Shown here one piece after another: positions 1 to 62,841 of a stretch of 62,841 nt of DNA. A program made the translations under genes and the position numbers. The stretch is from the IMG/VR virus record IMGVR_UViG_3300046167_000691, positions 1 through 62,841 of that record. The stretch is one strand, 5' to 3'. The notes beneath the pieces are model-generated. The model ran no database searches and was not told the origin of the DNA. It saw nothing but the letters and a program-made list of their open reading frames with translations. This DNA comes from a virus. Its lineage: Duplodnaviria > Caudoviricetes. How positions within the stretch are numbered: the first letter of the stretch is position 1; each line of letters opens with the position of its first letter.

Positions 1-54
1 GTTTTACCTAACTAAATAGTATATTTACACTTAAATACCCTAGTGAGAACCGTT

Positions 55-271
55 TTAACAACAATTACATCGATCCCACTCTTTACCGTTTCTACATGTT
101 TCACCTAAAACTTCTAAATCGCAGAATTCTCGGTGATAGAACTCTATTAACTCTGTTGTAGTGAACTTCTTCCTCCACTGAGTTGTCTGTTCGATCCAGT
201 GGTACTCACCGGATTTTTTCTACATTTCCGTCATTCATCCATTCTAACATTTCTTTAGTTACTTCATACAT
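55..271 (-). pseudogene. Copy of the 71-aa early ORF (61247-61462) with a +1 T in a homopolymer
   Basis: GGATTTTTTC (6 T, 214-219) versus GGATTTTTC (5 T) in the right copy; probably a sequencing error. Confidence 0.7.
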
Positions 272-313
272 AGTTATTATATTTAATTATTAGTTTATTA
301 TTAATTACACTTT

Positions 314-336
314 TATTATATATTACATGTCGTTTT
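314..336 (-). promoter_or_regulatory. Early-class promoter AAAACGAC-N8-TATAAT
   Basis: Repeated fixed-spacing motif upstream of a - strand ORF. Confidence 0.75.
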
Positions 337-473
337 TGCTATACACACACTCTGTTTTGTGGTAAAATTTCGATCTTTTTAGCTAAAATACGGTGAATTT
401 GGCTAAAGAACATAGGTATGCTATACACACAGTGTAGATTACTGTATTTTAGTTAAAAGCCGAAGCTATAAGC

Positions 474-791
474 CTACTTTTTAGTAGACTTAGCTTCAGT
501 TATAGTTGCCAGATGTCTGACAGTGCTTGGTAGGTTAGTACTTTGTGACCAGTACTTTCTTTTTATCCAGCAAGCTTGTAGTTGTAGCTTAGGTAACATT
601 GCATTGAGTATTGTATCATGACAGTATGTTACAGTTTGCTTTTTGTTGTTAACAAAGGTGATCTGTTGGTTGCGACCGAGCCAAGATTCTCTGACTACAA
701 AGTTTTTTCTGATGATCGGAGGCCAGATTTTAGCTTTATCTTCGTTTGACATTGTTTTTAGTGCTTTTTGCATAATTTCATTTGTGCTCAT
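474..791 (-). CDS. Early hypothetical protein, 105 aa
   Basis: ORF track; second allele at 61843-62160 differs mostly at synonymous sites. Confidence 0.85.
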   Translation of the reverse strand: MSTNEIMQKALKTMSNEDKAKIWPPIIRKNFVVRESWLGRNQQITFVNNKKQTVTYCHDTILNAMLPKLQLQACWIKRKYWSQSTNLPSTVRHLATITEAKSTKK

Positions 792-837
792 AATTTTTAA
801 TTTTAAGTTTATAATTTATTTTTAGTTTATATATTAA

Positions 838-860
838 TATTATATATTAATAGTCGTTTT
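838..860 (-). promoter_or_regulatory. Early-class promoter
   Basis: AAAACGAC-N8-TATAAT motif. Confidence 0.75.
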
Positions 861-948
861 AGTTATTTTATATAAATTAATTAAATTTAATATTTATTTT
901 TATATTTATTTTAATTATAATAATTATATTTATTATTAACTACATTTA

Positions 949-971
949 TATTATATATATAGTGTCGTTTT
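949..971 (-). promoter_or_regulatory. Early-class promoter, abutting TGCTATAC
   Basis: AAAACGAC-N8-TATAAT motif. Confidence 0.75.
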
Positions 972-1022
972 TGCTATACACAATGCTATGCACATTTTGC
1001 GATCGAGTAAAAAAATGCTATA

Positions 1023-1098
1023 CGCAGCCGGACCCCGGCTGGTTACCTCCGAGGTCAATTAGCTGAGGTCATCCCTCCTCACACCAAGGTCCGATGCG
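1023..1098 (-). ncRNA. Three-way-junction RNA motif, copy 1
   Basis: Long P1 with G-U pairs only on the - strand; P2 TGAGG/CCTCA; P3 ACCT/AGGT; conserved with 58263-58317. Confidence 0.65.
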
Positions 1099-1251
1099 CT
1101 AGACTGAAGCCCAGAACAGATCTTGCTGCTCTGGAGTTAGTCCTTTTAAGTTATCCTGGCCGAACATATCCTGGCAGATCTGGGTTCTTCGTTCAGACTC
1201 AGCTATGCCTCGCATAACCTCATCCCATGCTTGTGAATTAGTTTGATACAT
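1099..1251 (-). CDS. Early micro-ORF, 50 aa (MYQTNSQAWDEVMRG...)
   Basis: Translated by eye; frame conserved in the right repeat copy. Confidence 0.75.
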   Translation of the reverse strand: MYQTNSQAWDEVMRGIAESERRTQICQDMFGQDNLKGLTPEQQDLFWASV

Positions 1252-1252
1252 A

Positions 1253-1357
1253 TTAATTAATTTGTGTTAGTGAGTTAAGATATTCTACTGCGAGTGCTAG
1301 TTCGTAGTCATAGTTCATTGCTTGTGTGTACAGGTACTCTTCATTGTAATTTTTCAT
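1253..1357 (-). CDS. Early micro-ORF, 34 aa (MKNYNEEYLYTQAMNYDYE...)
   Basis: Translated by eye; tightly packed between neighbours; synonymous changes between repeat copies. Confidence 0.65.
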   Translation of the reverse strand: MKNYNEEYLYTQAMNYDYELALAVEYLNSLTQIN

Positions 1358-1358
1358 A

Positions 1359-1436
1359 TTAGTTTCGGATTGCGAAAGCTGCAGCAGCTCCCAGATTAGA
1401 CATTACTTTTTTAATTTTGATAATTGCATTTTTCAT
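1359..1436 (-). CDS. Early micro-ORF, 25 aa (MKNAIIKIKKVMSNLGAAAAFAIRN)
   Basis: First ORF after the promoter at 1463-1485. Confidence 0.55.
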   Translation of the reverse strand: MKNAIIKIKKVMSNLGAAAAFAIRN

Positions 1437-1462
1437 ATTATAGTTTTTATTAGTTACATTAT

Positions 1463-1485
1463 TATTATATATTATACGTCGTTTT
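1463..1485 (-). promoter_or_regulatory. Early-class promoter
   Basis: AAAACGAC-N8-TATAAT motif. Confidence 0.75.
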
Positions 1486-1493
1486 TAAAATAC

Positions 1494-1634
1494 TTAGCTA
1501 ACTAAGTACTTTATATGATCTCTTATGAAGTTTATATCTTCTTCATGAAAATGATTGTGATACTCTCCATTTAATTTTGTTAGTACATCATACATTTTTT
1601 CTTCTTTTGAGTAATTGATTGTGAATTCAAACAT
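1494..1634 (-). CDS. Early micro-ORF, 46 aa; probable paralogue of 1804-1986
   Basis: MFEFTINYSKEEKMYDVLTKLNGEYHNHFHEEDINFIRDHIKYLVS, translated by eye. Confidence 0.65.
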   Translation of the reverse strand: MFEFTINYSKEEKMYDVLTKLNGEYHNHFHEEDINFIRDHIKYLVS

Positions 1635-1719
1635 AATTTTTAATTTTTAATTTTTAATTTAATTTATAATTTATTTTAATTATTATTAATAATATTATTA
1701 TTATTATTAACTTCATATT

Positions 1720-1742
1720 TATTATATATACAGTGCCGTTTT
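1720..1742 (-). promoter_or_regulatory. Early-class promoter (CGGC variant)
   Basis: AAAACGGC-N8-TATAAT. Confidence 0.65.
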
Positions 1743-1768
1743 TGCTATACATGCTATACGCACGTAAT

Positions 1769-1802
1769 AAAAAAATGCTATACGCGATTTCTCGCGCAAG
1801 CT
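1769..1802 (-). terminator. Intrinsic terminator
   Basis: GCTTGCGCGA-GAAA-TCGCGTATAGC followed by A and T7 on the - strand, directly after the 1804 stop. Confidence 0.65.
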
Positions 1803-1803
1803 T

Positions 1804-1986
1804 TTAATAATTATTCCACCATTTTATTAAATTAGCATTTAAATTTTTATTTAAATTTATTATATAATTATTTATATAATTTTTATTTTCTTCACTAAAG
1901 CTATGAAATAATTTATTATTTAAATATATATATATGTGATAGCATTTATTAATTTCGTCAAATATTATTTTATTAGTAAAATCCAT
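1804..1986 (-). CDS. Early hypothetical protein, 60 aa
   Basis: ORF track; very AT-rich. Confidence 0.65.
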   Translation of the reverse strand: MDFTNKIIFDEINKCYHIYIYLNNKLFHSFSEENKNYINNYIINLNKNLNANLIKWWNNY

Positions 1987-2039
1987 AATTTATTATTTTT
2001 ATTTATTATTAATTTATTTATTATTATTTTTATTTATTA

Positions 2040-2228
2040 TTATTTTATATTTATTATTTTATATTTTAAATAATTATTATTAAATATTTTATCAACTTCT
2101 TTTAAATCTTTTTTATTAATTAATATTAATTTATTATTAATTTGAATCGGATGCTTTAATATATTTTTATTTATTATAATATTTAATATATTTTTAGGCT
2201 GACTAGTTTTTAATTTTAATATTTGCAT
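2040..2228 (-). CDS. Early hypothetical protein, 62 aa
   Basis: ORF track; downstream of the promoter at 2331-2353. Confidence 0.6.
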   Translation of the reverse strand: MQILKLKTSQPKNILNIIINKNILKHPIQINNKLILINKKDLKEVDKIFNNNYLKYKIINIK

Positions 2229-2330
2229 AATTTTTAATTTTAAATTTAATTTATTAATTTATTTTTTTATTTATTTTTATAATTAATTTAATATTTATTT
2301 TTATATTTATTTAATTATTTTCTTTATAAT

Positions 2331-2353
2331 AATTATATATAGAGTGTCGTTAT
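2331..2353 (-). promoter_or_regulatory. Early-class promoter (variant), outermost of the early arm
   Basis: ATAACGAC-N8-TATAAT. Confidence 0.6.
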
Positions 2354-2420
2354 TGCTATACACGCTAGCGCTGCAGCTAGCTGCTTATAAAATATTAAAC
2401 GAAAAAGCCTGTTGCTTGCT

Positions 2421-2472
2421 GCAAAACTCAAAGCAAAAGGCTAAAGCTAAAAGCTAAAAGCTGAAATCAAAG
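2421..2472. repeat. Short imperfect AAAGCT(A) tandem repeats at the divergent early/late junction
   Basis: ...aaagcaaaaggctaaagctaaaagctaaaagctgaaatcaaag. Confidence 0.6.
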
Positions 2473-2571
2473 GGGGACTGGGTAAAATGAATTGCGTTTC
2501 CCGTAGGAAAAAGTTTTTATAAATAAGCATGTAGCCCTATACCTCTTATTATGCAATAACAATTTTTACCT

Positions 2572-2600
2572 GTAGCTTTTGGAAAAAACGTGTAATTATA
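2572..2600 (+). promoter_or_regulatory. Middle/late-class promoter GTAGCTTT-N9-CGTGTAATTATA
   Basis: Motif repeated 6 times with 21-22 nt from GTAG to TRATTATA; heads the structural arm. Confidence 0.75.
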
Positions 2601-2626
2601 TATAACCATATAATAGAATGTAACGG

Positions 2627-2920
2627 ATGGCTTCAAAACAAAAATTATCGCCTGCGGCTAGAAAAGCAAAAGCGAAGAGAGACCTGGCTTATGCTAAGAC
2701 GGCTGATAGACGTAAGAAGAAGGCGCATGCACAGAGAGAAAGACGCAGAGCTAAACGCAGAGGTAAAAATGTCGATGGGTTAGATTGGGATCATAAAGAT
2801 GGCCGATGGGAAAAGATTTCTCGCAATAGAGCTAATGATGGAGAGGGAACAAAAAAAGAAGGTAAAAAGAAATATAAGGTACCGAAGCGCAAGCGCCGGG
2901 TTAAAAAGAAAAAGAAATGA
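2627..2920 (+). CDS. Basic protein with HNH-like motif
   Basis: K/R-rich; DWDHKDG...SRNRAND. Confidence 0.55.
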   Translation: MASKQKLSPAARKAKAKRDLAYAKTADRRKKKAHAQRERRRAKRRGKNVDGLDWDHKDGRWEKISRNRANDGEGTKKEGKKKYKVPKRKRRVKKKKK

Positions 2921-3723
2921 GTAGAATTACTACATATCCTATAATATCCACGGTAGCTCAAGATGACCTGCTAGTTATATCCGATGTTAGTTCTTCTACG
3001 TTTCCGACTAAGAGTGTTACGGTACAACAATTGGTGGGTGGAAGTACCGCCCCCTTAGCGCTGACTGTGAATGGAACATCGGGAGCAGCTACTTTAATAA
3101 ACAATGTTTTAAACATACCTCAGTATATTGGGGGTGTAAGTAGAATAATAGCGGGTACTAATGTAACCATATCGCCATCTGGTGGCACTGGAGCGGTAAC
3201 AATTAATGCCAGCGGCGGTGGTGGTGGCGGTATAAGTACTGTTAGCGCTACTGGAAAAACTGGGCCATCTTCCATTACAGGAACTAATCTTAACGTACCG
3301 GACTATAATAGGGACCAATTGGCTTTTTCTTTTAGTATAACTACCTCGAGTAATCCAATTATTAGGGTTGGTAGAAATACATTTACTCCCACAGCCGGCT
3401 CGGGAGATGTTAATTGGAGTATTGCAGCAGACGGTGGGACCGTGGGAAGCTTTACAATTACCGCATCGGCACAAGTGTTTAGTAATACCAGTAGCGGTAA
3501 TTACTTAACGCATTTTACTATAATGGACCCCAACCTAACAACTCCTTCATCGGGTACGGGGACTCTACCTAGAATAGCTATAGCAAAAGTAACCAGCACA
3601 ACTACTTTTAATTTAAGTTTCTTTCAGGGGCAGTCCGGTAATGTGCTTGGGCAAAGAATTGCTCCGGCTACTGGGGATCTTCCCGTTACGGTAATGGTAT
3701 CTAGGTATCTTTTAGGATTTTAA
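2917..3723 (+). CDS. Virion fibre/decoration protein
   Basis: G/S/T-rich, with repeated GAATLINNVLNIPQY / GPSSITGTNLNVPDY units. Confidence 0.6.
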   Translation: MSRITTYPIISTVAQDDLLVISDVSSSTFPTKSVTVQQLVGGSTAPLALTVNGTSGAATLINNVLNIPQYIGGVSRIIAGTNVTISPSGGTGAVTINASGGGGGGISTVSATGKTGPSSITGTNLNVPDYNRDQLAFSFSITTSSNPIIRVGRNTFTPTAGSGDVNWSIAADGGTVGSFTITASAQVFSNTSSGNYLTHFTIMDPNLTTPSSGTGTLPRIAIAKVTSTTTFNLSFFQGQSGNVLGQRIAPATGDLPVTVMVSRYLLGF

Positions 3724-3754
3724 ATAAAAAATAAAAAAATAAAAAAAATAAACA

Positions 3755-4045
3755 ATGGGACAATACGCAAATCAACCAGATTTTGGAACAATAGCGGTAG
3801 CAGTAACTGCTAGCAACACAATAAATAACACTACTAACTTAGATAGCTCATGCTTATTTATAGGAACAGGTGGTGATGTAAAAGTAATACTATCAGGAGT
3901 AAACGGTGCTGGTGGCACAGGGCGACCTACGGCAGCGCAAGCTGTGGTTTTTAAAGGTTTACCAGCAGGATCTTTTTTACCAGTTATAGTAGATTATGTA
4001 CTAGCTACTGGAACAACTGCTGCTGATTTAATAGCTGTTAAGTAA
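3755..4045 (+). CDS. Small structural protein (spike-base-like)
   Basis: LFIGTGGDVKV...FKGLPAGSFLPVIVDYVLATGTTAADLIA pattern. Confidence 0.6.
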   Translation: MGQYANQPDFGTIAVAVTASNTINNTTNLDSSCLFIGTGGDVKVILSGVNGAGGTGRPTAAQAVVFKGLPAGSFLPVIVDYVLATGTTAADLIAVK

Positions 4046-4185
4046 TGGGTGGTCAATCTATAGGTAACGGTATATGGTGGCCTTCTAATTATGGAGGCGG
4101 CGGTGGTGGTGGTCCGTTTATTATAGCGGAAAATGGTGACTTCATATTATCTGAAGCAGGAGATAACTTAACCCCAGAAAATTAA
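4045..4185 (+). CDS. Small Gly-rich structural peptide, 46 aa
   Basis: MGGQSIGNGIWW...IIAENGDFILSEAGD; translationally coupled to the upstream gene. Confidence 0.6.
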   Translation: MGGQSIGNGIWWPSNYGGGGGGGPFIIAENGDFILSEAGDNLTPEN

Positions 4186-4204
4186 AAACATAAAATAATA
4201 AACA

Positions 4205-6724
4205 ATGGCAAATATAAAATTTTCAGAATTTACTGAGGCAGCTGCAATAGGAGACATAGCTTTTGTTGTAGGATATGATGGATCAACCAATAAAAGAATA
4301 CTAGCTACCGATCTATTGGGGAATTATCTTCCTTTAGCTGGTGGTACAATGACTGGTAATACTCTCCACGGAGATAACGTAAAAAGTATTTATGGAGCTG
4401 GTGGAGATCTTGAAATTTATCACACTGGAACCCACAGTATTATAAAAGACGCTGGTACTGGTAATTTACAACTTAATGCTGGTAGTTTTGTATTAAACAA
4501 TTCAGGTGATACTCAAAATATGATTATTGCAATTGATGGGGGTGCTACTACGCTTTTTTGTGCAGGCGTTAATAGATTAGCAACTACATCCACGGGTATT
4601 ACTGTTGCTGGTAATGGTATATTTTCAGGTAACGTTGGTATAGGAACTACGAGTCCTAATGAAAAATTACAAGTTGCAGGAAACATTCACGCATACGCAC
4701 CTGGTGGTGTTAATGCTGAATTAGCAGCAAGTACTGCAGCAGGTTCAACTACTATAGCAATTAGGTCTTCAGGTGTAACTCATTTTAATGGGGGTAACGT
4801 AGGGATAGGTACTACTGCTCCTGGTGCTAAATTGCAAATTGGTTCTGCAACACATGCACCAAGTGGTAATTTAGCTAACAATCTTTTACAGATTAAATCG
4901 GCTTCAGGTTTCGCATATTTAACTATTGGTAACGGAGACTCTGCAAACGCTACGTCTTATATCGGTGGCGCTTCTGGTCTTACGGTAGTCGGTTCGGTAA
5001 CAGATGCTGGGGCTTTATCAGAATATATGCGTATAACCAATACAGGTAATGTAGGAATAGGAACTTCTAGTCCTAGCGATAAATTATCTGTTGTTTCAAC
5101 AGTTGGTATAGTAGGTGATGGTACAAATCAAGGTTTATTAAAACTTTATTGTGAAGCAGGAACTCCCCACTACGTAGGGCTAAAAGGACCTAATCATTCT
5201 GGGGGTAGTAGTTATACATTACAACTACCAAACACATTACCTAACGTAGCTAATCAAATACTTGAGTCAAATGCAACGGGAACCTTATCTTGGATTGCTA
5301 CACCAAGTGGTGGCGGGGGCGCATCAAGTTTAAATGGTTTAAGTGATGTCGCACTAACAGCTTTTACTTCTGCATTAATAAATATACCAGCAGGAGGCAT
5401 AGGTAGCTATAGTTTCACTATGGGGGCTGGGGCTGGTAATTCAATGACCACTGGCGCTCAAAGTAACACATTTATTGGTTACAACGCCGGAAACTCTAAT
5501 AATGGGGACAATCATGTTATGATAGGAGCTCATGCAGGGGAAAGAAATGCTGCGACTGTGTCATTTGGTAATGTTATGATAGGTAGATATGCCGGTAGAG
5601 GAGCGGTTGGAAGCGATGCACATTCTACTATAGCTATAGGCGAATCCGCTTTAGAAGCTGTAACGGGGGGCGACAGAAATATAGCAGTAGGGTTTCATGC
5701 TTTAAGAAGATTAACAACAGCTGGCTCAACTATTGCTATAGGACCAGAAGCTGGGGAATTTATTATTGATAAATCTGATTCAGTTATTATTGGCTATCAG
5801 GCCATGGAAAATGCTAATTCTGGGCAATGTGTAGTCATAGGTAGTCAGGCGAATGACACAGCTGTAACAAATTTCGGCACGGGAGCTATTCATATAGGTT
5901 ATCAAGCAGGTAGATCTTCTACAGGAAACCGAAAAATTAATATTGGTTGGACCGCAGGAACCGCTCAAACCACAGGAGGTGGTGTAAATATTGGTGAAAG
6001 AGCAGGTGCTAGTAATACGAGTTCACAAGGTAGAGTATGTGTTGGGGGCTATTCAGCTCAGTACAACACGGGGAGTTCTAATACTTTTATAGGAGAATAT
6101 TCTGGGCAAGGTATATCTGGATCGTCTAACGGCGGTTACAACACCACTTTAGGTTACAAATCAATGGAGGACCTTACAAGCGCTCAGTATAACACTGCAG
6201 TAGGTATTAATGCTGGTGGAGGAATTTCAACTGGATCGTTTAATACAATTTTAGGTGGGTATTCGGGTAATCCAGCGGGCAAACTTACTACAGGTAGCTA
6301 TAATGTGCTTTTAGGTGTAAACGCTCAAGGATCTACTGCTACTGTAAATAATGAAGTTAGTATTTTTAATAATAGTGTATTCGCTAGGTTCCAGGGTAGT
6401 GCAGTTGCTTGGTCATTTGTTTCTGACAAAAGAGATAAAAAAGATATAAAAGATTTAGAGCTAGGCCTTGATTTCGTTGACAAATTAAAACCAAGAAAGT
6501 TTAAATGGAATTTAAGATCTTCTGATAAAGATGATGGCGCAGAAGCATCAGGGTTTATAGCGCAGGAAATAAAAGAAACTCTTGATGAAAGCGGAATTGA
6601 CTATACAGGAATAGTTAACACGGATGACCCTAACCAATACACGGTAGCTCAAGCTAACATTATACCAATGCTAGTTAAAGCTATCCAAGAATTAAAAGCA
6701 GAAATAGAAATATTAAAATCTTAA
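4205..6724 (+). CDS. Tail fibre/spike with YadA-like head repeats and C-terminal peptidase S74 autochaperone
   Basis: GNVGIGTTSP repeats, NTxIGxxAG repeats, SDKRDKKDIKDL...GFIAQE...LVKAIQEL. Confidence 0.9.
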   Translation: MANIKFSEFTEAAAIGDIAFVVGYDGSTNKRILATDLLGNYLPLAGGTMTGNTLHGDNVKSIYGAGGDLEIYHTGTHSIIKDAGTGNLQLNAGSFVLNNSGDTQNMIIAIDGGATTLFCAGVNRLATTSTGITVAGNGIFSGNVGIGTTSPNEKLQVAGNIHAYAPGGVNAELAASTAAGSTTIAIRSSGVTHFNGGNVGIGTTAPGAKLQIGSATHAPSGNLANNLLQIKSASGFAYLTIGNGDSANATSYIGGASGLTVVGSVTDAGALSEYMRITNTGNVGIGTSSPSDKLSVVSTVGIVGDGTNQGLLKLYCEAGTPHYVGLKGPNHSGGSSYTLQLPNTLPNVANQILESNATGTLSWIATPSGGGGASSLNGLSDVALTAFTSALINIPAGGIGSYSFTMGAGAGNSMTTGAQSNTFIGYNAGNSNNGDNHVMIGAHAGERNAATVSFGNVMIGRYAGRGAVGSDAHSTIAIGESALEAVTGGDRNIAVGFHALRRLTTAGSTIAIGPEAGEFIIDKSDSVIIGYQAMENANSGQCVVIGSQANDTAVTNFGTGAIHIGYQAGRSSTGNRKINIGWTAGTAQTTGGGVNIGERAGASNTSSQGRVCVGGYSAQYNTGSSNTFIGEYSGQGISGSSNGGYNTTLGYKSMEDLTSAQYNTAVGINAGGGISTGSFNTILGGYSGNPAGKLTTGSYNVLLGVNAQGSTATVNNEVSIFNNSVFARFQGSAVAWSFVSDKRDKKDIKDLELGLDFVDKLKPRKFKWNLRSSDKDDGAEASGFIAQEIKETLDESGIDYTGIVNTDDPNQYTVAQANIIPMLVKAIQELKAEIEILKS

Positions 6725-6728
6725 AAAT

Positions 6729-6983
6729 ATGAGACGTAACACAGTAACAGCAGAAAAAGGATATGACGAAAATGATATATTAAATATACAAAGCCAATTA
6801 CCATCCCAACTACAGGATATTTCAGTGGCTGATATAGAGAGCGAAGTATACCAAAATATACAAGGTCACTTTTTATTCGTTTTAGCAGAAGATTTTTACA
6901 AAGATGAATTAACAGCTGAGCAAATAACTGAAATGGAAAGTTATCTACCTGAAAATTATCAAGAAATTTTTTATACTAATTAA
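6729..6983 (+). CDS. Acidic hypothetical protein (fibre-associated)
   Basis: ORF track; position. Confidence 0.6.
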   Translation: MRRNTVTAEKGYDENDILNIQSQLPSQLQDISVADIESEVYQNIQGHFLFVLAEDFYKDELTAEQITEMESYLPENYQEIFYTN

Positions 6984-7010
6984 TAATAGAAACATTAAAA
7001 ACTTAAAATT

Positions 7011-7352
7011 ATGATTACTTACGAATGGAATTGCAAAACAGTTGACTGCTATGTTGAAACAGAGGGAGAATCTGATGTAGTGTATAATGTGCATTGGATT
7101 GTTACTGGAGTTTCAGATACATTAAACCCACAAGGGGATCCTTACACGTCAACTAGCATTGGAACACAAGAATTAAAAATTGATGATATTACAAACTTTA
7201 TACCTTTTGATCAACTTACAAACGATGAGGTAGCAGCGTGGACTAAAAGCACAATGGGAGATGAACAAGTAACATATATTGAAGCAGGTATCGCGTCAGC
7301 TATTGAGTTACTTATAAACCCAGTTTCTGTTACTTTACAAGTTGGAGGCTGA
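7011..7352 (+). CDS. Conserved fibre-associated protein
   Basis: VVYNVHW...FIPFDQLT..V..W pattern typically found beside marine phage fibres. Confidence 0.65.
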   Translation: MITYEWNCKTVDCYVETEGESDVVYNVHWIVTGVSDTLNPQGDPYTSTSIGTQELKIDDITNFIPFDQLTNDEVAAWTKSTMGDEQVTYIEAGIASAIELLINPVSVTLQVGG

Positions 7353-7358
7353 TAATCT

Positions 7359-7387
7359 GTAGCTTTATAAAATTACGTGTGATTATA
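7359..7387 (+). promoter_or_regulatory. Middle/late-class promoter upstream of groEL
   Basis: GTAGCTTT-N9-CGTGTGATTATA. Confidence 0.75.
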
Positions 7388-7404
7388 TAATAAAATCTAA
7401 TTAA

Positions 7405-8943
7405 ATGAATCAAATAGTAAAACAATTTAGCTTTGGCGACAAAGGTAGAGAAAAAGTGTTTAAAGGTATCGAAACACTTACGGAAGCCGTAGCCTCAACA
7501 TTAGGAGGTGGCGGTGAATGCGTAATTTTTGAGGATGCCCAGGGAATACCTGTAATAACTAAAGACGGCGTAACAGTTGCCGAATTATCTGTACTATTAG
7601 ATCCTGTAGAAAATATGGGAGCATCACTAGTTAAACAAGCAGCTAGAAGAACAGTAGCGGAAGCCGGAGACGGAACAACAACTTCTACCGTATTGGCTTA
7701 TGCAATACTAAAGGAGTTTGCTAAATCGCCTATGAAATTTACTAGCAGACAAAAAAGAGATGCAATAAATAATATTATAGATAAAACTTTAACTCACTTA
7801 GAAAAGCAGGCTAAACCAGTTAATGGTGATATGATCGACGAAGTGGCTACTATATCTACTAACAATGATGCTGAACTGGGTAAACTAATTGCCGATGCAT
7901 ACAGAGCAGTGGATTTAACGGGCGTTGTTATGATGGAAACATCACAAGACGGGAATACGAGTATAGAGGTAGTTGAGGGGGTGCAGTATGAAAAAGGTTT
8001 TACTAATAATCATTTCGTAACTAATCACGCAAGCAATACAGTAGAGCTGAATAATCCAAAAATATTATTAGTTGATTCGATGGTAGACACGATTAGACAA
8101 ATACAAACTATATTAGAACATGTTATAAAAAATAACCTGGCACTACTTATAGTTGGAGACGTTGATCCTAAAGTTGCCGCAGCCCTTGCAATGAATAAAA
8201 ACAAAGGTTCTATAAAAGTTAATATAGTTCCAGCACCTACACACGGTGTTAATAGAAAAGAAATATTTGATGATTTAGCTTTATTAACAGGAGCAACTGT
8301 AGTAAGCGAAAATTTAGGTGATGATTTAGATTTAATTGATTTAGATTGTTTAGGCACTTGTATTAAGGCGGTATCAACGTTTAAAGATACAGTTTTTCAA
8401 GTAGCCGAAGAACAATCAGAAGATATTAAACTAATTATTGAAAGTATAAAAGAACAATTGCTTATAGAAAGCAATCCCAACAAAATAGTTAAACTTGAAA
8501 AAAGATTAGCTATGCTAGCTGCAAAACTTGCAATAGTAAAAGTTGGAGGTAATTCTGAGGTTGAATTAAATGAAAAGAAAGATAGAGTTGAAGATGCAAT
8601 ATGCGCAACTAAAGCTGCTATAAAAGAAGGTGTGGTTGCCGGTGGCGGAGTTGCACTAATTAATGCAATCAGAAGTATAAAACCAAAGTCATCTAGTGAA
8701 GAACTAGTTATTGAAGCTTTGTATTATCCTTGCAAAACGATTATGAAAAATGCAGGATTAGAATATGAGCATATAAATAAAAAAGATTTTGGCGTTAATG
8801 TTGAAACTGGAAAAACAGTAAATATGTTTAAAGCAGGTATTATAGATCCTGTACTAGTTACAAAGTCAGCATTAAAAAATGCTGCCTCAGTTGCTTCGAC
8901 TATATTGTCTACCAACTGTGTTATGTCTAACGTAAGAGGATAA
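7405..8943 (+). CDS. groEL: Chaperonin GroEL (phage-encoded)
   Basis: ITKDGVTVA, AGDGTTT, DRVEDAICATKAAIKEGVVAGGG, GIIDP. Confidence 0.97.
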   Translation: MNQIVKQFSFGDKGREKVFKGIETLTEAVASTLGGGGECVIFEDAQGIPVITKDGVTVAELSVLLDPVENMGASLVKQAARRTVAEAGDGTTTSTVLAYAILKEFAKSPMKFTSRQKRDAINNIIDKTLTHLEKQAKPVNGDMIDEVATISTNNDAELGKLIADAYRAVDLTGVVMMETSQDGNTSIEVVEGVQYEKGFTNNHFVTNHASNTVELNNPKILLVDSMVDTIRQIQTILEHVIKNNLALLIVGDVDPKVAAALAMNKNKGSIKVNIVPAPTHGVNRKEIFDDLALLTGATVVSENLGDDLDLIDLDCLGTCIKAVSTFKDTVFQVAEEQSEDIKLIIESIKEQLLIESNPNKIVKLEKRLAMLAAKLAIVKVGGNSEVELNEKKDRVEDAICATKAAIKEGVVAGGGVALINAIRSIKPKSSSEELVIEALYYPCKTIMKNAGLEYEHINKKDFGVNVETGKTVNMFKAGIIDPVLVTKSALKNAASVASTILSTNCVMSNVRG

Positions 8944-8944
8944 T

Positions 8945-9205
8945 ATGAATGCAATAGGTAGAAACATAATAATAAAAAAATTAAAAGAAGGTGTTACTAA
9001 AACCAAAGGCGGATTGCTTTTAGCTGAAAATCACCGAGAAGATATAAGATATGTAGAAGCTACGGTAGTGTCTACAGGATCTGAATGTGACGGAATAAAT
9101 AAAGATGATGTAATATATTACGATCGTCATGCAGGTCACAAAATTGAACTTGATAAAGAAACATATCACGTTATTAAAGCACAAGATGTAGTATTTGTTT
9201 TATGA
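8945..9205 (+). CDS. groES: Co-chaperonin GroES
   Basis: KTKGGLLL mobile loop; adjacent to groEL. Confidence 0.9.
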   Translation: MNAIGRNIIIKKLKEGVTKTKGGLLLAENHREDIRYVEATVVSTGSECDGINKDDVIYYDRHAGHKIELDKETYHVIKAQDVVFVL

Positions 9206-9648
9206 GAGAGTTAACTGGCCAGGAGTTAAAAGAAATAGGTCTGTTAAAACACTATCGAGTAATACGAAGATGGGCTTGCAAAAAAACCGGATTAACTGAT
9301 GCTGATTTAGAATTATTAATATACTTTGATTGTTTAGGCAACTTTACAAGAAAAGATTTTGAAGACGGTATTTTAATTTATTCTTGGGACAATAGAAGGT
9401 GGAATAGGTTATTAAAAGAAGGGTGGATAGTTAAATGGAGAGGTTATAATGGAGCAGATAAGAGCTATAGTATATATCAGGTTAGTTTACAAACAAAAAA
9501 TATAATACAACAGATTTATAGAATAATGCTTGGGACCGAAGATATACCAACTTCTACAAGAAGAAACCCAGCAATGAAACGAATTTCTTACAGTGATAAA
9601 ACTTTAGCCACTGCTATAGGAAAGATTAATAAAGATAAAACAAGATAA
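9202..9648 (+). CDS. Putative winged-helix protein
   Basis: GLTDADLELLIYF...LLKEGWIVKWR pattern. Confidence 0.5.
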   Translation: MRELTGQELKEIGLLKHYRVIRRWACKKTGLTDADLELLIYFDCLGNFTRKDFEDGILIYSWDNRRWNRLLKEGWIVKWRGYNGADKSYSIYQVSLQTKNIIQQIYRIMLGTEDIPTSTRRNPAMKRISYSDKTLATAIGKINKDKTR

Positions 9649-9650
9649 TT

Positions 9651-10025
9651 ATGGCAGGAATAATGGCAGCAATGAAAAGCTTTGATGAATTGGGGTCTAT
9701 GTTTTCAAACAACCCAGCTCTTAAAGCAATACAGCAGGCTCAACAAAAGAAACAAGCTCAGCAACAAGCAGTAAGTCAAGTAGCCGGAGTAGCCGGAGTA
9801 GCCGGAGTAGCTGGAGCAGCGCCTGCACCAGCAGCACCAGCAGCACCTATGGCAGACACTGACGGACTAGAAGCTAGGATAGCAGCTTTAGAAACAGCTG
9901 GATCTAATACGCCTTCAGCTCCTTCATCTATGGCTCCACAAGCTGTAGCTACGGGAGAAGCAATTTTTGGAACTCAAGAGCAAAGAAATAGTTCAATAAA
10001 TCCTTTTAATAGTGCATTAATTTAA
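9651..10025 (+). CDS. Low-complexity A/Q/P-rich protein
   Basis: ORF track; contains the (VAG)4 repeat. Confidence 0.7.
   Translation: MAGIMAAMKSFDELGSMFSNNPALKAIQQAQQKKQAQQQAVSQVAGVAGVAGVAGAAPAPAAPAAPMADTDGLEARIAALETAGSNTPSAPSSMAPQAVATGEAIFGTQEQRNSSINPFNSALI
9780..9815 (+). repeat. 9-bp tandem repeat GTAGCCGGA x3 plus GTAGCTGGA
   Basis: Seen directly; in-frame VAG repeat. Confidence 0.9.
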
Positions 10026-10031
10026 AAAAAT

Positions 10032-10256
10032 ATGGAATATACAAAAAAACCAATAGCTAACGCAACAAGCGGAGCTTCAGGAGAAATAGGAGAAAGTGCT
10101 TTATGGGATGGTCCCTTAAGTCAAATGGGAAGACCTCATGGTAAAGGTTCTTCTTCAGGAATACGAGGTATGGAATTATTAAAATATCCATCAAGTTATG
10201 AGTCAAAACCAATTACAGAGTGTGCTAAGAAAGGACGCTACAATGAGTCTTACTAA
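10032..10256 (+). CDS. Hypothetical protein
   Basis: ORF track. Confidence 0.65.
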   Translation: MEYTKKPIANATSGASGEIGESALWDGPLSQMGRPHGKGSSSGIRGMELLKYPSSYESKPITECAKKGRYNESY

Positions 10257-10629
10257 AAATTTTAGTAAATCTGAATTTGATTGTAGTTGTGGATGTAATA
10301 TGCCAGAAGAAGTTTTGATGGAAATTCAAAAACTAGCTGGGCAATTACAGCACATTAGGGATTTCATAAGAAAACCTATCAAACTAACAAACGCATACAG
10401 ATGTCCAAAACATAACAAAAAGGTTGGAGGAGTTTCAAATTCTCAACATATTTTAGGCAAAGCAGCAGATATTCAAGTAAATGGCTTAGACCCGCTGGAA
10501 GTTTACAAAACTATAGATAATTTAGCTGAGCACGGACACATATTGCAAGGAGGTCTTGGCAAATATAATACCTTCACACACTACGATATAAGAAAGACTA
10601 GAGCCCGGTGGGATAAAACATTAAAATAA
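10243..10629 (+). CDS. Peptidase M15A (Zn D-Ala-D-Ala carboxypeptidase-like) endolysin
   Basis: NFSKSEFDC, YRCPKHNKKVGG, SQHILGKAADI, FTHYD. Confidence 0.9.
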   Translation: MSLTKNFSKSEFDCSCGCNMPEEVLMEIQKLAGQLQHIRDFIRKPIKLTNAYRCPKHNKKVGGVSNSQHILGKAADIQVNGLDPLEVYKTIDNLAEHGHILQGGLGKYNTFTHYDIRKTRARWDKTLK

Positions 10630-10760
10630 TGGCTACAAAAAAATTTAAAGTACATAATATGTACAAAGGTAAAGTTACAAAAATAGCTAAAACTATGGCT
10701 CAGCATAATGCTTTAAAAAAGCAGGGTTATACTCATACTAAACCTAAAAAGAAAAAGTAA
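10629..10760 (+). CDS. Small basic protein, 43 aa
   Basis: MATKKFKVHNMYKG...GYTHTKPKKKK; coupled TAATG junctions. Confidence 0.7.
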   Translation: MATKKFKVHNMYKGKVTKIAKTMAQHNALKKQGYTHTKPKKKK

Positions 10761-11074
10761 TGGCAGTCAAGAAAAAAGCAGCACCTAAGAAAAGAGGTAA
10801 GGCACCTTCGCGTAAAAAATCTAAAGGAAACTACGCAAAAGTAAAAAAGGGAAAAGGCACAGGTAAGAAGGCTGGAGGAGGAATGACGGCTAAGGGAGTT
10901 GCTAAGTATCGTAAAGATAACCCCGGCAGTAAATTAAAAACAGCCGTAACTACGCCCCCTTCAAAACTTAAAAAAGGAAGTAAAGCTGCTAAAAGACGTA
11001 AATCATTTTGTGCAAGATCTAAAGGCTGGAAATCAGAAAGAGGATTAGCTGCGCGAAGAAAATGGAACTGTTAG
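10760..11074 (+). CDS. Lys-rich basic protein (common marine-phage family)
   Basis: GGMTAKGVAKYR..NPGSKLK...RRKSFCAR...RKWNC. Confidence 0.75.
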   Translation: MAVKKKAAPKKRGKAPSRKKSKGNYAKVKKGKGTGKKAGGGMTAKGVAKYRKDNPGSKLKTAVTTPPSKLKKGSKAAKRRKSFCARSKGWKSERGLAARRKWNC

Positions 11075-11075
11075 T

Positions 11076-11210
11076 ATGAAAAATAAAAAAAATTGCGGGT
11101 GCCTTAGTAAATATATGAAGCCTTCTATGAAAGGTACAAAAGGATCAAAAGGTAGAAACGGCTGGGATGCAAAGCCAGTATTTAGAATAACTAATCCAGG
11201 TAGAAGATGA
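11076..11210 (+). CDS. Small basic protein, 44 aa
   Basis: Translated by eye; packed within the operon. Confidence 0.6.
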   Translation: MKNKKNCGCLSKYMKPSMKGTKGSKGRNGWDAKPVFRITNPGRR

Positions 11211-11329
11211 AAAAGAAAACAAACAAAGATGCTTGTTATTGGAAAATAAAAAAAAGTTATAAAGTATTCCCTTCTGCGTATGCTAGTGGGGCAATTGCAA
11301 AGTGTCGTAAGAAAAGAGGCAAAAAGTAA
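11207..11329 (+). CDS. Small basic protein, 40 aa
   Basis: DACYWKIKKSYKVFPSAYASGAIAKCRK. Confidence 0.7.
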   Translation: MKKKTNKDACYWKIKKSYKVFPSAYASGAIAKCRKKRGKK

Positions 11330-11586
11330 TGGCTGTTCGTAAAACAAAAAAAGGAGCTGCATTAAAAAGATGGTTTAAAGAAAAGTGGACAGACGAAAAA
11401 GGTAATGTTTGCGGATCTACAAAAAACAAAAAAACTAAAAAGTGCAGACCCTCTAAAAGAGTAAGTTCAAAAACCCCAAAAACCTGGAAGGAAATGTCTC
11501 CGGCTGAAAAGAAAAAAGCGGTGGCAGAAAAGAAAAGAACAGGCATGGGCAAAAGAACTTCTTCTTTAAAAAGAAAAAAGAAATGA
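11329..11586 (+). CDS. Lys-rich basic protein
   Basis: LKRWFKEKW...CG...KCRPSKRVSSKTPKT. Confidence 0.75.
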   Translation: MAVRKTKKGAALKRWFKEKWTDEKGNVCGSTKNKKTKKCRPSKRVSSKTPKTWKEMSPAEKKKAVAEKKRTGMGKRTSSLKRKKK

Positions 11587-12074
11587 GTAAGAATCCGAAT
11601 GCTAAAAAAAACGGCGGTGAAGGAACGGCTGTAGGAAAAGCCTTAAGATTCTTAGCTGCTCAAGGAAAAAAGTTTGCACCAGAACTGCTAGATATGGCGG
11701 GATCATTAACTGGTGTTGAAGCATTAAGCAAATTAGGGGATGCAATTAAAGGTGACCCTGAATTATCTGAACTAGATAAAAGAATATTACTCGCTGAGCT
11801 GGAAACAGATGCGGTAAGAGAACAAGAAATAACTAAACGTTGGGAAGCAGATTTGCATTCAGATAGTTGGTTATCAAAAAACGTACGTCCATTAACATTG
11901 TCATTTTTATTAGTATGCATGTTTCTGTTCGTTATATTAGATAGTACATCATCAATACCATTTAACATAGGCCCAGAATGGATCGATCTTCTTAAAGCAC
12001 TTATGATAACCGCTGTTGGTGGTTATTTTGTTGTGAGATCAGGAGAAAAAATAACAAACAAATTAAAAAAATAA
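11583..12074 (+). CDS. Holin (3TM/GTA-holin-like)
   Basis: RWEADLHSDSWLSKNVRPLTL, two TM helices, GGYFVVRSGEK. Confidence 0.8.
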   Translation: MSKNPNAKKNGGEGTAVGKALRFLAAQGKKFAPELLDMAGSLTGVEALSKLGDAIKGDPELSELDKRILLAELETDAVREQEITKRWEADLHSDSWLSKNVRPLTLSFLLVCMFLFVILDSTSSIPFNIGPEWIDLLKALMITAVGGYFVVRSGEKITNKLKK

Positions 12075-12201
12075 TTATGGGATATAAAAGCGCTAAGAAA
12101 AAAGTTACGGCTAAAACAAAAGCTATAACTAAAACTAGAAAAAATCAAACGTATACTCCAAAAAAATAAACAGATAGGACTGTATAAACCTAGCCTAACA
12201 T

Positions 12202-12616
<415 letters not shown>

Positions 12617-12630
12617 TAAAATAAATATAG

Positions 12631-12662
12631 TCTTGCGGGATTAACGTTTCGCAAGGCTTTTA
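12631..12662 (+). terminator. Intrinsic terminator
   Basis: CTTGCGGGA-TTAACG-TTTCGCAAG followed by T-run. Confidence 0.65.
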
Positions 12663-12683
12663 TTAATTAAAAAAAAAATAATT

Positions 12684-13358
12684 ATGCCAGATCCAACAGA
12701 CCCAGTAAAAAAGACTACAAGAGGAAAAACAGTAACCACGACTGCAACCAGAGAAGGAACAAACGAAAGAGGAATAAAAGGTACTTATACAGATACTACA
12801 AATACAACTCCCGTTACTATAGATACAACAAGCAGTAACGGTGGTAGTGACGATTTTAAAGCAGCTTTTGCATCCGCTTCAGCAGATGGTAAAGACACAT
12901 TTACTTTTAAAAACAAGTCGTATAATACTAAAAAGGGCGACAGCAGTACGAGTAATGAAATTTCTACAACTTCTACGTTTAAACCACACATGCTAAAGCC
13001 TTTACCTGCATTAAATGCATCAGGCATTAATTTCAAAAAGCAATCGTATGAAATGGGTAAAACTCAAACGATCCAACGTCCTAATGAAGGTATGGGAGCA
13101 TATTCAGTTTCTAGAGGTGATAGTAGAGATGCTAGTATCGGAAAGCTTAAAACTCAAAATACAATGGTGCTTAATAAAAAGCAAGGAACGAGTTTAACAA
13201 ATGCGGGTGATAAAATTAATAAAGAATTAGAAAGTAGATTTGGGGAAAAACGAATAAGAGCAAAGTTTGAAGGCAGGTCAGAAGATTTTATTAATAAGCA
13301 AGTAAAAAAGGGACAAGAGCGTATAGCAAATAACACAGTAACAGTACAAAGAGGGTAA
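12684..13358 (+). CDS. Hypothetical T/K-rich protein
   Basis: ORF track; FKAAFASA...GKDTFTFKNKSYNT motif. Confidence 0.7.
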   Translation: MPDPTDPVKKTTRGKTVTTTATREGTNERGIKGTYTDTTNTTPVTIDTTSSNGGSDDFKAAFASASADGKDTFTFKNKSYNTKKGDSSTSNEISTTSTFKPHMLKPLPALNASGINFKKQSYEMGKTQTIQRPNEGMGAYSVSRGDSRDASIGKLKTQNTMVLNKKQGTSLTNAGDKINKELESRFGEKRIRAKFEGRSEDFINKQVKKGQERIANNTVTVQRG

Positions 13359-13388
13359 TAACAATTATTAACAACTAAAAAAACAATT

Positions 13389-13613
13389 ATGGCTTACATG
13401 CAACCGTCTGAACATCCAGACAAAAACAAACCAAAAAAAACAAAAACACCTCTAACTAAACCAACCCTTATGGGAGAAGTAAAAAAAGGGTATGCCAAGG
13501 GAAGTAAAGGCTCTATGGTGGGCAAATACAGCAGGGGAGGCCAAAACACGGATTTATTAGGTGGAGTAAGAGGAGCAATTAGCGCGGGATATGATTATCT
13601 TACAAAAGACTAA
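13389..13613 (+). CDS. Hypothetical protein
   Basis: ORF track. Confidence 0.6.
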   Translation: MAYMQPSEHPDKNKPKKTKTPLTKPTLMGEVKKGYAKGSKGSMVGKYSRGGQNTDLLGGVRGAISAGYDYLTKD

Positions 13614-13653
13614 ACAATCAATTATTAACAATTAACAATTAAATTAAATCAAC

Positions 13654-13923
13654 ATGAGTAAAGTAAAAAAAATGAAATCAGAAAACTTATCAATTAGTAA
13701 AGAACAATTAGAAAAAGTACAAACGCTGCAAGCAGACTTACAAAAGTTTTGTGCGCACATTGGAGGATTAGAAGTTCAAAAAGCAAAAGCTATTTATCAA
13801 ATAAATATGCTTGAAAAGGAAATGGAGGACTTTAAAAAATCTATTGAAGATGAGTACGGACCTATTAACATTAATTTAACTGATGGTACTTATGAAGTAA
13901 TACCTACGGATAAAGAAAAGTAG
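13654..13923 (+). CDS. Coiled-coil protein
   Basis: IGGLEVQK...EYGPININLTDGTY. Confidence 0.7.
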   Translation: MSKVKKMKSENLSISKEQLEKVQTLQADLQKFCAHIGGLEVQKAKAIYQINMLEKEMEDFKKSIEDEYGPININLTDGTYEVIPTDKEK

Positions 13924-13927
13924 GATC

Positions 13928-14155
13928 ATGGGTAATATTATAAGAAAGATAAGTATAGGTGCTGACTACAAGAACGAAGCAATGCATTACTCTGTTAAGC
14001 AGACAGTTTACGGTGGGCACGAAATTTCTCATATAATATTTGAAGAGTCTGATAATTCTTATAATATATTTATAAAAAAAGAAGACGAGGTAATGCCATG
14101 GAAGAAGTTTAATTCTAACATGGCAATATCCGTTGAGTATGACTTGGAGTACTAA
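13928..14155 (+). CDS. Conserved hypothetical protein
   Basis: IIRKISIGADYKNEAMHYSV...WKKFNSNMAISVEY. Confidence 0.7.
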   Translation: MGNIIRKISIGADYKNEAMHYSVKQTVYGGHEISHIIFEESDNSYNIFIKKEDEVMPWKKFNSNMAISVEYDLEY

Positions 14156-14760
14156 TGAGAAGTATATACGATTTTATCATAAAGCCGGTAGGCCAAAGAT
14201 ATGATAATACGGTAAAGGTTGGGGAAGTGAACCTTGTGACCAACACTTCTATAGAAAGTTTTAAGCACGTTAATAATATAGCGGAAGTTGTAGAAACCCC
14301 AGCGGCATTTGCAACACCCATAAAAAAAGGTGATCTAATTGTGGTGCATCATAACGTGTTTAGAGTTTTTTATGATATGAAAGGACTTAAAAAAAATAGT
14401 AGATCGTTTCTTAAGGACGGGCTTTTTATGTGTGCAATAGATCAAATATATTTGTACAAGAATAAAAAGAACTGGAAATCATTTGGCGATAGATGCTTTG
14501 TTGCTCCGGTCAAAAACAAAGACCCTTTTAGCAGCGAAAAAACAGCTAGCCTTATTGGTATACTAAAAATAGGTAATAAGTCCTTAGAACGCGCTGGAAT
14601 CAATCCAGGAGACATAATTGGATTTACGCCAAATAGCGAATGGGAATTTGTTATAGATAATCAAGTTATGTATTGTATGAAATCAAATGATATTGTTATA
14701 AAGTATGAGCTCGATAGAAACGAAGAAGAATATAATAGCGGCTGGGCGCGAAGCAATTAA
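14155..14760 (+). CDS. Tandem double GroES-like protein
   Basis: Two GroES-like halves: FIIKP...IKKGDLIVVH and CFVAPV...INPGDIIGF...YCMKSNDIVIK. Confidence 0.55.
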   Translation: MRSIYDFIIKPVGQRYDNTVKVGEVNLVTNTSIESFKHVNNIAEVVETPAAFATPIKKGDLIVVHHNVFRVFYDMKGLKKNSRSFLKDGLFMCAIDQIYLYKNKKNWKSFGDRCFVAPVKNKDPFSSEKTASLIGILKIGNKSLERAGINPGDIIGFTPNSEWEFVIDNQVMYCMKSNDIVIKYELDRNEEEYNSGWARSN

Positions 14761-14977
14761 AGAATTAGTAAAGGTAGCAAAAGAAAAGATCGTTGACTCA
14801 GAAGAAGATATATCTGCTGACAGACTTAAAAATGCTGCCGCTACTAAAAAGCTTTGCATATTTGACGCTTTTGAAATATTAAATAAAATTCAAGAAGAAG
14901 AGCAAATGATTGCGGATTCTAATGATAAAGAAAGTAAGCCTAAATTTAAAGGGTTTGCAGAGGGGAGATCTAAGTAA
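14705..14977 (+). CDS. Putative terminase small subunit
   Basis: Small helical protein directly upstream of, and coupled to, the large subunit. Confidence 0.45.
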   Translation: MSSIETKKNIIAAGREAIKELVKVAKEKIVDSEEDISADRLKNAAATKKLCIFDAFEILNKIQEEEQMIADSNDKESKPKFKGFAEGRSK

Positions 14978-17187
14978 TGGCTTACGAACAAACATTATAT
15001 AAAATTACAAAAGATTATATAAAACCTTCTGTAATTAGTAAAAAAAATCGCTATGCCAAATGGGAATACGGTTATAACAAAGAACACGATGTTGTTGTAA
15101 TTAGTAAAACCGGAAAGATAGGCGATATATACGAAATTGGTAATGTAATGATTGCATTACCCAAAACAGAAAATGCAAAAGACCTAGGAGAAAATAAGTG
15201 GAAAGCCACTGAGTATCCTAAGTTGTTAAAAAAAATTAAAAGTGTCCAGGATTGGAATGCTTATCCAAATAGTTTTAAAGAGCAATGGCATCCATATATA
15301 GATGAAGAATTTGAAAGACGTGAAAAAGGGTTTTGGTTTATTAATAAAGGTAAGCCTACTTACATTACTGGCACTCACTACATGTACCTGCAGTGGTCCA
15401 AAATTGATGTCGGATTACCGGACTTTAGGGAATCAAATAGATTATTCTATATATTCTGGGAAGCCTGCAAAGCGGATTCAAGATCGTACGGTATTTGTTA
15501 CCTTAAAAATCGACGCTCTGGATTTTCATTCATGTCGTCGGGAGAAACAGTTAATTCAGCTACGATATCTTCAGACTCTAGATTCGGCATACTATCCAAA
15601 TCAGGGGCTGATGCTAAAAAAATGTTTACGGATAAAGTTGTACCAATCTCGGTAAACTATCCGTTTTTCTTTAAGCCAATACAAGACGGGATGGACCGTC
15701 CGAAAACAGAGTTAGCTTACAGAGTGCCTGCTTCTAAATTTACAAGACGTAAGCTAGAAGATAACCAAATGGCTACTGAGCTTGACGGGCTAGACACAAC
15801 TATTGATTGGAAAAATACAGGTGATAATAGTTATGATGGTGAAAAATTAAAGTTACTTGTTCATGATGAATCAGGAAAATGGGAAAGACCTACAAATATA
15901 CTTAACAATTGGCGAGTAACTAAAACTTGTTTAAGATTAGGTAGTAGAATTATTGGCAAATGTATGATGGGATCAACATCAAACGCCTTAGACAAGGGAG
16001 GTAAAAACTTTAAAAAATTGTACGATGGTTCAGATACCTTGTTAAGAAATAAAAATGGACAGACTAAAACAGGTTTATATAAACTGTTTATTCCTATGGA
16101 ATGGAATTATGAGGGTTTTATTGATCAGTACGGTTATCCTGTGTTTGATACTCCAAAAAAAGAAACGTTAGATCCACAAGGAAATTTAATTACAGAGGGT
16201 GTAATACAACACTGGGAAAATGAGGTTGATGGATTAAAAGATGATGCCGATGCCTTAAACGAATATTACCGGCAGTTTCCAAGAACAGAGCAACATGCTT
16301 TTAGAGATGAAGCTAAACAATCTATTTTTAATTTAACAAAAATTTATCAACAAATAGATTATAACGAAGAACTAAAAAATTCTGCTATGGTTACTCAAGG
16401 TAACTTTCAGTGGGAAAACGGAATTAAAGACACTAAAGTAATGTTCTATCCAAACAAAAATGGTAGATTTTTTATTACTTGGGTGCCAGATCAAGAACAA
16501 CAAAATAACTTAATAATAAAAAATGGTATTAAATATCCTGGCAATGAGCATTTGGGAGCTTTTGGATGTGATAGCTATGACATTAGTGGTGTTGTTGGTG
16601 GTGGGGGATCTAACGGATCGCTTCATGGATTAACAAAATTTTCTATAGAAAACGTACCGCCTAATCATTTTTTTCTTGAATATATTGCAAGACCTTCAAC
16701 AGCGGAAATGTTTTTTGAAGATGTGCTTATGGCTTTAGTATTTTATGGAATGCCTTTATTAGCAGAAAATAATAAACCTCGATTGCTTTATTATTTAAAG
16801 CGCAGAGGATATAGGGGCTTTAGTATTAATAGACCCGATAAAACATACAACAAATTATCATTAGCAGAAAGAGAAGTAGGTGGTATACCTAATTCAAGTG
16901 AAGATATAAAACAAGCGCATGCTTCTGCTATAGAAACATATATAGAAGATTTTGTAGGAGAAAAAAAAGATGGTTACGGCGATATGTATTTGCAGAGGAC
17001 TTTAGAGGATTGGGCTAAGTTTGATATAAATAATAGAACCAAGCATGATGCTTCTATAAGTTCGGGGCTAGCTTTAATGGCTTGTAATAAGCATAGGTAT
17101 AATCCTAAAAGTATAACTAAAATTAAATCGTATTCTTTAGGTTTTAAAAAATATAACAACGAGGGAACTACTTCAAAAATAATATAA
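14977..17187 (+). CDS. terL: Terminase large subunit
   Basis: Walker A-like KNRRSGFS, Walker B LLVHDE, GST motif III, RNase H-fold GCDSYD, ENN, HDA. Confidence 0.93.
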   Translation: MAYEQTLYKITKDYIKPSVISKKNRYAKWEYGYNKEHDVVVISKTGKIGDIYEIGNVMIALPKTENAKDLGENKWKATEYPKLLKKIKSVQDWNAYPNSFKEQWHPYIDEEFERREKGFWFINKGKPTYITGTHYMYLQWSKIDVGLPDFRESNRLFYIFWEACKADSRSYGICYLKNRRSGFSFMSSGETVNSATISSDSRFGILSKSGADAKKMFTDKVVPISVNYPFFFKPIQDGMDRPKTELAYRVPASKFTRRKLEDNQMATELDGLDTTIDWKNTGDNSYDGEKLKLLVHDESGKWERPTNILNNWRVTKTCLRLGSRIIGKCMMGSTSNALDKGGKNFKKLYDGSDTLLRNKNGQTKTGLYKLFIPMEWNYEGFIDQYGYPVFDTPKKETLDPQGNLITEGVIQHWENEVDGLKDDADALNEYYRQFPRTEQHAFRDEAKQSIFNLTKIYQQIDYNEELKNSAMVTQGNFQWENGIKDTKVMFYPNKNGRFFITWVPDQEQQNNLIIKNGIKYPGNEHLGAFGCDSYDISGVVGGGGSNGSLHGLTKFSIENVPPNHFFLEYIARPSTAEMFFEDVLMALVFYGMPLLAENNKPRLLYYLKRRGYRGFSINRPDKTYNKLSLAEREVGGIPNSSEDIKQAHASAIETYIEDFVGEKKDGYGDMYLQRTLEDWAKFDINNRTKHDASISSGLALMACNKHRYNPKSITKIKSYSLGFKKYNNEGTTSKII

Positions 17188-17190
17188 TAA

Positions 17191-19602
17191 ATGAATATAA
17201 GTACAAATACTAATAGCTCATTTCCAGATCAAGTTGTAAGTGACGCTGAGAAAGCTACGTTAAAATACGGACTTCAAGTTAGTAGAGCTATTGAACAAGA
17301 ATGGTTTAATTATGGAGGGAGTGGATCAAATCGTTATGCTACAAATTGGAATAGTTTTCATAACCTACGTTTATATGCGAGAGGAGAGCAAAGCGTTCAA
17401 AAATACAAAGACGAATTAGCTATTAATGGCGATTTGTCTTATCTTAATTTAGATTGGAAACCAGTGCCTATATTGTCTAAATTTTCTAATATAGTTGCTA
17501 ATGGCATAACTCAAAAACAGTATGATTTAACTTCGTATGCTCAAGATCCACAGTCACTAAAAAAACGAACAGATTTTGCACAAAATTTGCTTTTTGATAT
17601 GGTAACATTGCCTGAGCAAGAGCGCGCAAACAAAATATTAAGTGTAAATATAAAAAGAACTAATGTTCCGGTTATAGACTTACCTGAATCTATTGAGGAG
17701 CGAGATCTTTACATGCAGCTTACTTATAAGCAAGCCATAGAAATAGCTGAAGAGGAAGCAATTAATACTGTTTTAGCTACAAATGAATTTGATTTAACTA
17801 AGTCAAGAGTAAATCAAGATTTAGTTAATATAGGAATAGGTATTACAAAAACTTCTTTTAATCCCGCAGAGGGTGTCGTGGTTGACTACGTTGATCCGGC
17901 TTATTGTGTTTGGTCTTATACGGAAGACCCGCATTTTAATGATATATACTATGTAGGAGAAGTCAAATCTATAACTATTCCTGAACTTAAAAAAGAATTT
18001 CCAAATATTCTTAACGAAGAATTAGAGCATATACAGAAAATGCCAGGTAGCCGAAGTTTTATTAGAGGCCTTCAAAACTACGACTCTAATACTGTTCAGG
18101 TGTTATATTTTGAATATAAAACTTATACTGACCAAGTATTTAAAATAAAAAGAACAGATTCAGGTTTAGAAAAAGCTATTGAAAAAACCGATGAGTTTAA
18201 TCCTCCTCCAAATGATAACTTTGAAAGAGTATCAAGGTCTATAGAAGTTTTGTACGAAGGGGCAAAAATCATAGGAACCGATATAATGCTTAAGTGGGAG
18301 ATGTCAGAAAACATGACAAGACCTTTAGCTGATACAACTAGAGTTGAAATGAGTTATTCTTTGTGTGCTCCTAGAATGTATAAAGGAAAAATACAATCAT
18401 TAATAAGTAAATGTATAGGTTTTGCGGATGTTATACAGCTAACTCACTTAAAAATACAACAAGTCTTATCTAGAATGGTTCCCGATGGTATATTTTTAGA
18501 CATGGACGGATTAGCTGAGGTAGACCTAGGAAATGGAACAAACTACAATCCAGCAGAGGCATTAAACATGTATTTTCAAACCGGTTCGGTTGTAGGTAGA
18601 TCCCTTACTCAAGATGGGGACATGAACAGGGGTAAAGTCCCTATACAAGAGTTAAGTTCTTCTAATGGTATGAGTAAAATACAATCTCTTATTACAGCGT
18701 ATAATTATAATATGCAAATGATTAGAGACGTTACAGGATTAAATGAAGCCAGAGATGGATCTCTGCCTTCCGCAGATGCATTAGTTGGTTTGCAAAAAAT
18801 GGCAGCTAACGCTTCTAACGTAGCTACTAGACATATTCAAGAGGCTAGTTTATTTTTAGCTTTAAGTACTTGCGAAAACATTTCTTTAAAAATAGCTGAT
18901 GTATTAAATTTTCCTCTTACTAGAAATTCTTTAATGAATAGTATATCTACTTTTAATGTAGAAACATTAAATGAAATACAAAATTTAAACCTTCATGATT
19001 TTGGCATATACTTAGCAATGGAGCCTGATGATGAAGAAAAAGCCGAATTAGCTGCTAATATAAATGCTTCTTTACAACAAGGGAGTATTGATATAGAAGA
19101 CGCTATTGATATACGGGAAATAAAAAATATTAAGTTAGCTAATCAAATGCTAAAAATAAAGCGTAAGAAAAAAGAAGAGCAAGCTCAAGCCGTAACACAA
19201 CAAAACATACAGTCTCAAGCAGAAGCAAATGCTCAGGCTTCTGAAAAAGCCGCAATGGCAGAAGTGCAAAAACAACAAGCCCTTACCTCTGAAAAAGTTG
19301 CTATAGAACAAGCTAAGTCTCAATTCGAAATACAAAGGATGGAAAGAGAAGCTCAAATAAAGAAACAATTAATGGCAACAGAGTTTGAATACAGTATGCA
19401 ATTAGCTCAAGCTCAGTTAGGCGCTACTAAACAAAAAGAAGCAGAAATAGAAGATAGAAAAGACAAAAGGGTAAAAATACAGGGAACTCAGCAAAGCGAA
19501 TTGATACAGCAAAGACAAACACAAGGAATGCCTAAGAATTTTGAATCTCAAGGCAATGACGTTATGGGTGGGTTTGATCTGTCTTCGTTTGATCCTAACT
19601 AA
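17191..19602 (+). CDS. Portal protein
   Basis: 803 aa directly after terL; IRDVTGLNEARDG; coiled-coil barrel C-terminus. Confidence 0.85.
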   Translation: MNISTNTNSSFPDQVVSDAEKATLKYGLQVSRAIEQEWFNYGGSGSNRYATNWNSFHNLRLYARGEQSVQKYKDELAINGDLSYLNLDWKPVPILSKFSNIVANGITQKQYDLTSYAQDPQSLKKRTDFAQNLLFDMVTLPEQERANKILSVNIKRTNVPVIDLPESIEERDLYMQLTYKQAIEIAEEEAINTVLATNEFDLTKSRVNQDLVNIGIGITKTSFNPAEGVVVDYVDPAYCVWSYTEDPHFNDIYYVGEVKSITIPELKKEFPNILNEELEHIQKMPGSRSFIRGLQNYDSNTVQVLYFEYKTYTDQVFKIKRTDSGLEKAIEKTDEFNPPPNDNFERVSRSIEVLYEGAKIIGTDIMLKWEMSENMTRPLADTTRVEMSYSLCAPRMYKGKIQSLISKCIGFADVIQLTHLKIQQVLSRMVPDGIFLDMDGLAEVDLGNGTNYNPAEALNMYFQTGSVVGRSLTQDGDMNRGKVPIQELSSSNGMSKIQSLITAYNYNMQMIRDVTGLNEARDGSLPSADALVGLQKMAANASNVATRHIQEASLFLALSTCENISLKIADVLNFPLTRNSLMNSISTFNVETLNEIQNLNLHDFGIYLAMEPDDEEKAELAANINASLQQGSIDIEDAIDIREIKNIKLANQMLKIKRKKKEEQAQAVTQQNIQSQAEANAQASEKAAMAEVQKQQALTSEKVAIEQAKSQFEIQRMEREAQIKKQLMATEFEYSMQLAQAQLGATKQKEAEIEDRKDKRVKIQGTQQSELIQQRQTQGMPKNFESQGNDVMGGFDLSSFDPN

Positions 19603-19634
19603 GTAAGTATTTAATAATTATATAATATTATATC

Positions 19635-20777
19635 ATGAATGAACAAACAAAAACGGAAGGATCTTTTAAGATCCAATCCAAGCCAAAGCTAACCGACGAA
19701 CAATTAGCGGCTAAAAATAGGGAACCTTTAATAGATGTTCCTAGTAATGTAACTAGAGTAGTAATTCCTAAGGAAGAAAAAGATGCCGTTCAAAAGTCAA
19801 GCACAGATGGTGTGGATGAGAATAAACCAGCCGTAGATGTACAGGAAGTGGAGGAAGGAACACCCGAACCAGTCATTAAAGAAATTACCGAAGAAGAAAA
19901 AGTAGAAGTAAAAGCTGAAGAACCGGTAGTAGAATCTCAACCTATTCAAAATAATTTGCCAGAAAATATAAACAAACTGGTAGACTTTATGAAAGAAACA
20001 GGTGGGACTATGCAAGATTACATTAGGCTCAATACAAATTATGAAGATGTTGATAGAGATGTCTTAGTAAAAGAATATTATAAAAGTACTAAACCTCATT
20101 TGTCGCAAGAAGAAATTGATTTTATGATCGAGGACACTTTCGCATTTGATGAAGATATTGATGAAGAGCGAGACATCAAAAGAAAAAAACTCGCATATAA
20201 AGAAGAGGTTTCAAAAGCCCGAAAGTTTTTGCAAGATACTAAAGAAAAATATTATGATGACATCAAGTTGAAGTCACCTAATCTTTCGGATGATCAGCAG
20301 AAAGCATCGGATTTTTTTAATCGATATAAGGAGGATCAGGAAAGAAACTCCCAAAATCATGAGAAGTTTAAAACTCAAACTGAACAATTATTTAATAAAG
20401 ATTTCGAAGGTTTCGATTTCGATTTAGGAGAAAAAAAGTTTAGATATGGAGTTCAAAATGCTGCTCAAGTGGGGGAAAAACAATCGGACATTGGTAATTT
20501 CATAGGGAAGTTCCTTGGGGAAGATGGTACGATTAAAGATACTAAAGGGTATCACAAGGCTTTATACGCAGGAGCGAATGCTGATAAAATAGCAAATCAC
20601 TTCTACGAACAAGGCAAAGCAGATGCTATTAGAGATGTTGTAAACAAATCTAATAATACATCTACGGAAGCTAGAAAAGCGGCACCTGTTGAAAGTGCTC
20701 GTTTTGGTGCCTATAAGGTTAAATCAATTTCTGGAGCGGACTCCGCAAAACTAAAAATTAAAAAGTTTAAAAACTAA
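19635..20777 (+). CDS. Scaffolding protein
   Basis: Acidic/coiled-coil, between portal and MCP; HFYEQGKADA. Confidence 0.7.
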   Translation: MNEQTKTEGSFKIQSKPKLTDEQLAAKNREPLIDVPSNVTRVVIPKEEKDAVQKSSTDGVDENKPAVDVQEVEEGTPEPVIKEITEEEKVEVKAEEPVVESQPIQNNLPENINKLVDFMKETGGTMQDYIRLNTNYEDVDRDVLVKEYYKSTKPHLSQEEIDFMIEDTFAFDEDIDEERDIKRKKLAYKEEVSKARKFLQDTKEKYYDDIKLKSPNLSDDQQKASDFFNRYKEDQERNSQNHEKFKTQTEQLFNKDFEGFDFDLGEKKFRYGVQNAAQVGEKQSDIGNFIGKFLGEDGTIKDTKGYHKALYAGANADKIANHFYEQGKADAIRDVVNKSNNTSTEARKAAPVESARFGAYKVKSISGADSAKLKIKKFKN

Positions 20778-20782
20778 TAGAA

Positions 20783-22252
20783 ATGAGTTTATTACCACAA
20801 TTTGGGGCAATAGTCCCTTCGCAAACACAATCAGTACTTGCGACAAATTATTTACAATGGAATAACAACGGCGGTGGCGGTGGAATCCCAGGAAACTTTG
20901 CTGACTTTGCTCAGCAGTATTTACCAGAAATCTACGAATCAGAAGTAGAGCGTTATGGAAACAGAACGTTATCTGGATTTTTAAGAATGGTTGGCGCTGA
21001 AATGCCAATGACATCTGATCAAGTTATTTGGTCTGAACAAAATCGTTTACATATATCCTACGCTAATGTAGCTGGTACAGGTGGAGGAGCTGGAACAGGC
21101 TTGTTAATACCAGTTGCTGCAGGAATTGTAAATGTAATATCTATTAATGATACTATTGTTATTCTTGACCCTGCAACGGGAACAGAAGCAAAAGGTATTG
21201 TTACAGCTTCAGGTGCTGCTGCAGGAACCGGGGCTTTAACAGTTCAGCTTTATAGCGGATTAACCATAGGGGCAACTTTTGGAGCAAATGCACCAGGCCT
21301 TAAGATATTTGTTTATGGATCTGATTATTCTAAAGGAACTACAATCGGAGCTGGTGCTGGAAACTCGGCAGCTAGAGTAAGCGTAGAACCTGTATTAACG
21401 CAATTTTCTAATTCTCCAATCATTATTAGAGATCAGTATGTTGTATCTGGATCAGATACTGCACAGATTGGATGGGTGAATGTAGCAACTGAAGATGGAA
21501 CTGACGGATACCTTTGGTATTTGAAAGCTGCTTCAGAAACTCGCTTGCGTTTTGAAGATTACTTAGAAATGGCAATGGTAGAAGGTGAATTAAACCAAAA
21601 TGCAGGAGCGGGAGCAAATCAAAATTTACTTCAGCCAGGAACACAAGGTTTATTTGCTGCTATTCAAGCTCGAGGAAACGTAGAAACTGGATTTACTGCA
21701 GCTCAAGGATTAACTGAGTTTGACGCAATTCTTAAAAACCTTGATACTCAAGGGGCAATTGAAGAAAACATGTTATTCTTAAACCGTCAAACTGCTTTAG
21801 ACTTTGATGATATGCTAGCAAGCATTTCTTCAGGAGTTTCAGGTGGGGTTGCTTTTGGATTATTTGAAAATTCAGAAGACATGGCGCTTAACTTAGGATT
21901 CAGTGGATTCCGTAGAGGATCTTATGACTTTTACAAAACAGATTGGAAATACTTAAATGATGCGTCTACTCGTGGAGCAATCAATGGTGTTAATTCAATC
22001 GAAGGTGTATTAGTACCTGCTGGAACTTCAACTGTTTATGATCAAGTTTTAGGAACTAACATTCGTCGTCCATTCTTGCACGTACGATACAGAGCTTCTC
22101 AAACTGATGATCGTAGAATGAAGTCTTGGTTGACTGGATCAGTAGGTGGAGGAACAGGATCTACTCTTGATGCAATGGAAATTAACTTCTTATCAGAAAG
22201 ATGTTTAATTACTCAAGGAGCTAATAACTTCGTGTTATTTAGAGGAATCTAA
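20783..22252 (+). CDS. Major capsid protein
   Basis: Position, size and HK97-type features; followed by a strong terminator. Confidence 0.85.
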   Translation: MSLLPQFGAIVPSQTQSVLATNYLQWNNNGGGGGIPGNFADFAQQYLPEIYESEVERYGNRTLSGFLRMVGAEMPMTSDQVIWSEQNRLHISYANVAGTGGGAGTGLLIPVAAGIVNVISINDTIVILDPATGTEAKGIVTASGAAAGTGALTVQLYSGLTIGATFGANAPGLKIFVYGSDYSKGTTIGAGAGNSAARVSVEPVLTQFSNSPIIIRDQYVVSGSDTAQIGWVNVATEDGTDGYLWYLKAASETRLRFEDYLEMAMVEGELNQNAGAGANQNLLQPGTQGLFAAIQARGNVETGFTAAQGLTEFDAILKNLDTQGAIEENMLFLNRQTALDFDDMLASISSGVSGGVAFGLFENSEDMALNLGFSGFRRGSYDFYKTDWKYLNDASTRGAINGVNSIEGVLVPAGTSTVYDQVLGTNIRRPFLHVRYRASQTDDRRMKSWLTGSVGGGTGSTLDAMEINFLSERCLITQGANNFVLFRGI

Positions 22253-22265
22253 TAATTCCAATATT

Positions 22266-22300
22266 AAAAGAGGGGGCTTCCGGGTCCTCTCTTTATTTTT
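22266..22300 (+). terminator. Intrinsic terminator after MCP
   Basis: AAAGAGGGGGC-TTCCG-GGTCCTCTCTTT followed by T-run. Confidence 0.75.
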
Positions 22301-22322
22301 AATTATTTAATTATATTATATT

Positions 22323-23177
22323 ATGGCAAATAAAAAACCTGTAGCTAAAAAAGCTACACAAGAACAACAAATTATAGAAACAGCTCCAAAAGTAGCTGTA
22401 GAAAAACCAGTTATAGAAACACCAAAAAAATCAACAAAACCTAAATGGGAAATTAAAGACAGGTTGTATTACCTAGTAGGTAGACATACTCCTCTTACAT
22501 TAACTATTCCGTGCAAGCATACTAGAAAGCATTCATTGTTGTATTTTGACGAAGAAACTGGGATTCAAAAAGAAATTAGATATGCTACTAATCATGATTC
22601 TCCTTTTAAAAGTGAACAAGAGGGGGAAGCTACACTAGGGCATATTATGTTTAGAGATGGAGACTTGCGAGTTCCCAAAGCTCAACAAAATTTACAAAAG
22701 CTTCTTTCTTTATATCATCCGCTAAAAGGCAGAATTTACGAAGAGTATGATCCCGTTGAAGAAGCTTACGATGATCTAGAATTACTTGACCTGCAGACTG
22801 ACGCAGCAGTATTTGCTAGAGATATGGATGTTGACGATGCTGAAGCTATACTAAGGGTTGAAATAGGAAGTGAAGTTAATAAATTGTCTTCAAAAGAAAT
22901 AAAAAGAGATTTAAGATTGTTTGCAAGTAATAATCCTGAATTATTTTTAGAATTAGCTCAAGACGAAAATGTAGGCCTTAGAAATGTAGCAATAAAAGCT
23001 ACGGAAGCGGGCATAATTTCATTGTCTCAGGATCAACGAACTTTTTCTTGGGCATCTAATAACAGAAAACTAATGTCTGTACCTTTTGATGAAAACCCAT
23101 ATTCTGCTATGGCAGCATTTTTCAAAACTGACGAAGGCGTTGAAGTATATAGATCTATAGAAAAGAAATTTAATTAG
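22323..23177 (+). CDS. Putative virion-associated protein
   Basis: 284 aa directly after MCP. Confidence 0.65.
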   Translation: MANKKPVAKKATQEQQIIETAPKVAVEKPVIETPKKSTKPKWEIKDRLYYLVGRHTPLTLTIPCKHTRKHSLLYFDEETGIQKEIRYATNHDSPFKSEQEGEATLGHIMFRDGDLRVPKAQQNLQKLLSLYHPLKGRIYEEYDPVEEAYDDLELLDLQTDAAVFARDMDVDDAEAILRVEIGSEVNKLSSKEIKRDLRLFASNNPELFLELAQDENVGLRNVAIKATEAGIISLSQDQRTFSWASNNRKLMSVPFDENPYSAMAAFFKTDEGVEVYRSIEKKFN

Positions 23178-23205
23178 TAGTTTTTTAAAAAAACACGTAA
23201 TTATA
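23177..23205 (+). promoter_or_regulatory. Middle/late-class promoter upstream of the tail genes
   Basis: GTAGTTTT-N9-CACGTAATTATA; same 21-nt spacing. Confidence 0.7.
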
Positions 23206-23277
23206 TTATAGATGGTGAATTATTATTAGCCGGTTTCTTAAGTGAGACCGGTTAATATTTATAACAAAAGAAATAAA

Positions 23278-24198
23278 ATGGCAGTAAACGTAGACATAGT
23301 TTATAAAACGGTGTTACTTATTCTTAATAAAGAACAGAGAGGTAACTTATCACCAGACGAATTTAACAAAGTTGCAACGCAAGTTCAGTTAGAAATATTT
23401 GAAAGTTATTTCGACACTGTAAATCAGCAGCTTAGAAGGCCAGATAATGACACTGAATATGGTGATCGAATTAAAAATGTAGACCAAGATATTTCTATTT
23501 TTAAAGAATATGGAACAGCAACTTATGTTGCGCCAGATAAATGTTTTTACATTGCCTACTACATCAGGAGCCAGTGTAGCTACACAAAATTTTACAGGAA
23601 ACGGCACAGCTATATCATTCCCTTTTACATCAATAACATCTTCTCAATTAGCAAGTAGTGTAATATCTGTCACTATTAATGGTGCTATTACAACTGCTTT
23701 TACCATTAGTGGGGCTAATATAATATTCAACACTGTACCTGCAAATAATGCAGCTATAGTTGTTACGGCGACCCCAGAGGACTTTTATAGACTTGGTACA
23801 GTAATATATAAAGATACCACAGAAGCTCAACTAGTGCAGCGAAACGAGCTTTTATATATAAACACCACTCCTTTAGTTGCCCTTACTACCACATACCCTA
23901 TATATTTATATGAAAAACCATAAATTATATTTATATCCACAAACTATTACATCGGATATAACGGTAAGCTATTTAAGAAAACCTTTAGACGTTATTTGGA
24001 ATTTTACAATTCCATCGGGACAAAACTATTACCAATGGGATCCAACTAATTCTGTTGATTTTTGAATTATCAAAAACAGAACAAACCAATATTATATTAA
24101 AAATATTACTTTACTCGGGAATAGTAATAAGGGATCCGTCAGTAGTTCAAATAGCCGCACAGCAAGTTCAACAAGAAGTACAACGCTCAACATTATAA
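23278..24198 (+). CDS. Head-tail adaptor/ring protein (frameshifted in this sequence)
   Basis: MAVNVDIVYKTVLLILNKEQRG... continues across frames to ...QRSTL*. Confidence 0.65.
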
Positions 24199-24201
24199 GA
24201 T

Positions 24202-25493
24202 ATGCCTATACCTAATGGCGGTTTAATAACCGAAACTAACGAACAATATTACGCAGGAGCTCAGCGATTCTTATCTGCTGGAGGGGTAACAATAACTACT
24301 ACTTTTAATACAGATTTAGTTTTTTCTACTTCAAATACAGCATTGCCTGAATATGCTTTAAATAATTTTCAAATATACACTAGTGCTAATAATAACCCAG
24401 GGTCTTATACTGAGTATACTGGAACATACACAGTTGCTAATAATAAAATAACATTCGCAGCGGCTCCTGCGGCTGGGGGTTTTATATAGCCGTACAATTA
24501 AAAGCTTTGGACGGTGGTAGTTTTGGCACTGAACAAGCTATAGGAACAACCGTACAAGAAAATTACGGAAGCTACGGATATACTTCTTTAAACGATATTA
24601 TAAACGGATTTATAGCTACTTATGTAGGAGAGCATAAATTAATACCTAGACGTAAAAAGAACTGACGTAATATTTCATGCTAAAACGTGGTTTGCAGGAA
24701 TTTAGCTATGACACACTTAGAAAGCGTTAGAGTCACAAGAGCTTACTGTAAACTATTCCGGCTAGCTTAAGCGTTATTATACCTCAAGATTATGTTAATT
24801 ATGTTAGACATGTCTTATGGACTAGATTCGTTTAGGCGTTCAACATCCTATATTTCCTGCTAATACATTTAACTACTGTCTCCCTACGCAGTTCACCTGC
24901 TTCAAGATAAGCGTTGGTACGACCCTACTCAAGACTAGTTTTGGGGACTCTAAATTTAGAGGGCTAGCTACTATCACAAGTTGAAGCAGCGTTGGGCATC
25001 TAATGACGCCAAGGAGAATTTCAGGAGCATTTACCGCACAAGATGTAGTCCCCGCAGACTACTTTGCTTAACGCAGGTTGGCTTTCAGGAATTACCCTTT
25101 AATGGGCAGAACGGTATGGTCTTAACCCTGACAACTATGCTCAGCGCAACGGTTGGTTTACATATGAACGACAGAGATGGTAACAATAGCTTTTTCGTAT
25201 CGAATTTAAAAGGTACGCTTGTAGTTATACTTGAGTATATATCAGATGGCTTATGCTTATGATCTTAGATGCGAGGATACCTAAGTTGGACAGAAGACGC
25301 TTTATACTGCGCATATTATTACATTCTATATTAGCTGTCTAGCGCTAATCAGTACCTGAATACATTGTACAAAGATTTAAAAAGAGACAGAAGTCAGCTA
25401 AACTAAGAAATGCTAAGATTAGATTATCTAATATTAAACTTGAGCAAATTGTTCAAGTTATGCGACGGCAAATCTAAATGGCTTAAATCTTAA
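24202..25493 (+). CDS. Tail tubular/structural protein (many frameshifts)
   Basis: MPIPNGGLITETNEQYY...LEYISDGL...AKLRNAKIRLSNIKLEQIVQVM; fragments in several frames. Confidence 0.55.
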
Positions 25494-25497
25494 TTAC

Positions 25498-28400
25498 ATG
25501 GCTCGACAAATAAAGAACAGCATTTCTAAGGTCTAAGATGAATAAAGATCTTGACGACCGATTGATTGCCTAACGGTGAGTATAGAGATGCAATCGGAAT
25601 ATATCTGTTGGTAGATCCGAAGATGACGATGTTGGCGCGTTAGAAAACATACTAGGCAACGACTTTAGTTGGCAGGAACAAATATTGGAACTGGTCTTAC
25701 TATAATAGGTATAAAAAAACAGCAACTCTACGGATCAAATATTTTGTTTTTCTAACAGATTATACTGATCCAAATCCTAGTAGCCCTACAGATGCTCCAT
25801 CTACATCTAAACACTACATTTATGTTTATAACAATGTTTCAGAAGATTACACCCTTTTAGTCCAAGGAGAATTTTAAATTTTTCTACAACAAATAGAATA
25901 ATAGGTATTAATTTAATTGAAAATTTATTATTTTGGACAGATAATAGAAACCAGCCCCGAAAAATAAAATTTTGCTTTATTTTCAGGCACTACATCAGAT
26001 GGTCGAACAGAAGAATATTACACTCAAGAACACCAAATTTCTGTAGCAAAATATAGCCCTTATCAGGCCATACAATTATATAATAGAATTGATGTAGAAA
26101 CTTCTGCCTCAGTTGCTTCTACGACTGGATATTTTACATTGGATGGAAACCAAGTTGCGGCTCTAACTCCTTTTATAGGCGCAACTGTTGTTTCAGCGGA
26201 GCAATCTACCGCTATAACAGGTTTGGATCATATAAAAGTAACAGGAGTTGTTTCAGTGGGCGCTGTTACTAGGGTTCTGTTTCTCCTTCCTTTTCTCCTC
26301 TCCGGCTGCAAGTACTTATTTATCTTTAATTATGTCAACAATGACTAATAAAACAAATGATTCTACCTGGCCTGGTGATCCAGACTATTTAGAAGATAAA
26401 TTTGTTAGATTTAGCTATAGGTTTAAGTATGACGATAATGAGTATTCTTTAATGGCCCCTTTTACTCAAATAGCGTATATACCTAAACAGTACGGTTATT
26501 TTTTAAACGGAGATGAAGACCGCGGCATATCAATCTACGGTTGTAAGATTTATGGAAAACTTAGTACAGAATATAGGTTTAGTTATTCCATTACCTACAA
26601 ACGCTAATAGAATAATACGTGATTACAAAAATAAGTGAATTAGAAATATTATTTAGAGGAGAGCGATGCTGTTGGCGGTTAAAGTTTTAGAAAGTATAAC
26701 TGCTGGTAAAATATCAGGAGCTAGCGGCAACAATAATTATTATACATACGATTATCAATCACGTAAGCCTTATAAAGCTTTGCCAGAAGCGCAAACTGTT
26801 AGGAGTGTACGATAAAGTTCCTGTAAGAGCTTTTGCTCAAGAAACTTCAGGAAACAGAATAATTTACGGCAATTATAGAGATCAGCACACTCCGCCTGCA
26901 AATATAAATTATAACTGTAGAATATCCCAAAAAAGTAGTACAGGCAAATATAATAACTGGATTGAATACCCTAACCATTCGGTTAAAAGAAATAGAAATT
27001 ATCAAGTAGGATTTGTTTTAGCAGATAAATTTGGTAGGCAGTCCCGCGGTTATTTTATCTTCTGTAGATAATGGAATAACTAGTGGGGGGGCCAGTTTTA
27101 TTTTGGATCAACAATATATAGCCCTTACGATATAGCTGCTACAGATTACAAAGTGTTAAAAATTGGTTCGGTGATGCTATAAATGGTTTTAGTAAATTCA
27201 GAAATAACTTCAACAAGAAACTTAGCGGAAGGTACTCCTGGATTATATGCTGTTAAAACAAAAAGCAGGGACTGGCACAGGAGATGGATTTGCTATTAAT
27301 GGTAACGCAACAATTGTTGTCGATTCTACATATACATTTTCTTTAAACAGTACTCCTTTCCCTAAACAATAATCATATTCCTAATATAGGCGATTATATG
27401 AGGGGGGCTTATGAGGATTTTGTTAAAGTAACGAATAGAACTGGTCCATCAGGAGGTGGGCAAACTTACACAATATTACTACGACAGGTAGAGTAAATGA
27501 TGTTTATCTTAGAGCCGATAACTTAACTTCAGGAACCCCCTGATTTAAAATTTGCTTATACTATAAATGATTTAGGTTGGTATAGTTATAAGATAGTAGT
27601 AAAACAAACACAACAAGAATATTACAATGTATATTTGCCCCGGAATACTTAATGGCTATCCTGGCCAAAGCGGGGCTACTAATATGCCAACTAACCCAAA
27701 TGTTGCGGGAGGAATTGATAATGGGTTGTTTCCTACAGATGAAACAAATCTTACTGCTTTTGCAGTATTATTTTAATGATAACATTAATAAAATACCTAG
27801 AGATTTAGCGGATGTAGGGCCTGATCAAAAACAATATAGAAGCTCTGTTACATTGTATGGTAGAGTAACAAATATAATGACGGTTGCAAGCGGAGCGAAT
27901 TCTTCAATACCTTACAACAGCCAATATTATGCTAGAATTAATTCTGAGGGTAAAACTGCAATATCTCATACATCGACTGCTATAGCTAGAGCTAAAGAGG
28001 TAAATATGGGGTACTCCGATTTATCTAATGGTTATTCTATGGCTCCACCTGCTGCTATAAATACAGGCCCAGGAATTGGAAACAAAGCCTTTTATCAAAT
28101 AGATACAAATCCGTTAATATCAAGAATTTCCACAGTTGATAAACCTATAGGAGCAACGTCTTTAAACATAGCAGCCAACGGTTCACTTAATTTACCGGCG
28201 GGAGCCGAAAACATGGAACCATATTTAGCGGTTTATGAAACAGAACCAGTGGAGTCATTGCTAGATATATATTGGGAAACAGCTAGTGAGGGTTTAATTG
28301 TAGACTTAAACGCGGATGTTCTTTCCGGATCGGGGGGAGCTACTTCATTTAAAGATGTAACTTGGGTTTTTGATGAAACTACTGCTGCTGGAACTTTTGT

Positions 28401-30183
28401 AACTACATCGTTTTTTGAACCAGTTAATGTGGAAGGAGATGTTTATTCAACGCCTACAACGGCTGAATTAATTTCACAAACAAACGGCAACGGTTGATAG
28501 CGTAGAGTTATTTGAATTGTTTTCAGGGACAGGTTCCAATGCAGGAGAATACAAAATAAGGTATATAGGAGATAATCCAATGGTATTCGGTTCTGACAGT
28601 CGTACATTAGATGTTTATTCGTTTATTATACGAGTCACTACAAGTGACGGTGATGTTAGCGATTCTGACTCTAGCTGGTCAAATAGAAGGTTTTGGTGCT
28701 TTAAAAAATATAGCTCCTACATACACACGAATATCTAACTTTCCCACTACAAAAGATACAAGGATAATTCTTCCTGCTTTAGGTGCTACTGGAAAGATGG
28801 GCAACAGCAAATCCTAAAAAATGGTAGTGGCTACACGGCACAAAATAGATCTCAACTTGAGTATACTATTACCGGAGGCACATACCCAGATAATTGGGAA
28901 ATGGATAAATATAATGGTGAAATTACACAAGCGATTGCAGGTGATGGTAATTTTGAAGGTAATCCAAATGGAACATATACTGTAGACATTACTGTAACAG
29001 ATGCGAATGGCGTTACGTTCCCGTCAACGGGGGTCTAATGATTATAAACAACGTAGTGTAACACGTACTACATCTATAACTATAGGCTATGCAGAGCTTA
29101 ATACAGAATTAAAAAATTCTAACTGTATATTTGATCCCGCCGCAAATACAGCTGGTACAATAAAAAACTACTACTAATGGATCTGGCGGCAAAGTTTCCG
29201 GGATATGGTACATAGCCAATAGTGTGTTAAACACTAGTGATTTTACTGGTATAGGTTCAGGAATAACAAGTATTAATAGATTAGGAACAGGGCCTCACAA
29301 ACAAGGAACAGTAGCCCTTAGTTCTAATTTTAAGCAACTTGCTGATTCAAGTTCTAGTTCTAGCTTTAATTCTGGTTTCAACTAAATATTACTATAGAGT
29401 TCAAGGAAATTCTACCTGGAACCCTGTTTTAAGATTGCAAGAATATAAATCAAGCGGGGTTCACCAATAACATAGGAGCAAGTCAAATAGATACTACCTA
29501 TATGGAACACACCTAATTATGGACTTACTCTTAACATAGCAGGTAACACCGCCTCTAATAATAAATGGTTATCTGACGTTAGAGCTATTAATTATTTAGC
29601 TTTTGCTAATGAGTCTAACGGGCAACCTATAGAATACGCTATTATTATAAAAGATTTAGAAAAAAATCAAGCGGAACTAACGGGCAGAATGCTGTGGTAG
29701 GGTGGGGTACAGTTAGACGATTTACATAATCCAGCTTGTGTACCCTGGCAAGGGCAAAACCGGAGGTAATCAAAGTTCTTATAAATACTTTAGATCTGCG
29801 GAATCAAGCAACACATTGACTACAGATACTATATCTACTAGCAATGGTTTTATATGCTGAGACTCCTTATGGTGAGTATGTGGGTCAGTTTTTTACTGAT
29901 TCAAGTTTATCAACTGTATACAAACCTGCTTCTGATTCTGCAGAATATATAAACTTTAGGCTTGACAGAAGTAATACGCCTAACATAGGAGCGCTAGCTT
30001 GGTCTAATCTTTCTGCTAATGTCGGGTTTTTATCTTTTGCAGCAGGATTTAGTAGCTTAGATGGTTAAAATAATAATAAATTTAACTGATCCAGGAGTTA
30101 ATGCCTCTTGTACTGCTTCTATATTAACCGGAGGAAACCCCGTAAATTATGCAGGTACATCTCGAATAAAAACAGATAATTAG
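25498..30183 (+). CDS. Large tail stabilization/nozzle protein (many frameshifts)
   Basis: FLRSKMNKDLDDR, FWTDNRNQPRK, KFVRFSYRFKYDDNEYS, YQVGFVLADKFGRQS, ESLLDIYWET fragments. Confidence 0.6.
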
Positions 30184-30185
30184 CA

Positions 30186-31776
30186 ATGGCAGCAAATATA
30201 GAACTTAAATACTTTAATACATTCTGGTTAAAAAAAATCAAGACTATAGCTAATGTTGCTCCTTGGCAAAACTGGTAATAACATTTCAAAGTCGATCTGG
30301 TGTTGTTTTTACAGTGTCCCCAGGTGTTACAGAAACGGAAGCTAATGTAGGGCAAGAAATAACTATGAGCTGGACTTTTAAACGGAAACGACTATACGTT
30401 TTCCACTACAATTATTAGCAGAGGGGCTGGAACTGTTACTACTTTTACTGTAGCCGAAGTTCCTTCCGTTCCGGTTACAGCTAATACCCCCATAGTTTTT
30501 TGGTAAGATAATAAATTTTGACAACATACCGCAAGCTTATAGCCCCACCCCTGCAAGTGACTGGCTAATAGAAGAGTCAAGAATACGAGGTGGATATAAT
30601 AATACATCTGTAGATTTTTGGCGTTAAAGCTTATATAGTGGAAGACGAACCTAAACAATCACATAAGTTTAGTGGGTTAATACATTCTGGTATATTTAAT
30701 TCTAGAACTGGTATAAACCAAACTAATCAGTTTAGTGTAGGTGAAGATATAACAAGGACTATAGATCCAGCTAACGGGTCTATACAAAAATTATATGCAG
30801 AAGACACTAACCTTATTATATTTCAAGAAAATAAAGTAAGTAAATCCTTAATTGATAAAGACGCTATATATTCAGCTGAAGGGAAATGCTAGTGTTACTA
30901 GTCGTAACTTAGTTATAGGACAAAATGTAGCGTTTGGAGGAGAGTATGGCATATAGTAAAGATCCAGAATCTTTTGCAGTTAATGGTTACAGAAAATACT
31001 TTACAGATAAAGATCAAAACGTAGTTTGCAGATTATCTATGGATGGCATTACTGTAATATCAAATTATGGAATGACTGATTACTTTAGAGACAAATTATC
31101 TACTTGCTACATCAGGAGGAATTAAAGCAGGTTGGGACGCTCATAATAAGCAATATGTAGTTTCGATTTACATCGGAAGTTTTTAGGTACAAGAGGTTCA
31201 ACAGTTGAAAACAATACTTTAGCTTTTGATGATACCGCAAAAGGGTGGACTAGTTTCTTTGATTATAATCCTAATCAATTAATAAGTTTAAATAATGATT
31301 ATTTTACGGCTAACTCTGGAAAATTATACAAACATTATACATTAGCTTCTAATACAACAGATAGATCTGTGTTTTATGGGATTACATATAATTCCAATGT
31401 AACCTTTGTGTTTAATGGAGCCCCGTCAACAGTTAAAAACTTTCAAACTATAAATTACGAAGGATCTGATGGCTGGCGAATGGAAAGCTTTTCTACCAAT
31501 ACTGATACAGCTTTGCCTGTAACGGAATCGGTATTTGTTACTAGCCTACAACAAATGCAAAACGCTCTGTTAATAAACAGATTTAAAGCTAAAGAAGATA
31601 AATACTATGCAGATATTGTAAACAGTACTCCTTCTCAAAGTGGCGAGGTTGTTTTTGGATCTTCTTCTTCTGGGGTAAAAGGATTTTTTGGAGAAATTAA
31701 AATGGAAATAAATAATAAAAATGCAGGTAAAAGAGAATTATTTGCAGTAAGCACAACTTTTGTGCAATCATCTTAA
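30186..31776 (+). CDS. Tail stabilization protein, second part (frameshifted)
   Basis: SGIFNSRTGINQTNQFS, GSIQKLYAEDTNL, KNFQTINYEGS, ELFAVSTTFVQSS. Confidence 0.6.
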
Positions 31777-31786
31777 ATCAAATTAA

Positions 31787-32251
31787 ATGAATAATGAATT
31801 ATCAATTAATTTTATAAAACAGTTAGAAGTATTACAGAATGTGCTTATAGAAAGCAACGAAGAAGGAGTGTATGGGGATGGTAAAAATTTAGTTAACAAT
31901 GAAGAATTTCCAATAACTAATAATTTTACCAACGGACTGTACATGCGCCAAATGAAAATGAAAGCTGATACCATGGTTATAAGTGCTATACATCATACAA
32001 ATCATTTTTGGTTTTTATTATCTGGTAAAGTTATAGTGCAAGCTGACAATGAAACTGTAGAGCATATAGCTCCATGTTGGTCGTACTCCTTAAAAGGAAC
32101 TAAAAGATTAATTAAGTGTGTAGAGGATTGCGTTTGGATAAATATAATAGCTAATCCTACGGACACAAGAAATATAGAAGAGGTAGAGAATAATTTCTTT
32201 TCCTTTACAATGGAAGAATATAATAAAAAAGAAAAGTTATGGCAGGAGTAG
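31787..32251 (+). CDS. Cupin-like protein
   Basis: GLYMRQM...IHHTNHFWFLLSGKVIV...GTKR. Confidence 0.7.
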   Translation: MNNELSINFIKQLEVLQNVLIESNEEGVYGDGKNLVNNEEFPITNNFTNGLYMRQMKMKADTMVISAIHHTNHFWFLLSGKVIVQADNETVEHIAPCWSYSLKGTKRLIKCVEDCVWINIIANPTDTRNIEEVENNFFSFTMEEYNKKEKLWQE

Positions 32252-33303
32252 TATTAGCCGCCGGAATAGGAGCGGCAACTAGTTTAATCGGCGGATTTAT
32301 TGGAGGCAGAAAGGCTAAAAAAGCAGCAAGGCAAGCTAAAGCCGAAAGAGATAGAATAAATGGTGCAATAAAAGCTTTTGAACAAAACAGACAAGCTGTT
32401 ATTAATCCTTACTCGGATGTTAAGTCTTTAGCCGGTTTAGCAACTGATCTTAGCGGGGAAATGTCTAATCCTTATGCAAACCTAGGGGTTGCGACTAGCG
32501 CTGCTGAAATAAAAATGGAACAAACAGATTTAGCATTAGCTGCAACTTTAGACACTTTACAATCAACGGGAGCAAGTGCAGGAGGAGCAACTGCTTTAGC
32601 TAATGCCGCAGCAAGAAGTAAAAAAGATGTAGCAGCGGACATTGAAAAACAGGAAGCTCAAAACGAAAAGTTATCTGCACAAGGTGAAGCAGAGTTACAA
32701 TCAAAACAATTAGCTGAAAAAGCAAGAATACAAAGTATACAGATATCTGAAGGAGGTAGAGCACAAATGGCACAAGCGCAAGGTAAATCTTTTGAATTCC
32801 AAGCGCAAGAAGGAAGAGATCAAGCTACTCTTGACAGAATGGCGGCTGGGCTTTCGCAATCTAATGCAAACATAGCTAATGCTAATGCGGCACAAGCGGC
32901 TAACACAGCAGCTATGATAGGCGGTGTTGGTGATATTGCTGGAGCGGTGATTGGAGCTGGAGGATTTGGTGGAGGCAACGAAACACCAATAACTTCAGTT
33001 ACACCTCCTGCAGCAACAACTGTGGTACAGGATACGAGTTCAACCCAACCTTCAGGAGTGAGCAACATGGGAAGCATGGGAACAGGTAGTGACAGAAGAT
33101 TAAAAAAGAACATTAAAAAAATAGGTAAATCATCTAACGGATTAAATATATATTCATTTGAATATATAGATAAATCTTACGGAGAAGGCACTTACCAGGG
33201 GGTTATGTCCGATGAAATACCTAAAGACGCAGTAATTAAGGGAGCTGATGGATTTGATAGGGTAGACTATTCTATTATAGACGTTGAATTCAAAAAAATA
33301 TAA
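32239..33303 (+). CDS. Ejection/pilot protein with C-terminal S74-like domain
   Basis: G/A-rich hydrophobic N-terminus, coiled coil, SDRRLKKNIKKIG...YQGVMSDE...VDYS. Confidence 0.7.
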   Translation: MAGVVLAAGIGAATSLIGGFIGGRKAKKAARQAKAERDRINGAIKAFEQNRQAVINPYSDVKSLAGLATDLSGEMSNPYANLGVATSAAEIKMEQTDLALAATLDTLQSTGASAGGATALANAAARSKKDVAADIEKQEAQNEKLSAQGEAELQSKQLAEKARIQSIQISEGGRAQMAQAQGKSFEFQAQEGRDQATLDRMAAGLSQSNANIANANAAQAANTAAMIGGVGDIAGAVIGAGGFGGGNETPITSVTPPAATTVVQDTSSTQPSGVSNMGSMGTGSDRRLKKNIKKIGKSSNGLNIYSFEYIDKSYGEGTYQGVMSDEIPKDAVIKGADGFDRVDYSIIDVEFKKI

Positions 33304-33304
33304 A

Positions 33305-34870
33305 ATGAGTTATAGAAATCCACAAATAATACAAGACAGGTCTGGCGAGATTTTAGCTAAAGGAATTAGTCAAGCAACAAGTTCTATTGCTAAGGGAATA
33401 CAAACTTTAGGAGCTAAACGGGAAGCTGAAAGAAAAAGAAAAATTGCAGAAGATAAGCAGTTCCGAAAAGATAGCATGAAAATAGCTAGACAGAAAGCGG
33501 CGGATAGTAGTACAACTAATAAAAATCTTGCAAAACTAAGCGGTAATATAGATGGACTCAAATATACGCTTAAATATTATGGAGACATTAGTGGTGAGGC
33601 TAAAGTAAGGGGAGTACAGGGAACTTCAACTTCGGAAGATGAGAATACAATTACCTATGCTCAGGGAGAAATGGATAAACTAAATTCAGGCATAGAATTA
33701 ACACTAGGATATGCGGGAACATCTAATATAGAAAATCCTTTAGAAGCAGGAAATGGACAGTATATAAAAGAGGATGAAAATGGGAGTATTGCCGCTAATA
33801 GAGCTTTTCATTTTGGCCTTAAAAGTGCGGAAGGTTTTTCTATTGAATATCCTAAAAAAATAGTTGATGGTAAAGTTCAACAATATGTTAAAGCCACAGA
33901 TTCCGATGGCAATTCCTACGAAAAAACTTGGGATGACTACACGGCAAGTTTAAGAGAGGGGGGCTACGTTGTAACATTTCCAAGCGTACAAGTGGAACTT
34001 ATGGAAGAGCAGTCTGAAGCATTGTATGATAAAAAAGGTAATTTTTTAAATAATCTTACCATGGAGCAAGATGAAAAAACTATAATGGAAAACGGTTTTG
34101 AAAATAAAAAAGATTTTCAAGATAAATCAAAAGTTTCCGCTGTAAATGATAAGGGAGAAGAAATTATTGAAAATAGGCAATACTTAAATAAATTAAGTAT
34201 ACAACAGGCTAGAGAAAGATTAACAGATACAACTTTTTCAAAAGTTACTTATGCAGCTGCAACTAATAAACAAGCTTTAAGTAGAGCATTAATTGATCTT
34301 AATATTTATGATTCAGTGGGGCCTATAGGAGCCGATCAGTGGTTGGCAGAAGACATGACTGATGAGATGAAAAAGGAGGCTATTGAAAGAAGTACTAATA
34401 AAACGTGGGAAACCACACGTATTAAAAAAGATTCAGAAGGAAGGTATTACAGAGTCACTAGCTCTTATTCTCCTGAATCTCCTGAGTCTTCTGATACTCC
34501 AAGTGCGGCAGAACAAACTCTTGCGGCTTATAATGAATTTTCTAATAACATAAATACTCAATTAGATAAATCTACAAAAGAAACTTTTGGAAATGCCGTG
34601 AAAGAAATTGTTAGCCTAGCAAGTACTTATGGTAAACACACTATAGAAGATGTTCAATATGGACCTAACTCTCTTACTATTAAAACTAATACAGTTAAAC
34701 AAGCAGGAGTGACAGATAATACCTATGTTGAAATAGATATACCCTATAATGACGCCGCTAAAATAGGAGAGCTAATAGCAAAGGCTGGATATAAAAAGCT
34801 TGGGTATGCTAATGCTGAAGCTAAAAAAATTGTACAAAAATATAATGCACTCAATAAAAATAAAAATTAA
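33305..34870 (+). CDS. Internal virion/ejection protein
   Basis: MSYRNPQII start; lies between the pilot and giant proteins. Confidence 0.65.
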   Translation: MSYRNPQIIQDRSGEILAKGISQATSSIAKGIQTLGAKREAERKRKIAEDKQFRKDSMKIARQKAADSSTTNKNLAKLSGNIDGLKYTLKYYGDISGEAKVRGVQGTSTSEDENTITYAQGEMDKLNSGIELTLGYAGTSNIENPLEAGNGQYIKEDENGSIAANRAFHFGLKSAEGFSIEYPKKIVDGKVQQYVKATDSDGNSYEKTWDDYTASLREGGYVVTFPSVQVELMEEQSEALYDKKGNFLNNLTMEQDEKTIMENGFENKKDFQDKSKVSAVNDKGEEIIENRQYLNKLSIQQARERLTDTTFSKVTYAAATNKQALSRALIDLNIYDSVGPIGADQWLAEDMTDEMKKEAIERSTNKTWETTRIKKDSEGRYYRVTSSYSPESPESSDTPSAAEQTLAAYNEFSNNINTQLDKSTKETFGNAVKEIVSLASTYGKHTIEDVQYGPNSLTIKTNTVKQAGVTDNTYVEIDIPYNDAAKIGELIAKAGYKKLGYANAEAKKIVQKYNALNKNKN

Positions 34871-34873
34871 CTT

Positions 34874-37800
34874 ATGTATACATATATCATAGACGATAAA
34901 AAAGTAACATTTAAAAATTGGGACGAAGTCTCTTCCGCTTTAGATGAAGCAGAAAAAAATGGATTAACCGCTGAATATGTTGATTATGAAGAAGGTTTGG
35001 ACGGGCCTAAAACGGAGGAACAAACAAAAGCCGCCGAAGAAAAAAGTATTATACCAAAAGCTCCTTTTCTACCAGATGCTGCAGAGAGTGCGGATGTAGT
35101 GTCGAAGACTCAAGCACAAGATACGGACTCACGATCGGAAGACTCTTCTTCGGGTTCACGATACATAAGATTTAAAAGCGGTACAATAATATACGAGGAT
35201 GACTATGTACAAAACTATGCTGATACGGAAAATTATCCCAAGTCATTTGATGACTACGCTTTAAAATTCGGTGGCAAAGTTCAAAAGGTAGAAGAATCAG
35301 TTGTTGAGGGAGGTGAACTTGATCCCGTTTATATCAGCGCAGGACCTCAATCTTATGTTGCTGAATTAGAAGGACTAAACGAATTCGGAGAAATTACAGA
35401 CGGTCAAGTAACGATAGATTATGATAGCTTAGCAAAAGAAAACGGTTTTGAAAGTGCAGCGGAGGCTTATGCAGAAACCGAGCCAAAAAGAGAAATGCTA
35501 AATGTATTTGAACCTAATAATGTAATTACCGATAGAAAAGGTAATGTAACCACTAGATTCAAATATGTAGAATATGAGGATGATACACCTGAAAAGAAAA
35601 AATATTTACGCGAACAGAAAGAAGCTACAGACTATGCAGTAAAATTAGCTCTTAACAATACCGAATTTTCTACAAATGATATTACTGATGTAAACACCTT
35701 TAATAAAGAAGTTTTTAATCCTGAGTATCTTTCAGAGCAGGCTAAATATTTGGAAAAAGCACTGCCTCAACTTAATTTATATCAAGCAGAGCTTGCGGCT
35801 TCTAATTATAATAATGCTAAGTTGCAACTGCTAAAAAATAAAGAGCTAGACGAGAGTGAAGAAGCTATTAATATTCTGCAAGAAGATAAGAAGTATACAG
35901 CAGTTATGAATCTTTATGAGTCTGAAGCTCTTAATAATTTACCTAAAGCCGGAAAAGAATTAGGTGTTGCGAAAAATAAACTTGAAGAAGCAAAAACTAA
36001 TTTAAAAACAATTGATCCTAACGCGAGGGCTATTGATTATACTACGCAAGTAAGAAAAATTAACGACTATAAAGAACAATTACAAAAAGCTATTGAGGCT
36101 TACAGTAATCAAACGCCTTTTGATTATGATAGTGAGGGTAACTTTAAATTAAAAGATCCAGAGGTTCCTATTATAACAGATCTTGATTATAACATATTAA
36201 CTCCTCAGGAAGTAGAAATTGCTAAAAGTAACGGGCAAACTCTTCTTATTGAAAATGAAAGGTATAAATATAATTTAGATAGAGCTTCGCAATGGAATGA
36301 TCGTGAAACTATAAAAAACAATTTTCTTTTAACTAGCATTGATAATAATAAATACACTGCAAAAGGCAAAGAAATTTATTATATTAAAACTACATCACCA
36401 TTATCAGATCCTCAGTTAGCCGGATTTGCAGATACACTTGAAGAAGATTCACCTACTAATTTGGAATACCTGGGTTACACTAAGTCCGGGGAACGTTTTT
36501 CAAAACGGCGTAAAAAAGATGGAGAGTATAGAGCTTATACGCTTAGAGAAATATCTAATGCTATCAATGAAGGAGATTGGAGTATAGATAGAATTAAATT
36601 TAAAGATGGCAAACCTGAAGGCTTTAACACCGATAGGGACTTTTCTAGGTTTAGTATGAATTATGCTGACACAAAAATGATGCTACCTATAGTTACTGAT
36701 ATGTACGTGCTAGGGCTGGATCCGGGTACACAAGGTGAAGATACCGCTATAAATATGGCTGGAGCTTTTACTGATGAACTATTAGAAAATTCTTGGGGTT
36801 TATTTGGAGATGGATTGGAAACTATAAGAGAAAAGAAAGATGCTCAAAGATTTACACTTGGAAAAATAGGGTTGCCAGAAACAGAGTCAATGAAAAAATC
36901 TTTTGAAAGAGGATTTATGATGAGACTTAGCGAGAGTGCAGGGGCATTCGTGCCTGTTTTAGGGGAATTTAGTGTTGCTACCGCTTTAACAGGAGGGGTT
37001 GGCAATGTATTAGGAACTGGTAGATTTATAAAAACAGCATTTTCAGGGGGTAAAAATTTAGGTAAAGCGGCGCAGGGTGCTTGGAAATCTAGCTATTGGG
37101 GGAAAAATCCTAGAGCTGCTAAATTTGCTGCTCACATGTTAAAATTTGGTGAAGAGGAAATAAAGTTTTCAATGGTAGCCCGGGGCGAGAACACTCTTGG
37201 CTCAGGTGGCGCTTTTTACTTAGGCGGTCTACTAACGCAAAGACTTGTTCCATTTAGATTTAATACAAAATATGATTGGGCTAATCCTGCTAATAAATTC
37301 TTAGAAAAGATTGTTCTAACCGGAGTGGGAGGTGCTAGTTCTTCAGAACTTTCTCATTTATCAGAAGCTTTTTATAAAGAATTCACAGGGGATAAATCTC
37401 TTAAAACTTCTATGGACGAATTTTGGGGAGACAACTCAGAAACTATGACTAGATGGTCTATTAACTTAATGCAATTTTCGTTTTTAGGTGGTACTAAAAT
37501 GAAAACATGGGATTGGGTAGCTGAGTCAACTGTTCAAAAGCTTAACAATAAATTTGTTAGACAAAGAAATAAAGCTTTAAGTGAAGGTAAAGATGTTGAA
37601 AAACTAAACCAAAAAATATACGAAACGGATAAAATTTTAGAATTAGGTAAAACTGAAGTTCAAAAATCTGATGTGATGGCGTTGCAAGAGGAAATTAATA
37701 AAATTGAAAAAGACGTAAATTCAGGTAAACTAAGTTATTCAGAGCGCCAAGACGCTATGAACAGAAGAATTGCTAATGAAAAGCAAATAGAAAAACTTCA

Positions 37801-40800
37801 GACAGAATTTAAAAATAAGCAACCATATTTTAAAAAGGAATTTGGAGTAAATCTTGTATTTGGAGAAGTTCCGGGTTCCAGAGGTGAGCTGAGCCCAGAT
37901 GGCAAAACCCTTACTATAGATAAAAATAAATTAAGCGAGGGTGTATTACAGCATGAGATGGGACATTGGGCTATGATAATGTCAGGCCGAAAAAATGGGT
38001 TAGTTGATAAAATGTATGAATCTATTTATAGCAGAGTTGAGGATGCTATTAAAGCTACTCAACTTAGAGGGGATCTACAATTAGCAGAAACTAATGATGC
38101 TCAAGGCAATCCTCGTAAAACAAGTACCTTGCAACAAGTATTGGAGGCTAAATATGGTAAAAACAATAAAGTTCTTAAAGAAGAATTTATAATGTTTTCT
38201 ATAGAGTTTATGAAAAATAATAAATCTTTTTCTAACGCTTTACTAAATAGAGGTGTAATTCAGTCTGTATATAAAGATTTAGCTGTGTTTGCTAATAATA
38301 AAGGTATTAATTTTGGTAAAAAACCTATTAACCTAAATAATGGAAGTAAAGATAATAGAGCTGATGCCGTAATAGACTTATTATACAAAATGGCTAATGC
38401 TAAGGGGCAAGGATATAAAGAAAACGTAAAAGCTTTAGGTGGAGTTGCGGTAGATAAAAATGGAGTGTATAGCACGGCTTCAGGAGAGAAGCTTTTGGAT
38501 CAAAAGCAATTAAAATCTCGTGAAATACAAGAAGAGCAAAGCCCGGAATATAGAAAGTTAAAAGCAAAAAGGGACGCTAATAATCAGAAAATTATAGATT
38601 TTTACGAAGAAAATAAAACCACACAATCTCGTGAAACTCTAGCGGAGGATTTAAATTTTCAATTTTTAGATCATGTTAAATTCCATGCTCGTAAAGCTCT
38701 TACTTTAGCTAATCAAGGTAAATTTCCTACTGAGTCTGAAATATACGAAGCAGCAACCGCTTATATATACGGGCTTCCTACAATGGGCCAGCCCGGAGGT
38801 AAAACTTTAGCAGAAAAAGCTATCATGCCTTTTTTTAGAGGGCAAGATATAATAGCCGCTATTAAAAGAGATAACCTTTCTGTAGAGCAAACTATTGGTT
38901 TACTAAAACAAGGTAGTATTCCTACTGGAGCGAAGACTTATGAGGATGCAGCTAAGGATCTTCACGATATGGCAACAGGTAAAAAACCGGAAGCTAGTAT
39001 AATTACCTATGTTAATAATGCTATTAAAGTTCAGCTTTTACCTGATGTTATAAAAAATAAGATACAGGAAGATCAATATGTAACTACTGCAGACACTCAG
39101 CAGTTGGAATATTTTGCTGAACAAATGAGTGAATACGGAGAAGGGGAAGTGTTTTCAGAAAAAGATGTCAAAGACTTTAAAGAAGCTGCTACGGTTGATA
39201 AAAAAGATGAGGGTTACGATGGATCCGGAGCTGCTAAGCGTAGAACCCGTGATTCTGCAATGAACATACTTAATATTAAACCTGAGACGCGAAAGAAGGT
39301 TAAAGATATAGTAGTAGATAAAATTGAAAACGAGCCAATAGAAGGCTTAGATGCTTTTAGCGTGGGTACTATGAACTTTGGAAAAGGAAAAGTATTTGAT
39401 ATAGAAGTGCCTACCGAGCCTAATCGAGCTAACGCGTTCGGTCCTGATGGTGTTAAAATAGAATTTAAAGGCATAAGAAAACCAGCAGATATATTTGAAA
39501 AGATTATAAAAATTATAAAAAAGGATCTTACTAACGATATAATAGATCAGACTAAAACCCCTGAGCAAGTAACAGAAGCTAAGGCTGAGATGGAAAGAAT
39601 TTTAAATTTAAAATTTAAAAGAGATGTTGGCTATGAAAAAGAACCTACTAGATTATTTAGAGTTGGGTTAGAAAGAAAAGCAGAAGCTGATTTGTATCAA
39701 GACATAAGGGCTGAGATGGGAGAAGTAGGGTCTGAAGCGAATCTTAGATGGCTAGCTAAGGCTAGAGCCTTAATGGATAACTACATTGATTTAAGCCAAA
39801 TAACAAAACGATTTGATTTAGATGTACTCTACGAAAAAGTATACAAGCTAGATGCACAAGGCGAACCAGTATTAAATGCTAAAGGTCAAAAAGTGCAAGC
39901 AAGAAGTGGTGAGCGTGCTTCAGGAAATTTACTATTTAAAAAGAGAGCTATATCAGCAAAAGAATATTTTGATTATTTTAAAGACAACGTCGTTAGGCAA
40001 GAATCTTTAGCTAAAGCATTAGCTAGAGAATTTGCGTTTGATCAAATAGTGGATGTTCTTAAATCTGATACAATTAAAAAAATTGCTCTTAAGGAAGGCC
40101 AAGAAATTACTACTATTGACATGGAAAAAGGATCTGAAATTTTCAGGGAAGACATGTTCAAACATATTAGAAGAGGTAGCAATATAGAAAAACTTTATAG
40201 TAAAGAAATTCAAGCTAGCGCGGAAAAAAGGCAAATATCCGAAAAAGACTTTAAGAAAGGACTTAGAGATTCTATTTTTCAACTTAATAATGCAGGTTGG
40301 GAATCCCTAGATTATGTACAAAAAAGTTTTATTAATGATGTTATTCGTGCAGAAATGGTAGGAGAGGTTGCTAATCTACGTGCTACTTTAAAGAAAGACG
40401 CACAAGATAGGCTAATTAAAGATAAAGATAAAGTTGATAATCATTTTGAAAATTTAAATAAAGAAGAATTTGAAAAAAGACAGAAAGGTGTTATGTATGG
40501 AATTAAAACACTTTTTGGGGAAATATTTAATGAAACATTAAATAAAGTTGCTAAAAGTCGCGGAGGCAATATTTCTACTGGAGAATTTTTAAATTCTAGA
40601 ATTTTAGGTGCAAATGATATAAAAGTAGGTTTAAATTTAGGTCTTAAAAATTTATATGAAATTGAAGGAAGAGAGGGGAAAAATTATGGAATTAAAAATG
40701 CTGATGAATTATATAAATCATCTAGCAAATCCGATGCTGCAGAATATTTTGAGCCTGGAACATTAGAAAACTTAAAAACTAATACAGAGCTTAATAATTT

Positions 40801-43800
40801 ATTAAACGATGCCAACACAAAAATAAAGGAAGCAGATAAACTAGCTAAAACTTGGTATGAAAAATCCGGAATGAAGTATGAAGTTTCTAAAGTAACTTTG
40901 GACCAAAACTCTGAAGTAGCAAGAACTGAATTATTTCGTGAGTCAGATAAACTTAGAATAGAACAACCTAAGTTATCTACCTCAAAACACGCTAACATTC
41001 TTTTTAAAAGAATGACAGCAAAAATTGGTAAAGAAGGTGTTAACGCATTGATAGCAGAAAGTAATGCATTACAGGCTACCCAAAGGGCGGTATTATATAC
41101 TATGGGCTTATTAGGGGAAAATGTAAAAGGCAAAAAAGGAAATGATGCAATAAAAACGATGCTTTACATGATGTCAGAAAATAATCTGCAGGGTTCAAGA
41201 AAAATGGCTCCTGAGATATGGTATGATTTTAATACTATTTATGAAGCCAGCAGTCGTAATAAACAAGGAAAAATTACTAAAAAAACTATTAATAAAATTG
41301 ACAAACCTATAGGTAATGAACATCTGTTACCTAGAGCTGCTTATTGGAGAAAAGTGTTCCAAGCATATAACAGTAAAAAACTTACAGATAACTCCGTGTT
41401 AGATGCTTTAGTAGGTGGGTACGAAAGTATGATAAGTAAAAAGGAGTTTCAAAATTTATCGGATGCTCTTACAATACCTAATACATGGACAGGCAAAACT
41501 TTAATAAAAGATGCTCCGGTGCCTTTTTTAGGTAAATTACTAATAGCTACTACTCCTGGTAAAAGTTTAAATAAAGCCGCTTGGAAAAGAGTATTAGGTG
41601 ATAATGGCGGTATAAATATGAAAGATCTTAATAGATTAAATAATATAAGAAAACTTGATGGAACCACCGCTTTACAGCAATGGGGTAAGGATTTGATAGC
41701 TAATTTTGAAAGTAGCTTAGTTAAGCAATCTATAGATGCCGCATATTCTAACAAACTTTTAGCTAAAAACTTGAGATTGCCAGAAGGCGCTAATGGAAAA
41801 CAAATGGTTGGAGCGCTTAGGCCATCATTTAAATCCAAAGAAATTCAGGAGCAAGGAGAAAGCTACAAAGAGTATAAAGAAAGAAAACAAACGCCTAAGG
41901 GTAAGCTATTAGAAAAAGAGTTAGCTACTATGATAGAAAGAAAAGGAGGTGCTCCTGCAGAAGCTACAGTGTCTGATTCAAAAGCTTTTATGGAAGGTAA
42001 AAAAAGGTGGGATGATTTATTTATTCCTTCTAATTCTATGGATTTTCGGGATTTTCTTTACAAAGGTTATGGAAAAGGCAAGCAAGGAGATGCTGATATG
42101 GCGTTTATGGAGGAACATGTTTTAAGACCATTAACTCGAGCTGAAAATGCACTTAGTGTTTATAGAATGAAATTAGCCGAAGACTATGCAGCTTTAGAAA
42201 CTCAAATTAAAGCAATGGGTGAAACTAAACCAGAAAAAGAAGCAGCAAAGCGAGTTGAAAAACTTGGTTACAATATTGATCAAGCAGTCCGTGTGTATAT
42301 ATGGCAATCGTTAGCTATGGATATACCGGGAATATCATTAGCTGAAAAATCTCAGTTAACGGGTGCAGTAATGTCTTCTCCAAAATTAAGAGCCTATGCA
42401 AAAGGAATAATGGATATAACTAAAACTAAAGAAAAATATCCTGAACCTAGTGCTAACTGGTTTAGAAGTAATGTACAATATGATTTATTCACACACGCAA
42501 CAGATGGTGTACGTGCGGATTTCTTATATGAATGGCAAGAGAATGTTGACGCCATGTTTACTAAAGAAAATTTAAATAAATTAGAATCTAGATTTGGTAG
42601 TAAGTATAGATATAACTTAGAGCAAATGCTTACGCGTATAGCAAAAGGAAAGTCAAGACCGGAAAGTACTAATGATTCTTTTAATACTACTCTTAATTAT
42701 ATTAATGGATCAGTTGCAACTATTATGTTTTTAAACATGAGATCCGCTGCTCTGCAAACTATATCTGCGGCTAACTATGTAAATTGGACAGACAACAACC
42801 CTATAGAAATAGCTAAAGTTATAAGTAAAAATCCTAAACTTTTTATACAAACAGCTAAAAAAATATGGTCTTCCGATGCATTACGTGATAGACGTACTGG
42901 ATTAAAAATTAATGTTCAGGAAGCTGAAATGGCTAAAGCTATGAAGCAAGGAGGAAGAACTGCCGCACAAGAAATATGGGATCAAATGATCAAAATAGGA
43001 TTTAAGCCTACACAGATGGCGGATAGTTTTGCTATTGTTATGGGTGGAACACCTTTCTATATGAACAGAATGAAAACGTATGAGAAAGAAGGTTTGAGTA
43101 AGAATGAAGCCGCTGACAAAGCTTGGGAAGATTTTCTAGACAAAACACAAGAAGGACAGCAATCGTCTCAAATGGATCGTATAAGCAATATACAGACAGG
43201 TTTAATGGGAAGATTGGTTTTTTCATTTAATAATACCCCCTTCCAAATGTCTAGACTACAAAAGAAAGCGTTTTTGGATTTAAAAAATAATAGAGGAGAC
43301 AAGAAAACTAATGTATCTAGAATGGCATATTATGGTCTTGTACAATCTTCATTATTTTATGGCTTACAGCAAGCATTTTACAGTACTGTAATGACCGATG
43401 ACGAAGAGCTGAGTGAAAAAGAGAAAGCTGAAAAGTACACTATGTATGAAAAGCGACTAGATAAACTAGGTAGAAGTGTGTGGCAAGGTATATTAACAGG
43501 GTCAGGATTACCAGGCAAGCTTAGCGTAATGGGATATAATACCGCATTAGAGGCAGCTACTCAATATAAAAAAGGATATCAAGGGTCTGATTTTTTCCCT
43601 ATATTATCTCAAATATTATCTGTATCCCCTACGCTTGGAAGTAAAGTAAATAGATTAGGTAGAAACTGGAAAAGTCTTATCATGGCTGAAAAAACAAAAA
43701 AAGGCATAGAATTTGGAAATACATTTAATACTTTAGATCCTCGTAATCCTAATAATAAAGCTTACATATCTATGGTTGGTACAATTACTAATATACCTTT

Positions 43801-44359
43801 AGATCGTATTGTGCAAAAAATGGAAAATTTATCGAATGCTTTTGATGCACAAAATGAGTTATGGCAACGTGCTGCAATGCTTATGGGAACTCCTAAATAT
43901 CAATTACAAACTAAAGAGCAAAACGACAGAGACAGACAGAACAAACTAGATACTTTTTACTTGAATAATACTTCTAAAGGGCAAAGGGATATTGATGCTA
44001 TTGAAAGCTTAAATATTAAAGAACAAAAAGATTTTATGAAAGCTTTAGGGGGAACTAAAGAATGGATTAAAACACTAGACACCCAATCTGAGCGCACAAG
44101 TACTTTGTTATATTTAGCAAAAGAAGCGGGTATTGATATTGAAAAGCAATATGAAAAATACGAATATAAAGAAATAGAAAGAAGCGAAGAATACAAAGAA
44201 ATACAAGAATGGGGCAGAGACAAGCAAATAGATTGGATAAAAGCCAATGGTATTAATCCAGATGCAATGAAATTTGTTAGAAAAAGTGAAGCTGATAGAA
44301 TATATATAATACAAGAATTAATGAAAAATAATAAAAACAAACAAAACTCTTTAAAATAA
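34874..44359 (+). CDS. Giant (3161 aa) internal virion polyvalent protein with zincin HEMGH, sigma-2-like and EHxxP nuclease-like segments
   Basis: Uninterrupted ORF at the end of the ejection cluster; motifs read by eye. Confidence 0.75.
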   Translation: MYTYIIDDKKVTFKNWDEVSSALDEAEKNGLTAEYVDYEEGLDGPKTEEQTKAAEEKSIIPKAPFLPDAAESADVVSKTQAQDTDSRSEDSSSGSRYIRFKSGTIIYEDDYVQNYADTENYPKSFDDYALKFGGKVQKVEESVVEGGELDPVYISAGPQSYVAELEGLNEFGEITDGQVTIDYDSLAKENGFESAAEAYAETEPKREMLNVFEPNNVITDRKGNVTTRFKYVEYEDDTPEKKKYLREQKEATDYAVKLALNNTEFSTNDITDVNTFNKEVFNPEYLSEQAKYLEKALPQLNLYQAELAASNYNNAKLQLLKNKELDESEEAINILQEDKKYTAVMNLYESEALNNLPKAGKELGVAKNKLEEAKTNLKTIDPNARAIDYTTQVRKINDYKEQLQKAIEAYSNQTPFDYDSEGNFKLKDPEVPIITDLDYNILTPQEVEIAKSNGQTLLIENERYKYNLDRASQWNDRETIKNNFLLTSIDNNKYTAKGKEIYYIKTTSPLSDPQLAGFADTLEEDSPTNLEYLGYTKSGERFSKRRKKDGEYRAYTLREISNAINEGDWSIDRIKFKDGKPEGFNTDRDFSRFSMNYADTKMMLPIVTDMYVLGLDPGTQGEDTAINMAGAFTDELLENSWGLFGDGLETIREKKDAQRFTLGKIGLPETESMKKSFERGFMMRLSESAGAFVPVLGEFSVATALTGGVGNVLGTGRFIKTAFSGGKNLGKAAQGAWKSSYWGKNPRAAKFAAHMLKFGEEEIKFSMVARGENTLGSGGAFYLGGLLTQRLVPFRFNTKYDWANPANKFLEKIVLTGVGGASSSELSHLSEAFYKEFTGDKSLKTSMDEFWGDNSETMTRWSINLMQFSFLGGTKMKTWDWVAESTVQKLNNKFVRQRNKALSEGKDVEKLNQKIYETDKILELGKTEVQKSDVMALQEEINKIEKDVNSGKLSYSERQDAMNRRIANEKQIEKLQTEFKNKQPYFKKEFGVNLVFGEVPGSRGELSPDGKTLTIDKNKLSEGVLQHEMGHWAMIMSGRKNGLVDKMYESIYSRVEDAIKATQLRGDLQLAETNDAQGNPRKTSTLQQVLEAKYGKNNKVLKEEFIMFSIEFMKNNKSFSNALLNRGVIQSVYKDLAVFANNKGINFGKKPINLNNGSKDNRADAVIDLLYKMANAKGQGYKENVKALGGVAVDKNGVYSTASGEKLLDQKQLKSREIQEEQSPEYRKLKAKRDANNQKIIDFYEENKTTQSRETLAEDLNFQFLDHVKFHARKALTLANQGKFPTESEIYEAATAYIYGLPTMGQPGGKTLAEKAIMPFFRGQDIIAAIKRDNLSVEQTIGLLKQGSIPTGAKTYEDAAKDLHDMATGKKPEASIITYVNNAIKVQLLPDVIKNKIQEDQYVTTADTQQLEYFAEQMSEYGEGEVFSEKDVKDFKEAATVDKKDEGYDGSGAAKRRTRDSAMNILNIKPETRKKVKDIVVDKIENEPIEGLDAFSVGTMNFGKGKVFDIEVPTEPNRANAFGPDGVKIEFKGIRKPADIFEKIIKIIKKDLTNDIIDQTKTPEQVTEAKAEMERILNLKFKRDVGYEKEPTRLFRVGLERKAEADLYQDIRAEMGEVGSEANLRWLAKARALMDNYIDLSQITKRFDLDVLYEKVYKLDAQGEPVLNAKGQKVQARSGERASGNLLFKKRAISAKEYFDYFKDNVVRQESLAKALAREFAFDQIVDVLKSDTIKKIALKEGQEITTIDMEKGSEIFREDMFKHIRRGSNIEKLYSKEIQASAEKRQISEKDFKKGLRDSIFQLNNAGWESLDYVQKSFINDVIRAEMVGEVANLRATLKKDAQDRLIKDKDKVDNHFENLNKEEFEKRQKGVMYGIKTLFGEIFNETLNKVAKSRGGNISTGEFLNSRILGANDIKVGLNLGLKNLYEIEGREGKNYGIKNADELYKSSSKSDAAEYFEPGTLENLKTNTELNNLLNDANTKIKEADKLAKTWYEKSGMKYEVSKVTLDQNSEVARTELFRESDKLRIEQPKLSTSKHANILFKRMTAKIGKEGVNALIAESNALQATQRAVLYTMGLLGENVKGKKGNDAIKTMLYMMSENNLQGSRKMAPEIWYDFNTIYEASSRNKQGKITKKTINKIDKPIGNEHLLPRAAYWRKVFQAYNSKKLTDNSVLDALVGGYESMISKKEFQNLSDALTIPNTWTGKTLIKDAPVPFLGKLLIATTPGKSLNKAAWKRVLGDNGGINMKDLNRLNNIRKLDGTTALQQWGKDLIANFESSLVKQSIDAAYSNKLLAKNLRLPEGANGKQMVGALRPSFKSKEIQEQGESYKEYKERKQTPKGKLLEKELATMIERKGGAPAEATVSDSKAFMEGKKRWDDLFIPSNSMDFRDFLYKGYGKGKQGDADMAFMEEHVLRPLTRAENALSVYRMKLAEDYAALETQIKAMGETKPEKEAAKRVEKLGYNIDQAVRVYIWQSLAMDIPGISLAEKSQLTGAVMSSPKLRAYAKGIMDITKTKEKYPEPSANWFRSNVQYDLFTHATDGVRADFLYEWQENVDAMFTKENLNKLESRFGSKYRYNLEQMLTRIAKGKSRPESTNDSFNTTLNYINGSVATIMFLNMRSAALQTISAANYVNWTDNNPIEIAKVISKNPKLFIQTAKKIWSSDALRDRRTGLKINVQEAEMAKAMKQGGRTAAQEIWDQMIKIGFKPTQMADSFAIVMGGTPFYMNRMKTYEKEGLSKNEAADKAWEDFLDKTQEGQQSSQMDRISNIQTGLMGRLVFSFNNTPFQMSRLQKKAFLDLKNNRGDKKTNVSRMAYYGLVQSSLFYGLQQAFYSTVMTDDEELSEKEKAEKYTMYEKRLDKLGRSVWQGILTGSGLPGKLSVMGYNTALEAATQYKKGYQGSDFFPILSQILSVSPTLGSKVNRLGRNWKSLIMAEKTKKGIEFGNTFNTLDPRNPNNKAYISMVGTITNIPLDRIVQKMENLSNAFDAQNELWQRAAMLMGTPKYQLQTKEQNDRDRQNKLDTFYLNNTSKGQRDIDAIESLNIKEQKDFMKALGGTKEWIKTLDTQSERTSTLLYLAKEAGIDIEKQYEKYEYKEIERSEEYKEIQEWGRDKQIDWIKANGINPDAMKFVRKSEADRIYIIQELMKNNKNKQNSLK

Positions 44360-44366
44360 AATCCTT

Positions 44367-44645
44367 ATGAACTTAAGTGAAAAAACACAAGTAACCTTAG
44401 ATTTAAAAACAATAGGGATAGTTATCGGAGGAGCTATTTCTTTAGCGACATTATATTTTACATTACAAAAAGATATAGAGCTTGCTAAGGAGTTGCCGAA
44501 GCCTACTATTACAAGGACCGAATATGATCTTAAAGATCAATTAGTTCGAGAAACAATTATGAACACACAAGACAAGGTTCAAGAAAATAGTGATAAATTA
44601 GATAAAATAGACGAAAAGCTGTATGAAATAATAGAAAAAAAATAG
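44367..44645 (+). CDS. Single-TM coiled-coil protein (lysis/spanin-like?)
   Basis: TM IGIVIGGAISLATLYF followed by coiled coil. Confidence 0.55.
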   Translation: MNLSEKTQVTLDLKTIGIVIGGAISLATLYFTLQKDIELAKELPKPTITRTEYDLKDQLVRETIMNTQDKVQENSDKLDKIDEKLYEIIEKK

Positions 44646-44647
44646 CC

Positions 44648-44977
44648 ATGAAAAAAATTATAATTTTAATAACTTTACTAACCTGTTTTAACTCCTATAG
44701 CCAAGATTTTACTTTACTTGAAATAAATGCAAAGTGGAATAAACATAATAACCTGCCAGTTACTAAAATTGCAAATATTAAAATACAATTTGCATGGCTA
44801 GAAGATCAACCTTCTTCTATTCAAAGAAACGTAATTTCTGTACCAACTTTAATATTAATGAATGGTGGAAAAAGCGTTGCGCAATGGAGAGCAGGTATAG
44901 ATCTTCAGTTAATAGTTACAGAAGAAGAAGTAAAAAAAGCAATAGAAACATTTAACAAAAGAAAAAAACAATCATGA
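44648..44977 (+). CDS. Secreted thioredoxin-fold protein lacking CxxC
   Basis: Signal peptide; NAKWNKHN at the WCxxC position; SVPTLIL. Confidence 0.55.
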   Translation: MKKIIILITLLTCFNSYSQDFTLLEINAKWNKHNNLPVTKIANIKIQFAWLEDQPSSIQRNVISVPTLILMNGGKSVAQWRAGIDLQLIVTEEEVKKAIETFNKRKKQS

Positions 44978-45125
44978 CTGACGAAAAGAAAAAATCAAAA
45001 TTCAAGCAAATGCTTATATGGCTAATGGGTAAATGGAACTCATTGCTTTATTTATTAATGTTTAAAAATTACGATTAAAATAGAATTAAACAAAACAGGC
45101 TACCACACCTTAAAAATTCTATAAT

Positions 45126-45160
45126 AAAAAAGCCGCTACAATTAAGTAACGGCTTTTTTT
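45126..45160. terminator. Bidirectional intrinsic terminator between the converging arms
   Basis: AAAAAAGCCG...CGGCTTTTTTT. Confidence 0.85.
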
Positions 45161-45163
45161 ATT

Positions 45164-47026
45164 TTAAGTAATCTCACATGCCCCTCCTGCACAAGCAAGT
45201 TCTCCAGATAAGTCGGTTTCATCGTCCTCTTCTTCAATTCTAGAAATATCAACTAATTTTAACGTTTCCATCATTTCATAATACTTCTCTCTTGTAATAT
45301 CTTCAAAAGGAGCCTGAACATAAGTGCCTCCGTTATAAGGTAACACAGATAGACCATTGTAAAATTCTTTGTTATCCCACATCCAATCACCAATCAATTC
45401 CCATTCATCTTCTTTAATAGATACAGTAGCCGATATATTATGTGTATTTCTACCGTCTCTATGGCCCGGTTTAACCCACATCTCAGATACAAATTTTACA
45501 CGCTCAAGAAGTTCAATCGGATGTTCTGTTCTAAGCATAGATCCTTTCGGCGCTCTTTGAGGTATTGATATCACAGCAGTGTCATGAGGTCTAAAGTATT
45601 CATCTTCAATTAGTTCAGGGTGGTTTTCAGCAAGGAACTTGTACATTGACTCGTTCTTACCTACACGTATTCTTCTTACATAATAATCATTATGCCAAGC
45701 GTGAATACCAGATGACGTTCCTAGCGTCAATGATGTAGTCCCTGCTGGTTTAACCGTTGTTGATCTAGCTGATGGGTTAATGCCAATTAATTTTGCAACA
45801 CGTTTATTTTCTGCTTTAACAAGCAGTGCTGCTTTATCCATGTCTAATTTTAAGACTTTGCCAGATCCAATTCCTGTGATTGAGACGCCAATTAAAGCAT
45901 CTTTTTCTGTTGTGGTTCTCCATATATCTCTAAGATAATGAAAGCTTGTGTATGACGCTTGTAGCGTTCCTATAAAGGCTGCATGAGTTACACGTCTATC
46001 AAATGCTTCTTGCGTATCTAAGTCTGATCCATTTACTTCACATAAATTACAAAATTGATAAGGTCGAAGTGCAATTTCGCAACAAGGGTTAGTACCCCAA
46101 TCTTTATCATTAGTTAAGTAAAATCCAGGTTCACCAGAACCAGATAACTCAATACGTTTCCATAGATCCGTAAAATAACCTTTGGTTAACTTATCTCTCA
46201 TTAGTACAGCTGAATTATTAGCTCTACCACGTTGTGGATTTTTTTCCCACCAATCTCCTGACTTACAGCCAATCATTTCAACATCATCAGATGAGAATAA
46301 AGAAATTAAAGCTGCTCGTCTTATTCCTCCGGCTAAAACTGAATCAGCAATGTGACATATAATATCATGAGCTTGCACTGTACTTAGATAATCTCCGTCT
46401 TTTAATGAATCTAATATACCTGTTATCTTTACTATAGCTTCTTTAAGAGGCTGAGGCCCCGGTGCTTTGCCCCCAGATGTTACTAATCTTGCTCCTTTAG
46501 CGCGTATATCTGAATAATCAAAATCAATTCTTGAAGATCTTTTGTTGCCTAAGTACGACTTCATCAATACTTTAATTGCATCAGCCCAACCTTCTATAGA
46601 ATCCATTACTAAGAATCTACGAGTACGTTTTTCAAATGGTACAGTTACAGATGGTAGCTTAGCTACATGATGTTTCTGGACTGAATAACCTACTCCAGTT
46701 CCGCCTAATAACAAAAACATTGTTTCACTAAAAGCAGCTACAGACTCTACAGGTAAGTAAGCGCAGTTATATATCCTATTAGGAGATATTTCGATAGGCT
46801 TACCACCAAATTGTAGGCTACGCATGCTTGGTAATATATTTTTGCTATACACATCTTCATAAGCTGCTCTTATTTCTTTTTCTAAGTTTGGAAATTTCTT
46901 TATATGCATAGATTCATTTCTAAACACAAGCTGATCCCAAGTTTCTCTACGCTTTGTTTCTGGTATATATTTTGCATATTTCATAAATACCGTTATGTCA
47001 CTTAATATTCTGTTTGATTTGTTCAT
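45164..47026 (-). CDS. nrdJ: Class II (B12-dependent) ribonucleotide reductase
   Basis: TNPCCEI, CNLCEV, TTVKPAGT, C-terminal ACAGGACEI; no beta subunit in the genome. Confidence 0.9.
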   Translation of the reverse strand: MNKSNRILSDITVFMKYAKYIPETKRRETWDQLVFRNESMHIKKFPNLEKEIRAAYEDVYSKNILPSMRSLQFGGKPIEISPNRIYNCAYLPVESVAAFSETMFLLLGGTGVGYSVQKHHVAKLPSVTVPFEKRTRRFLVMDSIEGWADAIKVLMKSYLGNKRSSRIDFDYSDIRAKGARLVTSGGKAPGPQPLKEAIVKITGILDSLKDGDYLSTVQAHDIICHIADSVLAGGIRRAALISLFSSDDVEMIGCKSGDWWEKNPQRGRANNSAVLMRDKLTKGYFTDLWKRIELSGSGEPGFYLTNDKDWGTNPCCEIALRPYQFCNLCEVNGSDLDTQEAFDRRVTHAAFIGTLQASYTSFHYLRDIWRTTTEKDALIGVSITGIGSGKVLKLDMDKAALLVKAENKRVAKLIGINPSARSTTVKPAGTTSLTLGTSSGIHAWHNDYYVRRIRVGKNESMYKFLAENHPELIEDEYFRPHDTAVISIPQRAPKGSMLRTEHPIELLERVKFVSEMWVKPGHRDGRNTHNISATVSIKEDEWELIGDWMWDNKEFYNGLSVLPYNGGTYVQAPFEDITREKYYEMMETLKLVDISRIEEEDDETDLSGELACAGGACEIT

Positions 47027-47176
47027 TTATAATACTCTAATTTTAAATTCATCTTGTTTTTTAACTAATTCTTTCCACGATATCTTACCTTTATTGTTCC
47101 AGGACCATTTAACCCATTTGGCTATCTGTCTTTCTGCATAAGCTTTACGTGCTAATTGTTTTTTATTTCCTACCAT
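47027..47176 (-). CDS. Small basic protein, 49 aa
   Basis: MVGNKKQLARKAYAERQIAKWVKWSW..., translated by eye. Confidence 0.6.
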   Translation of the reverse strand: MVGNKKQLARKAYAERQIAKWVKWSWNNKGKISWKELVKKQDEFKIRVL

Positions 47177-47615
47177 CTAATATAAGTTTAATCATTAATG
47201 CTACATCTTTTTGGTTTTGAGGTTTGTAAAGTGTTCGTGTCTCGCCGTTGCTTACACACCAGCGTTTGAACAATTTCCACCTAAGCGGAAACTGCTCGTT
47301 AGCTCTTCCTTTGCATTCTATTATATAATCCTTACCAGTAAAGTCAGGAGTATATTTAATGCCTAGTATTTTCTTCTGTCCTCTATCTTTCATATCGCCC
47401 TTGCCATTTGATTGTTTCTCAAAAGATATATTAGGGAAACGAAAACCCTCTAAAGTTTGAAAGATTTCTTCTTCATACTTTTCAAATAACCCAGATTCTT
47501 TAAGGGCTAAATACGTATGCTTTTCAAGACCAGATCGAAAACTGATCCCATCGGCGCTAGCTTTCTTAGCGCGAACTGGACCTTTCTTTTTGCTTCCACG
47601 TTTAAAGCGTTTCAT
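47163..47615 (-). CDS. T7 endonuclease I-like Holliday junction resolvase
   Basis: FRSGLE, YTPDF...IIECKG (PD-(D/E)xK). Confidence 0.85.
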   Translation of the reverse strand: MKRFKRGSKKKGPVRAKKASADGISFRSGLEKHTYLALKESGLFEKYEEEIFQTLEGFRFPNISFEKQSNGKGDMKDRGQKKILGIKYTPDFTGKDYIIECKGRANEQFPLRWKLFKRWCVSNGETRTLYKPQNQKDVALMIKLILDGRK

Positions 47616-48456
47616 TCTTTACAAATGATCCGTTAATCATAGAGCCTTTACGTTTGCTAATAACATCATAAGCACTAGCAATACAATCTTCTATATCGTG
47701 TCCTGCTAAATAAGCTAGGTTTGTTAGTACAACAACCATATCACCTATTGCATCGACAATCTCAGGCTCATCTGCTTTAATGATTGCTCTTGCAAGCTCA
47801 CCAGCTTCTTCTTGTAGTTTTATAAATTGTGTTTTGATATCTCCTTCTTCATACAAACCACGCTCTGAAGCCCATTCGCGTATTGCGGGGAATATACATT
47901 TACCACAACTAGTAGAAACGTATTCATAATTAACTTCCATTTCCATAGCTTCTGCTATAGTTGGTGGCATGTCTGATTTAATAGCTTTTGTCATTGCTTT
48001 ATTGTACACATAACATCTATCGTTATTATACATTGACGTCCTAGCGTTTTTCTTGCACCAACCGATTAAATTGTCGTTTACAACAAACTTTTGACCATTT
48101 TTTAATTCAATAGCTCTTCCTCTATTGTCTATAAGATATGCTTCTAACTCTCTTGCATAACAAGGGAATGTTGTTGTCATTTCAGTAACATTGATTTTAA
48201 ATTTGTTCATAGTCTTTGGTTTTTGTTTATTCATTAACTCTTTATAGCTTTGTCTGTCTACAGAATAACCGTAAAATTTTTGGTATTCTATTTCCTTAAC
48301 AGAAGCTGACTCTAGATCTCTAGATACAAAAAGCAATTCAACTTCTTCTGGTTCATAACCTTGTTGTTCAAAGACTCTGTCTCCTAAATCTTTTGTCATA
48401 CCTACTTTTACTTTAGGTATATGATAAACGTAATACATTGGTTTTGTTTTACTCAT
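47602..48456 (-). CDS. GIY-YIG-like N-terminus fused to a MazG-like NTP pyrophosphohydrolase
   Basis: YYVYHI...KVGMT..L..R; KLQEEAGELA...DAIGDMVVVL. Confidence 0.7.
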   Translation of the reverse strand: MSKTKPMYYVYHIPKVKVGMTKDLGDRVFEQQGYEPEEVELLFVSRDLESASVKEIEYQKFYGYSVDRQSYKELMNKQKPKTMNKFKINVTEMTTTFPCYARELEAYLIDNRGRAIELKNGQKFVVNDNLIGWCKKNARTSMYNNDRCYVYNKAMTKAIKSDMPPTIAEAMEMEVNYEYVSTSCGKCIFPAIREWASERGLYEEGDIKTQFIKLQEEAGELARAIIKADEPEIVDAIGDMVVVLTNLAYLAGHDIEDCIASAYDVISKRKGSMINGSFVKNETL

Positions 48457-48467
48457 AGGGTTTTGTT

Positions 48468-49295
48468 TTATTTACCTACACTCAACGGAGCTGATATGGC
48501 AGGTAAAGGGTTATAATTTTTTATTCTTATTTCATTTAATTCAGGTATATGTAATATAAATTTTGAATCTATAAATATACCATAGTCTAATTCTAATTCT
48601 GCGCATTTAGGATTGTTATGTCTGTATAAAAATTCATTAGCTTGATCTATATGATTATTATATAGATGACAATCTCCTAACTGTCCTATTAGTCTACCTG
48701 GCTTTAGCCCTGCTCCTTTGGCCAACATTTCTAATAATATTCCATACATTGCAATATCATAAGGCAATCCTAAAAATACATCTGCAGATCTTTGTTGCCA
48801 CATTAAATCTAGCTTACCATCATTAATGTATACTTGAAATGCATAATGGCATGGGGGCAAAGCCATTTCTGGCATGTCAATCGGATTCCATGCGCTAACT
48901 AATAATCTTCTTGACTTAGGGTTATAGTCTATATCATGCACTAACTTATAAAACTGATCAAGTCCTCCAAAATCTCGCCATTGTTTTCCATATACGGGAC
49001 CTAATGTTTCATCTGTTCTGCTAGATCTTTCATAGTCTGGTCTCCAGTACTTAACTCCATTATCTTCAAGATATTTTAAGTCTGTCCTACCGTTAAGAAT
49101 CCATAATAATTCAGTTCTTGCTGCGTTGAAGCTAATACGCTTTGCATTAATGATAGGGAACCCAAGAGACATGTCGTGTTCAATAGTCCTTCCGAAGACT
49201 GATCTAGTTCCAGTTCCTGTACGATCTGCTTTAGCTTTTCCTCCATGCAATATAGCTGATAGTAACGCTCTGTATTCATCTTGTATATTAGTCAT
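48468..49295 (-). CDS. thyA: Thymidylate synthase
   Basis: DRTGTGT, LGPVYGKQWR, MALPPCH, QRSADVFLGLPYDIA, HLYNNH. Confidence 0.97.
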   Translation of the reverse strand: MTNIQDEYRALLSAILHGGKAKADRTGTGTRSVFGRTIEHDMSLGFPIINAKRISFNAARTELLWILNGRTDLKYLEDNGVKYWRPDYERSSRTDETLGPVYGKQWRDFGGLDQFYKLVHDIDYNPKSRRLLVSAWNPIDMPEMALPPCHYAFQVYINDGKLDLMWQQRSADVFLGLPYDIAMYGILLEMLAKGAGLKPGRLIGQLGDCHLYNNHIDQANEFLYRHNNPKCAELELDYGIFIDSKFILHIPELNEIRIKNYNPLPAISAPLSVGK

Positions 49296-49500
49296 TTGTC
49301 AATACTGATTTAATTTTTTCAACGTAATTAGCTGCATCTAATAGCTCCTCTTGCAAATGTTGTAACCAAGTTAATAAACTTGAGTTATCGCCATCTAATG
49401 TGACATTATACTTCTTAAAGCCAACATCTGATCTGCTAACTAATTGGTTAACTACCTTCTCAATTATTGGATCTCTAAATTCTATTTCTTTTTTTGTCAT
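49288..49500 (-). CDS. Small all-alpha NTP-PPase-like protein
   Basis: RSDVGFKKY...WLQHLQEELLDAANY. Confidence 0.6.
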   Translation of the reverse strand: MTKKEIEFRDPIIEKVVNQLVSRSDVGFKKYNVTLDGDNSSLLTWLQHLQEELLDAANYVEKIKSVLTND

Positions 49501-49751
49501 TTGTTATATTTTTTATAGTAATAGTTATAAAATTCATACATCTTCTGCCATATCTTATTTCTAGAATATTCTTCTGGCGATTGGTTTATGTTCTTGTTAA
49601 TCTCGATTATTAGCCACCACTTTGTAGGCGTTCCTCTAATAGTAGGCTTAGGATAAATTCTTATACCGTTCTTATTACACCACATACGTGCAGCCTCATC
49701 GTATTCATCTGAGTTATAATAACCCATCATTGATGCTTTTTTTCTAGGCAT
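49497..49751 (-). CDS. Hypothetical protein
   Basis: ORF track. Confidence 0.7.
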   Translation of the reverse strand: MPRKKASMMGYYNSDEYDEAARMWCNKNGIRIYPKPTIRGTPTKWWLIIEINKNINQSPEEYSRNKIWQKMYEFYNYYYKKYNK

Positions 49752-51461
49752 CTATTCCCAAGGCATATTCTGATCCTCAGCTGGTGTATGAGGAATATAA
49801 CACCCACTGTTTCTTTCCCAAGTAAAATGACACTCAGCTCCATTGGTTCCTAAGTTTTGAAACTTACATTTAAGTACTTTAACTTTAACTGTATTTGCTT
49901 CATAGTTTCTGTGAACTAATAAACCATGATAGCTTGCATCATACCACTCACCTCCGCCTTTAATAGAATACATAGTAGGTTCTTCTATATCACCAGTTTT
50001 TTGATTCTTATACATCTTAGTTGGGTGAGCAACAACAAATACTAGCACATCGTACTTCTTAGCAAAGACTTCTATCTTCGTTAAGTAATCCATAGTATAT
50101 CTATTAACGTCATCAGATTCAGCGTTAATATCTCTTACTTTGTTAAACGGATCAATAACTAGGCATTTAATACCTTTTCTTTTCACCAGCTCGGCTCCTT
50201 TCTTCAAGACAGCTTCAAGTGAATAGCGCTCCATATCAATATGATAGTAATTGTCATTACAGTGATCTGCAATTTGATTCCATTTGTTTCCTCCAATATC
50301 TTCTTTAGCCGGCATGCCTTGCCAGTGCTTACGCATTAATTTATGTGCGTGGAGAAACGTTGGTACATTTTCAGGCGAAGCATAAGCCGTTTTCCAACCA
50401 TACTTCTGGTTATAGCCGACAACCATTTGATCGACAAAATCAGATTTACCGGAACTAGGTATACCAGTGACAGTAATGAACTGACCAGTGTAAGTCGAAA
50501 AAATATCGTCAAAGTTATCAAGGCCGATCTGATATCCCGGAGTGAAACCATTGCGAACAAAGTCCGTAACCTCATCTTCAATATCCCGGAACGTTGTAAC
50601 GTTCTCCATTGGTACAGGTTTTGCGCCTGTAATACGCTTTGATAATTCTTCTTTTCCATATTTTTGTAAATATTCGTTTGCATCTTTACAATCGTCAAAT
50701 GTTGTTATATAACATACTTCAGATCCTAAACGCCTAATCATTTCATTTTGTAATGCTAAACCAGCATCGTCGGTATCTACTGCTAAGATTATCTTTTCTT
50801 TATCATCAAAGTAATCAATACAGTTGTCTAAATAATCTAAGTTGTTTTGGCCTAGTGTTGCGCCGTTAGGCACAGAGATTACGTTAGTTACACCTGCTTC
50901 ATGCAGTGCTAAAGCATCCATTTCACCTTCAACGATTACACAATAGCTATATCCAACTATCGAATCAATGTTATAAAATACTTTCTCCGCCCCTTTAACT
51001 AACTTAAAGTTCTTACGACCATCTCTATATTTAATGTTCGTTAGTTTGCCGCCCATGAAGTAATTGAAATGTATAGCATTTTCTTCCTTCTGAGTCTGCG
51101 GCATCCATTCCTTGCCCTCTGTAACTTTCATATCTACAAGCGTAGACTTTGATATCCCTCTACCTTTAAACCATTCTACAACAGCATCTGATACTGTGTA
51201 TTGTGAATCTTCCTTAAAAGGCTTAGGCATTTCATATACTTTTTCAGCCTTACCTTTCCTTTTATATGTATGTAATTGAAATGGCGTATTACAGTTATGA
51301 CACGTACCAATACCTCTGTCCCAATCATAAGAAGCACACTTTGCTTTTTGATTCTTAGGTTTGCGGTCATGAGAACACAAAGGACATATACCCTGAGTCT
51401 TCTCGTCTAGCTTGTGTTGATTGTATACGTCAATCTGAAAGCCGTTTATTTCGGTGATCAT
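49752..51461 (-). CDS. T7 gp4/Twinkle-like primase-helicase
   Basis: Zn finger CPLC...CHNC, TOPRIM EGEMD/DTDDAG, Walker A GIPSSGKS, VIDP, VAHP. Confidence 0.93.
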   Translation of the reverse strand: MITEINGFQIDVYNQHKLDEKTQGICPLCSHDRKPKNQKAKCASYDWDRGIGTCHNCNTPFQLHTYKRKGKAEKVYEMPKPFKEDSQYTVSDAVVEWFKGRGISKSTLVDMKVTEGKEWMPQTQKEENAIHFNYFMGGKLTNIKYRDGRKNFKLVKGAEKVFYNIDSIVGYSYCVIVEGEMDALALHEAGVTNVISVPNGATLGQNNLDYLDNCIDYFDDKEKIILAVDTDDAGLALQNEMIRRLGSEVCYITTFDDCKDANEYLQKYGKEELSKRITGAKPVPMENVTTFRDIEDEVTDFVRNGFTPGYQIGLDNFDDIFSTYTGQFITVTGIPSSGKSDFVDQMVVGYNQKYGWKTAYASPENVPTFLHAHKLMRKHWQGMPAKEDIGGNKWNQIADHCNDNYYHIDMERYSLEAVLKKGAELVKRKGIKCLVIDPFNKVRDINAESDDVNRYTMDYLTKIEVFAKKYDVLVFVVAHPTKMYKNQKTGDIEEPTMYSIKGGGEWYDASYHGLLVHRNYEANTVKVKVLKCKFQNLGTNGAECHFTWERNSGCYIPHTPAEDQNMPWE

Positions 51462-51483
51462 ATATTATTTAATTATTTGAGTT

Positions 51484-51518
51484 AAAAAAAGGAGAGTACA
51501 CATTTCTATATACTCTCC
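51484..51518 (-). terminator. Intrinsic terminator
   Basis: GGAGAGTA...TACTCTCC followed by T7 on the - strand. Confidence 0.7.
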
Positions 51519-51534
51519 GATAAATTTAATTAGA

Positions 51535-51630
51535 TTAGTTATAATCTTCTAGACACTCTGAACAAATGCCACAGTAATTGTGATCACAATTAGTCATCAC
51601 TTCGTTGCACATTTCACAGGTGTTAGTCAT
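51535..51630 (-). CDS. Cys-rich micro-protein, 31 aa (Zn finger)
   Basis: MTNTCEMCNEVMTNCDHNYCGICSECLEDYN; overlaps the ssb stop. Confidence 0.6.
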   Translation of the reverse strand: MTNTCEMCNEVMTNCDHNYCGICSECLEDYN

Positions 51631-51944
51631 TAGAATGGTAGATCATCATCTACCGCTGCTGGTGCAGCTTGTGGTGGTGGTGCTGCTCCGCCTTCACGAG
51701 GCGCTGTTTCAACATTTGTACCATTAGTCCACACCACTTTTACATTTCCTAAGTAAGTCTTGTCAGCTTTTGCTTCTCTTTCTTCCTTAGATTGTTCTAC
51801 AATGATTGGCCCATTGTCGCCATAATTACCAAGCTCATCGTTTATTGTGATTGTGATTGGTAAATAACTTCCTTTTTTACCCTTATAGATCTTATCTTTA
51901 GGTATTGCCGCTAAGTTTAAATTAGCTTTTAAAATTGATGCCAT
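51630..51944 (-). CDS. Single-stranded DNA-binding protein
   Basis: KTYLGN motif and acidic DDDLPF tail. Confidence 0.75.
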   Translation of the reverse strand: MASILKANLNLAAIPKDKIYKGKKGSYLPITITINDELGNYGDNGPIIVEQSKEEREAKADKTYLGNVKVVWTNGTNVETAPREGGAAPPPQAAPAAVDDDLPF

Positions 51945-51947
51945 AAA

Positions 51948-52130
51948 TTAATAAGTTTGTAATTGGTTAAACATTCGTGTTAATTGTTCTTTTGTCGCGC
52001 CTGTGGTTCGTCGAATGTTATCGACCGCTTTGACGTGGTTCTGGTTGTTGTAAAAGTTACTGGCTTTTGTTTTCATTCCAGTAACTGTACAGGTTCTTTT
52101 GTTTGTCATAAAAAAATTAATTAGATTCAT
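51948..52130 (-). CDS. Hypothetical protein
   Basis: ORF track; follows an early promoter. Confidence 0.65.
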   Translation of the reverse strand: MNLINFFMTNKRTCTVTGMKTKASNFYNNQNHVKAVDNIRRTTGATKEQLTRMFNQLQTY

Positions 52131-52133
52131 ATA

Positions 52134-52156
52134 TATTATATTCTGGTAGTCGTTTT
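52134..52156 (-). promoter_or_regulatory. Early-class promoter (drives ssb/replication genes)
   Basis: AAAACGAC-N8-TATAAT. Confidence 0.7.
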
Positions 52157-52158
52157 TG

Positions 52159-52908
52159 TTATAATGTGCCAGATTTCACATAATCCTTTAAATCAAATAG
52201 TGGATCTTCTATTAAGGTTTCATACGCTATCATCGCTTGCGCAACTTTAGCTTTGCCTCGTTCATAAAATTCTTCAGAGCAATCATATATACCTATTTGA
52301 TGTGTCTTCTTACATATAACTAGAAAAACTAAATCGTAATCAAATATTTCTTTATAAATGTACGCTTGTGAGTCATAGTTATATATGTTTGCACTCTTCT
52401 TGAACTTATTAATATCACCAGTTGTCTTAATATCTACAAGTAAACCTTGATCTTTATTAATACAATCAGCTTTGCCCTTCCACCAAGTACCATTTATTTT
52501 TTTGATACCTGGTTCTTCGTTAATTGTGTTACCTCTTAAAAGTGATATGCAAACATCGTTGTTTAAGATTTTAGCAATCATTTCTTCGCATCTGTCTACT
52601 TCTTTTTTAAGTAATAACATTTCTTTACCCGACTTTGCAATAGCTTCCTTATAGATCTTTGTTGTTCTTGTTGTTGCGTCTACATAAGGATAGTTAGCTT
52701 TAAGCTTTTCAGGTTCGAGTATTGCTGTGTGGAGATACCCACCGATAAGAAAGTTAATATTCGTACCGGTCGGTTTTCCAAATTGCTCAGGATCGTTTAG
52801 TAACTTATATATGTCACTATTGGATCTATATTGTCTTCCCACTCCATTATAATACTCTTCATCATTGCGTAGTAATTCAACTATTTTTTTTTGTTCTGCT
52901 TTAGTCAT
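52159..52908 (-). CDS. RecE/exonuclease VIII-like PD-(D/E)xK nuclease
   Basis: GGYLHTAILEP, KGKAD...DIKTT, YDSQAYIY. Confidence 0.85.
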   Translation of the reverse strand: MTKAEQKKIVELLRNDEEYYNGVGRQYRSNSDIYKLLNDPEQFGKPTGTNINFLIGGYLHTAILEPEKLKANYPYVDATTRTTKIYKEAIAKSGKEMLLLKKEVDRCEEMIAKILNNDVCISLLRGNTINEEPGIKKINGTWWKGKADCINKDQGLLVDIKTTGDINKFKKSANIYNYDSQAYIYKEIFDYDLVFLVICKKTHQIGIYDCSEEFYERGKAKVAQAMIAYETLIEDPLFDLKDYVKSGTL

Positions 52909-53480
52909 TAAAGTGTTTCAGTTTTTACTGGCTTTACTGCTTCTAAGTCTTTCTTAATTGCAGCAGTCATATCATACTTACTTGCTATTGCGCTTACATC
53001 TCCTCCTGCTTCTACAAATTTCAATGCCTTCTTATATAAAGCTGAGGTCTTACTTGTTATCTGTTCTTTCGCTTTTTTGCCTGAGTGATCGTTAGAGGCA
53101 TCCGCATCTGCAGTGTCATCAATTAGGAATAAATTACCTAAAGCATATTTCTTTGCATAACTGGAAGCTGCCCCGTATTTTTGAGGCATACTCATACCTT
53201 TACTCAATAGGTCGACACCAACGATTGCCATAGCTTGTATAGCATTGTCACTTTCTCCGTCAATAATTTTTGCAGTTGATTGCATGACCGGAGGATCAAT
53301 ACTAACCATCTTTTCAGATACAGTTACCGTCACATTATGTTTAACACAAAACGGTTTTACGGCTTCCAGTATATCTTCTGCTGCTCGATAATAATATTTA
53401 CCAAAGCCATTGTATCTGGATTTTTTAGCTTTCATGTCTGCCTGAATAGTTGCTAATTTAGTTGTTAAATTTGATTTCAT
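52908..53480 (-). CDS. ERF-family single-strand annealing protein
   Basis: YYYRAAEDILEAVKP, GAASSYAKKYALGNLFLIDDTADAD. Confidence 0.88.
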   Translation of the reverse strand: MKSNLTTKLATIQADMKAKKSRYNGFGKYYYRAAEDILEAVKPFCVKHNVTVTVSEKMVSIDPPVMQSTAKIIDGESDNAIQAMAIVGVDLLSKGMSMPQKYGAASSYAKKYALGNLFLIDDTADADASNDHSGKKAKEQITSKTSALYKKALKFVEAGGDVSAIASKYDMTAAIKKDLEAVKPVKTETL

Positions 53481-53517
53481 TTATATAAGGTTTTTATTTG
53501 CGAACTTTCTATATATA

Positions 53518-53546
53518 TATAATTACACGTTTTTAAAGAAAGCTAC
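53518..53546 (-). promoter_or_regulatory. Middle/late-class promoter upstream of ERF
   Basis: GTAGCTTT-N9-CGTGTAATTATA on the - strand. Confidence 0.75.
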
Positions 53547-53566
53547 AGGTTATTTTTAATTATAAC

Positions 53567-54331
53567 TTACAGTAAATCAGGTAGTTGTAAGTCGTTTGTT
53601 TTTTCTACTAATTTTCTTAAAGCTTCTCGTTTAATTTCAGAAATTCTAGCACCCTTCATTTTGTAAGAACCTTCTATTCCAAATATCTCACAAATTTCAA
53701 CTGCATTGTGTTTGTCGCAATCAAGCCCAAACGATAATCTTATAACATCACTCTCACGTTCGGTTAAATGTTTTTTTAATAAAGCTAAAAGATAGTTATT
53801 AATAAGATCTAAATTATAATGTTGTGAAGTATCTGATATTTCTATTTGAGTATCTTCGCCTTCATTATTAGATATTTTAAAATCACCCATATACATTGAC
53901 TTAGATTTATTCAGTAAAGTGTTAACTATTGGATCGCTAGACTTGTTTCTAATTTCATTTATTTTCCACTCTGGTATTTTAATATCTCCCATATTTGCAT
54001 TAATATATCTACGTATAGTTCCTTTTATTCTTTTAGATAAAAAGGATTTTAAAGTTTGCTCAATATTAGCGGATTCATTTAATATTACCCAGTCTATTTT
54101 ATCTATAGCCATTATTAAACCAACATTACCGGCTTGTATTAGATCATTTATGCTTAATATGCCTATAGCTTGATGAGAGGTTGCAAATTTACGAGCTAAG
54201 TTTTCTACGAGAGGCATAAACTTTATAATCAGTTCGTCTCTGCTATACTCGTCCCAAAATAAACCTTCTGGCATTGATAATTTTAAATCTTCTTTATACC
54301 TAATGTAATTTTGTACATTGTATTTTTTCAT
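53567..54331 (-). CDS. Sigma-70-family RNA polymerase sigma factor
   Basis: Region 2 LVENLARKF...DLIQAGNVGLIMAIDKID; region 4 LTERESDVIRLSFGL...ISEIKREALRKL. Confidence 0.9.
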   Translation of the reverse strand: MKKYNVQNYIRYKEDLKLSMPEGLFWDEYSRDELIIKFMPLVENLARKFATSHQAIGILSINDLIQAGNVGLIMAIDKIDWVILNESANIEQTLKSFLSKRIKGTIRRYINANMGDIKIPEWKINEIRNKSSDPIVNTLLNKSKSMYMGDFKISNNEGEDTQIEISDTSQHYNLDLINNYLLALLKKHLTERESDVIRLSFGLDCDKHNAVEICEIFGIEGSYKMKGARISEIKREALRKLVEKTNDLQLPDLL

Positions 54332-54589
54332 TTATTGTATTATTATGGATAGCAGTACCATCCCTGTTAGTGTAAATAACATGATCCATTGCCATGCTAT
54401 TATGTTTTTTTCGGTAGGATTTTTTTTACTCCACCACTTTTTTATTCTCTTCATCTGTTTCAGTTTTACATAAACAATATCCTTTGTCCAGCGTGCAATC
54501 GCATAGCCTCCATTGCATATTCTTATTTATTATATTTTCTTGTTTCATACGGTTAAACGTTAAAGTTTCGATGTATTTTATAATTTTAC

Positions 54590-54619
54590 GTAGTTTTGTC
54601 GTAAAAATACGTGATTATA
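54590..54619 (+). promoter_or_regulatory. Middle/late-class promoter, antisense to the early arm
   Basis: GTAGTTTT...ACGTGATTATA (22-nt spacing). Confidence 0.5.
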
Positions 54620-54703
54620 TATGTATAAACAAATTTTTATTGTAGTTTAATTTTATTTTTTATCAAAAAATATATTCTACTAGTTTTTGCTTACACATTT
54701 ATG

Positions 54704-54961
54704 TTACGGGTTAGTATTATCTCTAGCGATCTTACGTAAATCATTAAGTTGCTTAAACGCCGATGCAGCCTTAGTAAACTCCTCATTAACCTCATAATAT
54801 TGTATTAATAGCTCTAATTCTTTAATTTGCTGTTCATCAGTTACCATAATATCAAGCCATTCACTTGGGTCTCCTTGCATAACTCTAGCGTCTTCTTCTA
54901 GCTTTTCAAATATTAATTCTACTATTTTAGTAGATAAATCTTCAATTTGTTTTTTAGTCAT
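54704..54961 (-). CDS. Hypothetical protein with UVR-like C-terminus
   Basis: YEVNEEFTKAASAFKQL. Confidence 0.6.
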   Translation of the reverse strand: MTKKQIEDLSTKIVELIFEKLEEDARVMQGDPSEWLDIMVTDEQQIKELELLIQYYEVNEEFTKAASAFKQLNDLRKIARDNTNP

Positions 54962-55301
54962 TTCTATTTTTATTTAGTGATATTTTAACATTTCTCCACT
55001 TGCCTAAGACTATCTCATTATCTACAAGAAAGTCTATAGCAAATACAAATCTTTTATTCATTCGGTCTTCTACAGTCCAGATTCCATTCATCTTACCTGC
55101 ATTTTCAACACACACCTCAGCGCCAAAAGTAAAGCCAAAGGCTTCAAGATCACGTGATACAGCCAGCCACCGGTGTTTACCTGGGTTATCAGCATCGATC
55201 TTTTTGTTTGACGCCGTAATAAGTGGCGTTGAATCTGTTTGATTAGGTACGGCATTGTAAACCGTAGCGTGTACGAGTATGTATAGCAACAGCGTTTTCA
55301 T
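54954..55301 (-). CDS. 3D-domain (MltA-like) protein
   Basis: ATVYNAVPNQTDSTPLITAS, AVSRDL, VEDRMNKRF, IDFL. Confidence 0.8.
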   Translation of the reverse strand: MKTLLLYILVHATVYNAVPNQTDSTPLITASNKKIDADNPGKHRWLAVSRDLEAFGFTFGAEVCVENAGKMNGIWTVEDRMNKRFVFAIDFLVDNEIVLGKWRNVKISLNKNRND

Positions 55302-55588
55302 CGATCTAGTTGATATATTAGATTATTAATTACTGGTCTAGAAACCCATCCGGCAACAGTATCTTCACCACAGTTAATAAATTTGTGAGTAACAAATTCA
55401 CCCAGTGTATTTAATATTGCTACTTCAAAATGACTATAGCTTTCAGGTTCTAAGCCATTCTCATGAGGCGTAGAGTATAAACCATGACCTGCTTGTATAC
55501 TTAGGGTTAATTTAGCTTTTGTGTTTAGCTTAGCTCCAATACCGCCATGTAATTGCGGCACAAATTTTAAATCATTTACAGTTATCAT
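55298..55588 (-). CDS. Hypothetical protein
   Basis: LSIQAGHGLYSTP...FEVAI...VAGWV; likely start at MITVND. Confidence 0.7.
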   Translation of the reverse strand: MITVNDLKFVPQLHGGIGAKLNTKAKLTLSIQAGHGLYSTPHENGLEPESYSHFEVAILNTLGEFVTHKFINCGEDTVAGWVSRPVINNLIYQLDR

Positions 55589-55665
55589 ATCATTAATAGT
55601 ATTAAGGTTATTAGTATTATTATGTTTAAAATTGAATATCCGGTCATTAATTAAATCTTTTATAA

Positions 55666-56274
55666 TTAATGGTAGATGAGTCCAATTTTGTGGTTGTCGG
55701 GACTGTACCATTTGGTTGCCCGAAGATCATACTCGCTGCTATCGTTATAGCCAGCACTGTTGAGATCACTAACAGAGCTAAAAATTCTGGTGTGGCGATC
55801 GGTCGTTTCATTTATTAAGTGTTTTTGTTTGCCTGAATCACTGTATATAATATCATAGTTATCAGGTAGTTGTACTTCTTTAGTTAATTGTATCATATTT
55901 GTGTAAGAATAGAACTTAACGTGTGGGTTGTGTATAGCAATTTGAATCCACTTATTTAAGTAAGCTCTACTATAATAATCACCAGAGTCATGTACTCTTA
56001 CAAAGTCGGGTTTCTTACGTCTGATCTCATCATTCATAGACTCGATAAATTTATCGGTCTTGCTCAACTCATATCGCTTTTCAAACGCAGGTTGGACGTT
56101 AGACCAGATGTAAGCACCTTTCTTAGCATAACAGAACTTAATACACTCATCAGCCATAGGACAAGTAAGTTTACCGGATGCAGATTTATATGCAGGTATA
56201 CCGAAGTTCATTAGCTTAACACCAAAGTGTTTACTAGTCTTTTTAATTTTAGAATTTTGTGTAAGTAAGTTCAT
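55666..56274 (-). CDS. Gp88-like (radical-SAM-related) protein
   Basis: TCPMADECIKFCYAKKG, RVHDSGDYYS, FYSYT. Confidence 0.75.
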   Translation of the reverse strand: MNLLTQNSKIKKTSKHFGVKLMNFGIPAYKSASGKLTCPMADECIKFCYAKKGAYIWSNVQPAFEKRYELSKTDKFIESMNDEIRRKKPDFVRVHDSGDYYSRAYLNKWIQIAIHNPHVKFYSYTNMIQLTKEVQLPDNYDIIYSDSGKQKHLINETTDRHTRIFSSVSDLNSAGYNDSSEYDLRATKWYSPDNHKIGLIYH

Positions 56275-56289
56275 AGTTTTAGTTTATAT

Positions 56290-56312
56290 TATTATATGTT
56301 ATATGTCGTTTT
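56290..56312 (-). promoter_or_regulatory. Early-class promoter (operon running toward the sigma gene)
   Basis: AAAACGAC-N8-TATAAT. Confidence 0.75.
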
Positions 56313-56554
56313 TAATCTAGCAGAGTCATATAAGCACTAGGATTAGCTGTTCGAAACCAGTCAAGTGCTTTTCTAAAGTCTTTTTGTACTTCGTTATTCA
56401 TAGGTATCATTTGACAACCCATTATGAAGTCGTACATTGATAGCTCGTTTTTGTTTAGTTCTGCAGTAGCATCAGTAAAAGGATTAGACACTTCGCCCCC
56501 CTTTTTATATTGTGTGCCTCCATTATTTGTAAACCATTTTGGTAGATCTTTCAT
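56312..56554 (-). CDS. Hypothetical protein
   Basis: ALDWFRTANPSAYMTLLD. Confidence 0.75.
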   Translation of the reverse strand: MKDLPKWFTNNGGTQYKKGGEVSNPFTDATAELNKNELSMYDFIMGCQMIPMNNEVQKDFRKALDWFRTANPSAYMTLLD

Positions 56555-56555
56555 A

Positions 56556-56783
56556 TTATATTCTAGTAAATTTAAAGTTTAATGTTTTTAGTATTTTGTT
56601 AATAAACGCGCCAGCGGAAGGTGCTGCCCGTAAGCCTTCCCAAACAAACTTGGGTACATCATAATACTCATAGCAGCTTGCGTTAGAGTACATTATAAAT
56701 AATGTTCTAGATCGGTTGTAGTACGTCGCATATTGGATCGCACTGGATTCGACAATAAAGTCTTCTTTAATTATTTCACTCAT
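56556..56783 (-). CDS. KTSC-domain protein
   Basis: VESSAI..ATY...YEYYDVP...L..APSAGAFINK. Confidence 0.85.
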   Translation of the reverse strand: MSEIIKEDFIVESSAIQYATYYNRSRTLFIMYSNASCYEYYDVPKFVWEGLRAAPSAGAFINKILKTLNFKFTRI

Positions 56784-56786
56784 AGG

Positions 56787-57269
56787 TTATTCGAATTGCG
56801 AAGCGCAGGTGTATAGCACTTCTTTGTTAGTATTAGCACAGTGTGCTTTTTCATTAATATAATAGTTGCGGTATGCAGCTATAGAATCGTTTTCGACTTT
56901 GTATTCATCAGGCATGCATTGAGGCATGTCGGTTAAACCAATATTAAATATAGGGCCTGGTGTTTGTGACAATATGTCGCGACATTTAGTTATAGTAAGA
57001 TGTTCTTTATTATAACGCTTTTTATATTCTTTGCCGAGAGCCATCATGTGGAAGTATAGCCAAGCGTAGTTTGATCGAGAGGTACGTGCCCAAATGGCTG
57101 ACGGATGATTTTTATGCGTTAACTTGTAGGGAACATCGATTTCACTGCCAAGCATTATATGTGCAGAACAGAGTAGTTGAGCGGACTCAAGGATCATTTT
57201 AACAACGTGCTTGTTATACTGTAACTGTGCAGCACGTTCAGGGTCGGAGTTTAAATAAAATATATTCAT
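56787..57269 (-). CDS. Pyrimidine-dimer DNA glycosylase-like (DenV family)
   Basis: MNIFYL..DP, HVVKMILESAQLL, THKNHP, PQCMPDEYK, AYRNYY. Confidence 0.8.
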   Translation of the reverse strand: MNIFYLNSDPERAAQLQYNKHVVKMILESAQLLCSAHIMLGSEIDVPYKLTHKNHPSAIWARTSRSNYAWLYFHMMALGKEYKKRYNKEHLTITKCRDILSQTPGPIFNIGLTDMPQCMPDEYKVENDSIAAYRNYYINEKAHCANTNKEVLYTCASQFE

Positions 57270-57274
57270 ACAGT

Positions 57275-57297
57275 TATTATATGTTAGTTGTCGTTTT
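57275..57297 (-). promoter_or_regulatory. Early-class promoter overlapping the upstream stop (KNDN*)
   Basis: AAAACGAC-N8-TATAAT. Confidence 0.75.
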
Positions 57298-57841
57298 TGA
57301 TATTTAGTTGCTCTATAGCATTAGTTATCTCGTCTAATAATCTTTTGTATTGGTTATCAGAGTTGTGATTACTTATAGTTTCCCACGCTGTTTTTAATAT
57401 TTGTGGCACTTTAGCTGGCCACTCATAGCCTTTGCTGTGGAATTCCAGCTCGACATCGGCACGTACATCGTCGTATACTTTGTCACACATATCTTCAATA
57501 GCTTCGTCGATAATACCCTCAGCATCACAGTATATAGACAAACCGTTGCGTATAGCATCTTGTACTTCGTCAATGATTTGAGGAGAATAATCTTGATAGT
57601 ATATATCTTCATTTACGCATATTGCGTTAGGGTTATGTGTACATATCCATACAGAGTGTCCGTCACGTGTAGATTCTTCATACACATATAGATCTTGTTC
57701 TTGCCATCTATCACTATAGCTTGCGCCGTAATGATCTAGTACAAGCTGTGTAAATTCGCCGTTTTGCTCGCTAATTTGTTTTTCGCTAAAGCCAAGTTCG
57801 TGCATCGCTGCTTCAATTAATTCATCGGTTAATAGTTTCAT
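57284..57841 (-). CDS. Acidic hypothetical protein
   Basis: ORF track. Confidence 0.75.
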   Translation of the reverse strand: MKLLTDELIEAAMHELGFSEKQISEQNGEFTQLVLDHYGASYSDRWQEQDLYVYEESTRDGHSVWICTHNPNAICVNEDIYYQDYSPQIIDEVQDAIRNGLSIYCDAEGIIDEAIEDMCDKVYDDVRADVELEFHSKGYEWPAKVPQILKTAWETISNHNSDNQYKRLLDEITNAIEQLNIKNDN

Positions 57842-57866
57842 ATTTATTATTTTTAAGGGTTTATTA

Positions 57867-57889
57867 TATTATATATTATTTGTCGTTTT
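57867..57889 (-). promoter_or_regulatory. Early-class promoter
   Basis: AAAACGAC-N8-TATAAT. Confidence 0.75.
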
Positions 57890-58131
57890 TGTTATCAAGT
57901 GCATCAAGTATGTACTCGTAGATTTCTTTTTCACGTATTTCGCTGTCAAGTACCATTTCCATCTCTTCTTTAGATACACCGCCGTAGATACCAGTTCTTA
58001 ACTGTTTTTTAGTATCTTCAACGAGCAACATAAGGCTTCACTAGTTTGGCTTGGATCTTGTCGGTGGCCAACCAATGGATATCAGGATTCGTAATTATTT
58101 TTTTCATTCATAGGTTTAGTTTAAAGGTTAG

Positions 58132-58198
58132 TGGATAGTGAGGAATCGAACCTCATACTCGTCAGCAGCACACCCGGTCGGGGCATCCATACCTATCC
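58132..58198 (-). ncRNA. tRNA-like element (non-canonical)
   Basis: Acceptor GGATAG/CTATCC-A, T-arm TGAGG-TTCGATT-CCTCA; only 67 nt with no standard D/anticodon arms. Confidence 0.55.
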
Positions 58199-58262
58199 TC
58201 CTCGTAGACATTTGCTAGCAGCTTAAAGAAAGCGCTCGGTTATTTATTCGCTACGATAATGT

Positions 58263-58317
58263 GTGGCTGGTTACCTCCCAAGGTCATTTAACTTCACTCC
58301 GTCCCAGTGAACACCAC
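58263..58317 (-). ncRNA. Three-way-junction RNA motif, copy 2
   Basis: GTGGT-G-TTCAC[TGGGACGGA]GTGAA-GTTAAATG-ACCT[TGGG]AGGT-AACCA-GCCAC; stems covary with copy 1. Confidence 0.65.
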
Positions 58318-58472
58318 TTAATATTTTATGTACTACACAGCAATGTACATTCGATCACATTTTCGCTGAACCACAAAGGGCTGTGAACTAACTAATAAAT
58401 AATAAACTACAGGGTTATTTGCGTATAGCATACGCTGCCGCCCGGGCACAATCAGTTAAGAATTTTAAAAAT

Positions 58473-58664
58473 TTATTTTTCATCTTTTTCGTTTTGGGTT
58501 ATTAATTTATTTACTCGTTCCATTCGGGTTTTTAAGTATTTTAAGTCGAGTGGATCAATGTTATTATACTTTATAACGTCTTTATTGAGGTAGTCAATTA
58601 AATGTTTAGTTGCATACATCATACAAATTAAGTTAGTATATTCTTTTGTTTTTAAGTTTATCAT
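58473..58664 (-). CDS. Early hypothetical protein
   Basis: ORF track. Confidence 0.65.
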   Translation of the reverse strand: MINLKTKEYTNLICMMYATKHLIDYLNKDVIKYNNIDPLDLKYLKTRMERVNKLITQNEKDEK

Positions 58665-58691
58665 AGTATTAAATTTTATTTGTTACACATT

Positions 58692-58714
58692 TATTATATA
58701 TAGTATGTCGTTTT
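58692..58714 (-). promoter_or_regulatory. Early-class promoter (upstream of the ncRNA cluster)
   Basis: AAAACGAC-N8-TATAAT. Confidence 0.75.
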
Positions 58715-58716
58715 TG

Positions 58717-58908
58717 TTATAAGTCTTTCTTGCGAATCCAGGTTAAACCTTTATAGTTAAACCACCGGCGTACACCATCGTTGTCATTGATCTCGTCATA
58801 TATATAGGCAAACTTGTTAGGTAGGTTAGCAAGATCGAAGCCAACGTGTAAGTCACCGTTTAATTTTAACTCTTTTTTAGTTCTTGAAAATTTTATAGTA
58901 TTTGTCAT
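58717..58908 (-). CDS. Early hypothetical protein
   Basis: ORF track; likely start at MTNTIKF. Confidence 0.65.
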   Translation of the reverse strand: MTNTIKFSRTKKELKLNGDLHVGFDLANLPNKFAYIYDEINDNDGVRRWFNYKGLTWIRKKDL

Positions 58909-58927
58909 AGTTATTAGTTTATTTGGT

Positions 58928-59263
58928 TTATAATTTATCTCGTAAAATGTCAGAGAACGAAGTGCATACTCTACCCTCAATTAGTTTTTCAGCTTCAGTG
59001 CGGACATTATTAAGTAATGTATGGTATTTATCTTCGCCATATAGTTTAAAGTATAGTTCTTTAAAGCCACCGGATAAAACAGGTTCGCCGTTTAAAAACC
59101 AATCGATTTCAGAGTCCATAGGATCGAGAGACCACTTGTTGTCTTTGGTTCGGAATACGTAACTATATACGGACACATGAGCGGTTATCAGTGAATCGAC
59201 GTGTATAGCAACTTCAGCGTTGTAGGTAAAGGAAATGTTGTCAGTTAAGTGTGTAGATTTCAT
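58928..59263 (-). CDS. Early hypothetical protein
   Basis: ORF track; AAACTATG start context. Confidence 0.7.
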   Translation of the reverse strand: MKSTHLTDNISFTYNAEVAIHVDSLITAHVSVYSYVFRTKDNKWSLDPMDSEIDWFLNGEPVLSGGFKELYFKLYGEDKYHTLLNNVRTEAEKLIEGRVCTSFSDILRDKL

Positions 59264-59266
59264 AGT

Positions 59267-59473
59267 TTATTTATTTAAAGTGTTAATTATATTTTTTATA
59301 GTTAATTCGGTTATACATTCTAGCATTTCATAGTATTCATCGCCGTCGAGGTCGATGTTTAGATACTCTAGTTGATTGTTAATAGTGTCATACATTTGAT
59401 CTATAGTAACTTCAGCGATTTGTTGCGCTAAAATACCGGCATTGTTAGATAATTCTTGTTTAATAGTATTCAT
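59267..59473 (-). CDS. Early acidic hypothetical protein
   Basis: ORF track. Confidence 0.7.
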   Translation of the reverse strand: MNTIKQELSNNAGILAQQIAEVTIDQMYDTINNQLEYLNIDLDGDEYYEMLECITELTIKNIINTLNK

Positions 59474-59476
59474 AGT

Positions 59477-59668
59477 TTATAGTTGTTCGGTTAAGTGATC
59501 AAGGGCTAATTGGTAGCCATAGTTTTTCGCCATTTGCATTAGTAAAAAGTCATTTACACCGTTGTTACTTTGTGCAAACATATCTAGTACTTCTTCGGTA
59601 GGTGTGGCAACAATACCACGATCTAACATTTTTTGTTTGGTTGATATAAATTTTTGTATAGAGTTCAT
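59477..59668 (-). CDS. Early hypothetical protein
   Basis: ORF track. Confidence 0.7.
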   Translation of the reverse strand: MNSIQKFISTKQKMLDRGIVATPTEEVLDMFAQSNNGVNDFLLMQMAKNYGYQLALDHLTEQL

Positions 59669-59945
59669 AGTTATTTTATTTTAGAGTTAAACATAGGCAT
59701 TTTAGGTCGTATTTCAGTCGAGTATAGTACTGCATGGATCAGGGTAATATTTCATAACATTCATCAAATCTAGCGTTTAAGGTATCTAACTTGTTCATAG
59801 TTAATAAAGGGTTGATTTTAGTTTAAAGTCATCTTCAGGGTGAACAAAGGGGAAATAGATGTTGCATAGTAGTTAAAAACTGAATGGCTTGGTCTTTTGT
59901 AGTAATCATAGTTTATAGTATTTATTATTAGTTATTATTTGAATA

Positions 59946-59968
59946 TATTATATAAGGTATGTCGTTTT
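59946..59968 (-). promoter_or_regulatory. Early-class promoter
   Basis: AAAACGAC-N8-TATAAT. Confidence 0.75.
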
Positions 59969-60261
59969 TAATATTTCGCTCTAATTTGGTCAGCACTACA
60001 ATATGCCCACATTACTTTGTTAATGAAGGTTATCCATTCAACAGAGTTTTTCTCGATCGGAAAGGTGTATAGCATGGCTTCGTAGAATTCCATTAGTCCT
60101 CTATCATTCTCTGCATACTGCGCTTTGAATACCCCATATTCGTCGCCTTGCATAAAATTCATACCGCATACTTTATTTTGTTCGTTATACTCTAGGTATA
60201 TCCACCGATCTTCCGATTCACACCATCTGTGTTCTACTTTAATTACTTTATTATTTTTCAT
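59968..60261 (-). CDS. Early hypothetical protein
   Basis: ORF track. Confidence 0.7.
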   Translation of the reverse strand: MKNNKVIKVEHRWCESEDRWIYLEYNEQNKVCGMNFMQGDEYGVFKAQYAENDRGLMEFYEAMLYTFPIEKNSVEWITFINKVMWAYCSADQIRAKY

Positions 60262-60264
60262 AGT

Positions 60265-60426
60265 TTAATTATTTTGTATTTTAGTTCTTGCGGTACTCAC
60301 CGCTTCCATTCTTAAGTTATAAGTGTCTTCGGTTATACAACCGTCTAGTTCAATAGTTTCAAGGTGTTCTTCCATGTGATCTAGAGCTACCAATATCACA
60401 TTCTTTTCGTAGTTACTTAATTGCAT
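60265..60426 (-). CDS. Early micro-ORF, 53 aa
   Basis: MQLSNYEKNVILVALDHMEEHL..., translated by eye. Confidence 0.65.
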   Translation of the reverse strand: MQLSNYEKNVILVALDHMEEHLETIELDGCITEDTYNLRMEAVSTARTKIQNN

Positions 60427-60429
60427 AGT

Positions 60430-60708
60430 TTATTTATTTTGACAGTTATTAAGGTCGAACATGTATAGCAAACGTAGTCGATCGAGTTCGTTATTAATTA
60501 ATGTTCTAGTGTAATAGTAGTTATCACGGTTTTTATTATAGTGTTTAACTTTAGTGTTAATTTGGTATAGTTTTACACCACGTCTTTTGAAGTGTGGTTG
60601 ATCTTTACAACTCACTCTAACGTAACCGGATTTATAGGTGTAACCTAATCTTCCATCACTCATTTCACATTTAATTGTACCGTTTTTACTGATGTTTAAT
60701 ACTTTCAT
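60430..60708 (-). CDS. Early hypothetical protein
   Basis: ORF track; YKSGYVR...LYQIN. Confidence 0.7.
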   Translation of the reverse strand: MKVLNISKNGTIKCEMSDGRLGYTYKSGYVRVSCKDQPHFKRRGVKLYQINTKVKHYNKNRDNYYYTRTLINNELDRLRLLYMFDLNNCQNK

Positions 60709-60740
60709 AGTTTATTATATTTAATTATTATTATTTACTT

Positions 60741-60763
60741 TATTATATATTAATAGTCGTTTT
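60741..60763 (-). promoter_or_regulatory. Early-class promoter
   Basis: AAAACGAC-N8-TATAAT. Confidence 0.75.
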
Positions 60764-60765
60764 TA

Positions 60766-60921
60766 TTATATTATATTTAACTCCATTAATATAGATTCTT
60801 CAATGTCTTCATTTAAGAATTGTGTAGAGTCATACTCTAGCTTCATAGTTTCTATTAGTTCTTCGATCTCCCGTAATCTACCGGGATATTGTAGTTCGAT
60901 TTGACTTTGTATTCTATTCAT
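60766..60921 (-). CDS. Early acidic micro-ORF, 51 aa
   Basis: MNRIQSQIELQYPGRLREIEE..., translated by eye. Confidence 0.65.
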   Translation of the reverse strand: MNRIQSQIELQYPGRLREIEELIETMKLEYDSTQFLNEDIEESILMELNII

Positions 60922-60957
60922 AGTTTATTATATTTATAGTTATTAATTATTTAAATT

Positions 60958-60980
60958 TATTATATATTTATAGTCGTTTT
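60958..60980 (-). promoter_or_regulatory. Early-class promoter
   Basis: AAAACGAC-N8-TATAAT. Confidence 0.75.
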
Positions 60981-61067
60981 TATTATTATACTCTATGACA
61001 ACGTGTCGGTACACTATGTCATGTCGAATTGTCATACCCTTTTTACTAAAATAATCTCTGATATTCA

Positions 61068-61096
61068 GTAGTTTTCACCAAAAACGTGTAATTATA
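61068..61096 (+). promoter_or_regulatory. Middle/late-class promoter with no downstream + ORF
   Basis: GTAGTTTT-N9-CGTGTAATTATA. Confidence 0.7.
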
Positions 61097-61122
61097 ATAG
61101 TATTTATAAAAACTCTTCTTTT

Positions 61123-61223
61123 AGTGTAATTTAGTTATATAGAGTTAACTTACTCACTGGTCTTATAGTGAGTCTTTGACTCTACTTTGTTAGTTTTACC
61201 TAACTAAATAGTATATTTACACT
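61123..61223 (+). ncRNA. Candidate structured RNA downstream of the late-class promoter
   Basis: Nested stems AGTGTAA/TTACACT, TAGAGTTAA/TTGACTCTA, ACTCACT/AGTGAGT, TTAGTT/AACTAA. Confidence 0.45.
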
Positions 61224-61246
61224 TAAATACCCTAGTGAGAACCGTT

Positions 61247-61462
61247 TTAACAACAATTACATCGATCCCACTCTTTACCGTTTCTACATGTTTCACCTAA
61301 AACTTCTAAATCGCAGAATTCTCGGTGATAGAACTCTATTAACTCTGTTGTAGTGAACTTCTTCCTCCACTGAGTTGTCTGTTCGATCCAGTGGTACTCA
61401 CCGGATTTTTCTACATTTCCGTCATTCATCCATTCTAACATTTCTTTAGTTACTTCATACAT
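61247..61462 (-). CDS. Early hypothetical protein, 71 aa
   Basis: ORF track. Confidence 0.7.
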   Translation of the reverse strand: MYEVTKEMLEWMNDGNVEKSGEYHWIEQTTQWRKKFTTTELIEFYHREFCDLEVLGETCRNGKEWDRCNCC

Positions 61463-61659
61463 AGTTATTATATTTAATTATTAGTTTATTATTAATTACA
61501 CTTTTATTATATATTACATGTCGTTTTTGCTATACACACACTCTGTTTTGTGGTGAAAGATCGATCTTTTTAGCTAAAATACGGTGAATTTGGCTAAAGA
61601 ACATAGGTATGCTATACACGCGGTGTAGATTACCGCATGTTACAGTCCGTTTTGACTAC

Positions 61660-61791
61660 CTAGCCAATAGTTAATTTATGGTGGTAGTCTCTGGCATACT
61701 CGATCACGCTCTCTTCCGTAATCATACCACGTAAATACTGGTTTAAGTTGTCAATCATAGCAATAGTTTCAATTCTGATCTGGTTATTCAT
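61660..61791 (-). CDS. Micro-ORF, 43 aa, present only in the right repeat copy
   Basis: MNNQIRIETIAMIDNLNQYLRGMITEESVIEYARDYHHKLTIG, translated by eye. Confidence 0.65.
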   Translation of the reverse strand: MNNQIRIETIAMIDNLNQYLRGMITEESVIEYARDYHHKLTIG

Positions 61792-61842
61792 AGTGTATAG
61801 CATTTTAAGTTATTAATTATTAATTATTATTTGAGCAAAAGC

Positions 61843-62160
61843 CTACTTTTCAGTAGACTTTGCTTCAGTTATTTCAGCTAGATGTCTAACTGTGCTCGGT
61901 AGGTTAGTACTCTGTGACCAGTACTTTCGCTTGATCCAACATGCTTGCAGTTGTAGCTTAGGCAGCATTGCATTGAGTATTGTATCATGACAGTATGTTA
62001 CAGTTTGCTTTTTGTTGTTAACAAAGGTGATCTGTTGGTTGCGACCGAGCCAAGACTCTCTGACTACAAAGTTTTTTCTGATGATCGGAGGCCAGATCTT
62101 AGCTTTATCTTCGTTTGACATTGTTTTTAGTGCTTTTTGCATAATTTCATTTGTGCTCAT
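61843..62160 (-). CDS. Early hypothetical protein, allele of 474-791
   Basis: ORF track; 2 aa differences. Confidence 0.85.
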   Translation of the reverse strand: MSTNEIMQKALKTMSNEDKAKIWPPIIRKNFVVRESWLGRNQQITFVNNKKQTVTYCHDTILNAMLPKLQLQACWIKRKYWSQSTNLPSTVRHLAEITEAKSTEK

Positions 62161-62391
62161 AATTTTTAATTTTAAGTTTATAATTTATTTTTAGTTTATA
62201 TATTAATATTATATATTAATAGTCGTTTTAGTTATTTTATATAAATTAATTAAATTTAATATTTATTTTTATATTTATTTTAATTATAATAATTATATTT
62301 ATTATTAACTACATTTATATTATATATATAGTGTCGTTTTTGCTATACACAATGCTATGCACATTTTGCGATAGAGTAAAAAAATGCTATA

Positions 62392-62467
62392 CGCAGCCGG
62401 ACCCCGGCTGGTTACCTCCGAGGTCAATTAGCTGAGGTCATCCCACCTCACACCAAGGTCCGATGCG
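62392..62467 (-). ncRNA. Three-way-junction RNA motif (repeat copy of 1023-1098)
   Basis: Single change, in the P2 loop (AGGGATGA to TGGGATGA). Confidence 0.65.
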
Positions 62468-62841
62468 CTAGACTGAAGCCCAGAACAGATCTCTCTGCTC
62501 CGGACTTAGTCCTTTTAAGTTCTCCTGTCCGAACATATCCAGACAGATCTGGGTTCTTCTCTCAGACTCAGCTATGCCTTGCATAACCTCATCCCATGCT
62601 TGCGAATTTGTTTTATACATATTAATTAGTTTGTGTTAGTGAGTTAAGATATTCTACTGCGAGCGCTAGCTCATAGTCATAGTTCATTGCTTGTGTGTAC
62701 AGGTACTCTTCATTGTAATTTTTCATATTAGTTTCGGATTGCGAAAGCTGCGGCAGCTCCCAGATTAGACATTACTTTTTTAATTTTGATAATTGCATTT
62801 TTCATATTATAGTTTTTATTAGTTACATTATTATTATATAT

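Follow-up and report, generated by a model that had tools for sequence, protein, structure and literature searches.

A putative promoter class with an invariant spacer box in uncultured marine phages that encode a sigma factor

How does a phage launch transcription when none of its promoters resembles those of its host? The question is raised by a 62,841-nt stretch of viral DNA (the window), which probably comes from an uncultured marine podovirus of ~61 kb with a host, as we infer, in the Flavobacteriia. Phages of marine Flavobacteriia are abundant, and their takeover of transcription is almost unstudied. Seventeen copies of a spaced motif had been predicted to be early promoters read by a dedicated factor available at injection.

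A search of the window for AAAACGAC-N8-TATAAT gave 15 exact matches, all on the minus strand (mean of 100 shuffles, 0.00). When up to two mismatches were allowed there were 17 matches (shuffle mean 1.74, largest 6), none forward and 17 reverse, and a reversed-pattern control gave none on either strand. The two extra copies have one mismatch each, within the box (1721-1742, AAAACGGC; 2332-2353, ATAACGAC), and the box-to-TATAAT spacing is N8 in 17 of 17. Shuffles and control thus uphold the original prediction of seventeen minus-strand copies with invariant spacing; the sites were right, but each was numbered one too low (314 in place of 315, etc.). These copies, called class I here, are as follows.

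315..336, minus strand: exact copy, twin of 61506
839..860, minus strand: exact copy, twin of 62208; ORF 474-791 begins 47 nt past TATAAT
950..971, minus strand: exact copy, twin of 62319; preceded by GTATAGCA words
1464..1485, minus strand: exact copy
1721..1742, minus strand: one mismatch; three GTATAGCA words immediately upstream
2332..2353, minus strand: one mismatch; outermost of the copies, beside the divergent control region (2354-2626)
52135..52156, minus strand: exact copy heading the replication/nucleotide block; ATG 4 nt past TATAAT
56291..56312, minus strand: exact copy, the last before the sigma gene; ORF 55666-56274 begins 16 nt past TATAAT
57276..57297, minus strand: exact copy overlapping the ...KNDN* end of ORF 57284-57841
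57868..57889, minus strand: exact copy overlapping the ...KNDK* end of ORF 57876-58031
58693..58714, minus strand: exact copy
59947..59968, minus strand: exact copy
60742..60763, minus strand: exact copy
60959..60980, minus strand: exact copy
61506..61527, minus strand: exact copy, twin of 315
62208..62229, minus strand: exact copy, twin of 839
62319..62340, minus strand: exact copy, twin of 950

Window positions 1 to ~1650 are repeated at 61193-62841 (offsets 61191-61369, identity 93-100%). The last three copies are therefore end-repeat duplicates, as had been proposed, which leaves 14 distinct class I sites. ATG-initiated ORFs of at least 30 aa start 4-47 nt past TATAAT at 10 of the 17 copies, 86-158 nt past it at five and 278 nt past it at one; one exits the window. 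The block headed by the 52135 copy encodes primase-helicase, ThyA, MazG and RNR. Retention of copies inside coding ends, another part of the original prediction, was seen at ORFs 57284-57841 (...IKNDN*) and 57876-58031 (...NKNDK*). The ATG of ORF 56787-57269 is at the seventh nucleotide past the TATAAT of the 57276 copy, so the sequence would allow a leaderless mRNA.

Across the 14 distinct copies the conserved signal is longer than first noted and reads tATAnYA-AAAACGAC-n5-ATA-TATAAT-A. AAAACGAC stands at -28 to -21, ATA at -15 to -13 and A at -6; in addition, A (14/14), T (13/14) and A (13/14) are found 22, 21 and 20 nt upstream of TATAAT (-34 to -32), a 17-nt distance for this ATA block as measured from the TATAnC hexamer. 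The base 7 nt downstream of TATAAT, the expected +1, is a purine in 14 of 14 copies, with T at -1 in 10 of 14; it is G in 6 of 14, although G accounts for 15 of 350 downstream bases. TATAAT, in all 17 copies, and (G/T)ATAAT, in 250 copies from related phages, both have the second-position A and the sixth-position T of a -10 hexamer. Copies locked to one strand and placed ahead of ORFs, a -10 hexamer without any deviation and a purine in 14/14 where the start is expected support the assignment as a promoter class. In a generic sigma-70 scan three class I copies scored 10/12 (ATAACA-16-TATAAT). The word at -35 distance is not TTGACA-like, and conservation is stronger within the spacer. Because the ATA block stands at the sigma-70 distance, the AAAACGAC box reads as a spacer element rather than a -35 replacement, and the earlier description of class I as unlike sigma-70 geometry finds no support in that form. 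Judged by its letters, the geometry fits a sigma-70-family promoter of the bacterial multisubunit RNA polymerase.

Class I was compared with known promoter types. Canonical sigma-70 promoters (T7 A1, TTGACT-17-GATACT) resemble it in TATAAT/GATAAT, a 16-17-nt spacer to ATA(A/G)CA and a purine start. However, they have no spacer box, whereas in class I the AAAACGAC box is the most conserved part and the -35 word has only ACA in common with TTGACA. The Bacteroidota pair, TAnnTTTG plus TTG near -33, fits 0 of 17 copies (no TTTG, no TTG at -33), and 68 Flavobacteriales genomes show no enrichment of the class I pattern (149 matches versus 184 for the reversed control), in agreement with the earlier statement that class I is not the Bacteroidota -33/-7 consensus. 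Agreement with the Bacteroidota sigma-A consensus is confined to TA at -12/-11 and T at -7, and no host-type TTG/TAnnTTTG pair was found in a sensible place within the window. The available part of a Flavobacterium psychrophilum study gives Flavobacteriia sigma-A promoters as TTG/TAnnTTTG and a start-site map without any class I-like class (PMC9723704). The phi14:2 middle promoters, as read here, are of the TTG/TAnnTTTG type.

Two phage systems were tried as models and did not fit. T4 middle promoters, composed of a MotA box near -30 and a sigma-70 -10 and relying on sigma appropriation by MotA/AsiA, are like class I in placing an asymmetric box at a fixed short distance from the -10, before non-structural genes. 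The class I box, in contrast, is centred near -24, and the ATA block at -35 distance is also kept. Pfam scans of 41 minus-strand proteins (22 + 19), which could miss a small ORF, gave no family at all and hence nothing MotA- or AsiA-like. Systems of the N4 or T7 type share with the window many phage-specific signals in an early region near a repeated end and a giant virion protein. The box-to-TATA distance of T7-type promoters differs from that of class I, and N4 virion-polymerase promoters are DNA hairpins, whereas the 14 class I folds (z -1.58 to +1.41) have no common stem and no such polymerase was detected.

A phage sigma-70-family gene, missing from the original prediction, lies downstream of the same promoters, and a second promoter-like class (class II) adjoins it.

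53567..54331, minus strand: sigma-70-family factor of 254 aa, regions 2 and 4, within the putatively class I-driven block
53516..53548, minus strand: class II (CTGTAGCTTT...ACGTGTAATTATATA), in the gap from the sigma stop codon to the Erf gene
2570..2602, plus strand: class II, heading the plus-strand virion block
7357..7389, plus strand: class II, ahead of the GroEL gene (7405-8943)
61084..61098, plus strand: class II-like core with two mismatches, antisense to early genes

The sigma protein matched Sigma70_r2 (7e-05) and Sigma70_r4 (1.3e-04), both just below the Pfam cut-offs, TIGR02937 at 51.1 bits (cut-off 42.9), SigA chains at 7e-10 and phrog_351 at 1.8e-17; its regions 3-4 are nearest to SigA/RpoD. 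No close relative was found among 50,697 phage records (best, 24.6% identity), and one viral collection holds 90 relatives of the gene. In relatives, as in the window, the gene lies downstream of class I. Class II consists of TGTAGC-N16-TAATTA with GTG just upstream, and all 3 strong copies have the 16-nt spacer. In 65 of 78 loci the class II core, GTAATTAT, is present at most 120 nt past the sigma stop codon. As the exact core is mostly present once per genome in five whole relatives, the reading of class II as late promoters rests mainly on the window. The -35 words of the two classes are similar in the window (TATAGC for class I and TGTAGC for class II), and in relatives both the -35 and the -10 words differ between classes. 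Both classes were seen only in sigma-bearing genomes, which is association evidence for dependence on the sigma.

A motif search of related genomes, the check suggested with the original prediction, gave a family-wide signal, A(A/T)AC(G/A)A-N9-(G/T)ATAAT, with 250 sense and 0 antisense matches in 80 related uncultured phage loci and at least three copies in 45 of the 80. In five whole relatives the -10 word GGATAATATAAT with up to one mismatch gave 24 matches on one strand versus 3 on the opposite one; the 18 exact matches fall entirely on the richer strand and are mostly clustered. Host-type promoters in sense ahead of early genes were absent from the 80 loci. In three relatives that lack the sigma, cultured or named ones, neither a class I site in sense orientation nor a class II core occurs, and host-type TTG/TAnnTTTG promoters are present at intergenic places; class I thus travels with the sigma gene. 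One of the sigma-less relatives, elemo, has a single antisense match to the class I pattern. Among related phages the box occurs as AAACGA, ATACGA, ACACGA and ATACAA, and the variants (A/T at -26, T/G at -12) do not track the sigma tree: one relative, L021, has a clade-B sigma 54% identical to that of the window, yet carries the AAACGA/TATAAT version of the window. These patterns point to class I as a promoter class common to a large set of uncultured marine phages with a sigma gene of their own.

The enzyme acting on class I would be the multisubunit RNA polymerase of bacteria, its specificity subunit a member of the sigma-70 family. In this reading TATAAT would be the -10 hexamer, with a start at the purine 7 nt downstream, tATAnYA at the -35 distance and the invariant AAAACGAC filling spacer positions -28 to -21. 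So placed, class I would drive the whole minus-strand block, with its small early ORFs and sigma gene and, through the 52135 copy, the replication genes. The most likely circuit seems to be a two-step cascade, and we advance this whole account tentatively, giving it somewhat less than an even chance. Class I, as early promoters, would fire first, the host holoenzyme reading them in an E. coli-like way that departs from its consensus, and the phage sigma so made would then direct host core polymerase to class II, which lies directly after the sigma gene and ahead of the genes for Erf/exonuclease, virion proteins and GroEL. Kept 9 nt from the -10 throughout the family, the ACGA box may be a phage-specific addition, e.g., a site for a phage protein that boosts early transcription or later shuts it off. 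A host reader of class I is conceivable because purified Cellulophaga (C. baltica) RNA polymerase is reported, in a figure legend of a preprint, to transcribe the sigma-70-type T7 A1 promoter in vitro (bioRxiv 10.1101/2020.03.07.982082). Counting against a host reader, the Flavobacteriia sigma-A consensus is unlike class I, the co-occurrence of class I with the sigma gene is left unexplained, and an invariant ACGA box at a set distance suggests that whatever recognises it is physically linked to the reader of the -10. The window shares with known phage sigma cascades (SPO1 gp28 and gp33/34, phiEco32 gp36, T4 gp55) a sigma-70-family factor encoded in the early region and two or more promoter classes for separate sets of genes. 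In those cascades early promoters match the host primary-sigma consensus. In the window neither class I nor class II fits the host consensus, and the host phylum (Bacteroidota, as inferred) has a different promoter consensus altogether.

A possible but doubtful alternative is that the 254-aa sigma itself reads class I, either as its sole class or in addition to class II. Infection would then start on low-level transcription by the unaided host and self-amplify, since the sigma gene lies behind its own promoters, or sigma from the previous cycle would be carried in with the DNA. The 250 sense copies in sigma-bearing loci, the three sigma-less relatives devoid of sense class I sites and class II cores, and the lack of sensibly placed host-type promoters in the window and the 80 loci argue for such a reader, as do the similar -35 words in the window and the want of class I enrichment in Flavobacteriales. 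TATAAT with an element at -35 distance is what group 1-3 sigma factors read, and the sigma set of F. psychrophilum, as given in the available part of the source, comprises only sigma-A, sigma-54 and seven ECF factors (PMC9723704). However, a sigma gene downstream of class I and without a host-type promoter poses a bootstrapping problem, and the virion module holds no sigma paralogue. The sigma has no packaging-type N-terminal leader and none in common with other proteins. Box and -10 variants do not follow the sigma tree, and a second, better conserved class whose words differ from those of class I in relatives lies directly after the sigma gene.

The bootstrapping problem would be solved by a protein delivered with the DNA, either a virion RNA polymerase within a giant virion-module protein or an injected adaptor that retargets host polymerase, a reading that we consider distinctly unlikely. 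The candidate was the following.

34874..44359, plus strand: virion-module protein of 3161 aa, candidate delivered polymerase; no polymerase signal

It is of N4/crAss-like size, the window lacks host-type promoters, and the box differs among related phages; in T7-like phages polymerase-specific promoters likewise vary between phages. However, searches of the protein turned up neither DxDxD nor a T7-like motif set, assigned it to no Pfam or PHROG family and, by phmmer and by a 16-sequence profile, matched no PDB sequence. Models of residues 2331-3059 (pLDDT 74.8, all-helical) and 1131-2330 (pLDDT 65) gave no PDB fold match at E <= 0.001, residues 1-1130 being covered by sequence only, and these results count against an N4-/crAss-type virion RNA polymerase. 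Homologues are modular, some with Zeta-toxin/AAA kinase domains, atlas leads point to 'polyvalent protein' domains, and sigma-less relatives have a giant protein of the same sort. Perfect TATAAT and a pyrimidine-purine start are moreover hallmarks of the bacterial enzyme. With neither a polymerase found in this protein nor a packaging-type leader on the sigma, the predicted dedicated factor available at injection was not confirmed. It is very improbable that class I is no promoter at all and serves as a processing site, translation enhancer or replication/packaging iteron. TATAAT words are frequent in the window (181 versus 148.7 in shuffles) because the early region is AT-rich, and GTATAGCA words cluster close to the repeated genome end. 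Against this stand the constant distance to TATAAT, seen in 17 of 17 copies of the window and in the 250 of the family, a purine exactly 7 nt downstream in 14/14 and the location of the sites between ORFs or at ORF ends before the next start, and the 14 folds have no structure in common.

It seems unlikely that the lineage runs its whole transcription programme without the host primary sigma, its own sigma or another delivered specificity protein arriving with the DNA or self-amplifying from promoters that no host sigma reads well. ACGA at -25 to -22 would then be a new type of promoter element, whose reader bridges a distance to the -10 not known for any sigma region 4. A whole lineage appears to have exchanged host-type promoters for two private classes and carries its own sigma, and a 30-nt promoter plus a 254-aa sigma makes a compact, testable system. 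E. coli signals work poorly in Bacteroidota, and these parts could serve as orthogonal expression tools there. Parts of the sequence were found in 20 public runs from 17 studies.

Searching the record, a single uncultured virus of 62,841 bases, with AAAACGAC-N8-TATAAT gave 15 exact matches, all on the minus strand, where 0.00 were expected from shuffles. When up to two mismatches were allowed the total rose to 17 (1.74 expected at the same looseness), the two inexact copies having one mismatch each, in the box. By strand, the pattern search gave 0 forward and 17 reverse sites, and the reversed-pattern control gave none in either direction. The 17 minus-strand copies of the original prediction were thus recovered, although its positions proved to be one base too low. 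Three copies of this class (class I) are duplicates and 14 sites are distinct, because the window ends repeat each other: the first ~1,650 bases match those at the other end with 93-100% identity, the offsets being 61,191-61,369. The sites overlap the 3' ends of upstream ORFs (...KNDN* and ...KNDK*), in keeping with the proposal that the motif is retained inside coding ends, and 10 of the 17 copies are followed, no more than 47 nt downstream, by the start of an ORF of 30 aa or longer.

Gene blocks of the window
62,841 to 45,164, continuing in 2,353-1, minus strand: block of small ORFs, sigma, Erf, exonuclease, primase-helicase, ThyA, MazG and ribonucleotide reductase
53567-54331, minus strand: sigma-70-family gene, inside the minus-strand block
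2,627 to 44,977, plus strand: block of GroEL, terminase, portal, other virion proteins and a 3161-aa protein

The 14 distinct copies were aligned and numbered with TATAAT at -12 to -7. Conservation spans about -35 to -6 and begins with an upstream block (A-34 in 14/14, T-33 and A-32 each in 13/14, a pyrimidine at -30), after which AAAAACGAC fills -29 to -21. The hexamer is preceded by A-15 (12/14), T-14 (11/14) and A-13 (14/14) and followed at once by A-6 in 13 copies. The seventh base past TATAAT is a purine in all 14 copies, is preceded by T in 10, and is G in six, although just 15 of all 350 downstream bases are G. A TATAnC word is separated from TATAAT by a 17-nt gap, and this spacing together with the purine 7 nt downstream fits a sigma-70-family promoter. 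The 8-nt distance from box to TATAAT described earlier stands, but a geometry unlike that of sigma-70 is not supported, as the box sits in the spacer.

A second class, CTGTAGCTTT...ACGTGTAATTATATA, has three strong copies in the window plus weaker ones. Its geometry is standard if it is taken as TGTAGC-N16-TAATTA preceded directly by GTG.

Class II copies in the window
2570-2602, plus strand: strong copy
7357-7389, plus strand: strong copy
53516-53548, minus strand: strong copy, between the sigma stop codon and Erf
near 23,194, plus strand: weaker copy
about 54598-54630, plus strand: weaker class II-like core in the 370-nt gap upstream of the sigma gene, conserved in the relatives L011, L012 and L014
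61084-61098, plus strand: weaker class II-like core, antisense to early genes

A search of the viral collection gave 90 relatives of the sigma protein, and 80 loci were retained. The core GTAATTAT occupies the position of the minus-strand class II copy, no more than 120 nt past the sigma stop codon, in 65 of the 78 loci compared. The exact core is mostly single-copy in five whole relatives, so that a reading of class II as late promoters applies mainly to the window. The two plus-strand cores at about 54598-54630 and 61084-61098 aim antisense into early genes and could give late antisense RNAs against early transcripts.

The exact class I motif of the window was found in only one of the 80 loci (L021), and so a looser family pattern, A[AT]AC[GA]A-N9-[GT]ATAAT, was needed. 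It matched 250 times in sense and 0 times in antisense orientation, with at least three copies in 45 of the 80 loci, and the -10 word is clustered within a few kilobases on a single strand in the five whole relatives. The commonest version is AATACGA-N9-GATAAT(ATAAT); AAACGA is paired with TATAAT in the window and L021, and with GATAAT in L011 and L014.

Class I also differs from the Bacteroidota consensus, as originally predicted. No TTG-N18-22-TAnnTTTG pair occurs in a sensible place in the window, and no host-type promoter in sense orientation lies ahead of early genes across the 80 loci; a candidate ahead of sigma in L012 and L014 has a 23-nt gap and does not satisfy the pattern. Typical TTG...TAnnTTTG promoters are present in the crAss-like Cellulophaga phage phi14:2, at genes its authors name, and three relatives that lack the sigma gene have host-type promoters in intergenic places, such as that ahead of GroEL in MW202828. 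In these three, sense-strand class I sites and the class II core are both absent; elemo has one antisense pattern match. Among 68 Flavobacteriales genomes (the order of Salibacter halophilus) the family pattern is not enriched (149 matches vs 184 for the reversed control). The accessible portion of a start-site study of F. psychrophilum gives six motif classes, none of the class I kind, and a sigma repertoire of only sigma-A, sigma-54 and seven ECF factors (PMC9723704). Class I is thus a real, information-rich and lineage-wide class of predicted promoters, distinct from the host's. It extends the known theme of phages with their own sigma factor; within the partial texts that our literature search reached, we found no earlier case for this phylum and no papers on these promoters or on flavobacterial phage sigma factors.

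As to what reads class I, we tentatively favor a cascade in which the host holoenzyme would read class I and the phage sigma class II. Purified C. baltica polymerase is said, in the part of the report available, to transcribe T7 A1 (bioRxiv 10.1101/2020.03.07.982082), so that a Flavobacteriia holoenzyme would be able to use E. coli-like promoters in vitro. It is possible, if rather doubtful, that class I is instead read by the phage sigma, a protein with regions 2, 3 and 4 for which 50,697 phage records contain no close relative. Comparing the promoter variants with the sigma tree did not name the reader: a quick tree has two deep clades with clustered promoter variants, but both clades include the AAACGA/TATAAT version (window and L021), and the variable promoter positions therefore do not track sigma. 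A generic sigma-70 scan of the window gave sites no commoner than in shuffles (58 vs 56.8), with three class I copies scoring 10/12, and no hairpin common to the class I copies was found. That class I is not a promoter is very improbable.

The original prediction of a dedicated factor present at injection was not borne out, and reading of class I by a delivered factor is improbable. Tests for a packaged sigma were negative: the window, virion module included, holds no sigma paralogue, and no N-terminal leader common to sigma and other proteins was found. The other candidate was the 3161-aa virion-module protein (34874-44359, plus strand). Motif search, Pfam, PHROGs, and PDB sequence and profile searches gave no polymerase signal for it, and neither did a pair of AlphaFold models, each followed by a Foldseek search, that together covered residues 1131-3059 (the coverage of residues 1-1130 was by sequence). 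Atlas matches gave only weak "polyvalent protein" leads. An invariant HExxH-like pair (E1028 and H1031) and an all-helical, very conserved C-terminal module (about residues 2340-3040) mark this protein, and Zeta-toxin/AAA kinase domains are present in some of its homologues. In all, it resembles an injected "polyvalent" protein of modular build.

Several further features were seen. The early-region DNA and promoters of L021 and the window are near-identical, with sigma proteins only 54% identical and in different deep clades; apparently one of the two, early region or sigma gene, was exchanged. In most relatives a conserved ~214-aa protein directly precedes sigma, its ORF ending at the sigma start (L016, L067 and L081), and has a helix-turn-helix-like C-terminal end (...CSTRTIYRNM...); tblastn found no match to it in the window at E <= 1. 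The ATG of ORF 56787-57269 is exactly the seventh base past TATAAT (window 57269-57276) and that of ORF 51948-52130 begins 4 nt past it (window 52130-52135), and their mRNAs may be leaderless or almost so. Close to the repeated end, several class I copies have repeats of the word GTATAGCA (other strand TGCTATAC) directly 5' of them.

Repeats of GTATAGCA adjoining class I copies, minus-strand reading
950-1000
1742-1790
2354-2365

The word recurs four to seven times per locus, in both orientations, in L011, L013, L015, L016 and L022, and may be a regulator binding site. The divergent control region at 2354-2626, which separates the outermost class I copy from the first class II copy, contains the palindrome GCTAGCGCTGCAGCTAGC and AAAGCT repeats; it may serve as an origin, as an operator region or for packaging. 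The end repeat (1-1650 vs 61193-62841) is inexact, with 93-100% identity and lengths differing by 178 bases; as a true terminal repeat should be identical, the ends may be population variants or derive from a concatemer. Many short ORFs in differing frames occupy 23242-31776 (plus strand), where relatives hold large structural genes (in MW202828 a 4,656-nt "structural protein" gene), and may reflect frameshifts, assembly errors or recoding.

Among named phages the window is closest to Flavobacterium phage elemo, Maribacter phage Panino and MW202828, with which it shares 65-70% of DNA positions over terminase plus portal. Shine-Dalgarno-like words precede 6 of 44 plus-strand ORFs vs 0 of 37 minus-strand ORFs, a scarcity that fits a Bacteroidota host, a phylum that does not use them according to the portion of PMC9723704 available. 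The best ThyA matches lie on short or concatemer-like contigs in MAGs labelled Bacteroidota or Flavobacteriales; these contigs are probably phage DNA and hence weak host evidence, and we therefore only infer a Bacteroidota host. One contig of a Flavobacteriaceae-labelled MAG (G006:C7) has family-type class I sites at 51850/52997 and again at 114481/115627, and from this 62.63-kb interval it seems to hold a related phage genome as two tandem copies within a bacterial bin. Parts of the window sequence occur in 20 public sequencing runs, six of them RNA.

Follow-up and report, generated by a model that had tools for sequence, protein, structure and literature searches.

Does a short segment near one end of an uncultured phage genome encode a functional RNA, and if so, of what kind? 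The original prediction placed an unrecognised three-way-junction RNA on the minus strand at positions 1023–1098, with a duplicate at 62392–62467 and a second copy at 58263–58317, and the sequence at all three places is as described. We analyzed the whole 62,841-base IMG/VR virus record (hereafter, the window), the completeness of which was estimated at 98%. The window phage encodes a large terminase, portal, GroEL-like chaperonin, ribonucleotide reductase, primase-helicase, thymidylate synthase, MazG, and a sigma factor (53567–54331). Among 87 records, the best match of its terminase was an uncultured Caudoviricetes record (62.8%), and because the next in line (approximately 44%) were phages of Flavobacterium, Cellulophaga, Tenacibaculum, and Maribacter, the host is probably a marine flavobacterium. 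A megablast search of window positions 1–8000 against a phage collection gave no match. Positions 1–1650 and 61193–62841 form an end repeat with 93–100% identity and amino-acid differences within a 50-aa ORF; such ends look less like an exact terminal repeat than like the product of assembling mixed strains of a genome that is circularly permuted or terminally redundant. Since the first ~1.65 kb are repeated at the far end, copy 1 is present twice. Small minus-strand ORFs occupy both record ends and the 52–62 kb region, with promoter repeats between them: approximately 15 copies of a sigma-70-like repeat (264–2362 and 52113–62349, minus strand) stand ahead of small genes, each composed of ATAGCA or ATAACA, 16 nt, and TATAAT, with a conserved AAAAACGAC spacer.

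Copies 1 and 2 share one minus-strand fold, in which an enclosing helix (P1) is followed by a single G, the P2 hairpin, the joiner GYUAAWUG, the P3 hairpin, the joiner AACCA, and the 3′ strand of P1. In copy 1 (junction core 1030–1092), P1 pairs 1092–1083 with 1039–1030, J1/2 is G1082, P2 pairs 1081–1076 with 1069–1064 around a loop at 1075–1070, J2/3 (GCUAAUUG) spans 1063–1056, P3 pairs 1055–1052 with 1048–1045 around a loop at 1051–1049, and J3/1 (AACCA) spans 1044–1040. The P1 stem of this copy is much longer than had been supposed: it runs from 1104 to 1017 with about 20 pairs, starts at the stop codon (1101–1099) of a 50-aa ORF, and stops 2 nt short of a U7 run (1017–1104, minus strand; minimum free energy −36.4 to −38.4 kcal/mol, z = −2.0). 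The sequence described as a duplicate (core 62399–62461, minus strand, within the end repeat of the record) is indeed a second instance of copy 1 but not an identical one, as it carries a single base change, U for A atop P2, that restores a U-A pair. In copy 2 (58263–58317, minus strand), P1 pairs 58317–58313 with 58267–58263 (GUGGU/GCCAC), P2 pairs 58311–58306 with 58298–58293, J2/3 (GUUAAAUG) spans 58292–58285, P3 pairs 58284–58281 with 58276–58273, and J3/1 spans 58272–58268; the fold of lowest free energy predicted for it is this three-way junction exactly, running from 58317 to 58263.

The window contains only three exact occurrences of the 12-mer AGGTAACCAGCC, namely in copy 1, its duplicate, and copy 2. 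Likewise, GYTAAWTGACCT is exact only at these three places, the remaining 23 of its 26 matches having two mismatches, which is the level expected by chance. A covariance model built from seven copy-1-type sequences only (R1) was run over the whole window on both strands with filters off; it retrieved copy 1 (92.3 bits), the duplicate (95.3 bits), and copy 2 (34.2 bits, E = 5.2e-6), followed by a match of 12.8 bits (E = 0.79), where the E-values of this and the two later models (R2 and R3) are rough owing to shortened calibration. These scores indicate that the likeness between copies 1 and 2 is not due to chance and that the window contains no further copy.

Pattern scans of IMG/VR recovered the motif in the close-relative contigs L080, L097, L120, L122, L123, L124, and L125, as well as in L127, and R1 added none to these from a set of 200 fetched loci. 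Both copies are kept in L097 and L127, at a spacing of 3.6–4.2 kb. The copy 2 of L124 is divergent, with compensatory changes in P2 and in two of the four P3 pairs, and tens of its flanking bases are identical. In an alignment of 11 window-clade sequences (9 distinct) from seven related phage contigs, which was fitted to the model and hence favours the structure, 93.3% of cells pair versus 78.6% in shuffles. The earlier observation that the stems differ in sequence yet still pair is borne out by this alignment: 12 of the 20 pairs show double-sided compensatory changes, and RNAalifold recovered the same three helices (P1, P2, and P3) from the 11 sequences. The covariation score exceeded that of every one of 500 shuffles.

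The proposal that G-U pairs fix the strand is also well founded. All 11 window-clade sequences have the U-G pair that closes P1, and additional U-G pairs lie within this stem; as these would be A-C mismatches on the plus strand, the minus (gene) strand is the functional one. Judging from these comparisons of sequence, copies 1 and 2 are very probably a real, strand-specific structured RNA with conserved joiners. The same pairs weigh against a DNA-level role for the locus (as hairpin promoter, recombination site, or origin) and against a recent functionless duplication. Such readings could draw on the stable fold of the plus strand of copy 1 (−32 kcal/mol), on the many promoter repeats nearby, and on a 3161-aa ORF downstream of the structural genes (34874–44359, plus strand). 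However, the stems covary around fixed joiners, the same junction recurs with unrelated stems in dozens of unrelated phage contigs (see below), and the giant ORF, which might have been a virion RNA polymerase, has no Pfam match. We therefore regard a DNA-level element or functionless duplication as extremely unlikely. An N4-like virion-polymerase hairpin promoter, a candidate considered in its own right, was rejected on the grounds that the G-U pairs and P1 covariation fit a gene-strand RNA and that the 3161-aa ORF lacks a Pfam match.

The two loci had been called unrelated, but 4.1 kb separates them, on one and the same strand and within a single block of small genes, an arrangement kept in L097 and L127; both window copies are thus within one early-gene block. 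Copy 1 sits after the stop codon of the 50-aa ORF that it abuts (1099–1251, duplicated at 62468–62620; minus strand; no Pfam or PHROG match) and before promoter repeats, the nearest of which downstream (926–978, minus strand; ATAGCA, 16 nt, TATAAT) lies outside the RNA and is given as context. Copy 2 lies within a 440-nt stretch with no credible ORF; the ribosome-binding site of a 20-aa frame there is missing from L127 and L124. The matches of neighbouring window proteins (pyrimidine-dimer glycosylase-like, KTSC, and GP88) are mutually unrelated and point to no RNA-related function. With a 185-aa neighbour protein as bait, only three loci were retrieved, all close relatives or marginal.

A tRNA-like element with a cloverleaf-like fold is located 65 nt downstream of copy 2 (58132–58198, minus strand). 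It contains an exact GGTTCGATTCC, an acceptor-like stem of 6 bp, and a T arm of canonical appearance whose loop is UUCGAUU; it gave a weak tRNA-Sec match (16.2 bits, E about 1), and ARAGORN called no tRNA there. Its T arm and acceptor stem are kept in L127 and L124, and its middle is replaced in L127 and much longer in L124. The element may be what is left of an attachment site, a tRNA gene in decay, or a mimic of a tRNA, and its link to the junction RNA is positional only. As a separate observation, a perfect 6-bp hairpin with a 3-nt loop (GCGUAU-GCU-AUACGC; 58409–58423, minus strand) is found just past a 63-aa ORF and upstream of copy 2, and is invariant in L127, L124, and L097.

For copy 1, it had also been suggested that the 3′ strand can switch into an alternative CAGCCGG/CCGGCUG hairpin ahead of a U-run and thereby act as a terminator. 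This hairpin is real, but the U-run begins 9 nt beyond it, L097 and L122 have no U-run, and the rival long P1 fold is far more stable (−36 to −38 kcal/mol). An intrinsic terminator would need a G+C-rich hairpin with a U-run within 0–2 nt and conservation among relatives; the terminator scan gave no canonical one on the minus strand at copy 1 or copy 2. The switch is accordingly abandoned here.

We then compared the copies with known RNA classes. At gathering thresholds, Rfam 15 gave nothing in the window; local scans at E ≤ 10 gave only a 9.6-bit snoRNA match inside an ORF around copy 1 and none around copy 2. The original prediction had assigned the motif to no known class and proposed an Rfam scan as the check, and this assignment stands, with zero Rfam 15 matches for the motif even in local scans at E ≤ 10. 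The ribozyme and riboswitch models (hammerhead, pistol, hatchet, twister-sister, HDV-like, purine, and TPP) matched neither copy, nor a member of the wider family in the phage contig L065. Words of the twister core or P4 loop were absent within 120–150 nt of all window copies, and ARAGORN predicted 0 tRNA or tmRNA genes in the window. Likenesses to the pistol linker, the SRP Alu domain, TPP, tRNA-Sec, and drum were considered and dropped, none being backed by Rfam; the published description of drum (PMC5737381) does not tie it to ribozymes. The motif description was found neither in Rfam 15 nor in the literature searched.

The junction is not confined to the window phage and its relatives. A pattern that left P2 and P3 free recovered elements in unrelated phage contigs with GG-UG, GUUAAAUGG, and ACCAGCC, enclosed by helices of widely differing sequence. 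The consensus of these elements is P1..GGU - G - C[P2]G - UUAAA - UGG[P3](A)CCA - GCC..P1′, from which it follows that the 3′ strands of P3 and P1 are contiguous; of 36 family members, 23 have an A ahead of CCAGCC. A stricter pattern, to which the window copies do not conform, yielded 72 IMG/VR loci representing 60 distinct elements. At least three further P1 pairs were present in 36 of the 60, compared with 7 of 120 controls with flanks displaced by 25 nt, and at least five in 20 of 60 (1 of 120 displaced-flank controls). At least three P2 pairs beyond the C-G closure were present in 26 of 60 elements and in 0 of 60 rotated-insert controls. Twenty-four of the 60 elements, selected for at least three pairs in both P1 and P2, were used for an alignment (A6) and a covariance model (R3), so the pairing of the first three pairs in each of these stems reflects that choice. 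In this alignment, which is hand-anchored and leaves the inner P3 outside the model, pairing reached 85.1% (62.2% when shuffled) and covariation 0.583 (0.139 when shuffled), with many pair types per position. GGU/GCC and the next G are invariant in 24 of 24 family sequences and in 11 of 11 window-clade sequences. A pseudoknot between a UGG of the P2 loop and the CCA, which had been raised as a possibility, is rejected: the L127 copy keeps the fold with a different P2 loop that has no GGG, and in the wider family, the CCA pairs with the UGG at the base of P3, no loop being involved.

Across 26 phage records, R3 found a single copy in 24, seven in G025, and none in G048. Among one-genome-per-species prokaryote contigs, about 7 of 50 pattern matches look real, and these real-looking members come from Chloroflexia and Promineifilaceae MAGs, a Thermodesulfovibrionales MAG, and a Clostridia MAG. 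Conversely, more than 20 matches from mitis-group Streptococcus (L349–L398) were rejected as a coding coincidence, since they come from an apparent conserved coding region and have no P1 or P2 pairing; the sequence pattern by itself is therefore not specific. Matches of the looser early pattern scans were mostly due to chance. On the strength of the covariation and the control comparisons, the family is a predicted set of previously uncatalogued small three-armed RNAs of many phages.

Do the window copies belong to this family? R3, which contains no window-clade sequence, was run over the window with filters off, and nothing but copy 2 fell below E = 1 (21.9 bits, E = 6.5e-4). Copy 1 was missing among its 11 window matches at E ≤ 10 and is tied to the family through copy 2 by way of R1. 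Run over whole records of the window's relatives, R3 retrieved just the copy-2 site from G049 and from G050; G048, whose copy 2 is the divergent one, gave no match. In the reverse direction, a model of the window clade only (R2) gave family members scores between 27.7 and 13.9 bits (E = 1e-4 to 0.4), although these E-values overstate the link, since the patterns used to choose the loci had themselves come from the window motif; R2 also revealed two additional copies in the contig L180. When R2 was applied to 24 records of terminase (TerL) relatives (73–100% identity, 80 loci; 3 complete and 21 partial genomes), there were 0 matches at E ≤ 1, and by this measure the motif is absent or unrecognisable in the wider terminase clade of the window phage.

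In terms of sequence, the shared P3/P1 3′ strand ACCAGCC is exact in copies 1 and 2. Relative to the consensus, P2 of copy 2 closes with U-A and there is one extra G, and its P3 opens with UG-A rather than UGG; both window copies are without the C-G closure of P2 and the UGG/CCA base of P3 that characterise the family. Their J2/3 joiners are recognisably like UUAAA, and the register of P3 differs. We consider it likely, from these sequence relationships, that the window copies are divergent members of the wider phage family, with copy 2 as the intermediate.

The settings of family members offer hints about what the element may do. In the large-phage contigs L065 (1530–2033), L178 (210–429), and L171 (3872–4112), it immediately follows tRNA-Glu(UUC) within a tRNA array and precedes another tRNA or a tmRNA, with gaps of a few nucleotides in L065 and L178; L160 and L176 are near-identical to L065. 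ARAGORN did not call the junction RNAs in L065, L178, and L171, though it called their neighbours. The tmRNA of the L065 phage has the tag GAYAPALAA.

A second setting is found in L180 (within G025), where Rfam type-P5 twister ribozymes stand ahead of small genes. At L180:6616–6725, the junction RNA is a 57-nt insert in the P1 loop of the twister match. Three more L180 copies cap P1 of twister-like cores with a covarying T1 pseudoknot, and L323 is similar, as judged by eye, whereas the copy at L180 4880–4949 occupies an intergenic slot and has no twister core. With regard to the ribozymes themselves, nearly every small gene at L180 900–6800 (and in L323) is preceded by a type-P5 twister, then AAGGAGAGAAA and the start codon, the T1 pairs being GGG/CCC, UAG/CUA, GGA/UCC, and GCAA/UUGC, and several copies fall below the Rfam threshold. 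Rfam gave 0 matches on 20 further family loci (146,985 bases), which implies that the association with twisters or tRNAs is not general.

By analogy with other ribozymes, such neighbours raise the possibility of a new self-cleaving or otherwise catalytic RNA class that would punctuate phage transcripts. Pistol, hatchet, and twister-sister were found through comparable ribozyme association; the junction is conserved, in L180 it is found in the same intergenic slots and tRNA arrays as known ribozymes, and at L180 4880–4949 it fills such a slot with no twister core. However, four copies are nested in functional-looking twisters, where a second cleaver would be redundant, and the element resembles no Rfam ribozyme model even at E ≤ 10, which makes a catalytic role very improbable in our view.

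A third setting is the gene leader. Among likely members scanned within 80 nt, 17 of 36 lie 0–50 nt upstream of a Shine-Dalgarno sequence and start codon. Placed there, the element might be a ligand-binding aptamer and hence a new riboswitch class which, on the twister P1, would put ribozyme cleavage under ligand control. Invariant joiners between variable stems are the usual aptamer signature, and four L180 copies replace the twister P1 loop beside the cleavage site, the very position at which sensors are attached in engineered aptazymes. On the other hand, the downstream genes of 10 members have no common function (eight proteins had no PHROG match, one was of unknown function, and one was a DNA methyltransferase), and no shared downstream gene or neighbouring protein family was found among these 10 proteins and the window neighbours. 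Nor was a conserved expression platform seen. Within tRNA arrays, members lack a gene that they could regulate; copy 1 comes after a gene, and promoters stand between it and the following one. The supposed terminator beside copy 1 is neither canonical nor conserved. A ligand-binding riboswitch is thus unlikely, though still the chief rival of the mechanism favoured below, and the broader proposal of a small-molecule or protein sensor plugged into different phage RNA devices is likewise doubtful.

The two covarying copies in the early region of the window phage might instead be explained, by analogy with HK022 put, by a cis-acting, polymerase-modifying signal for processive antitermination. Two copies per genome on the early-gene strand would suit such a signal, as would the location of copy 1 just ahead of a hairpin with a U-run and further early genes. 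Yet most phages have a single copy, some copies reside in tRNA arrays, neither window copy is followed by a canonical terminator, and twisters, where present, would cut immediately downstream and free the RNA from the polymerase. We rate antitermination as a slim prospect.

We tentatively favour a different mechanism, plausible if short of probable, in which the junction is an autonomous module at RNA boundaries that is bound by a conserved partner. Both copies would be domains of the transcribed strand that fold autonomously into a compact three-way junction. P1 and P3 share a continuous 3′ strand (..ACCAGCC..) and could stack end to end, and P2 would branch off the other strand between the single G and the U/A-rich joiner. 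The junction so formed would serve as a recognition module, its partner being less likely a metabolite than a protein of the machinery for RNA processing or translation. Placed where transcripts are cut or end, the module may survive as a structured RNA terminus or as a discrete tRNA-sized RNA; copy 1 would then form the 3′-terminal structure of an early message, and copy 2 the head of a non-coding stretch that also carries the tRNA-like element.

Several observations underlie the choice of a boundary module. The fixed bases of the junction call for a specific partner. Given the diversity of the hosts and the lack of any phage gene that accompanies the element, a conserved cellular protein is the first guess for the partner. 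Twister ribozymes cut directly 3′ of P1, and the places where members occur (between tRNAs, beside a stop codon, at the start of leaders, and on the stem next to the ribozyme cut) fit a boundary module. The 17 of 36 members near a Shine-Dalgarno sequence and start codon, by contrast, also fit a cis-regulator and count against it. A further point against it is that a plain protective hairpin would need no conserved junction bases, so end protection alone is insufficient to account for the conservation.

If the family is real, the known phage non-coding RNAs, few in number, would gain a widespread, sequence-defined module. Its three settings (free-standing leaders, tRNA arrays, and twister grafts) suggest a portable unit recognised across many hosts. 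Should the sensor reading prove true, twister self-cleavage in L180-type phages would be gated, constituting the first natural allosteric twister, and in the window phage, the fate of early transcripts would be set by a new phage-specific aptamer class. The twister-embedded copies provide a natural test of ribozyme gating via P1, and an element of 55–85 nt is a small target for probing, pull-down, and cleavage assays. As the window phage has no cultured host, tests would be easier on members from related cultivable systems than on its own copies.

Among known systems, the orphan motifs drum, DUF3800-I, skipping-rope, and FuFi-1 have been reported as highly conserved and complex, unlike ordinary riboswitches or ribozymes, and of unknown function, and have been described with following terminators and particular protein genes (Weinberg et al. 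2017, PMC5737381). They resemble the phage junction family, which is also conserved, complex-looking, and without an assigned function; they differ in being represented in Rfam, where none matches here, and in their terminators and associated protein genes, which the junction RNA lacks. The purine and TPP aptamers similarly have a three-helix junction, conserved joiners, and free stems, and often lie in a 5′ leader, but the junction RNA gave no Rfam riboswitch match at E ≤ 10 and has no common regulated gene or expression platform. A tRNA is matched in size (55–85 nt), in having a closing helix that joins the ends, and in the contiguous 3′ strands of two junction helices, as in the T and acceptor stems; moreover, three phage lineages place the junction RNA in tRNA arrays. 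It nevertheless has no T loop, D arm, or 7-nt anticodon loop, its P1 has 8–11 pairs instead of 7, and neither ARAGORN nor the Rfam tRNA model calls it. Type-P5 twisters (RF02684) are related through the members that form the P1 cap in L180 and L323, although the junction RNA there is an insert and not the ribozyme, and the window copies have no twister core. Finally, put of phage HK022 occurs as two structured early-transcript copies per phage that differ in sequence and share the same fold, each consisting of two adjacent hairpins and not a closed three-way junction. While the junction family is mostly single-copy and is also found in tRNA arrays and ribozymes, the window phage likewise carries two differing copies of one fold.

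What the first reader, a model, noticed from the sequence alone, without database searches (positions are those of the whole stretch)
34874..44359. Giant virion protein looks like a self-cleaving polyprotein that may inject a sigma factor
Seen: a zincin HEMGH motif at aa ~1027 (37952-37966) with a downstream EE, and a thrice-repeated motif LKSREIQ (aa 1213, 38510), LYSKEIQ (aa 1774, 40193) and FKSKEIQ (aa 2319, 41828) that divides the protein into modules, two of them ~550 aa. The first module contains FLDHVKFHARKAL...EIYEAATAYIY...LAEKAIMPF-[insert]-ASIITYVNNAIKVQL, which resembles sigma-70 region 2.1-2.4. Known: crAss-like and N4 phages inject their own RNAP, and polyvalent virion proteins carry zincin domains. 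Here no RNAP motif (DxDGD/DFDID) is visible, and the early promoters do not match the Bacteroidota housekeeping consensus (TTTG/TAnnTTTG). Inference: a pre-packaged sigma-like module, released by the zincin, redirects host RNAP core to early promoters, and the free-standing sigma gene then takes over.
Basis: partly seen in the sequence, partly recalled or inferred. Interest (0 to 1): 0.9.

Follow-up and report, generated by a model that had tools for sequence, protein, structure and literature searches.

The report
Giant phage cargo protein, not sigma

Summary
The ORF (34874-44359, +, 3161 aa, 358 kDa), HEMGH at aa 1027 and the three S[KR]EIQ motifs (aa 1215, 1776, 2321) are all real. Composition predicts 0.006 such motifs, and no other reading frame of the window holds one.

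In relatives the strict motif is lost, but a Ser-centred motif (hydrophobic-x-S-x-x-hydrophobic) stays at all three module borders. It changes in concert within each lineage (0 of 20000 permutations reach the observed similarity). The sites lie in low-confidence linkers between unrelated modules. All 121 family proteins examined keep [HQ]ExxH.

My best reading is a crAss-style "polyvalent" virion cargo protein cut into about 137, 64, 61 and 96 kDa pieces, most simply by its own zincin-like domain. Cleavage is inferred, not shown.

The sigma idea found no support in Pfam scans (20 module homologues), PDB profiles, hhalign against the phage's own sigma, Foldseek (PDB, BFVD) or a profile search of 1.84 billion proteins. 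No DxDxD RNA polymerase motif exists either.

The idea of a zincin-bearing virion polyprotein is already in print. New here are the candidate site code, a conserved 700-aa all-helical C-terminal core of unknown fold, and the absence of a polymerase. What reads the 17 AAAACGAC-N8-TATAAT early promoters remains open.

The parts
34874..44359 (+). Giant ORF of 3161 aa and 358 kDa with no cysteine. It is probably a virion cargo or ejection protein of the 'polyvalent' kind.
   Evidence: ORF and translation. Mass. Zero Cys. No Pfam, PHROG or NCBIfam family. It lies at the end of the structural arm, after a crAss muzzle C-terminal domain and two cargo-sized ORFs.
34874..35158 (+). N-terminal ~95 aa, conserved even where the next ~400 aa are not. 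It may be an incorporation signal (inference).
   Evidence: BLAST of aa 1-640 against the family: many distant members match only residues 1-90/99 at 36-48% identity.
36902..37483 (+). Conserved Gly-rich, weakly hydrophobic region (aa 677-870). It holds the protein's most hydrophobic segment, aa 691-713.
   Evidence: Invariant columns F677-G872. Kyte-Doolittle peak of 1.42 at aa 691-709. 47 of 122 family proteins match aa 641-900.
37841..38308 (+). Zincin-like domain (aa ~990-1145). HEMGH is at nt 37952-37966 and the candidate third ligand EE at nt 38180-38185.
   Evidence: The AlphaFold2 model shows three short strands, then the HExxH helix (model residues 122-138), then a later helix carrying E1103/E1104. 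E1028, H1031, E1103 and E1104 are invariant. [HQ]ExxH is present in 121 of 121 family proteins. The only Foldseek echoes are weak ones to minimal gluzincins, 4qhj_A and 4jiu, at E about 3. No Pfam zincin model matches.
38510..38530 (+). Site 1, LKSREIQ (aa 1213-1219), a candidate processing site.
   Evidence: Position. K1214 is invariant in 17 homologues. Lineage variants are KSEDIE, KSANME, RSMDME and KSRELR. It lies at the end of a stretch with pLDDT below 50, model residues 242-318.
38531..40192 (+). Module 2 (aa 1220-1773): a helical half (the supposed sigma region), a disordered loop, then an alpha/beta half.
   Evidence: Model secondary structure and pLDDT of 83-90 through most of the alpha/beta half. 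No sigma or other family detected.
39611..40153 (+). Approximately aa 1580-1760: a mobile ~170-aa sub-domain of unknown function, shared with many other giant phage proteins and some short stand-alone proteins.
   Evidence: Most of the 117 hits of the module-2 profile in 1.84 billion proteins match only profile positions ~365-545. Twenty hits were scanned against Pfam: none matches a sigma family, and the few matches do not explain this sub-domain. Coordinates are approximate.
40193..40213 (+). Site 2, LYSKEIQ (aa 1774-1780), a candidate processing site.
   Evidence: Position. Relatives carry LYSEEIV, MKSADMA, KYSLEIE, KYSKDFE and DASKELR. pLDDT is below 50 at model residues 869-880. A relative 94% identical overall (P0004) already reads LYSKEIL here.
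40214..41827 (+). Module 3 (aa 1781-2318), basic (pI 9.6 for aa 1779-2323), with an invariant N-E-H triad at aa 2148-2150. Function unknown.
   Evidence: Invariant columns. No Pfam or PDB match. Not homologous to module 2: hhalign probability 0.2%.
41828..41848 (+). Site 3, FKSKEIQ (aa 2319-2325), a candidate processing site just before the conserved core.
   Evidence: Position. Relatives carry LKSEEIE, KSADME, KSKDME and RSVDLT, and more distant ones a [FA]-S-K type motif 8-12 aa before the core. The first 20 residues of the core model have pLDDT about 51.
41849..44053 (+). Module 4 (aa 2326-3060): the conserved all-alpha core of the family, with no known fold or family.
   Evidence: 120 of 122 family proteins match it at 32-96% identity. 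214 further proteins of 371-1582 aa match at E <= 1e-5. The model has only helices, mean pLDDT 71.4. No PDB match by profile or fold.
44054..44356 (+). C-terminal tail (aa 3061-3161). The homologous tails of some relatives carry tandem HeH (helix-extension-helix) motifs.
   Evidence: YqbF_HeH scores above Pfam's cut-off in 2 of 10 tails scanned (L016 at 1.2e-9, L033 at 4.3e-11), weakly in one (L029 at 0.005), and not in the window's own tail. It is also found in P0029.

Best explanation
The gene encodes a giant virion-packaged cargo or ejection protein of the 'polyvalent protein' kind. It sits where crAss-like phages keep their injected giant proteins.

Its layout is:
- an N-terminal piece (aa 1-1217) holding a conserved leader, a Gly-rich weakly hydrophobic region and a zincin-like [HQ]ExxH domain;
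- two unrelated modules of unknown function (about 561 and 545 aa);
- a strongly conserved all-helical core of about 700 aa, followed by a tail that in some relatives carries HeH motifs.

The three S[KR]EIQ repeats are the local form of a family-wide Ser-centred linker motif, hydrophobic-x-S-x-x-hydrophobic. I read them as processing sites. Cleavage at them, for example before the conserved hydrophobic residue, would release pieces of about 137, 64, 61 and 96 kDa. It could happen in the head or after ejection.

The most economical protease is the protein's own zincin-like domain.

Shown: the anatomy, the conservation, the linker location, the concerted evolution of the sites, and the universal coupling with [HQ]ExxH.

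Inferred: virion packaging (from gene order), cleavage itself, which bond is cut, and which protease cuts.

None of the modules is a detectable sigma factor or RNA polymerase.
For: Position and context:
- TerL, portal and capsid genes lie upstream.
- A crAss muzzle C-terminal domain lies at 31369-31776 (Pfam E = 9.6e-10).
- A PHROG 'DNA ejection protein' ORF and a 528-aa ORF come directly before the giant gene.
- Gene order is similar in Cellulophaga phage phi14:2, where virion structural and tail proteins precede the virion proteins gp67, gp66 and gp65.

Family:
- 200 proteins match at E <= 0.001 among those of 1738-5532 aa.
- Relatives swap the middle modules. A Zeta-toxin-type kinase and a weak LPD14 match are seen by Pfam. 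A stretch that I read as HAD-like was recognised by eye only.

Zincin-like domain:
- HExxH lies on a helix after three strands, and E1103/E1104 are invariant on a later helix.
- Of 121 family proteins, 105 have HExxH and 16 have QExxH; none has neither.

Sites:
- They are kept at all three borders in 20 aligned lineages.
- Within-protein similarity of site 1 and site 2 is 2.64 of 6 positions against 1.0 for shuffled partners (0 of 20000 permutations reach it).
- For the 5 proteins with three clear sites, 1 of 14400 arrangements reaches the observed value.
- The modules they separate are not paralogues.
- The sites lie in stretches with pLDDT below about 50.
- No other ORF of the window has the motif.
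- In distant members the motif before the core recurs elsewhere in the same protein. The anchored scan gives 18 of 113 at p <= 0.05 and the anchor-free scan 10 of 73 (binomial 1e-5 and 0.003).

Precedent in print:
- Zincin-like domains were proposed to process polyvalent proteins (PMC5512222, passages read).
- Fused crAss virion polyproteins are 'likely cleaved', and gp65 has a Zincin-like domain (bioRxiv 10.1101/2020.03.07.982082, passages read).
- The 2811-aa polyvalent gp47 of phi24B was detected in virions (bioRxiv 10.64898/2026.04.10.717836, passages read).
Against: - No experiment or proteomic datum shows that this protein is in the virion or is cut.
- The strict motif is not conserved. 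A 94%-identical relative already reads LYSKEIL at site 2, and only a loose Ser-x-x-hydrophobic core is general.
- The three QExxH lineages in the 20-sequence alignment (L015, L016, L017) lack the first zinc-binding histidine yet keep, and co-evolve, their sites. QExxH is seen in 16 of 121 family proteins. So either Gln substitutes as a ligand or another protease acts.
- No curated zincin profile matches, and Foldseek support for the fold is weak (E about 3).
- In the family-wide tests most proteins show no significant recurrence: 95 of 113 and 63 of 73 are not significant.
- The motif before the core could simply be the first element of that domain.
- Site extraction used a regular expression that requires S-x-x-hydrophobic. 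Those two positions are therefore not independent evidence, although one of them (the hydrophobic position) was still counted in the permutation test.
- Both structure models are of moderate confidence (mean pLDDT 70.9 and 71.4).
Confidence: 0.5

Rival explanations
1. The motifs are processing sites, but they are cut in trans by another phage protease or a host protease. The [HQ]ExxH domain then does something else, for example digesting peptidoglycan or host proteins after ejection.
For: The three QExxH lineages in the 20-sequence alignment keep co-evolving sites. The literature also proposes a cell-wall role for such domains (passages read). In the window, S-[KR]-E fits the S/A/G-x-E type sites that I recall for phiKZ-like prohead proteases. 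That is recalled and comes from no call.
Against: No protease family was found in the seven structural-arm ORFs scanned with Pfam, and the ORF between portal and capsid has no match. No other ORF of the window carries the motif, so a general maturation protease is unlikely. The residue before the hydrophobic position varies across lineages (E, D, N, S, G, T), so this is not a fixed x-E site. Lineage-specific drift of the sites argues against a shared host protease.
Confidence: 0.17
2. The motifs are not cleaved. They are short linear docking or modification motifs (Ser-centred, for example phosphorylation sites or contact points for the portal, the scaffold or the phage chaperonin), or helix-capping elements at module starts. 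The protein would then act as a single 358-kDa chain.
For: N4-type virion polymerases and some plasmid polyvalent proteins are transferred full-length (PMC5512222, passages read). The motif before the core is conserved across the whole family like a domain edge. Some relatives carry kinase domains. The phage encodes a GroEL-like protein. DSSP assigns a helix over site 1 at low confidence.
Against: Recurrence of the same lineage-specific motif at borders of unrelated modules, with concerted change, calls for a common reader of all sites. Together with the linker location and the invariable presence of a protease-like domain, a protease is the simplest such reader.
Confidence: 0.2
3. One reading: aa 1213-1774 is a sigma-2-like module that is packaged, released by the zincin, and directs host core RNA polymerase to the AAAACGAC-N8-TATAAT early promoters.
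For: The 17 early promoter-like sites are real and strikingly uniform. They have a TATAAT box rather than the TAnnTTTG that I recall for Bacteroidota, which is recalled and comes from no call. So some dedicated reader is plausible. The first ~180 aa of module 2 are helical. Cargo proteins of crAss-like phages do include transcription machinery.
Against: No Sigma70 Pfam match in the module or in any of 19 homologues at E <= 0.5, whereas the phage's own sigma is detected, just below Pfam's cut-offs. PDB profile searches at E <= 10 return no sigma chain. hhalign against the phage sigma gives 0.3%. Foldseek gives 0 hits at E <= 0.001 in PDB and BFVD. The protein-atlas feature search gives no usable hit. 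In the database-wide profile search the helical half matches about ten proteins; five of those not already known as family giants were scanned and none has a sigma domain. No region-4-like domain is present.
Confidence: 0.03
4. The giant protein hides a very divergent virion RNA polymerase, as in crAss-like and N4-like phages, in module 2, 3 or 4.
For: It sits in a similar place to phi14:2 gp65-67. The early promoters are unlike what I recall for the host type (the host consensus is recalled). Module 3 was not folded, and modules 2 and 4 match no known fold, so nothing is excluded by fold.
Against: No DxDxD or DFDxD motif in the protein. hhalign of all four module profiles against phi14:2 gp65-gp69 gives at most 3.2% probability, at the zincin motif only. 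Module 4 is predicted to have no strands, so no double-psi barrels. No polymerase family was found by Pfam, PHROGs or NCBIfam. The phage has its own sigma, which implies use of the host core enzyme.
Confidence: 0.05

Closest known systems
Large polyvalent proteins of phages and conjugative elements with zincin-like metallopeptidase (MPTase) domains (Iyer et al. 2017, PMC5512222; passages read)
   Same: A giant multi-domain phage protein with an HExxH domain plus a downstream Glu helix. Relatives shuffle effector modules (Zeta-toxin-type kinase, weak LPD14). Processing by the zincin-like domain was already predicted for this class.
   Different: No Pfam LPD or MPTase model matches this protein. 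The conserved 700-aa helical core and modules 2 and 3 belong to no described family. The passages I read name no cleavage-site motif, whereas here a candidate site code is visible.
crAss-like phage virion transcription module: phi14:2 gp65 (Zincin-like), gp66 (RNA polymerase, DFDID) and gp67, fused into one polyprotein in some crassviruses (bioRxiv 10.1101/2020.03.07.982082; passages read)
   Same: A similar place in the genome, at the end of the virion-protein genes. A zincin-like domain. Giant size. The idea that a polyprotein is cut into components.
   Different: No DFDxD motif and no detectable sequence similarity to gp65, gp66 or gp67. The genome is ~60 kb and carries its own sigma factor. 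The zincin-like part lies towards the N-terminus, whereas gp65 is the last of the three genes.
Stx phage phi24B gp47, a 2811-aa polyvalent protein (LPD5, LPD1, LPD38, MuF-C metallopeptidase) abundant in virions and proposed to be an ejection protein (bioRxiv 10.64898/2026.04.10.717836; passages read)
   Same: A single giant metallopeptidase-bearing protein of a short-tailed phage, packed in the head. Experimental precedent that such proteins are virion cargo.
   Different: Different domain families. No sequence comparison was made here. No processing sites are described in the passages I read.
Phage N4 virion RNA polymerase, a ~3500-aa injected protein fused to MPTase domains according to PMC5512222
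   Same: A giant injected protein with a zincin-like domain.
   Different: N4's protein is a single-subunit polymerase. Here no polymerase family or motif is found.
Head-protein processing by prohead proteases at S/A/G-x-E (phiKZ-like) or L/I-x-E (T4) sites (recalled; from no call)
   Same: Short linear sites. S-[KR]-E in the window fits the pattern. Internal head proteins are cut into pieces.
   Different: The residue at the 'E' position is not conserved in relatives. No prohead protease gene was found and no other virion ORF carries the motif.

Membership tests
Sigma-70 family (region 2 / region 4) | Match to the Sigma70_r2 profile (and r4) | tested here: not met
   The whole protein at E <= 1 shows no sigma family. 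Module 2 alone at E <= 0.1 shows none. None of the 20 module-2 homologues matches at E <= 0.5. The phage's own sigma (53567-54331, -) does match r2 (6.9e-5) and r4 (1.3e-4), both just below Pfam's cut-offs, in the same search.
Sigma-70 family (region 2 / region 4) | Sequence-profile similarity to solved sigma factors or to a bona fide sigma | tested here: not met
   PDB profile searches with A2 and A5 at E <= 10 list no sigma chain. hhalign of A2 against the phage sigma gives probability 0.3%. The profile search of 1.84 billion proteins gives 117 hits; 20 were scanned and none has a sigma domain.
Sigma-70 family (region 2 / region 4) | Sigma-2 helical fold | tested here: not met
   Foldseek of the aa 901-1780 model gives 0 matches at E <= 0.001 in PDB and BFVD, and no sigma among the 48 and 50 rows shown. 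The model is of moderate confidence, so this is not absolute.
Sigma-70 family (region 2 / region 4) | Binding to the beta-prime clamp helices of core RNA polymerase | not tested
Zincin-like metallopeptidase (gluzincin / MPTase type) | HExxH on a helix, conserved in relatives | tested here: met
   HEMGH at aa 1027 lies within model helix 122-138. E1028 and H1031 are invariant. 105 of 121 relatives have HExxH and 16 of 121 have QExxH.
Zincin-like metallopeptidase (gluzincin / MPTase type) | Third metal ligand (Glu) on a following helix | tested here: inconclusive
   E1103/E1104 are invariant and lie on model helix 201-215.
Zincin-like metallopeptidase (gluzincin / MPTase type) | Three-stranded sheet preceding the active-site helix; fold match to known zincins | tested here: inconclusive
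   Strands at model residues 93-96, 104-106 and 112-115 precede the helix. Foldseek shows only weak echoes: selecase 4qhj_A (E 3.3, TM 0.40 on the target) and abylysin 4jiu (E 3.6, probability 0.47).
Zincin-like metallopeptidase (gluzincin / MPTase type) | Match to a curated peptidase family profile | tested here: not met
   No Pfam, PHROG or NCBIfam peptidase family matches. hhalign aligns the HExxH region with that of phi14:2 gp65 at only 3.2% probability.
Zincin-like metallopeptidase (gluzincin / MPTase type) | Peptidase activity / self-cleavage | not testable with these tools
   Needs expression of the wild type and E1028A.
Large polyvalent proteins (Iyer et al. 2017) | Very large phage-encoded protein that combines many unrelated domains, with domain shuffling among relatives | tested here: met
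   The modules are unrelated to each other. Relatives share the core but differ in the upstream modules: a Zeta_toxin/AAA_33 kinase and a weak LPD14 match by Pfam, and a HAD-like stretch recognised by eye only.
Large polyvalent proteins (Iyer et al. 2017) | Delivery with the DNA (virion packaging) | not testable with these tools
   Only gene order supports it.
crAss-like virion RNA polymerase polyprotein | DFDxD catalytic motif of two-barrel polymerases | tested here: not met
   No D-x-D-x-D anywhere in the 3161 aa. phi14:2 gp66 shows DFDID in the same kind of scan.
crAss-like virion RNA polymerase polyprotein | Sequence similarity to gp65, gp66 or gp67 | tested here: not met
   hhalign of profiles A2-A5 against gp65-gp69 gives a best probability of 3.2%. 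No PHROG match.
crAss-like virion RNA polymerase polyprotein | Position after the tail and cargo genes | tested here: met
   crAss_MUZ_C lies at 31369-31776, then ORFs of 154, 354 and 528 aa, then the giant gene. The phi14:2 order is shown.

The most novel reading that the evidence does not exclude
The Ser-centred linker motif is the substrate code of a self-processing zincin-like domain in a family of several hundred uncharacterised giant cargo proteins of marine phages. If so, module borders could be read directly from sequence. In addition, one of the released pieces (module 2, module 3 or the conserved helical core) would be a transcription factor or polymerase of a new kind that reads the 17 uniform AAAACGAC-N8-TATAAT early promoters. 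That would replace the two-barrel virion polymerase of true crassviruses.
Probability: 0.08. Interest if true: 0.85.

Novelty: new variant of a known kind. Interest (0 to 1): 0.45.

Why it matters
Giant virion cargo proteins are common in phages of Bacteroidota and in marine viromes, and almost nothing is known about how they are organised or matured. This family has no Pfam, PHROG or PDB relative, yet it has hundreds of members in metagenomes.

A short motif that marks module borders and co-evolves within each protein gives a concrete, cheap experimental handle on the long-standing prediction that zincin-like domains process polyvalent proteins. N-terminomics and a single point mutant would test it.

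The case also poses a clear open question. This phage has crAss-like tail and cargo gene order and non-host-like early promoters, but no recognisable virion polymerase or packaged sigma. How its early genes are read is therefore unknown.

The specific claim that made the finding look spectacular, an injected sigma, does not hold up.

Tried and rejected
Sigma-70 reading: rejected.

Hidden two-barrel polymerase: no motif and no similarity to phi14:2 gp65-69.

Tandem duplication as the source of the repeats: rejected, because modules 2 and 3 are unrelated (hhalign 0.2%).

General prohead-protease sites: unlikely, because no other frame of the window carries the motif and no protease gene was found in the structural ORFs scanned.

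Integral-membrane reading of the core: not supported. Only weak hydrophobic peaks are seen, and the Foldseek echoes to transporters have E >= 0.45 and TM about 0.1.

Searches that gave nothing:
- tblastn of aa 901-3161 against 50,697 phage records.
- PDB by single sequence and by profile.
- Protein atlas for module 2 (no usable hit) and module 3 (best score 0.76, unnamed viral clusters, leads only).
- NCBIfam.
- BLASTP against the syntenic giants of MW202828.1 and Maribacter phage Panino. hhalign of the core profile gives 47.7% probability and E = 1.9e-4 with the C-terminus of the MW202828.1 giant, and nothing with Panino's.

Shorter proteins with the core on long contigs mostly still carry upstream domains, so they give no clean natural split at the site.

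Complex prediction of the zincin-like domain (aa 950-1145, with Zn) and the site-1 linker (aa 1190-1245): no verdict, median score 0.01 against a mark of 0.32. I do not use it either way.

Supplementary files of papers were not requested. The virion mass-spectrometry tables of the crAss001 and phi14:2 papers, which I did not see, could show whether related giant proteins are cut. Papers were read as search listings and retrieved passages only, never as whole texts.

Full report
**The object.** Window 34874-44359 (+) is one open frame of 3161 codons. It encodes a 358-kDa protein without a single cysteine. The start codon lies four bases after the stop of the preceding 528-aa ORF.

- HEMGH at aa 1027 (nt 37952).
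- LKSREIQ, LYSKEIQ and FKSKEIQ at aa 1213, 1774 and 2319.
- The four peptide strings at aa 1264-1388.

From the protein's composition, 0.006 occurrences of S[KR]EIQ are expected. Three or more has a Poisson probability of about 4e-8, although the pattern was chosen after seeing it. A six-frame scan of all 62.8 kb finds the strict motif only at these three places.

**Context.** The window is a phage genome.
- Large terminase, portal and major capsid protein lie upstream.
- Replication genes and a free-standing sigma factor (53567-54331, -) lie on the other strand.
- ORF 31369-31776 carries the C-terminal domain of the crassvirus muzzle protein (Pfam PF25729, E = 9.6e-10).
- It is followed by ORFs of 154, 354 and 528 aa (the 354-aa ORF matches the PHROG 'DNA ejection protein') and then by the giant gene.
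- Gene order is broadly similar in Cellulophaga phage phi14:2, where virion structural and tail proteins precede the three giant virion proteins gp67, gp66 and gp65. In crAss001, mass spectrometry found cargo proteins gp45 and gp46 and the giants gp47, gp49 and gp50 in the virion (PMC10172136, passages read).
- The nearest named relatives by DNA are an uncultured podovirus (MW202828.1), Maribacter phage Panino and Flavobacterium phages. The first two have a giant gene at the syntenic place, of 3859 and 1829 aa.

Virion packaging of the present protein is therefore an inference from gene order. It is not shown.

**Family.** No Pfam, PHROG or NCBIfam family matches the protein, and no phage record in INPHARED matches it by tblastn.

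The large metagenomic protein collection holds 200 relatives of 1738-5532 aa at E <= 0.001. Module-wise BLAST against the 122 proteins held at that point gave these numbers of matches:

| Region | Proteins matched (of 122) |
|---|---|
| aa 1-640 | 33 |
| aa 641-900 | 47 |
| aa 901-1212 | 24 |
| aa 1213-1774 | 52 |
| aa 1775-2319 | 31 |
| aa 2320-3060 | 120 |
| Tail | 25 |

So the C-terminal ~700 aa are the conserved core, at 32-96% identity, and the parts in front of it vary. Relatives carry other modules there, such as Zeta-toxin-type kinases and a weak LPD14 match. A further 214 proteins of 371-1582 aa match the core at E <= 1e-5. This is the behaviour of the 'polyvalent proteins' of Iyer et al. 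(PMC5512222, passages read).

**The zincin-like domain.** In 17 full-length homologues E1028, H1031, E1103 and E1104 are invariant.

An AlphaFold2 model of aa 901-1780 was built from a 20-sequence alignment and has mean pLDDT 70.9. It shows three short strands, then the helix that carries HExxH, then a later helix that carries E1103/E1104. This is the topology described for zincin-like domains in the passages I read of PMC5512222.

Of 121 family proteins, 105 have HExxH and 16 have only QExxH at the equivalent place; none has neither.

Support from known structures is weak. Foldseek gives only echoes to the minimal gluzincins selecase and abylysin at E about 3, and no curated peptidase profile matches. 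I therefore call it zincin-like, not a proven zincin.

**The repeats.** Alignments of 18 and of 20 homologues show that the strict S[KR]EIQ is not conserved. A 94%-identical relative already has LYSKEIL at site 2.

A Ser-centred motif nevertheless persists at each of the three borders. Automatic extraction of the nearest S-x-x-hydrophobic near the aligned columns gives, for example:

| Protein | Site 1 | Site 2 | Site 3 |
|---|---|---|---|
| Window | KSREIQ | YSKEIQ | KSKEIQ |
| L007 | KSEDIE | YSEEIV | KSEEIE |
| L009 | KSANME | KSADMA | KSADME |
| L015 | RSMDME | YSKDFE | KSKDME |
| L016 | KSRELR | ASKELR | RSVDLT |

The sites of one protein resemble each other more than they resemble the sites of other proteins.
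- For 11 lineages, site 1 and site 2 share 2.64 of 6 scored positions, against 1.0 when partners are shuffled. None of 20000 shuffles reaches the observed value.
- For the five proteins with three unambiguous sites, 1 of 14400 arrangements reaches it.

The modules on either side are unrelated (hhalign 0.2%), so duplication does not explain the repeats.

The sites sit in or at the edge of low-confidence stretches of the models:
- Site 1 lies at the end of model residues 242-318, which have pLDDT below 50.
- Site 2 lies at residues 869-880, also below 50.
- Site 3 lies at the start of the core model, where pLDDT is about 51.

They also lie beside indel-rich alignment regions.

In distant family members a motif of the type hydrophobic-x-[F/A]-S-K lies 8-12 residues before the core. 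It often recurs elsewhere in the same protein, for example four related copies in P0123 and P0093 and three in P0050.

Two family-wide tests are positive but modest. In both, most proteins show nothing significant.
- Anchored test: 18 of 113 proteins at p <= 0.05.
- Anchor-free test: 10 of 73 non-redundant proteins at p <= 0.05, with Ser in both members of the best pair in 9 of those 10 (binomial 1.3e-5 and 0.003).

**Reading of the sites.** A short motif that marks the borders of unrelated modules, lies in flexible linkers, drifts in concert within a lineage, and always travels with a protease-like domain is best explained as a set of recognition sites for that domain.

A conserved hydrophobic residue three positions after the Ser would suit the S1' pocket preference that I recall for thermolysin-type zincins. 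This is recalled and comes from no call.

Cutting before that residue would give pieces of 137.1, 63.7, 61.2 and 96.1 kDa.

Evidence against, or limiting, this reading:
- No cleavage has been observed.
- The three QExxH lineages in the 20-sequence alignment keep and co-evolve their sites. Either Gln can replace the first His, or another protease acts.
- The motif before the core may partly be a domain edge.
- The regular expression used for extraction fixes two of the seven positions.
- The variants of the two inner residues of [HQ]ExxH track the site classes. HEMGH goes with S-x-E-I, HEIDH with S-A-[ND]-M, QELTH with S-x-D-[MF] and QEIGH with S-x-E-L. This is confounded by phylogeny and I give it no weight.

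The idea itself is not new. Processing of polyvalent proteins by their zincin-like domains was proposed in 2017. Fused crAss virion polyproteins were described as 'likely cleaved', with a Zincin-like domain in gp65 (bioRxiv 10.1101/2020.03.07.982082, passages read). My searches for 'polyprotein, crAss-like, zincin' (1 paper) and for 'ejection protein, metallopeptidase, autoproteolysis, bacteriophage, virion' (4 papers) turned up no description of a site motif. These searches cover only the held open-access library.

**The sigma claim.** Module 2 (aa 1213-1774) consists of a helical half (aa ~1224-1398), a disordered loop, and a well-predicted alpha/beta half. Every test for sigma was negative:
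- No Sigma70 family in the whole protein at E <= 1, in the module at E <= 0.1, or in any of 20 homologous modules at E <= 0.5. The phage's own sigma is picked up in the same search, just below Pfam's cut-offs.
- Profile searches of all PDB sequences at E <= 10 list no sigma chain.
- hhalign against the phage sigma gives 0.3%.
- Foldseek gives no hit at E <= 0.001 in PDB or BFVD and no sigma in the rows listed.
- The protein atlas gives no usable hit.
- A profile search of 1.84 billion representative proteins gives 117 hits. Most are giant proteins, and most match only the last ~170 aa of the module, which is thus a mobile domain of unknown function. The helical half matches about ten proteins; four are family giants and five of the others were scanned.
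- Twenty hits, including 14 of the 18 shorter than 400 aa and five that overlap the helical half, have no sigma domain.

**No polymerase either.** There is no DxDxD motif. There is no similarity of any module profile to phi14:2 gp65-gp69 beyond a 3.2% alignment of the two HExxH regions. The core is predicted to be purely helical.

The 17 AAAACGAC-N8-TATAAT sites noted earlier in this scan (e1-6306608) are real. The question of what reads them is open. I keep a small probability that one of the unknown modules does.

**The core and tail.** The model of aa 2320-3161 (39-sequence alignment, mean pLDDT 71.4) is all-alpha. It matches nothing in the PDB by profile or by fold. It is not markedly hydrophobic. 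The tails of some relatives carry tandem HeH motifs: 2 of 10 tails score above Pfam's cut-off, and the window's own tail does not. A role in encapsidation, DNA escort or the ejection conduit is a guess.

**Verdict.** The polyprotein-with-zincin reading is reasonable, was already anticipated in print, and gains a new and testable detail, a co-evolving site motif. The injected-sigma reading is not supported.

Noticed in passing
window 24657-31773 (+): The tail genes upstream look broken. Homologues of a 1439-aa ORF and of the 534-aa muzzle-like ORF are intact in the close relative L004. In the window they are spread over all three frames with at least 14 frame changes, and DNA identity drops to 71% with 109 gap openings. 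The flanks, by contrast, are 84-96% identical. This may be an assembly artefact in a hypervariable host-recognition region, or a defective genome.
   Followed up: partly
window 31369-31776 (+): Crassvirus muzzle protein C-terminal domain (PF25729, E = 9.6e-10) in a ~60-kb phage with its own sigma factor and no recognisable virion polymerase. This is a crAss-like tail on a smaller, differently transcribed genome.
   Followed up: partly
window 315-2353 and 52135-62340 (-): Seventeen copies of AAAACGAC-N8-TATAAT at up to 1 mismatch, all on the minus strand, against 0.08 expected. The factor that reads them is unidentified.
   Followed up: partly
window 34874-44359 (+): There is no cysteine in the 3161 residues. 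This would suit a protein that has to unfold and pass through the tail (speculation).
   Followed up: no
window 39611-40153 (+), approximate: A ~170-aa domain at the end of module 2 is shared by most of the 117 proteins found in 1.84 billion, among them stand-alone proteins of 143-312 aa. Pfam explains none of them. It is an undescribed mobile domain of giant phage proteins.
   Followed up: partly
window 32239-33303 (+): This 354-aa ORF matches both the PHROG 'DNA ejection protein' (1.4e-11) and the Peptidase_S74 intramolecular chaperone domain of tail spikes (7e-6). It may be a fibre-like protein rather than cargo.
   Followed up: no
window 7405-8943 (+): The phage encodes a GroEL-like chaperonin (PHROG E = 9e-130). 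Maribacter phage Panino has an annotated GroES next to its terminase gene.
   Followed up: no
L001 741-12320 (MW202828.1) and L002 13229-18718 (PP540027.1): The syntenic giant genes of these two public records are annotated 'reticulocyte binding/rhoptry protein' and 'tRNA methyltransferase'. The first is probably a spurious name. Its C-terminus aligns weakly with the conserved core (hhalign 47.7%, E = 1.9e-4) and it has two HEFGH motifs.
   Followed up: partly
family proteins P0015-P0020, P0043-P0049, P0051-P0053: QExxH replaces HExxH in 16 of 121 family proteins from several lineages, always with the Glu and the second His kept. This looks like a selected variant of the metal site rather than decay.
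   Followed up: partly
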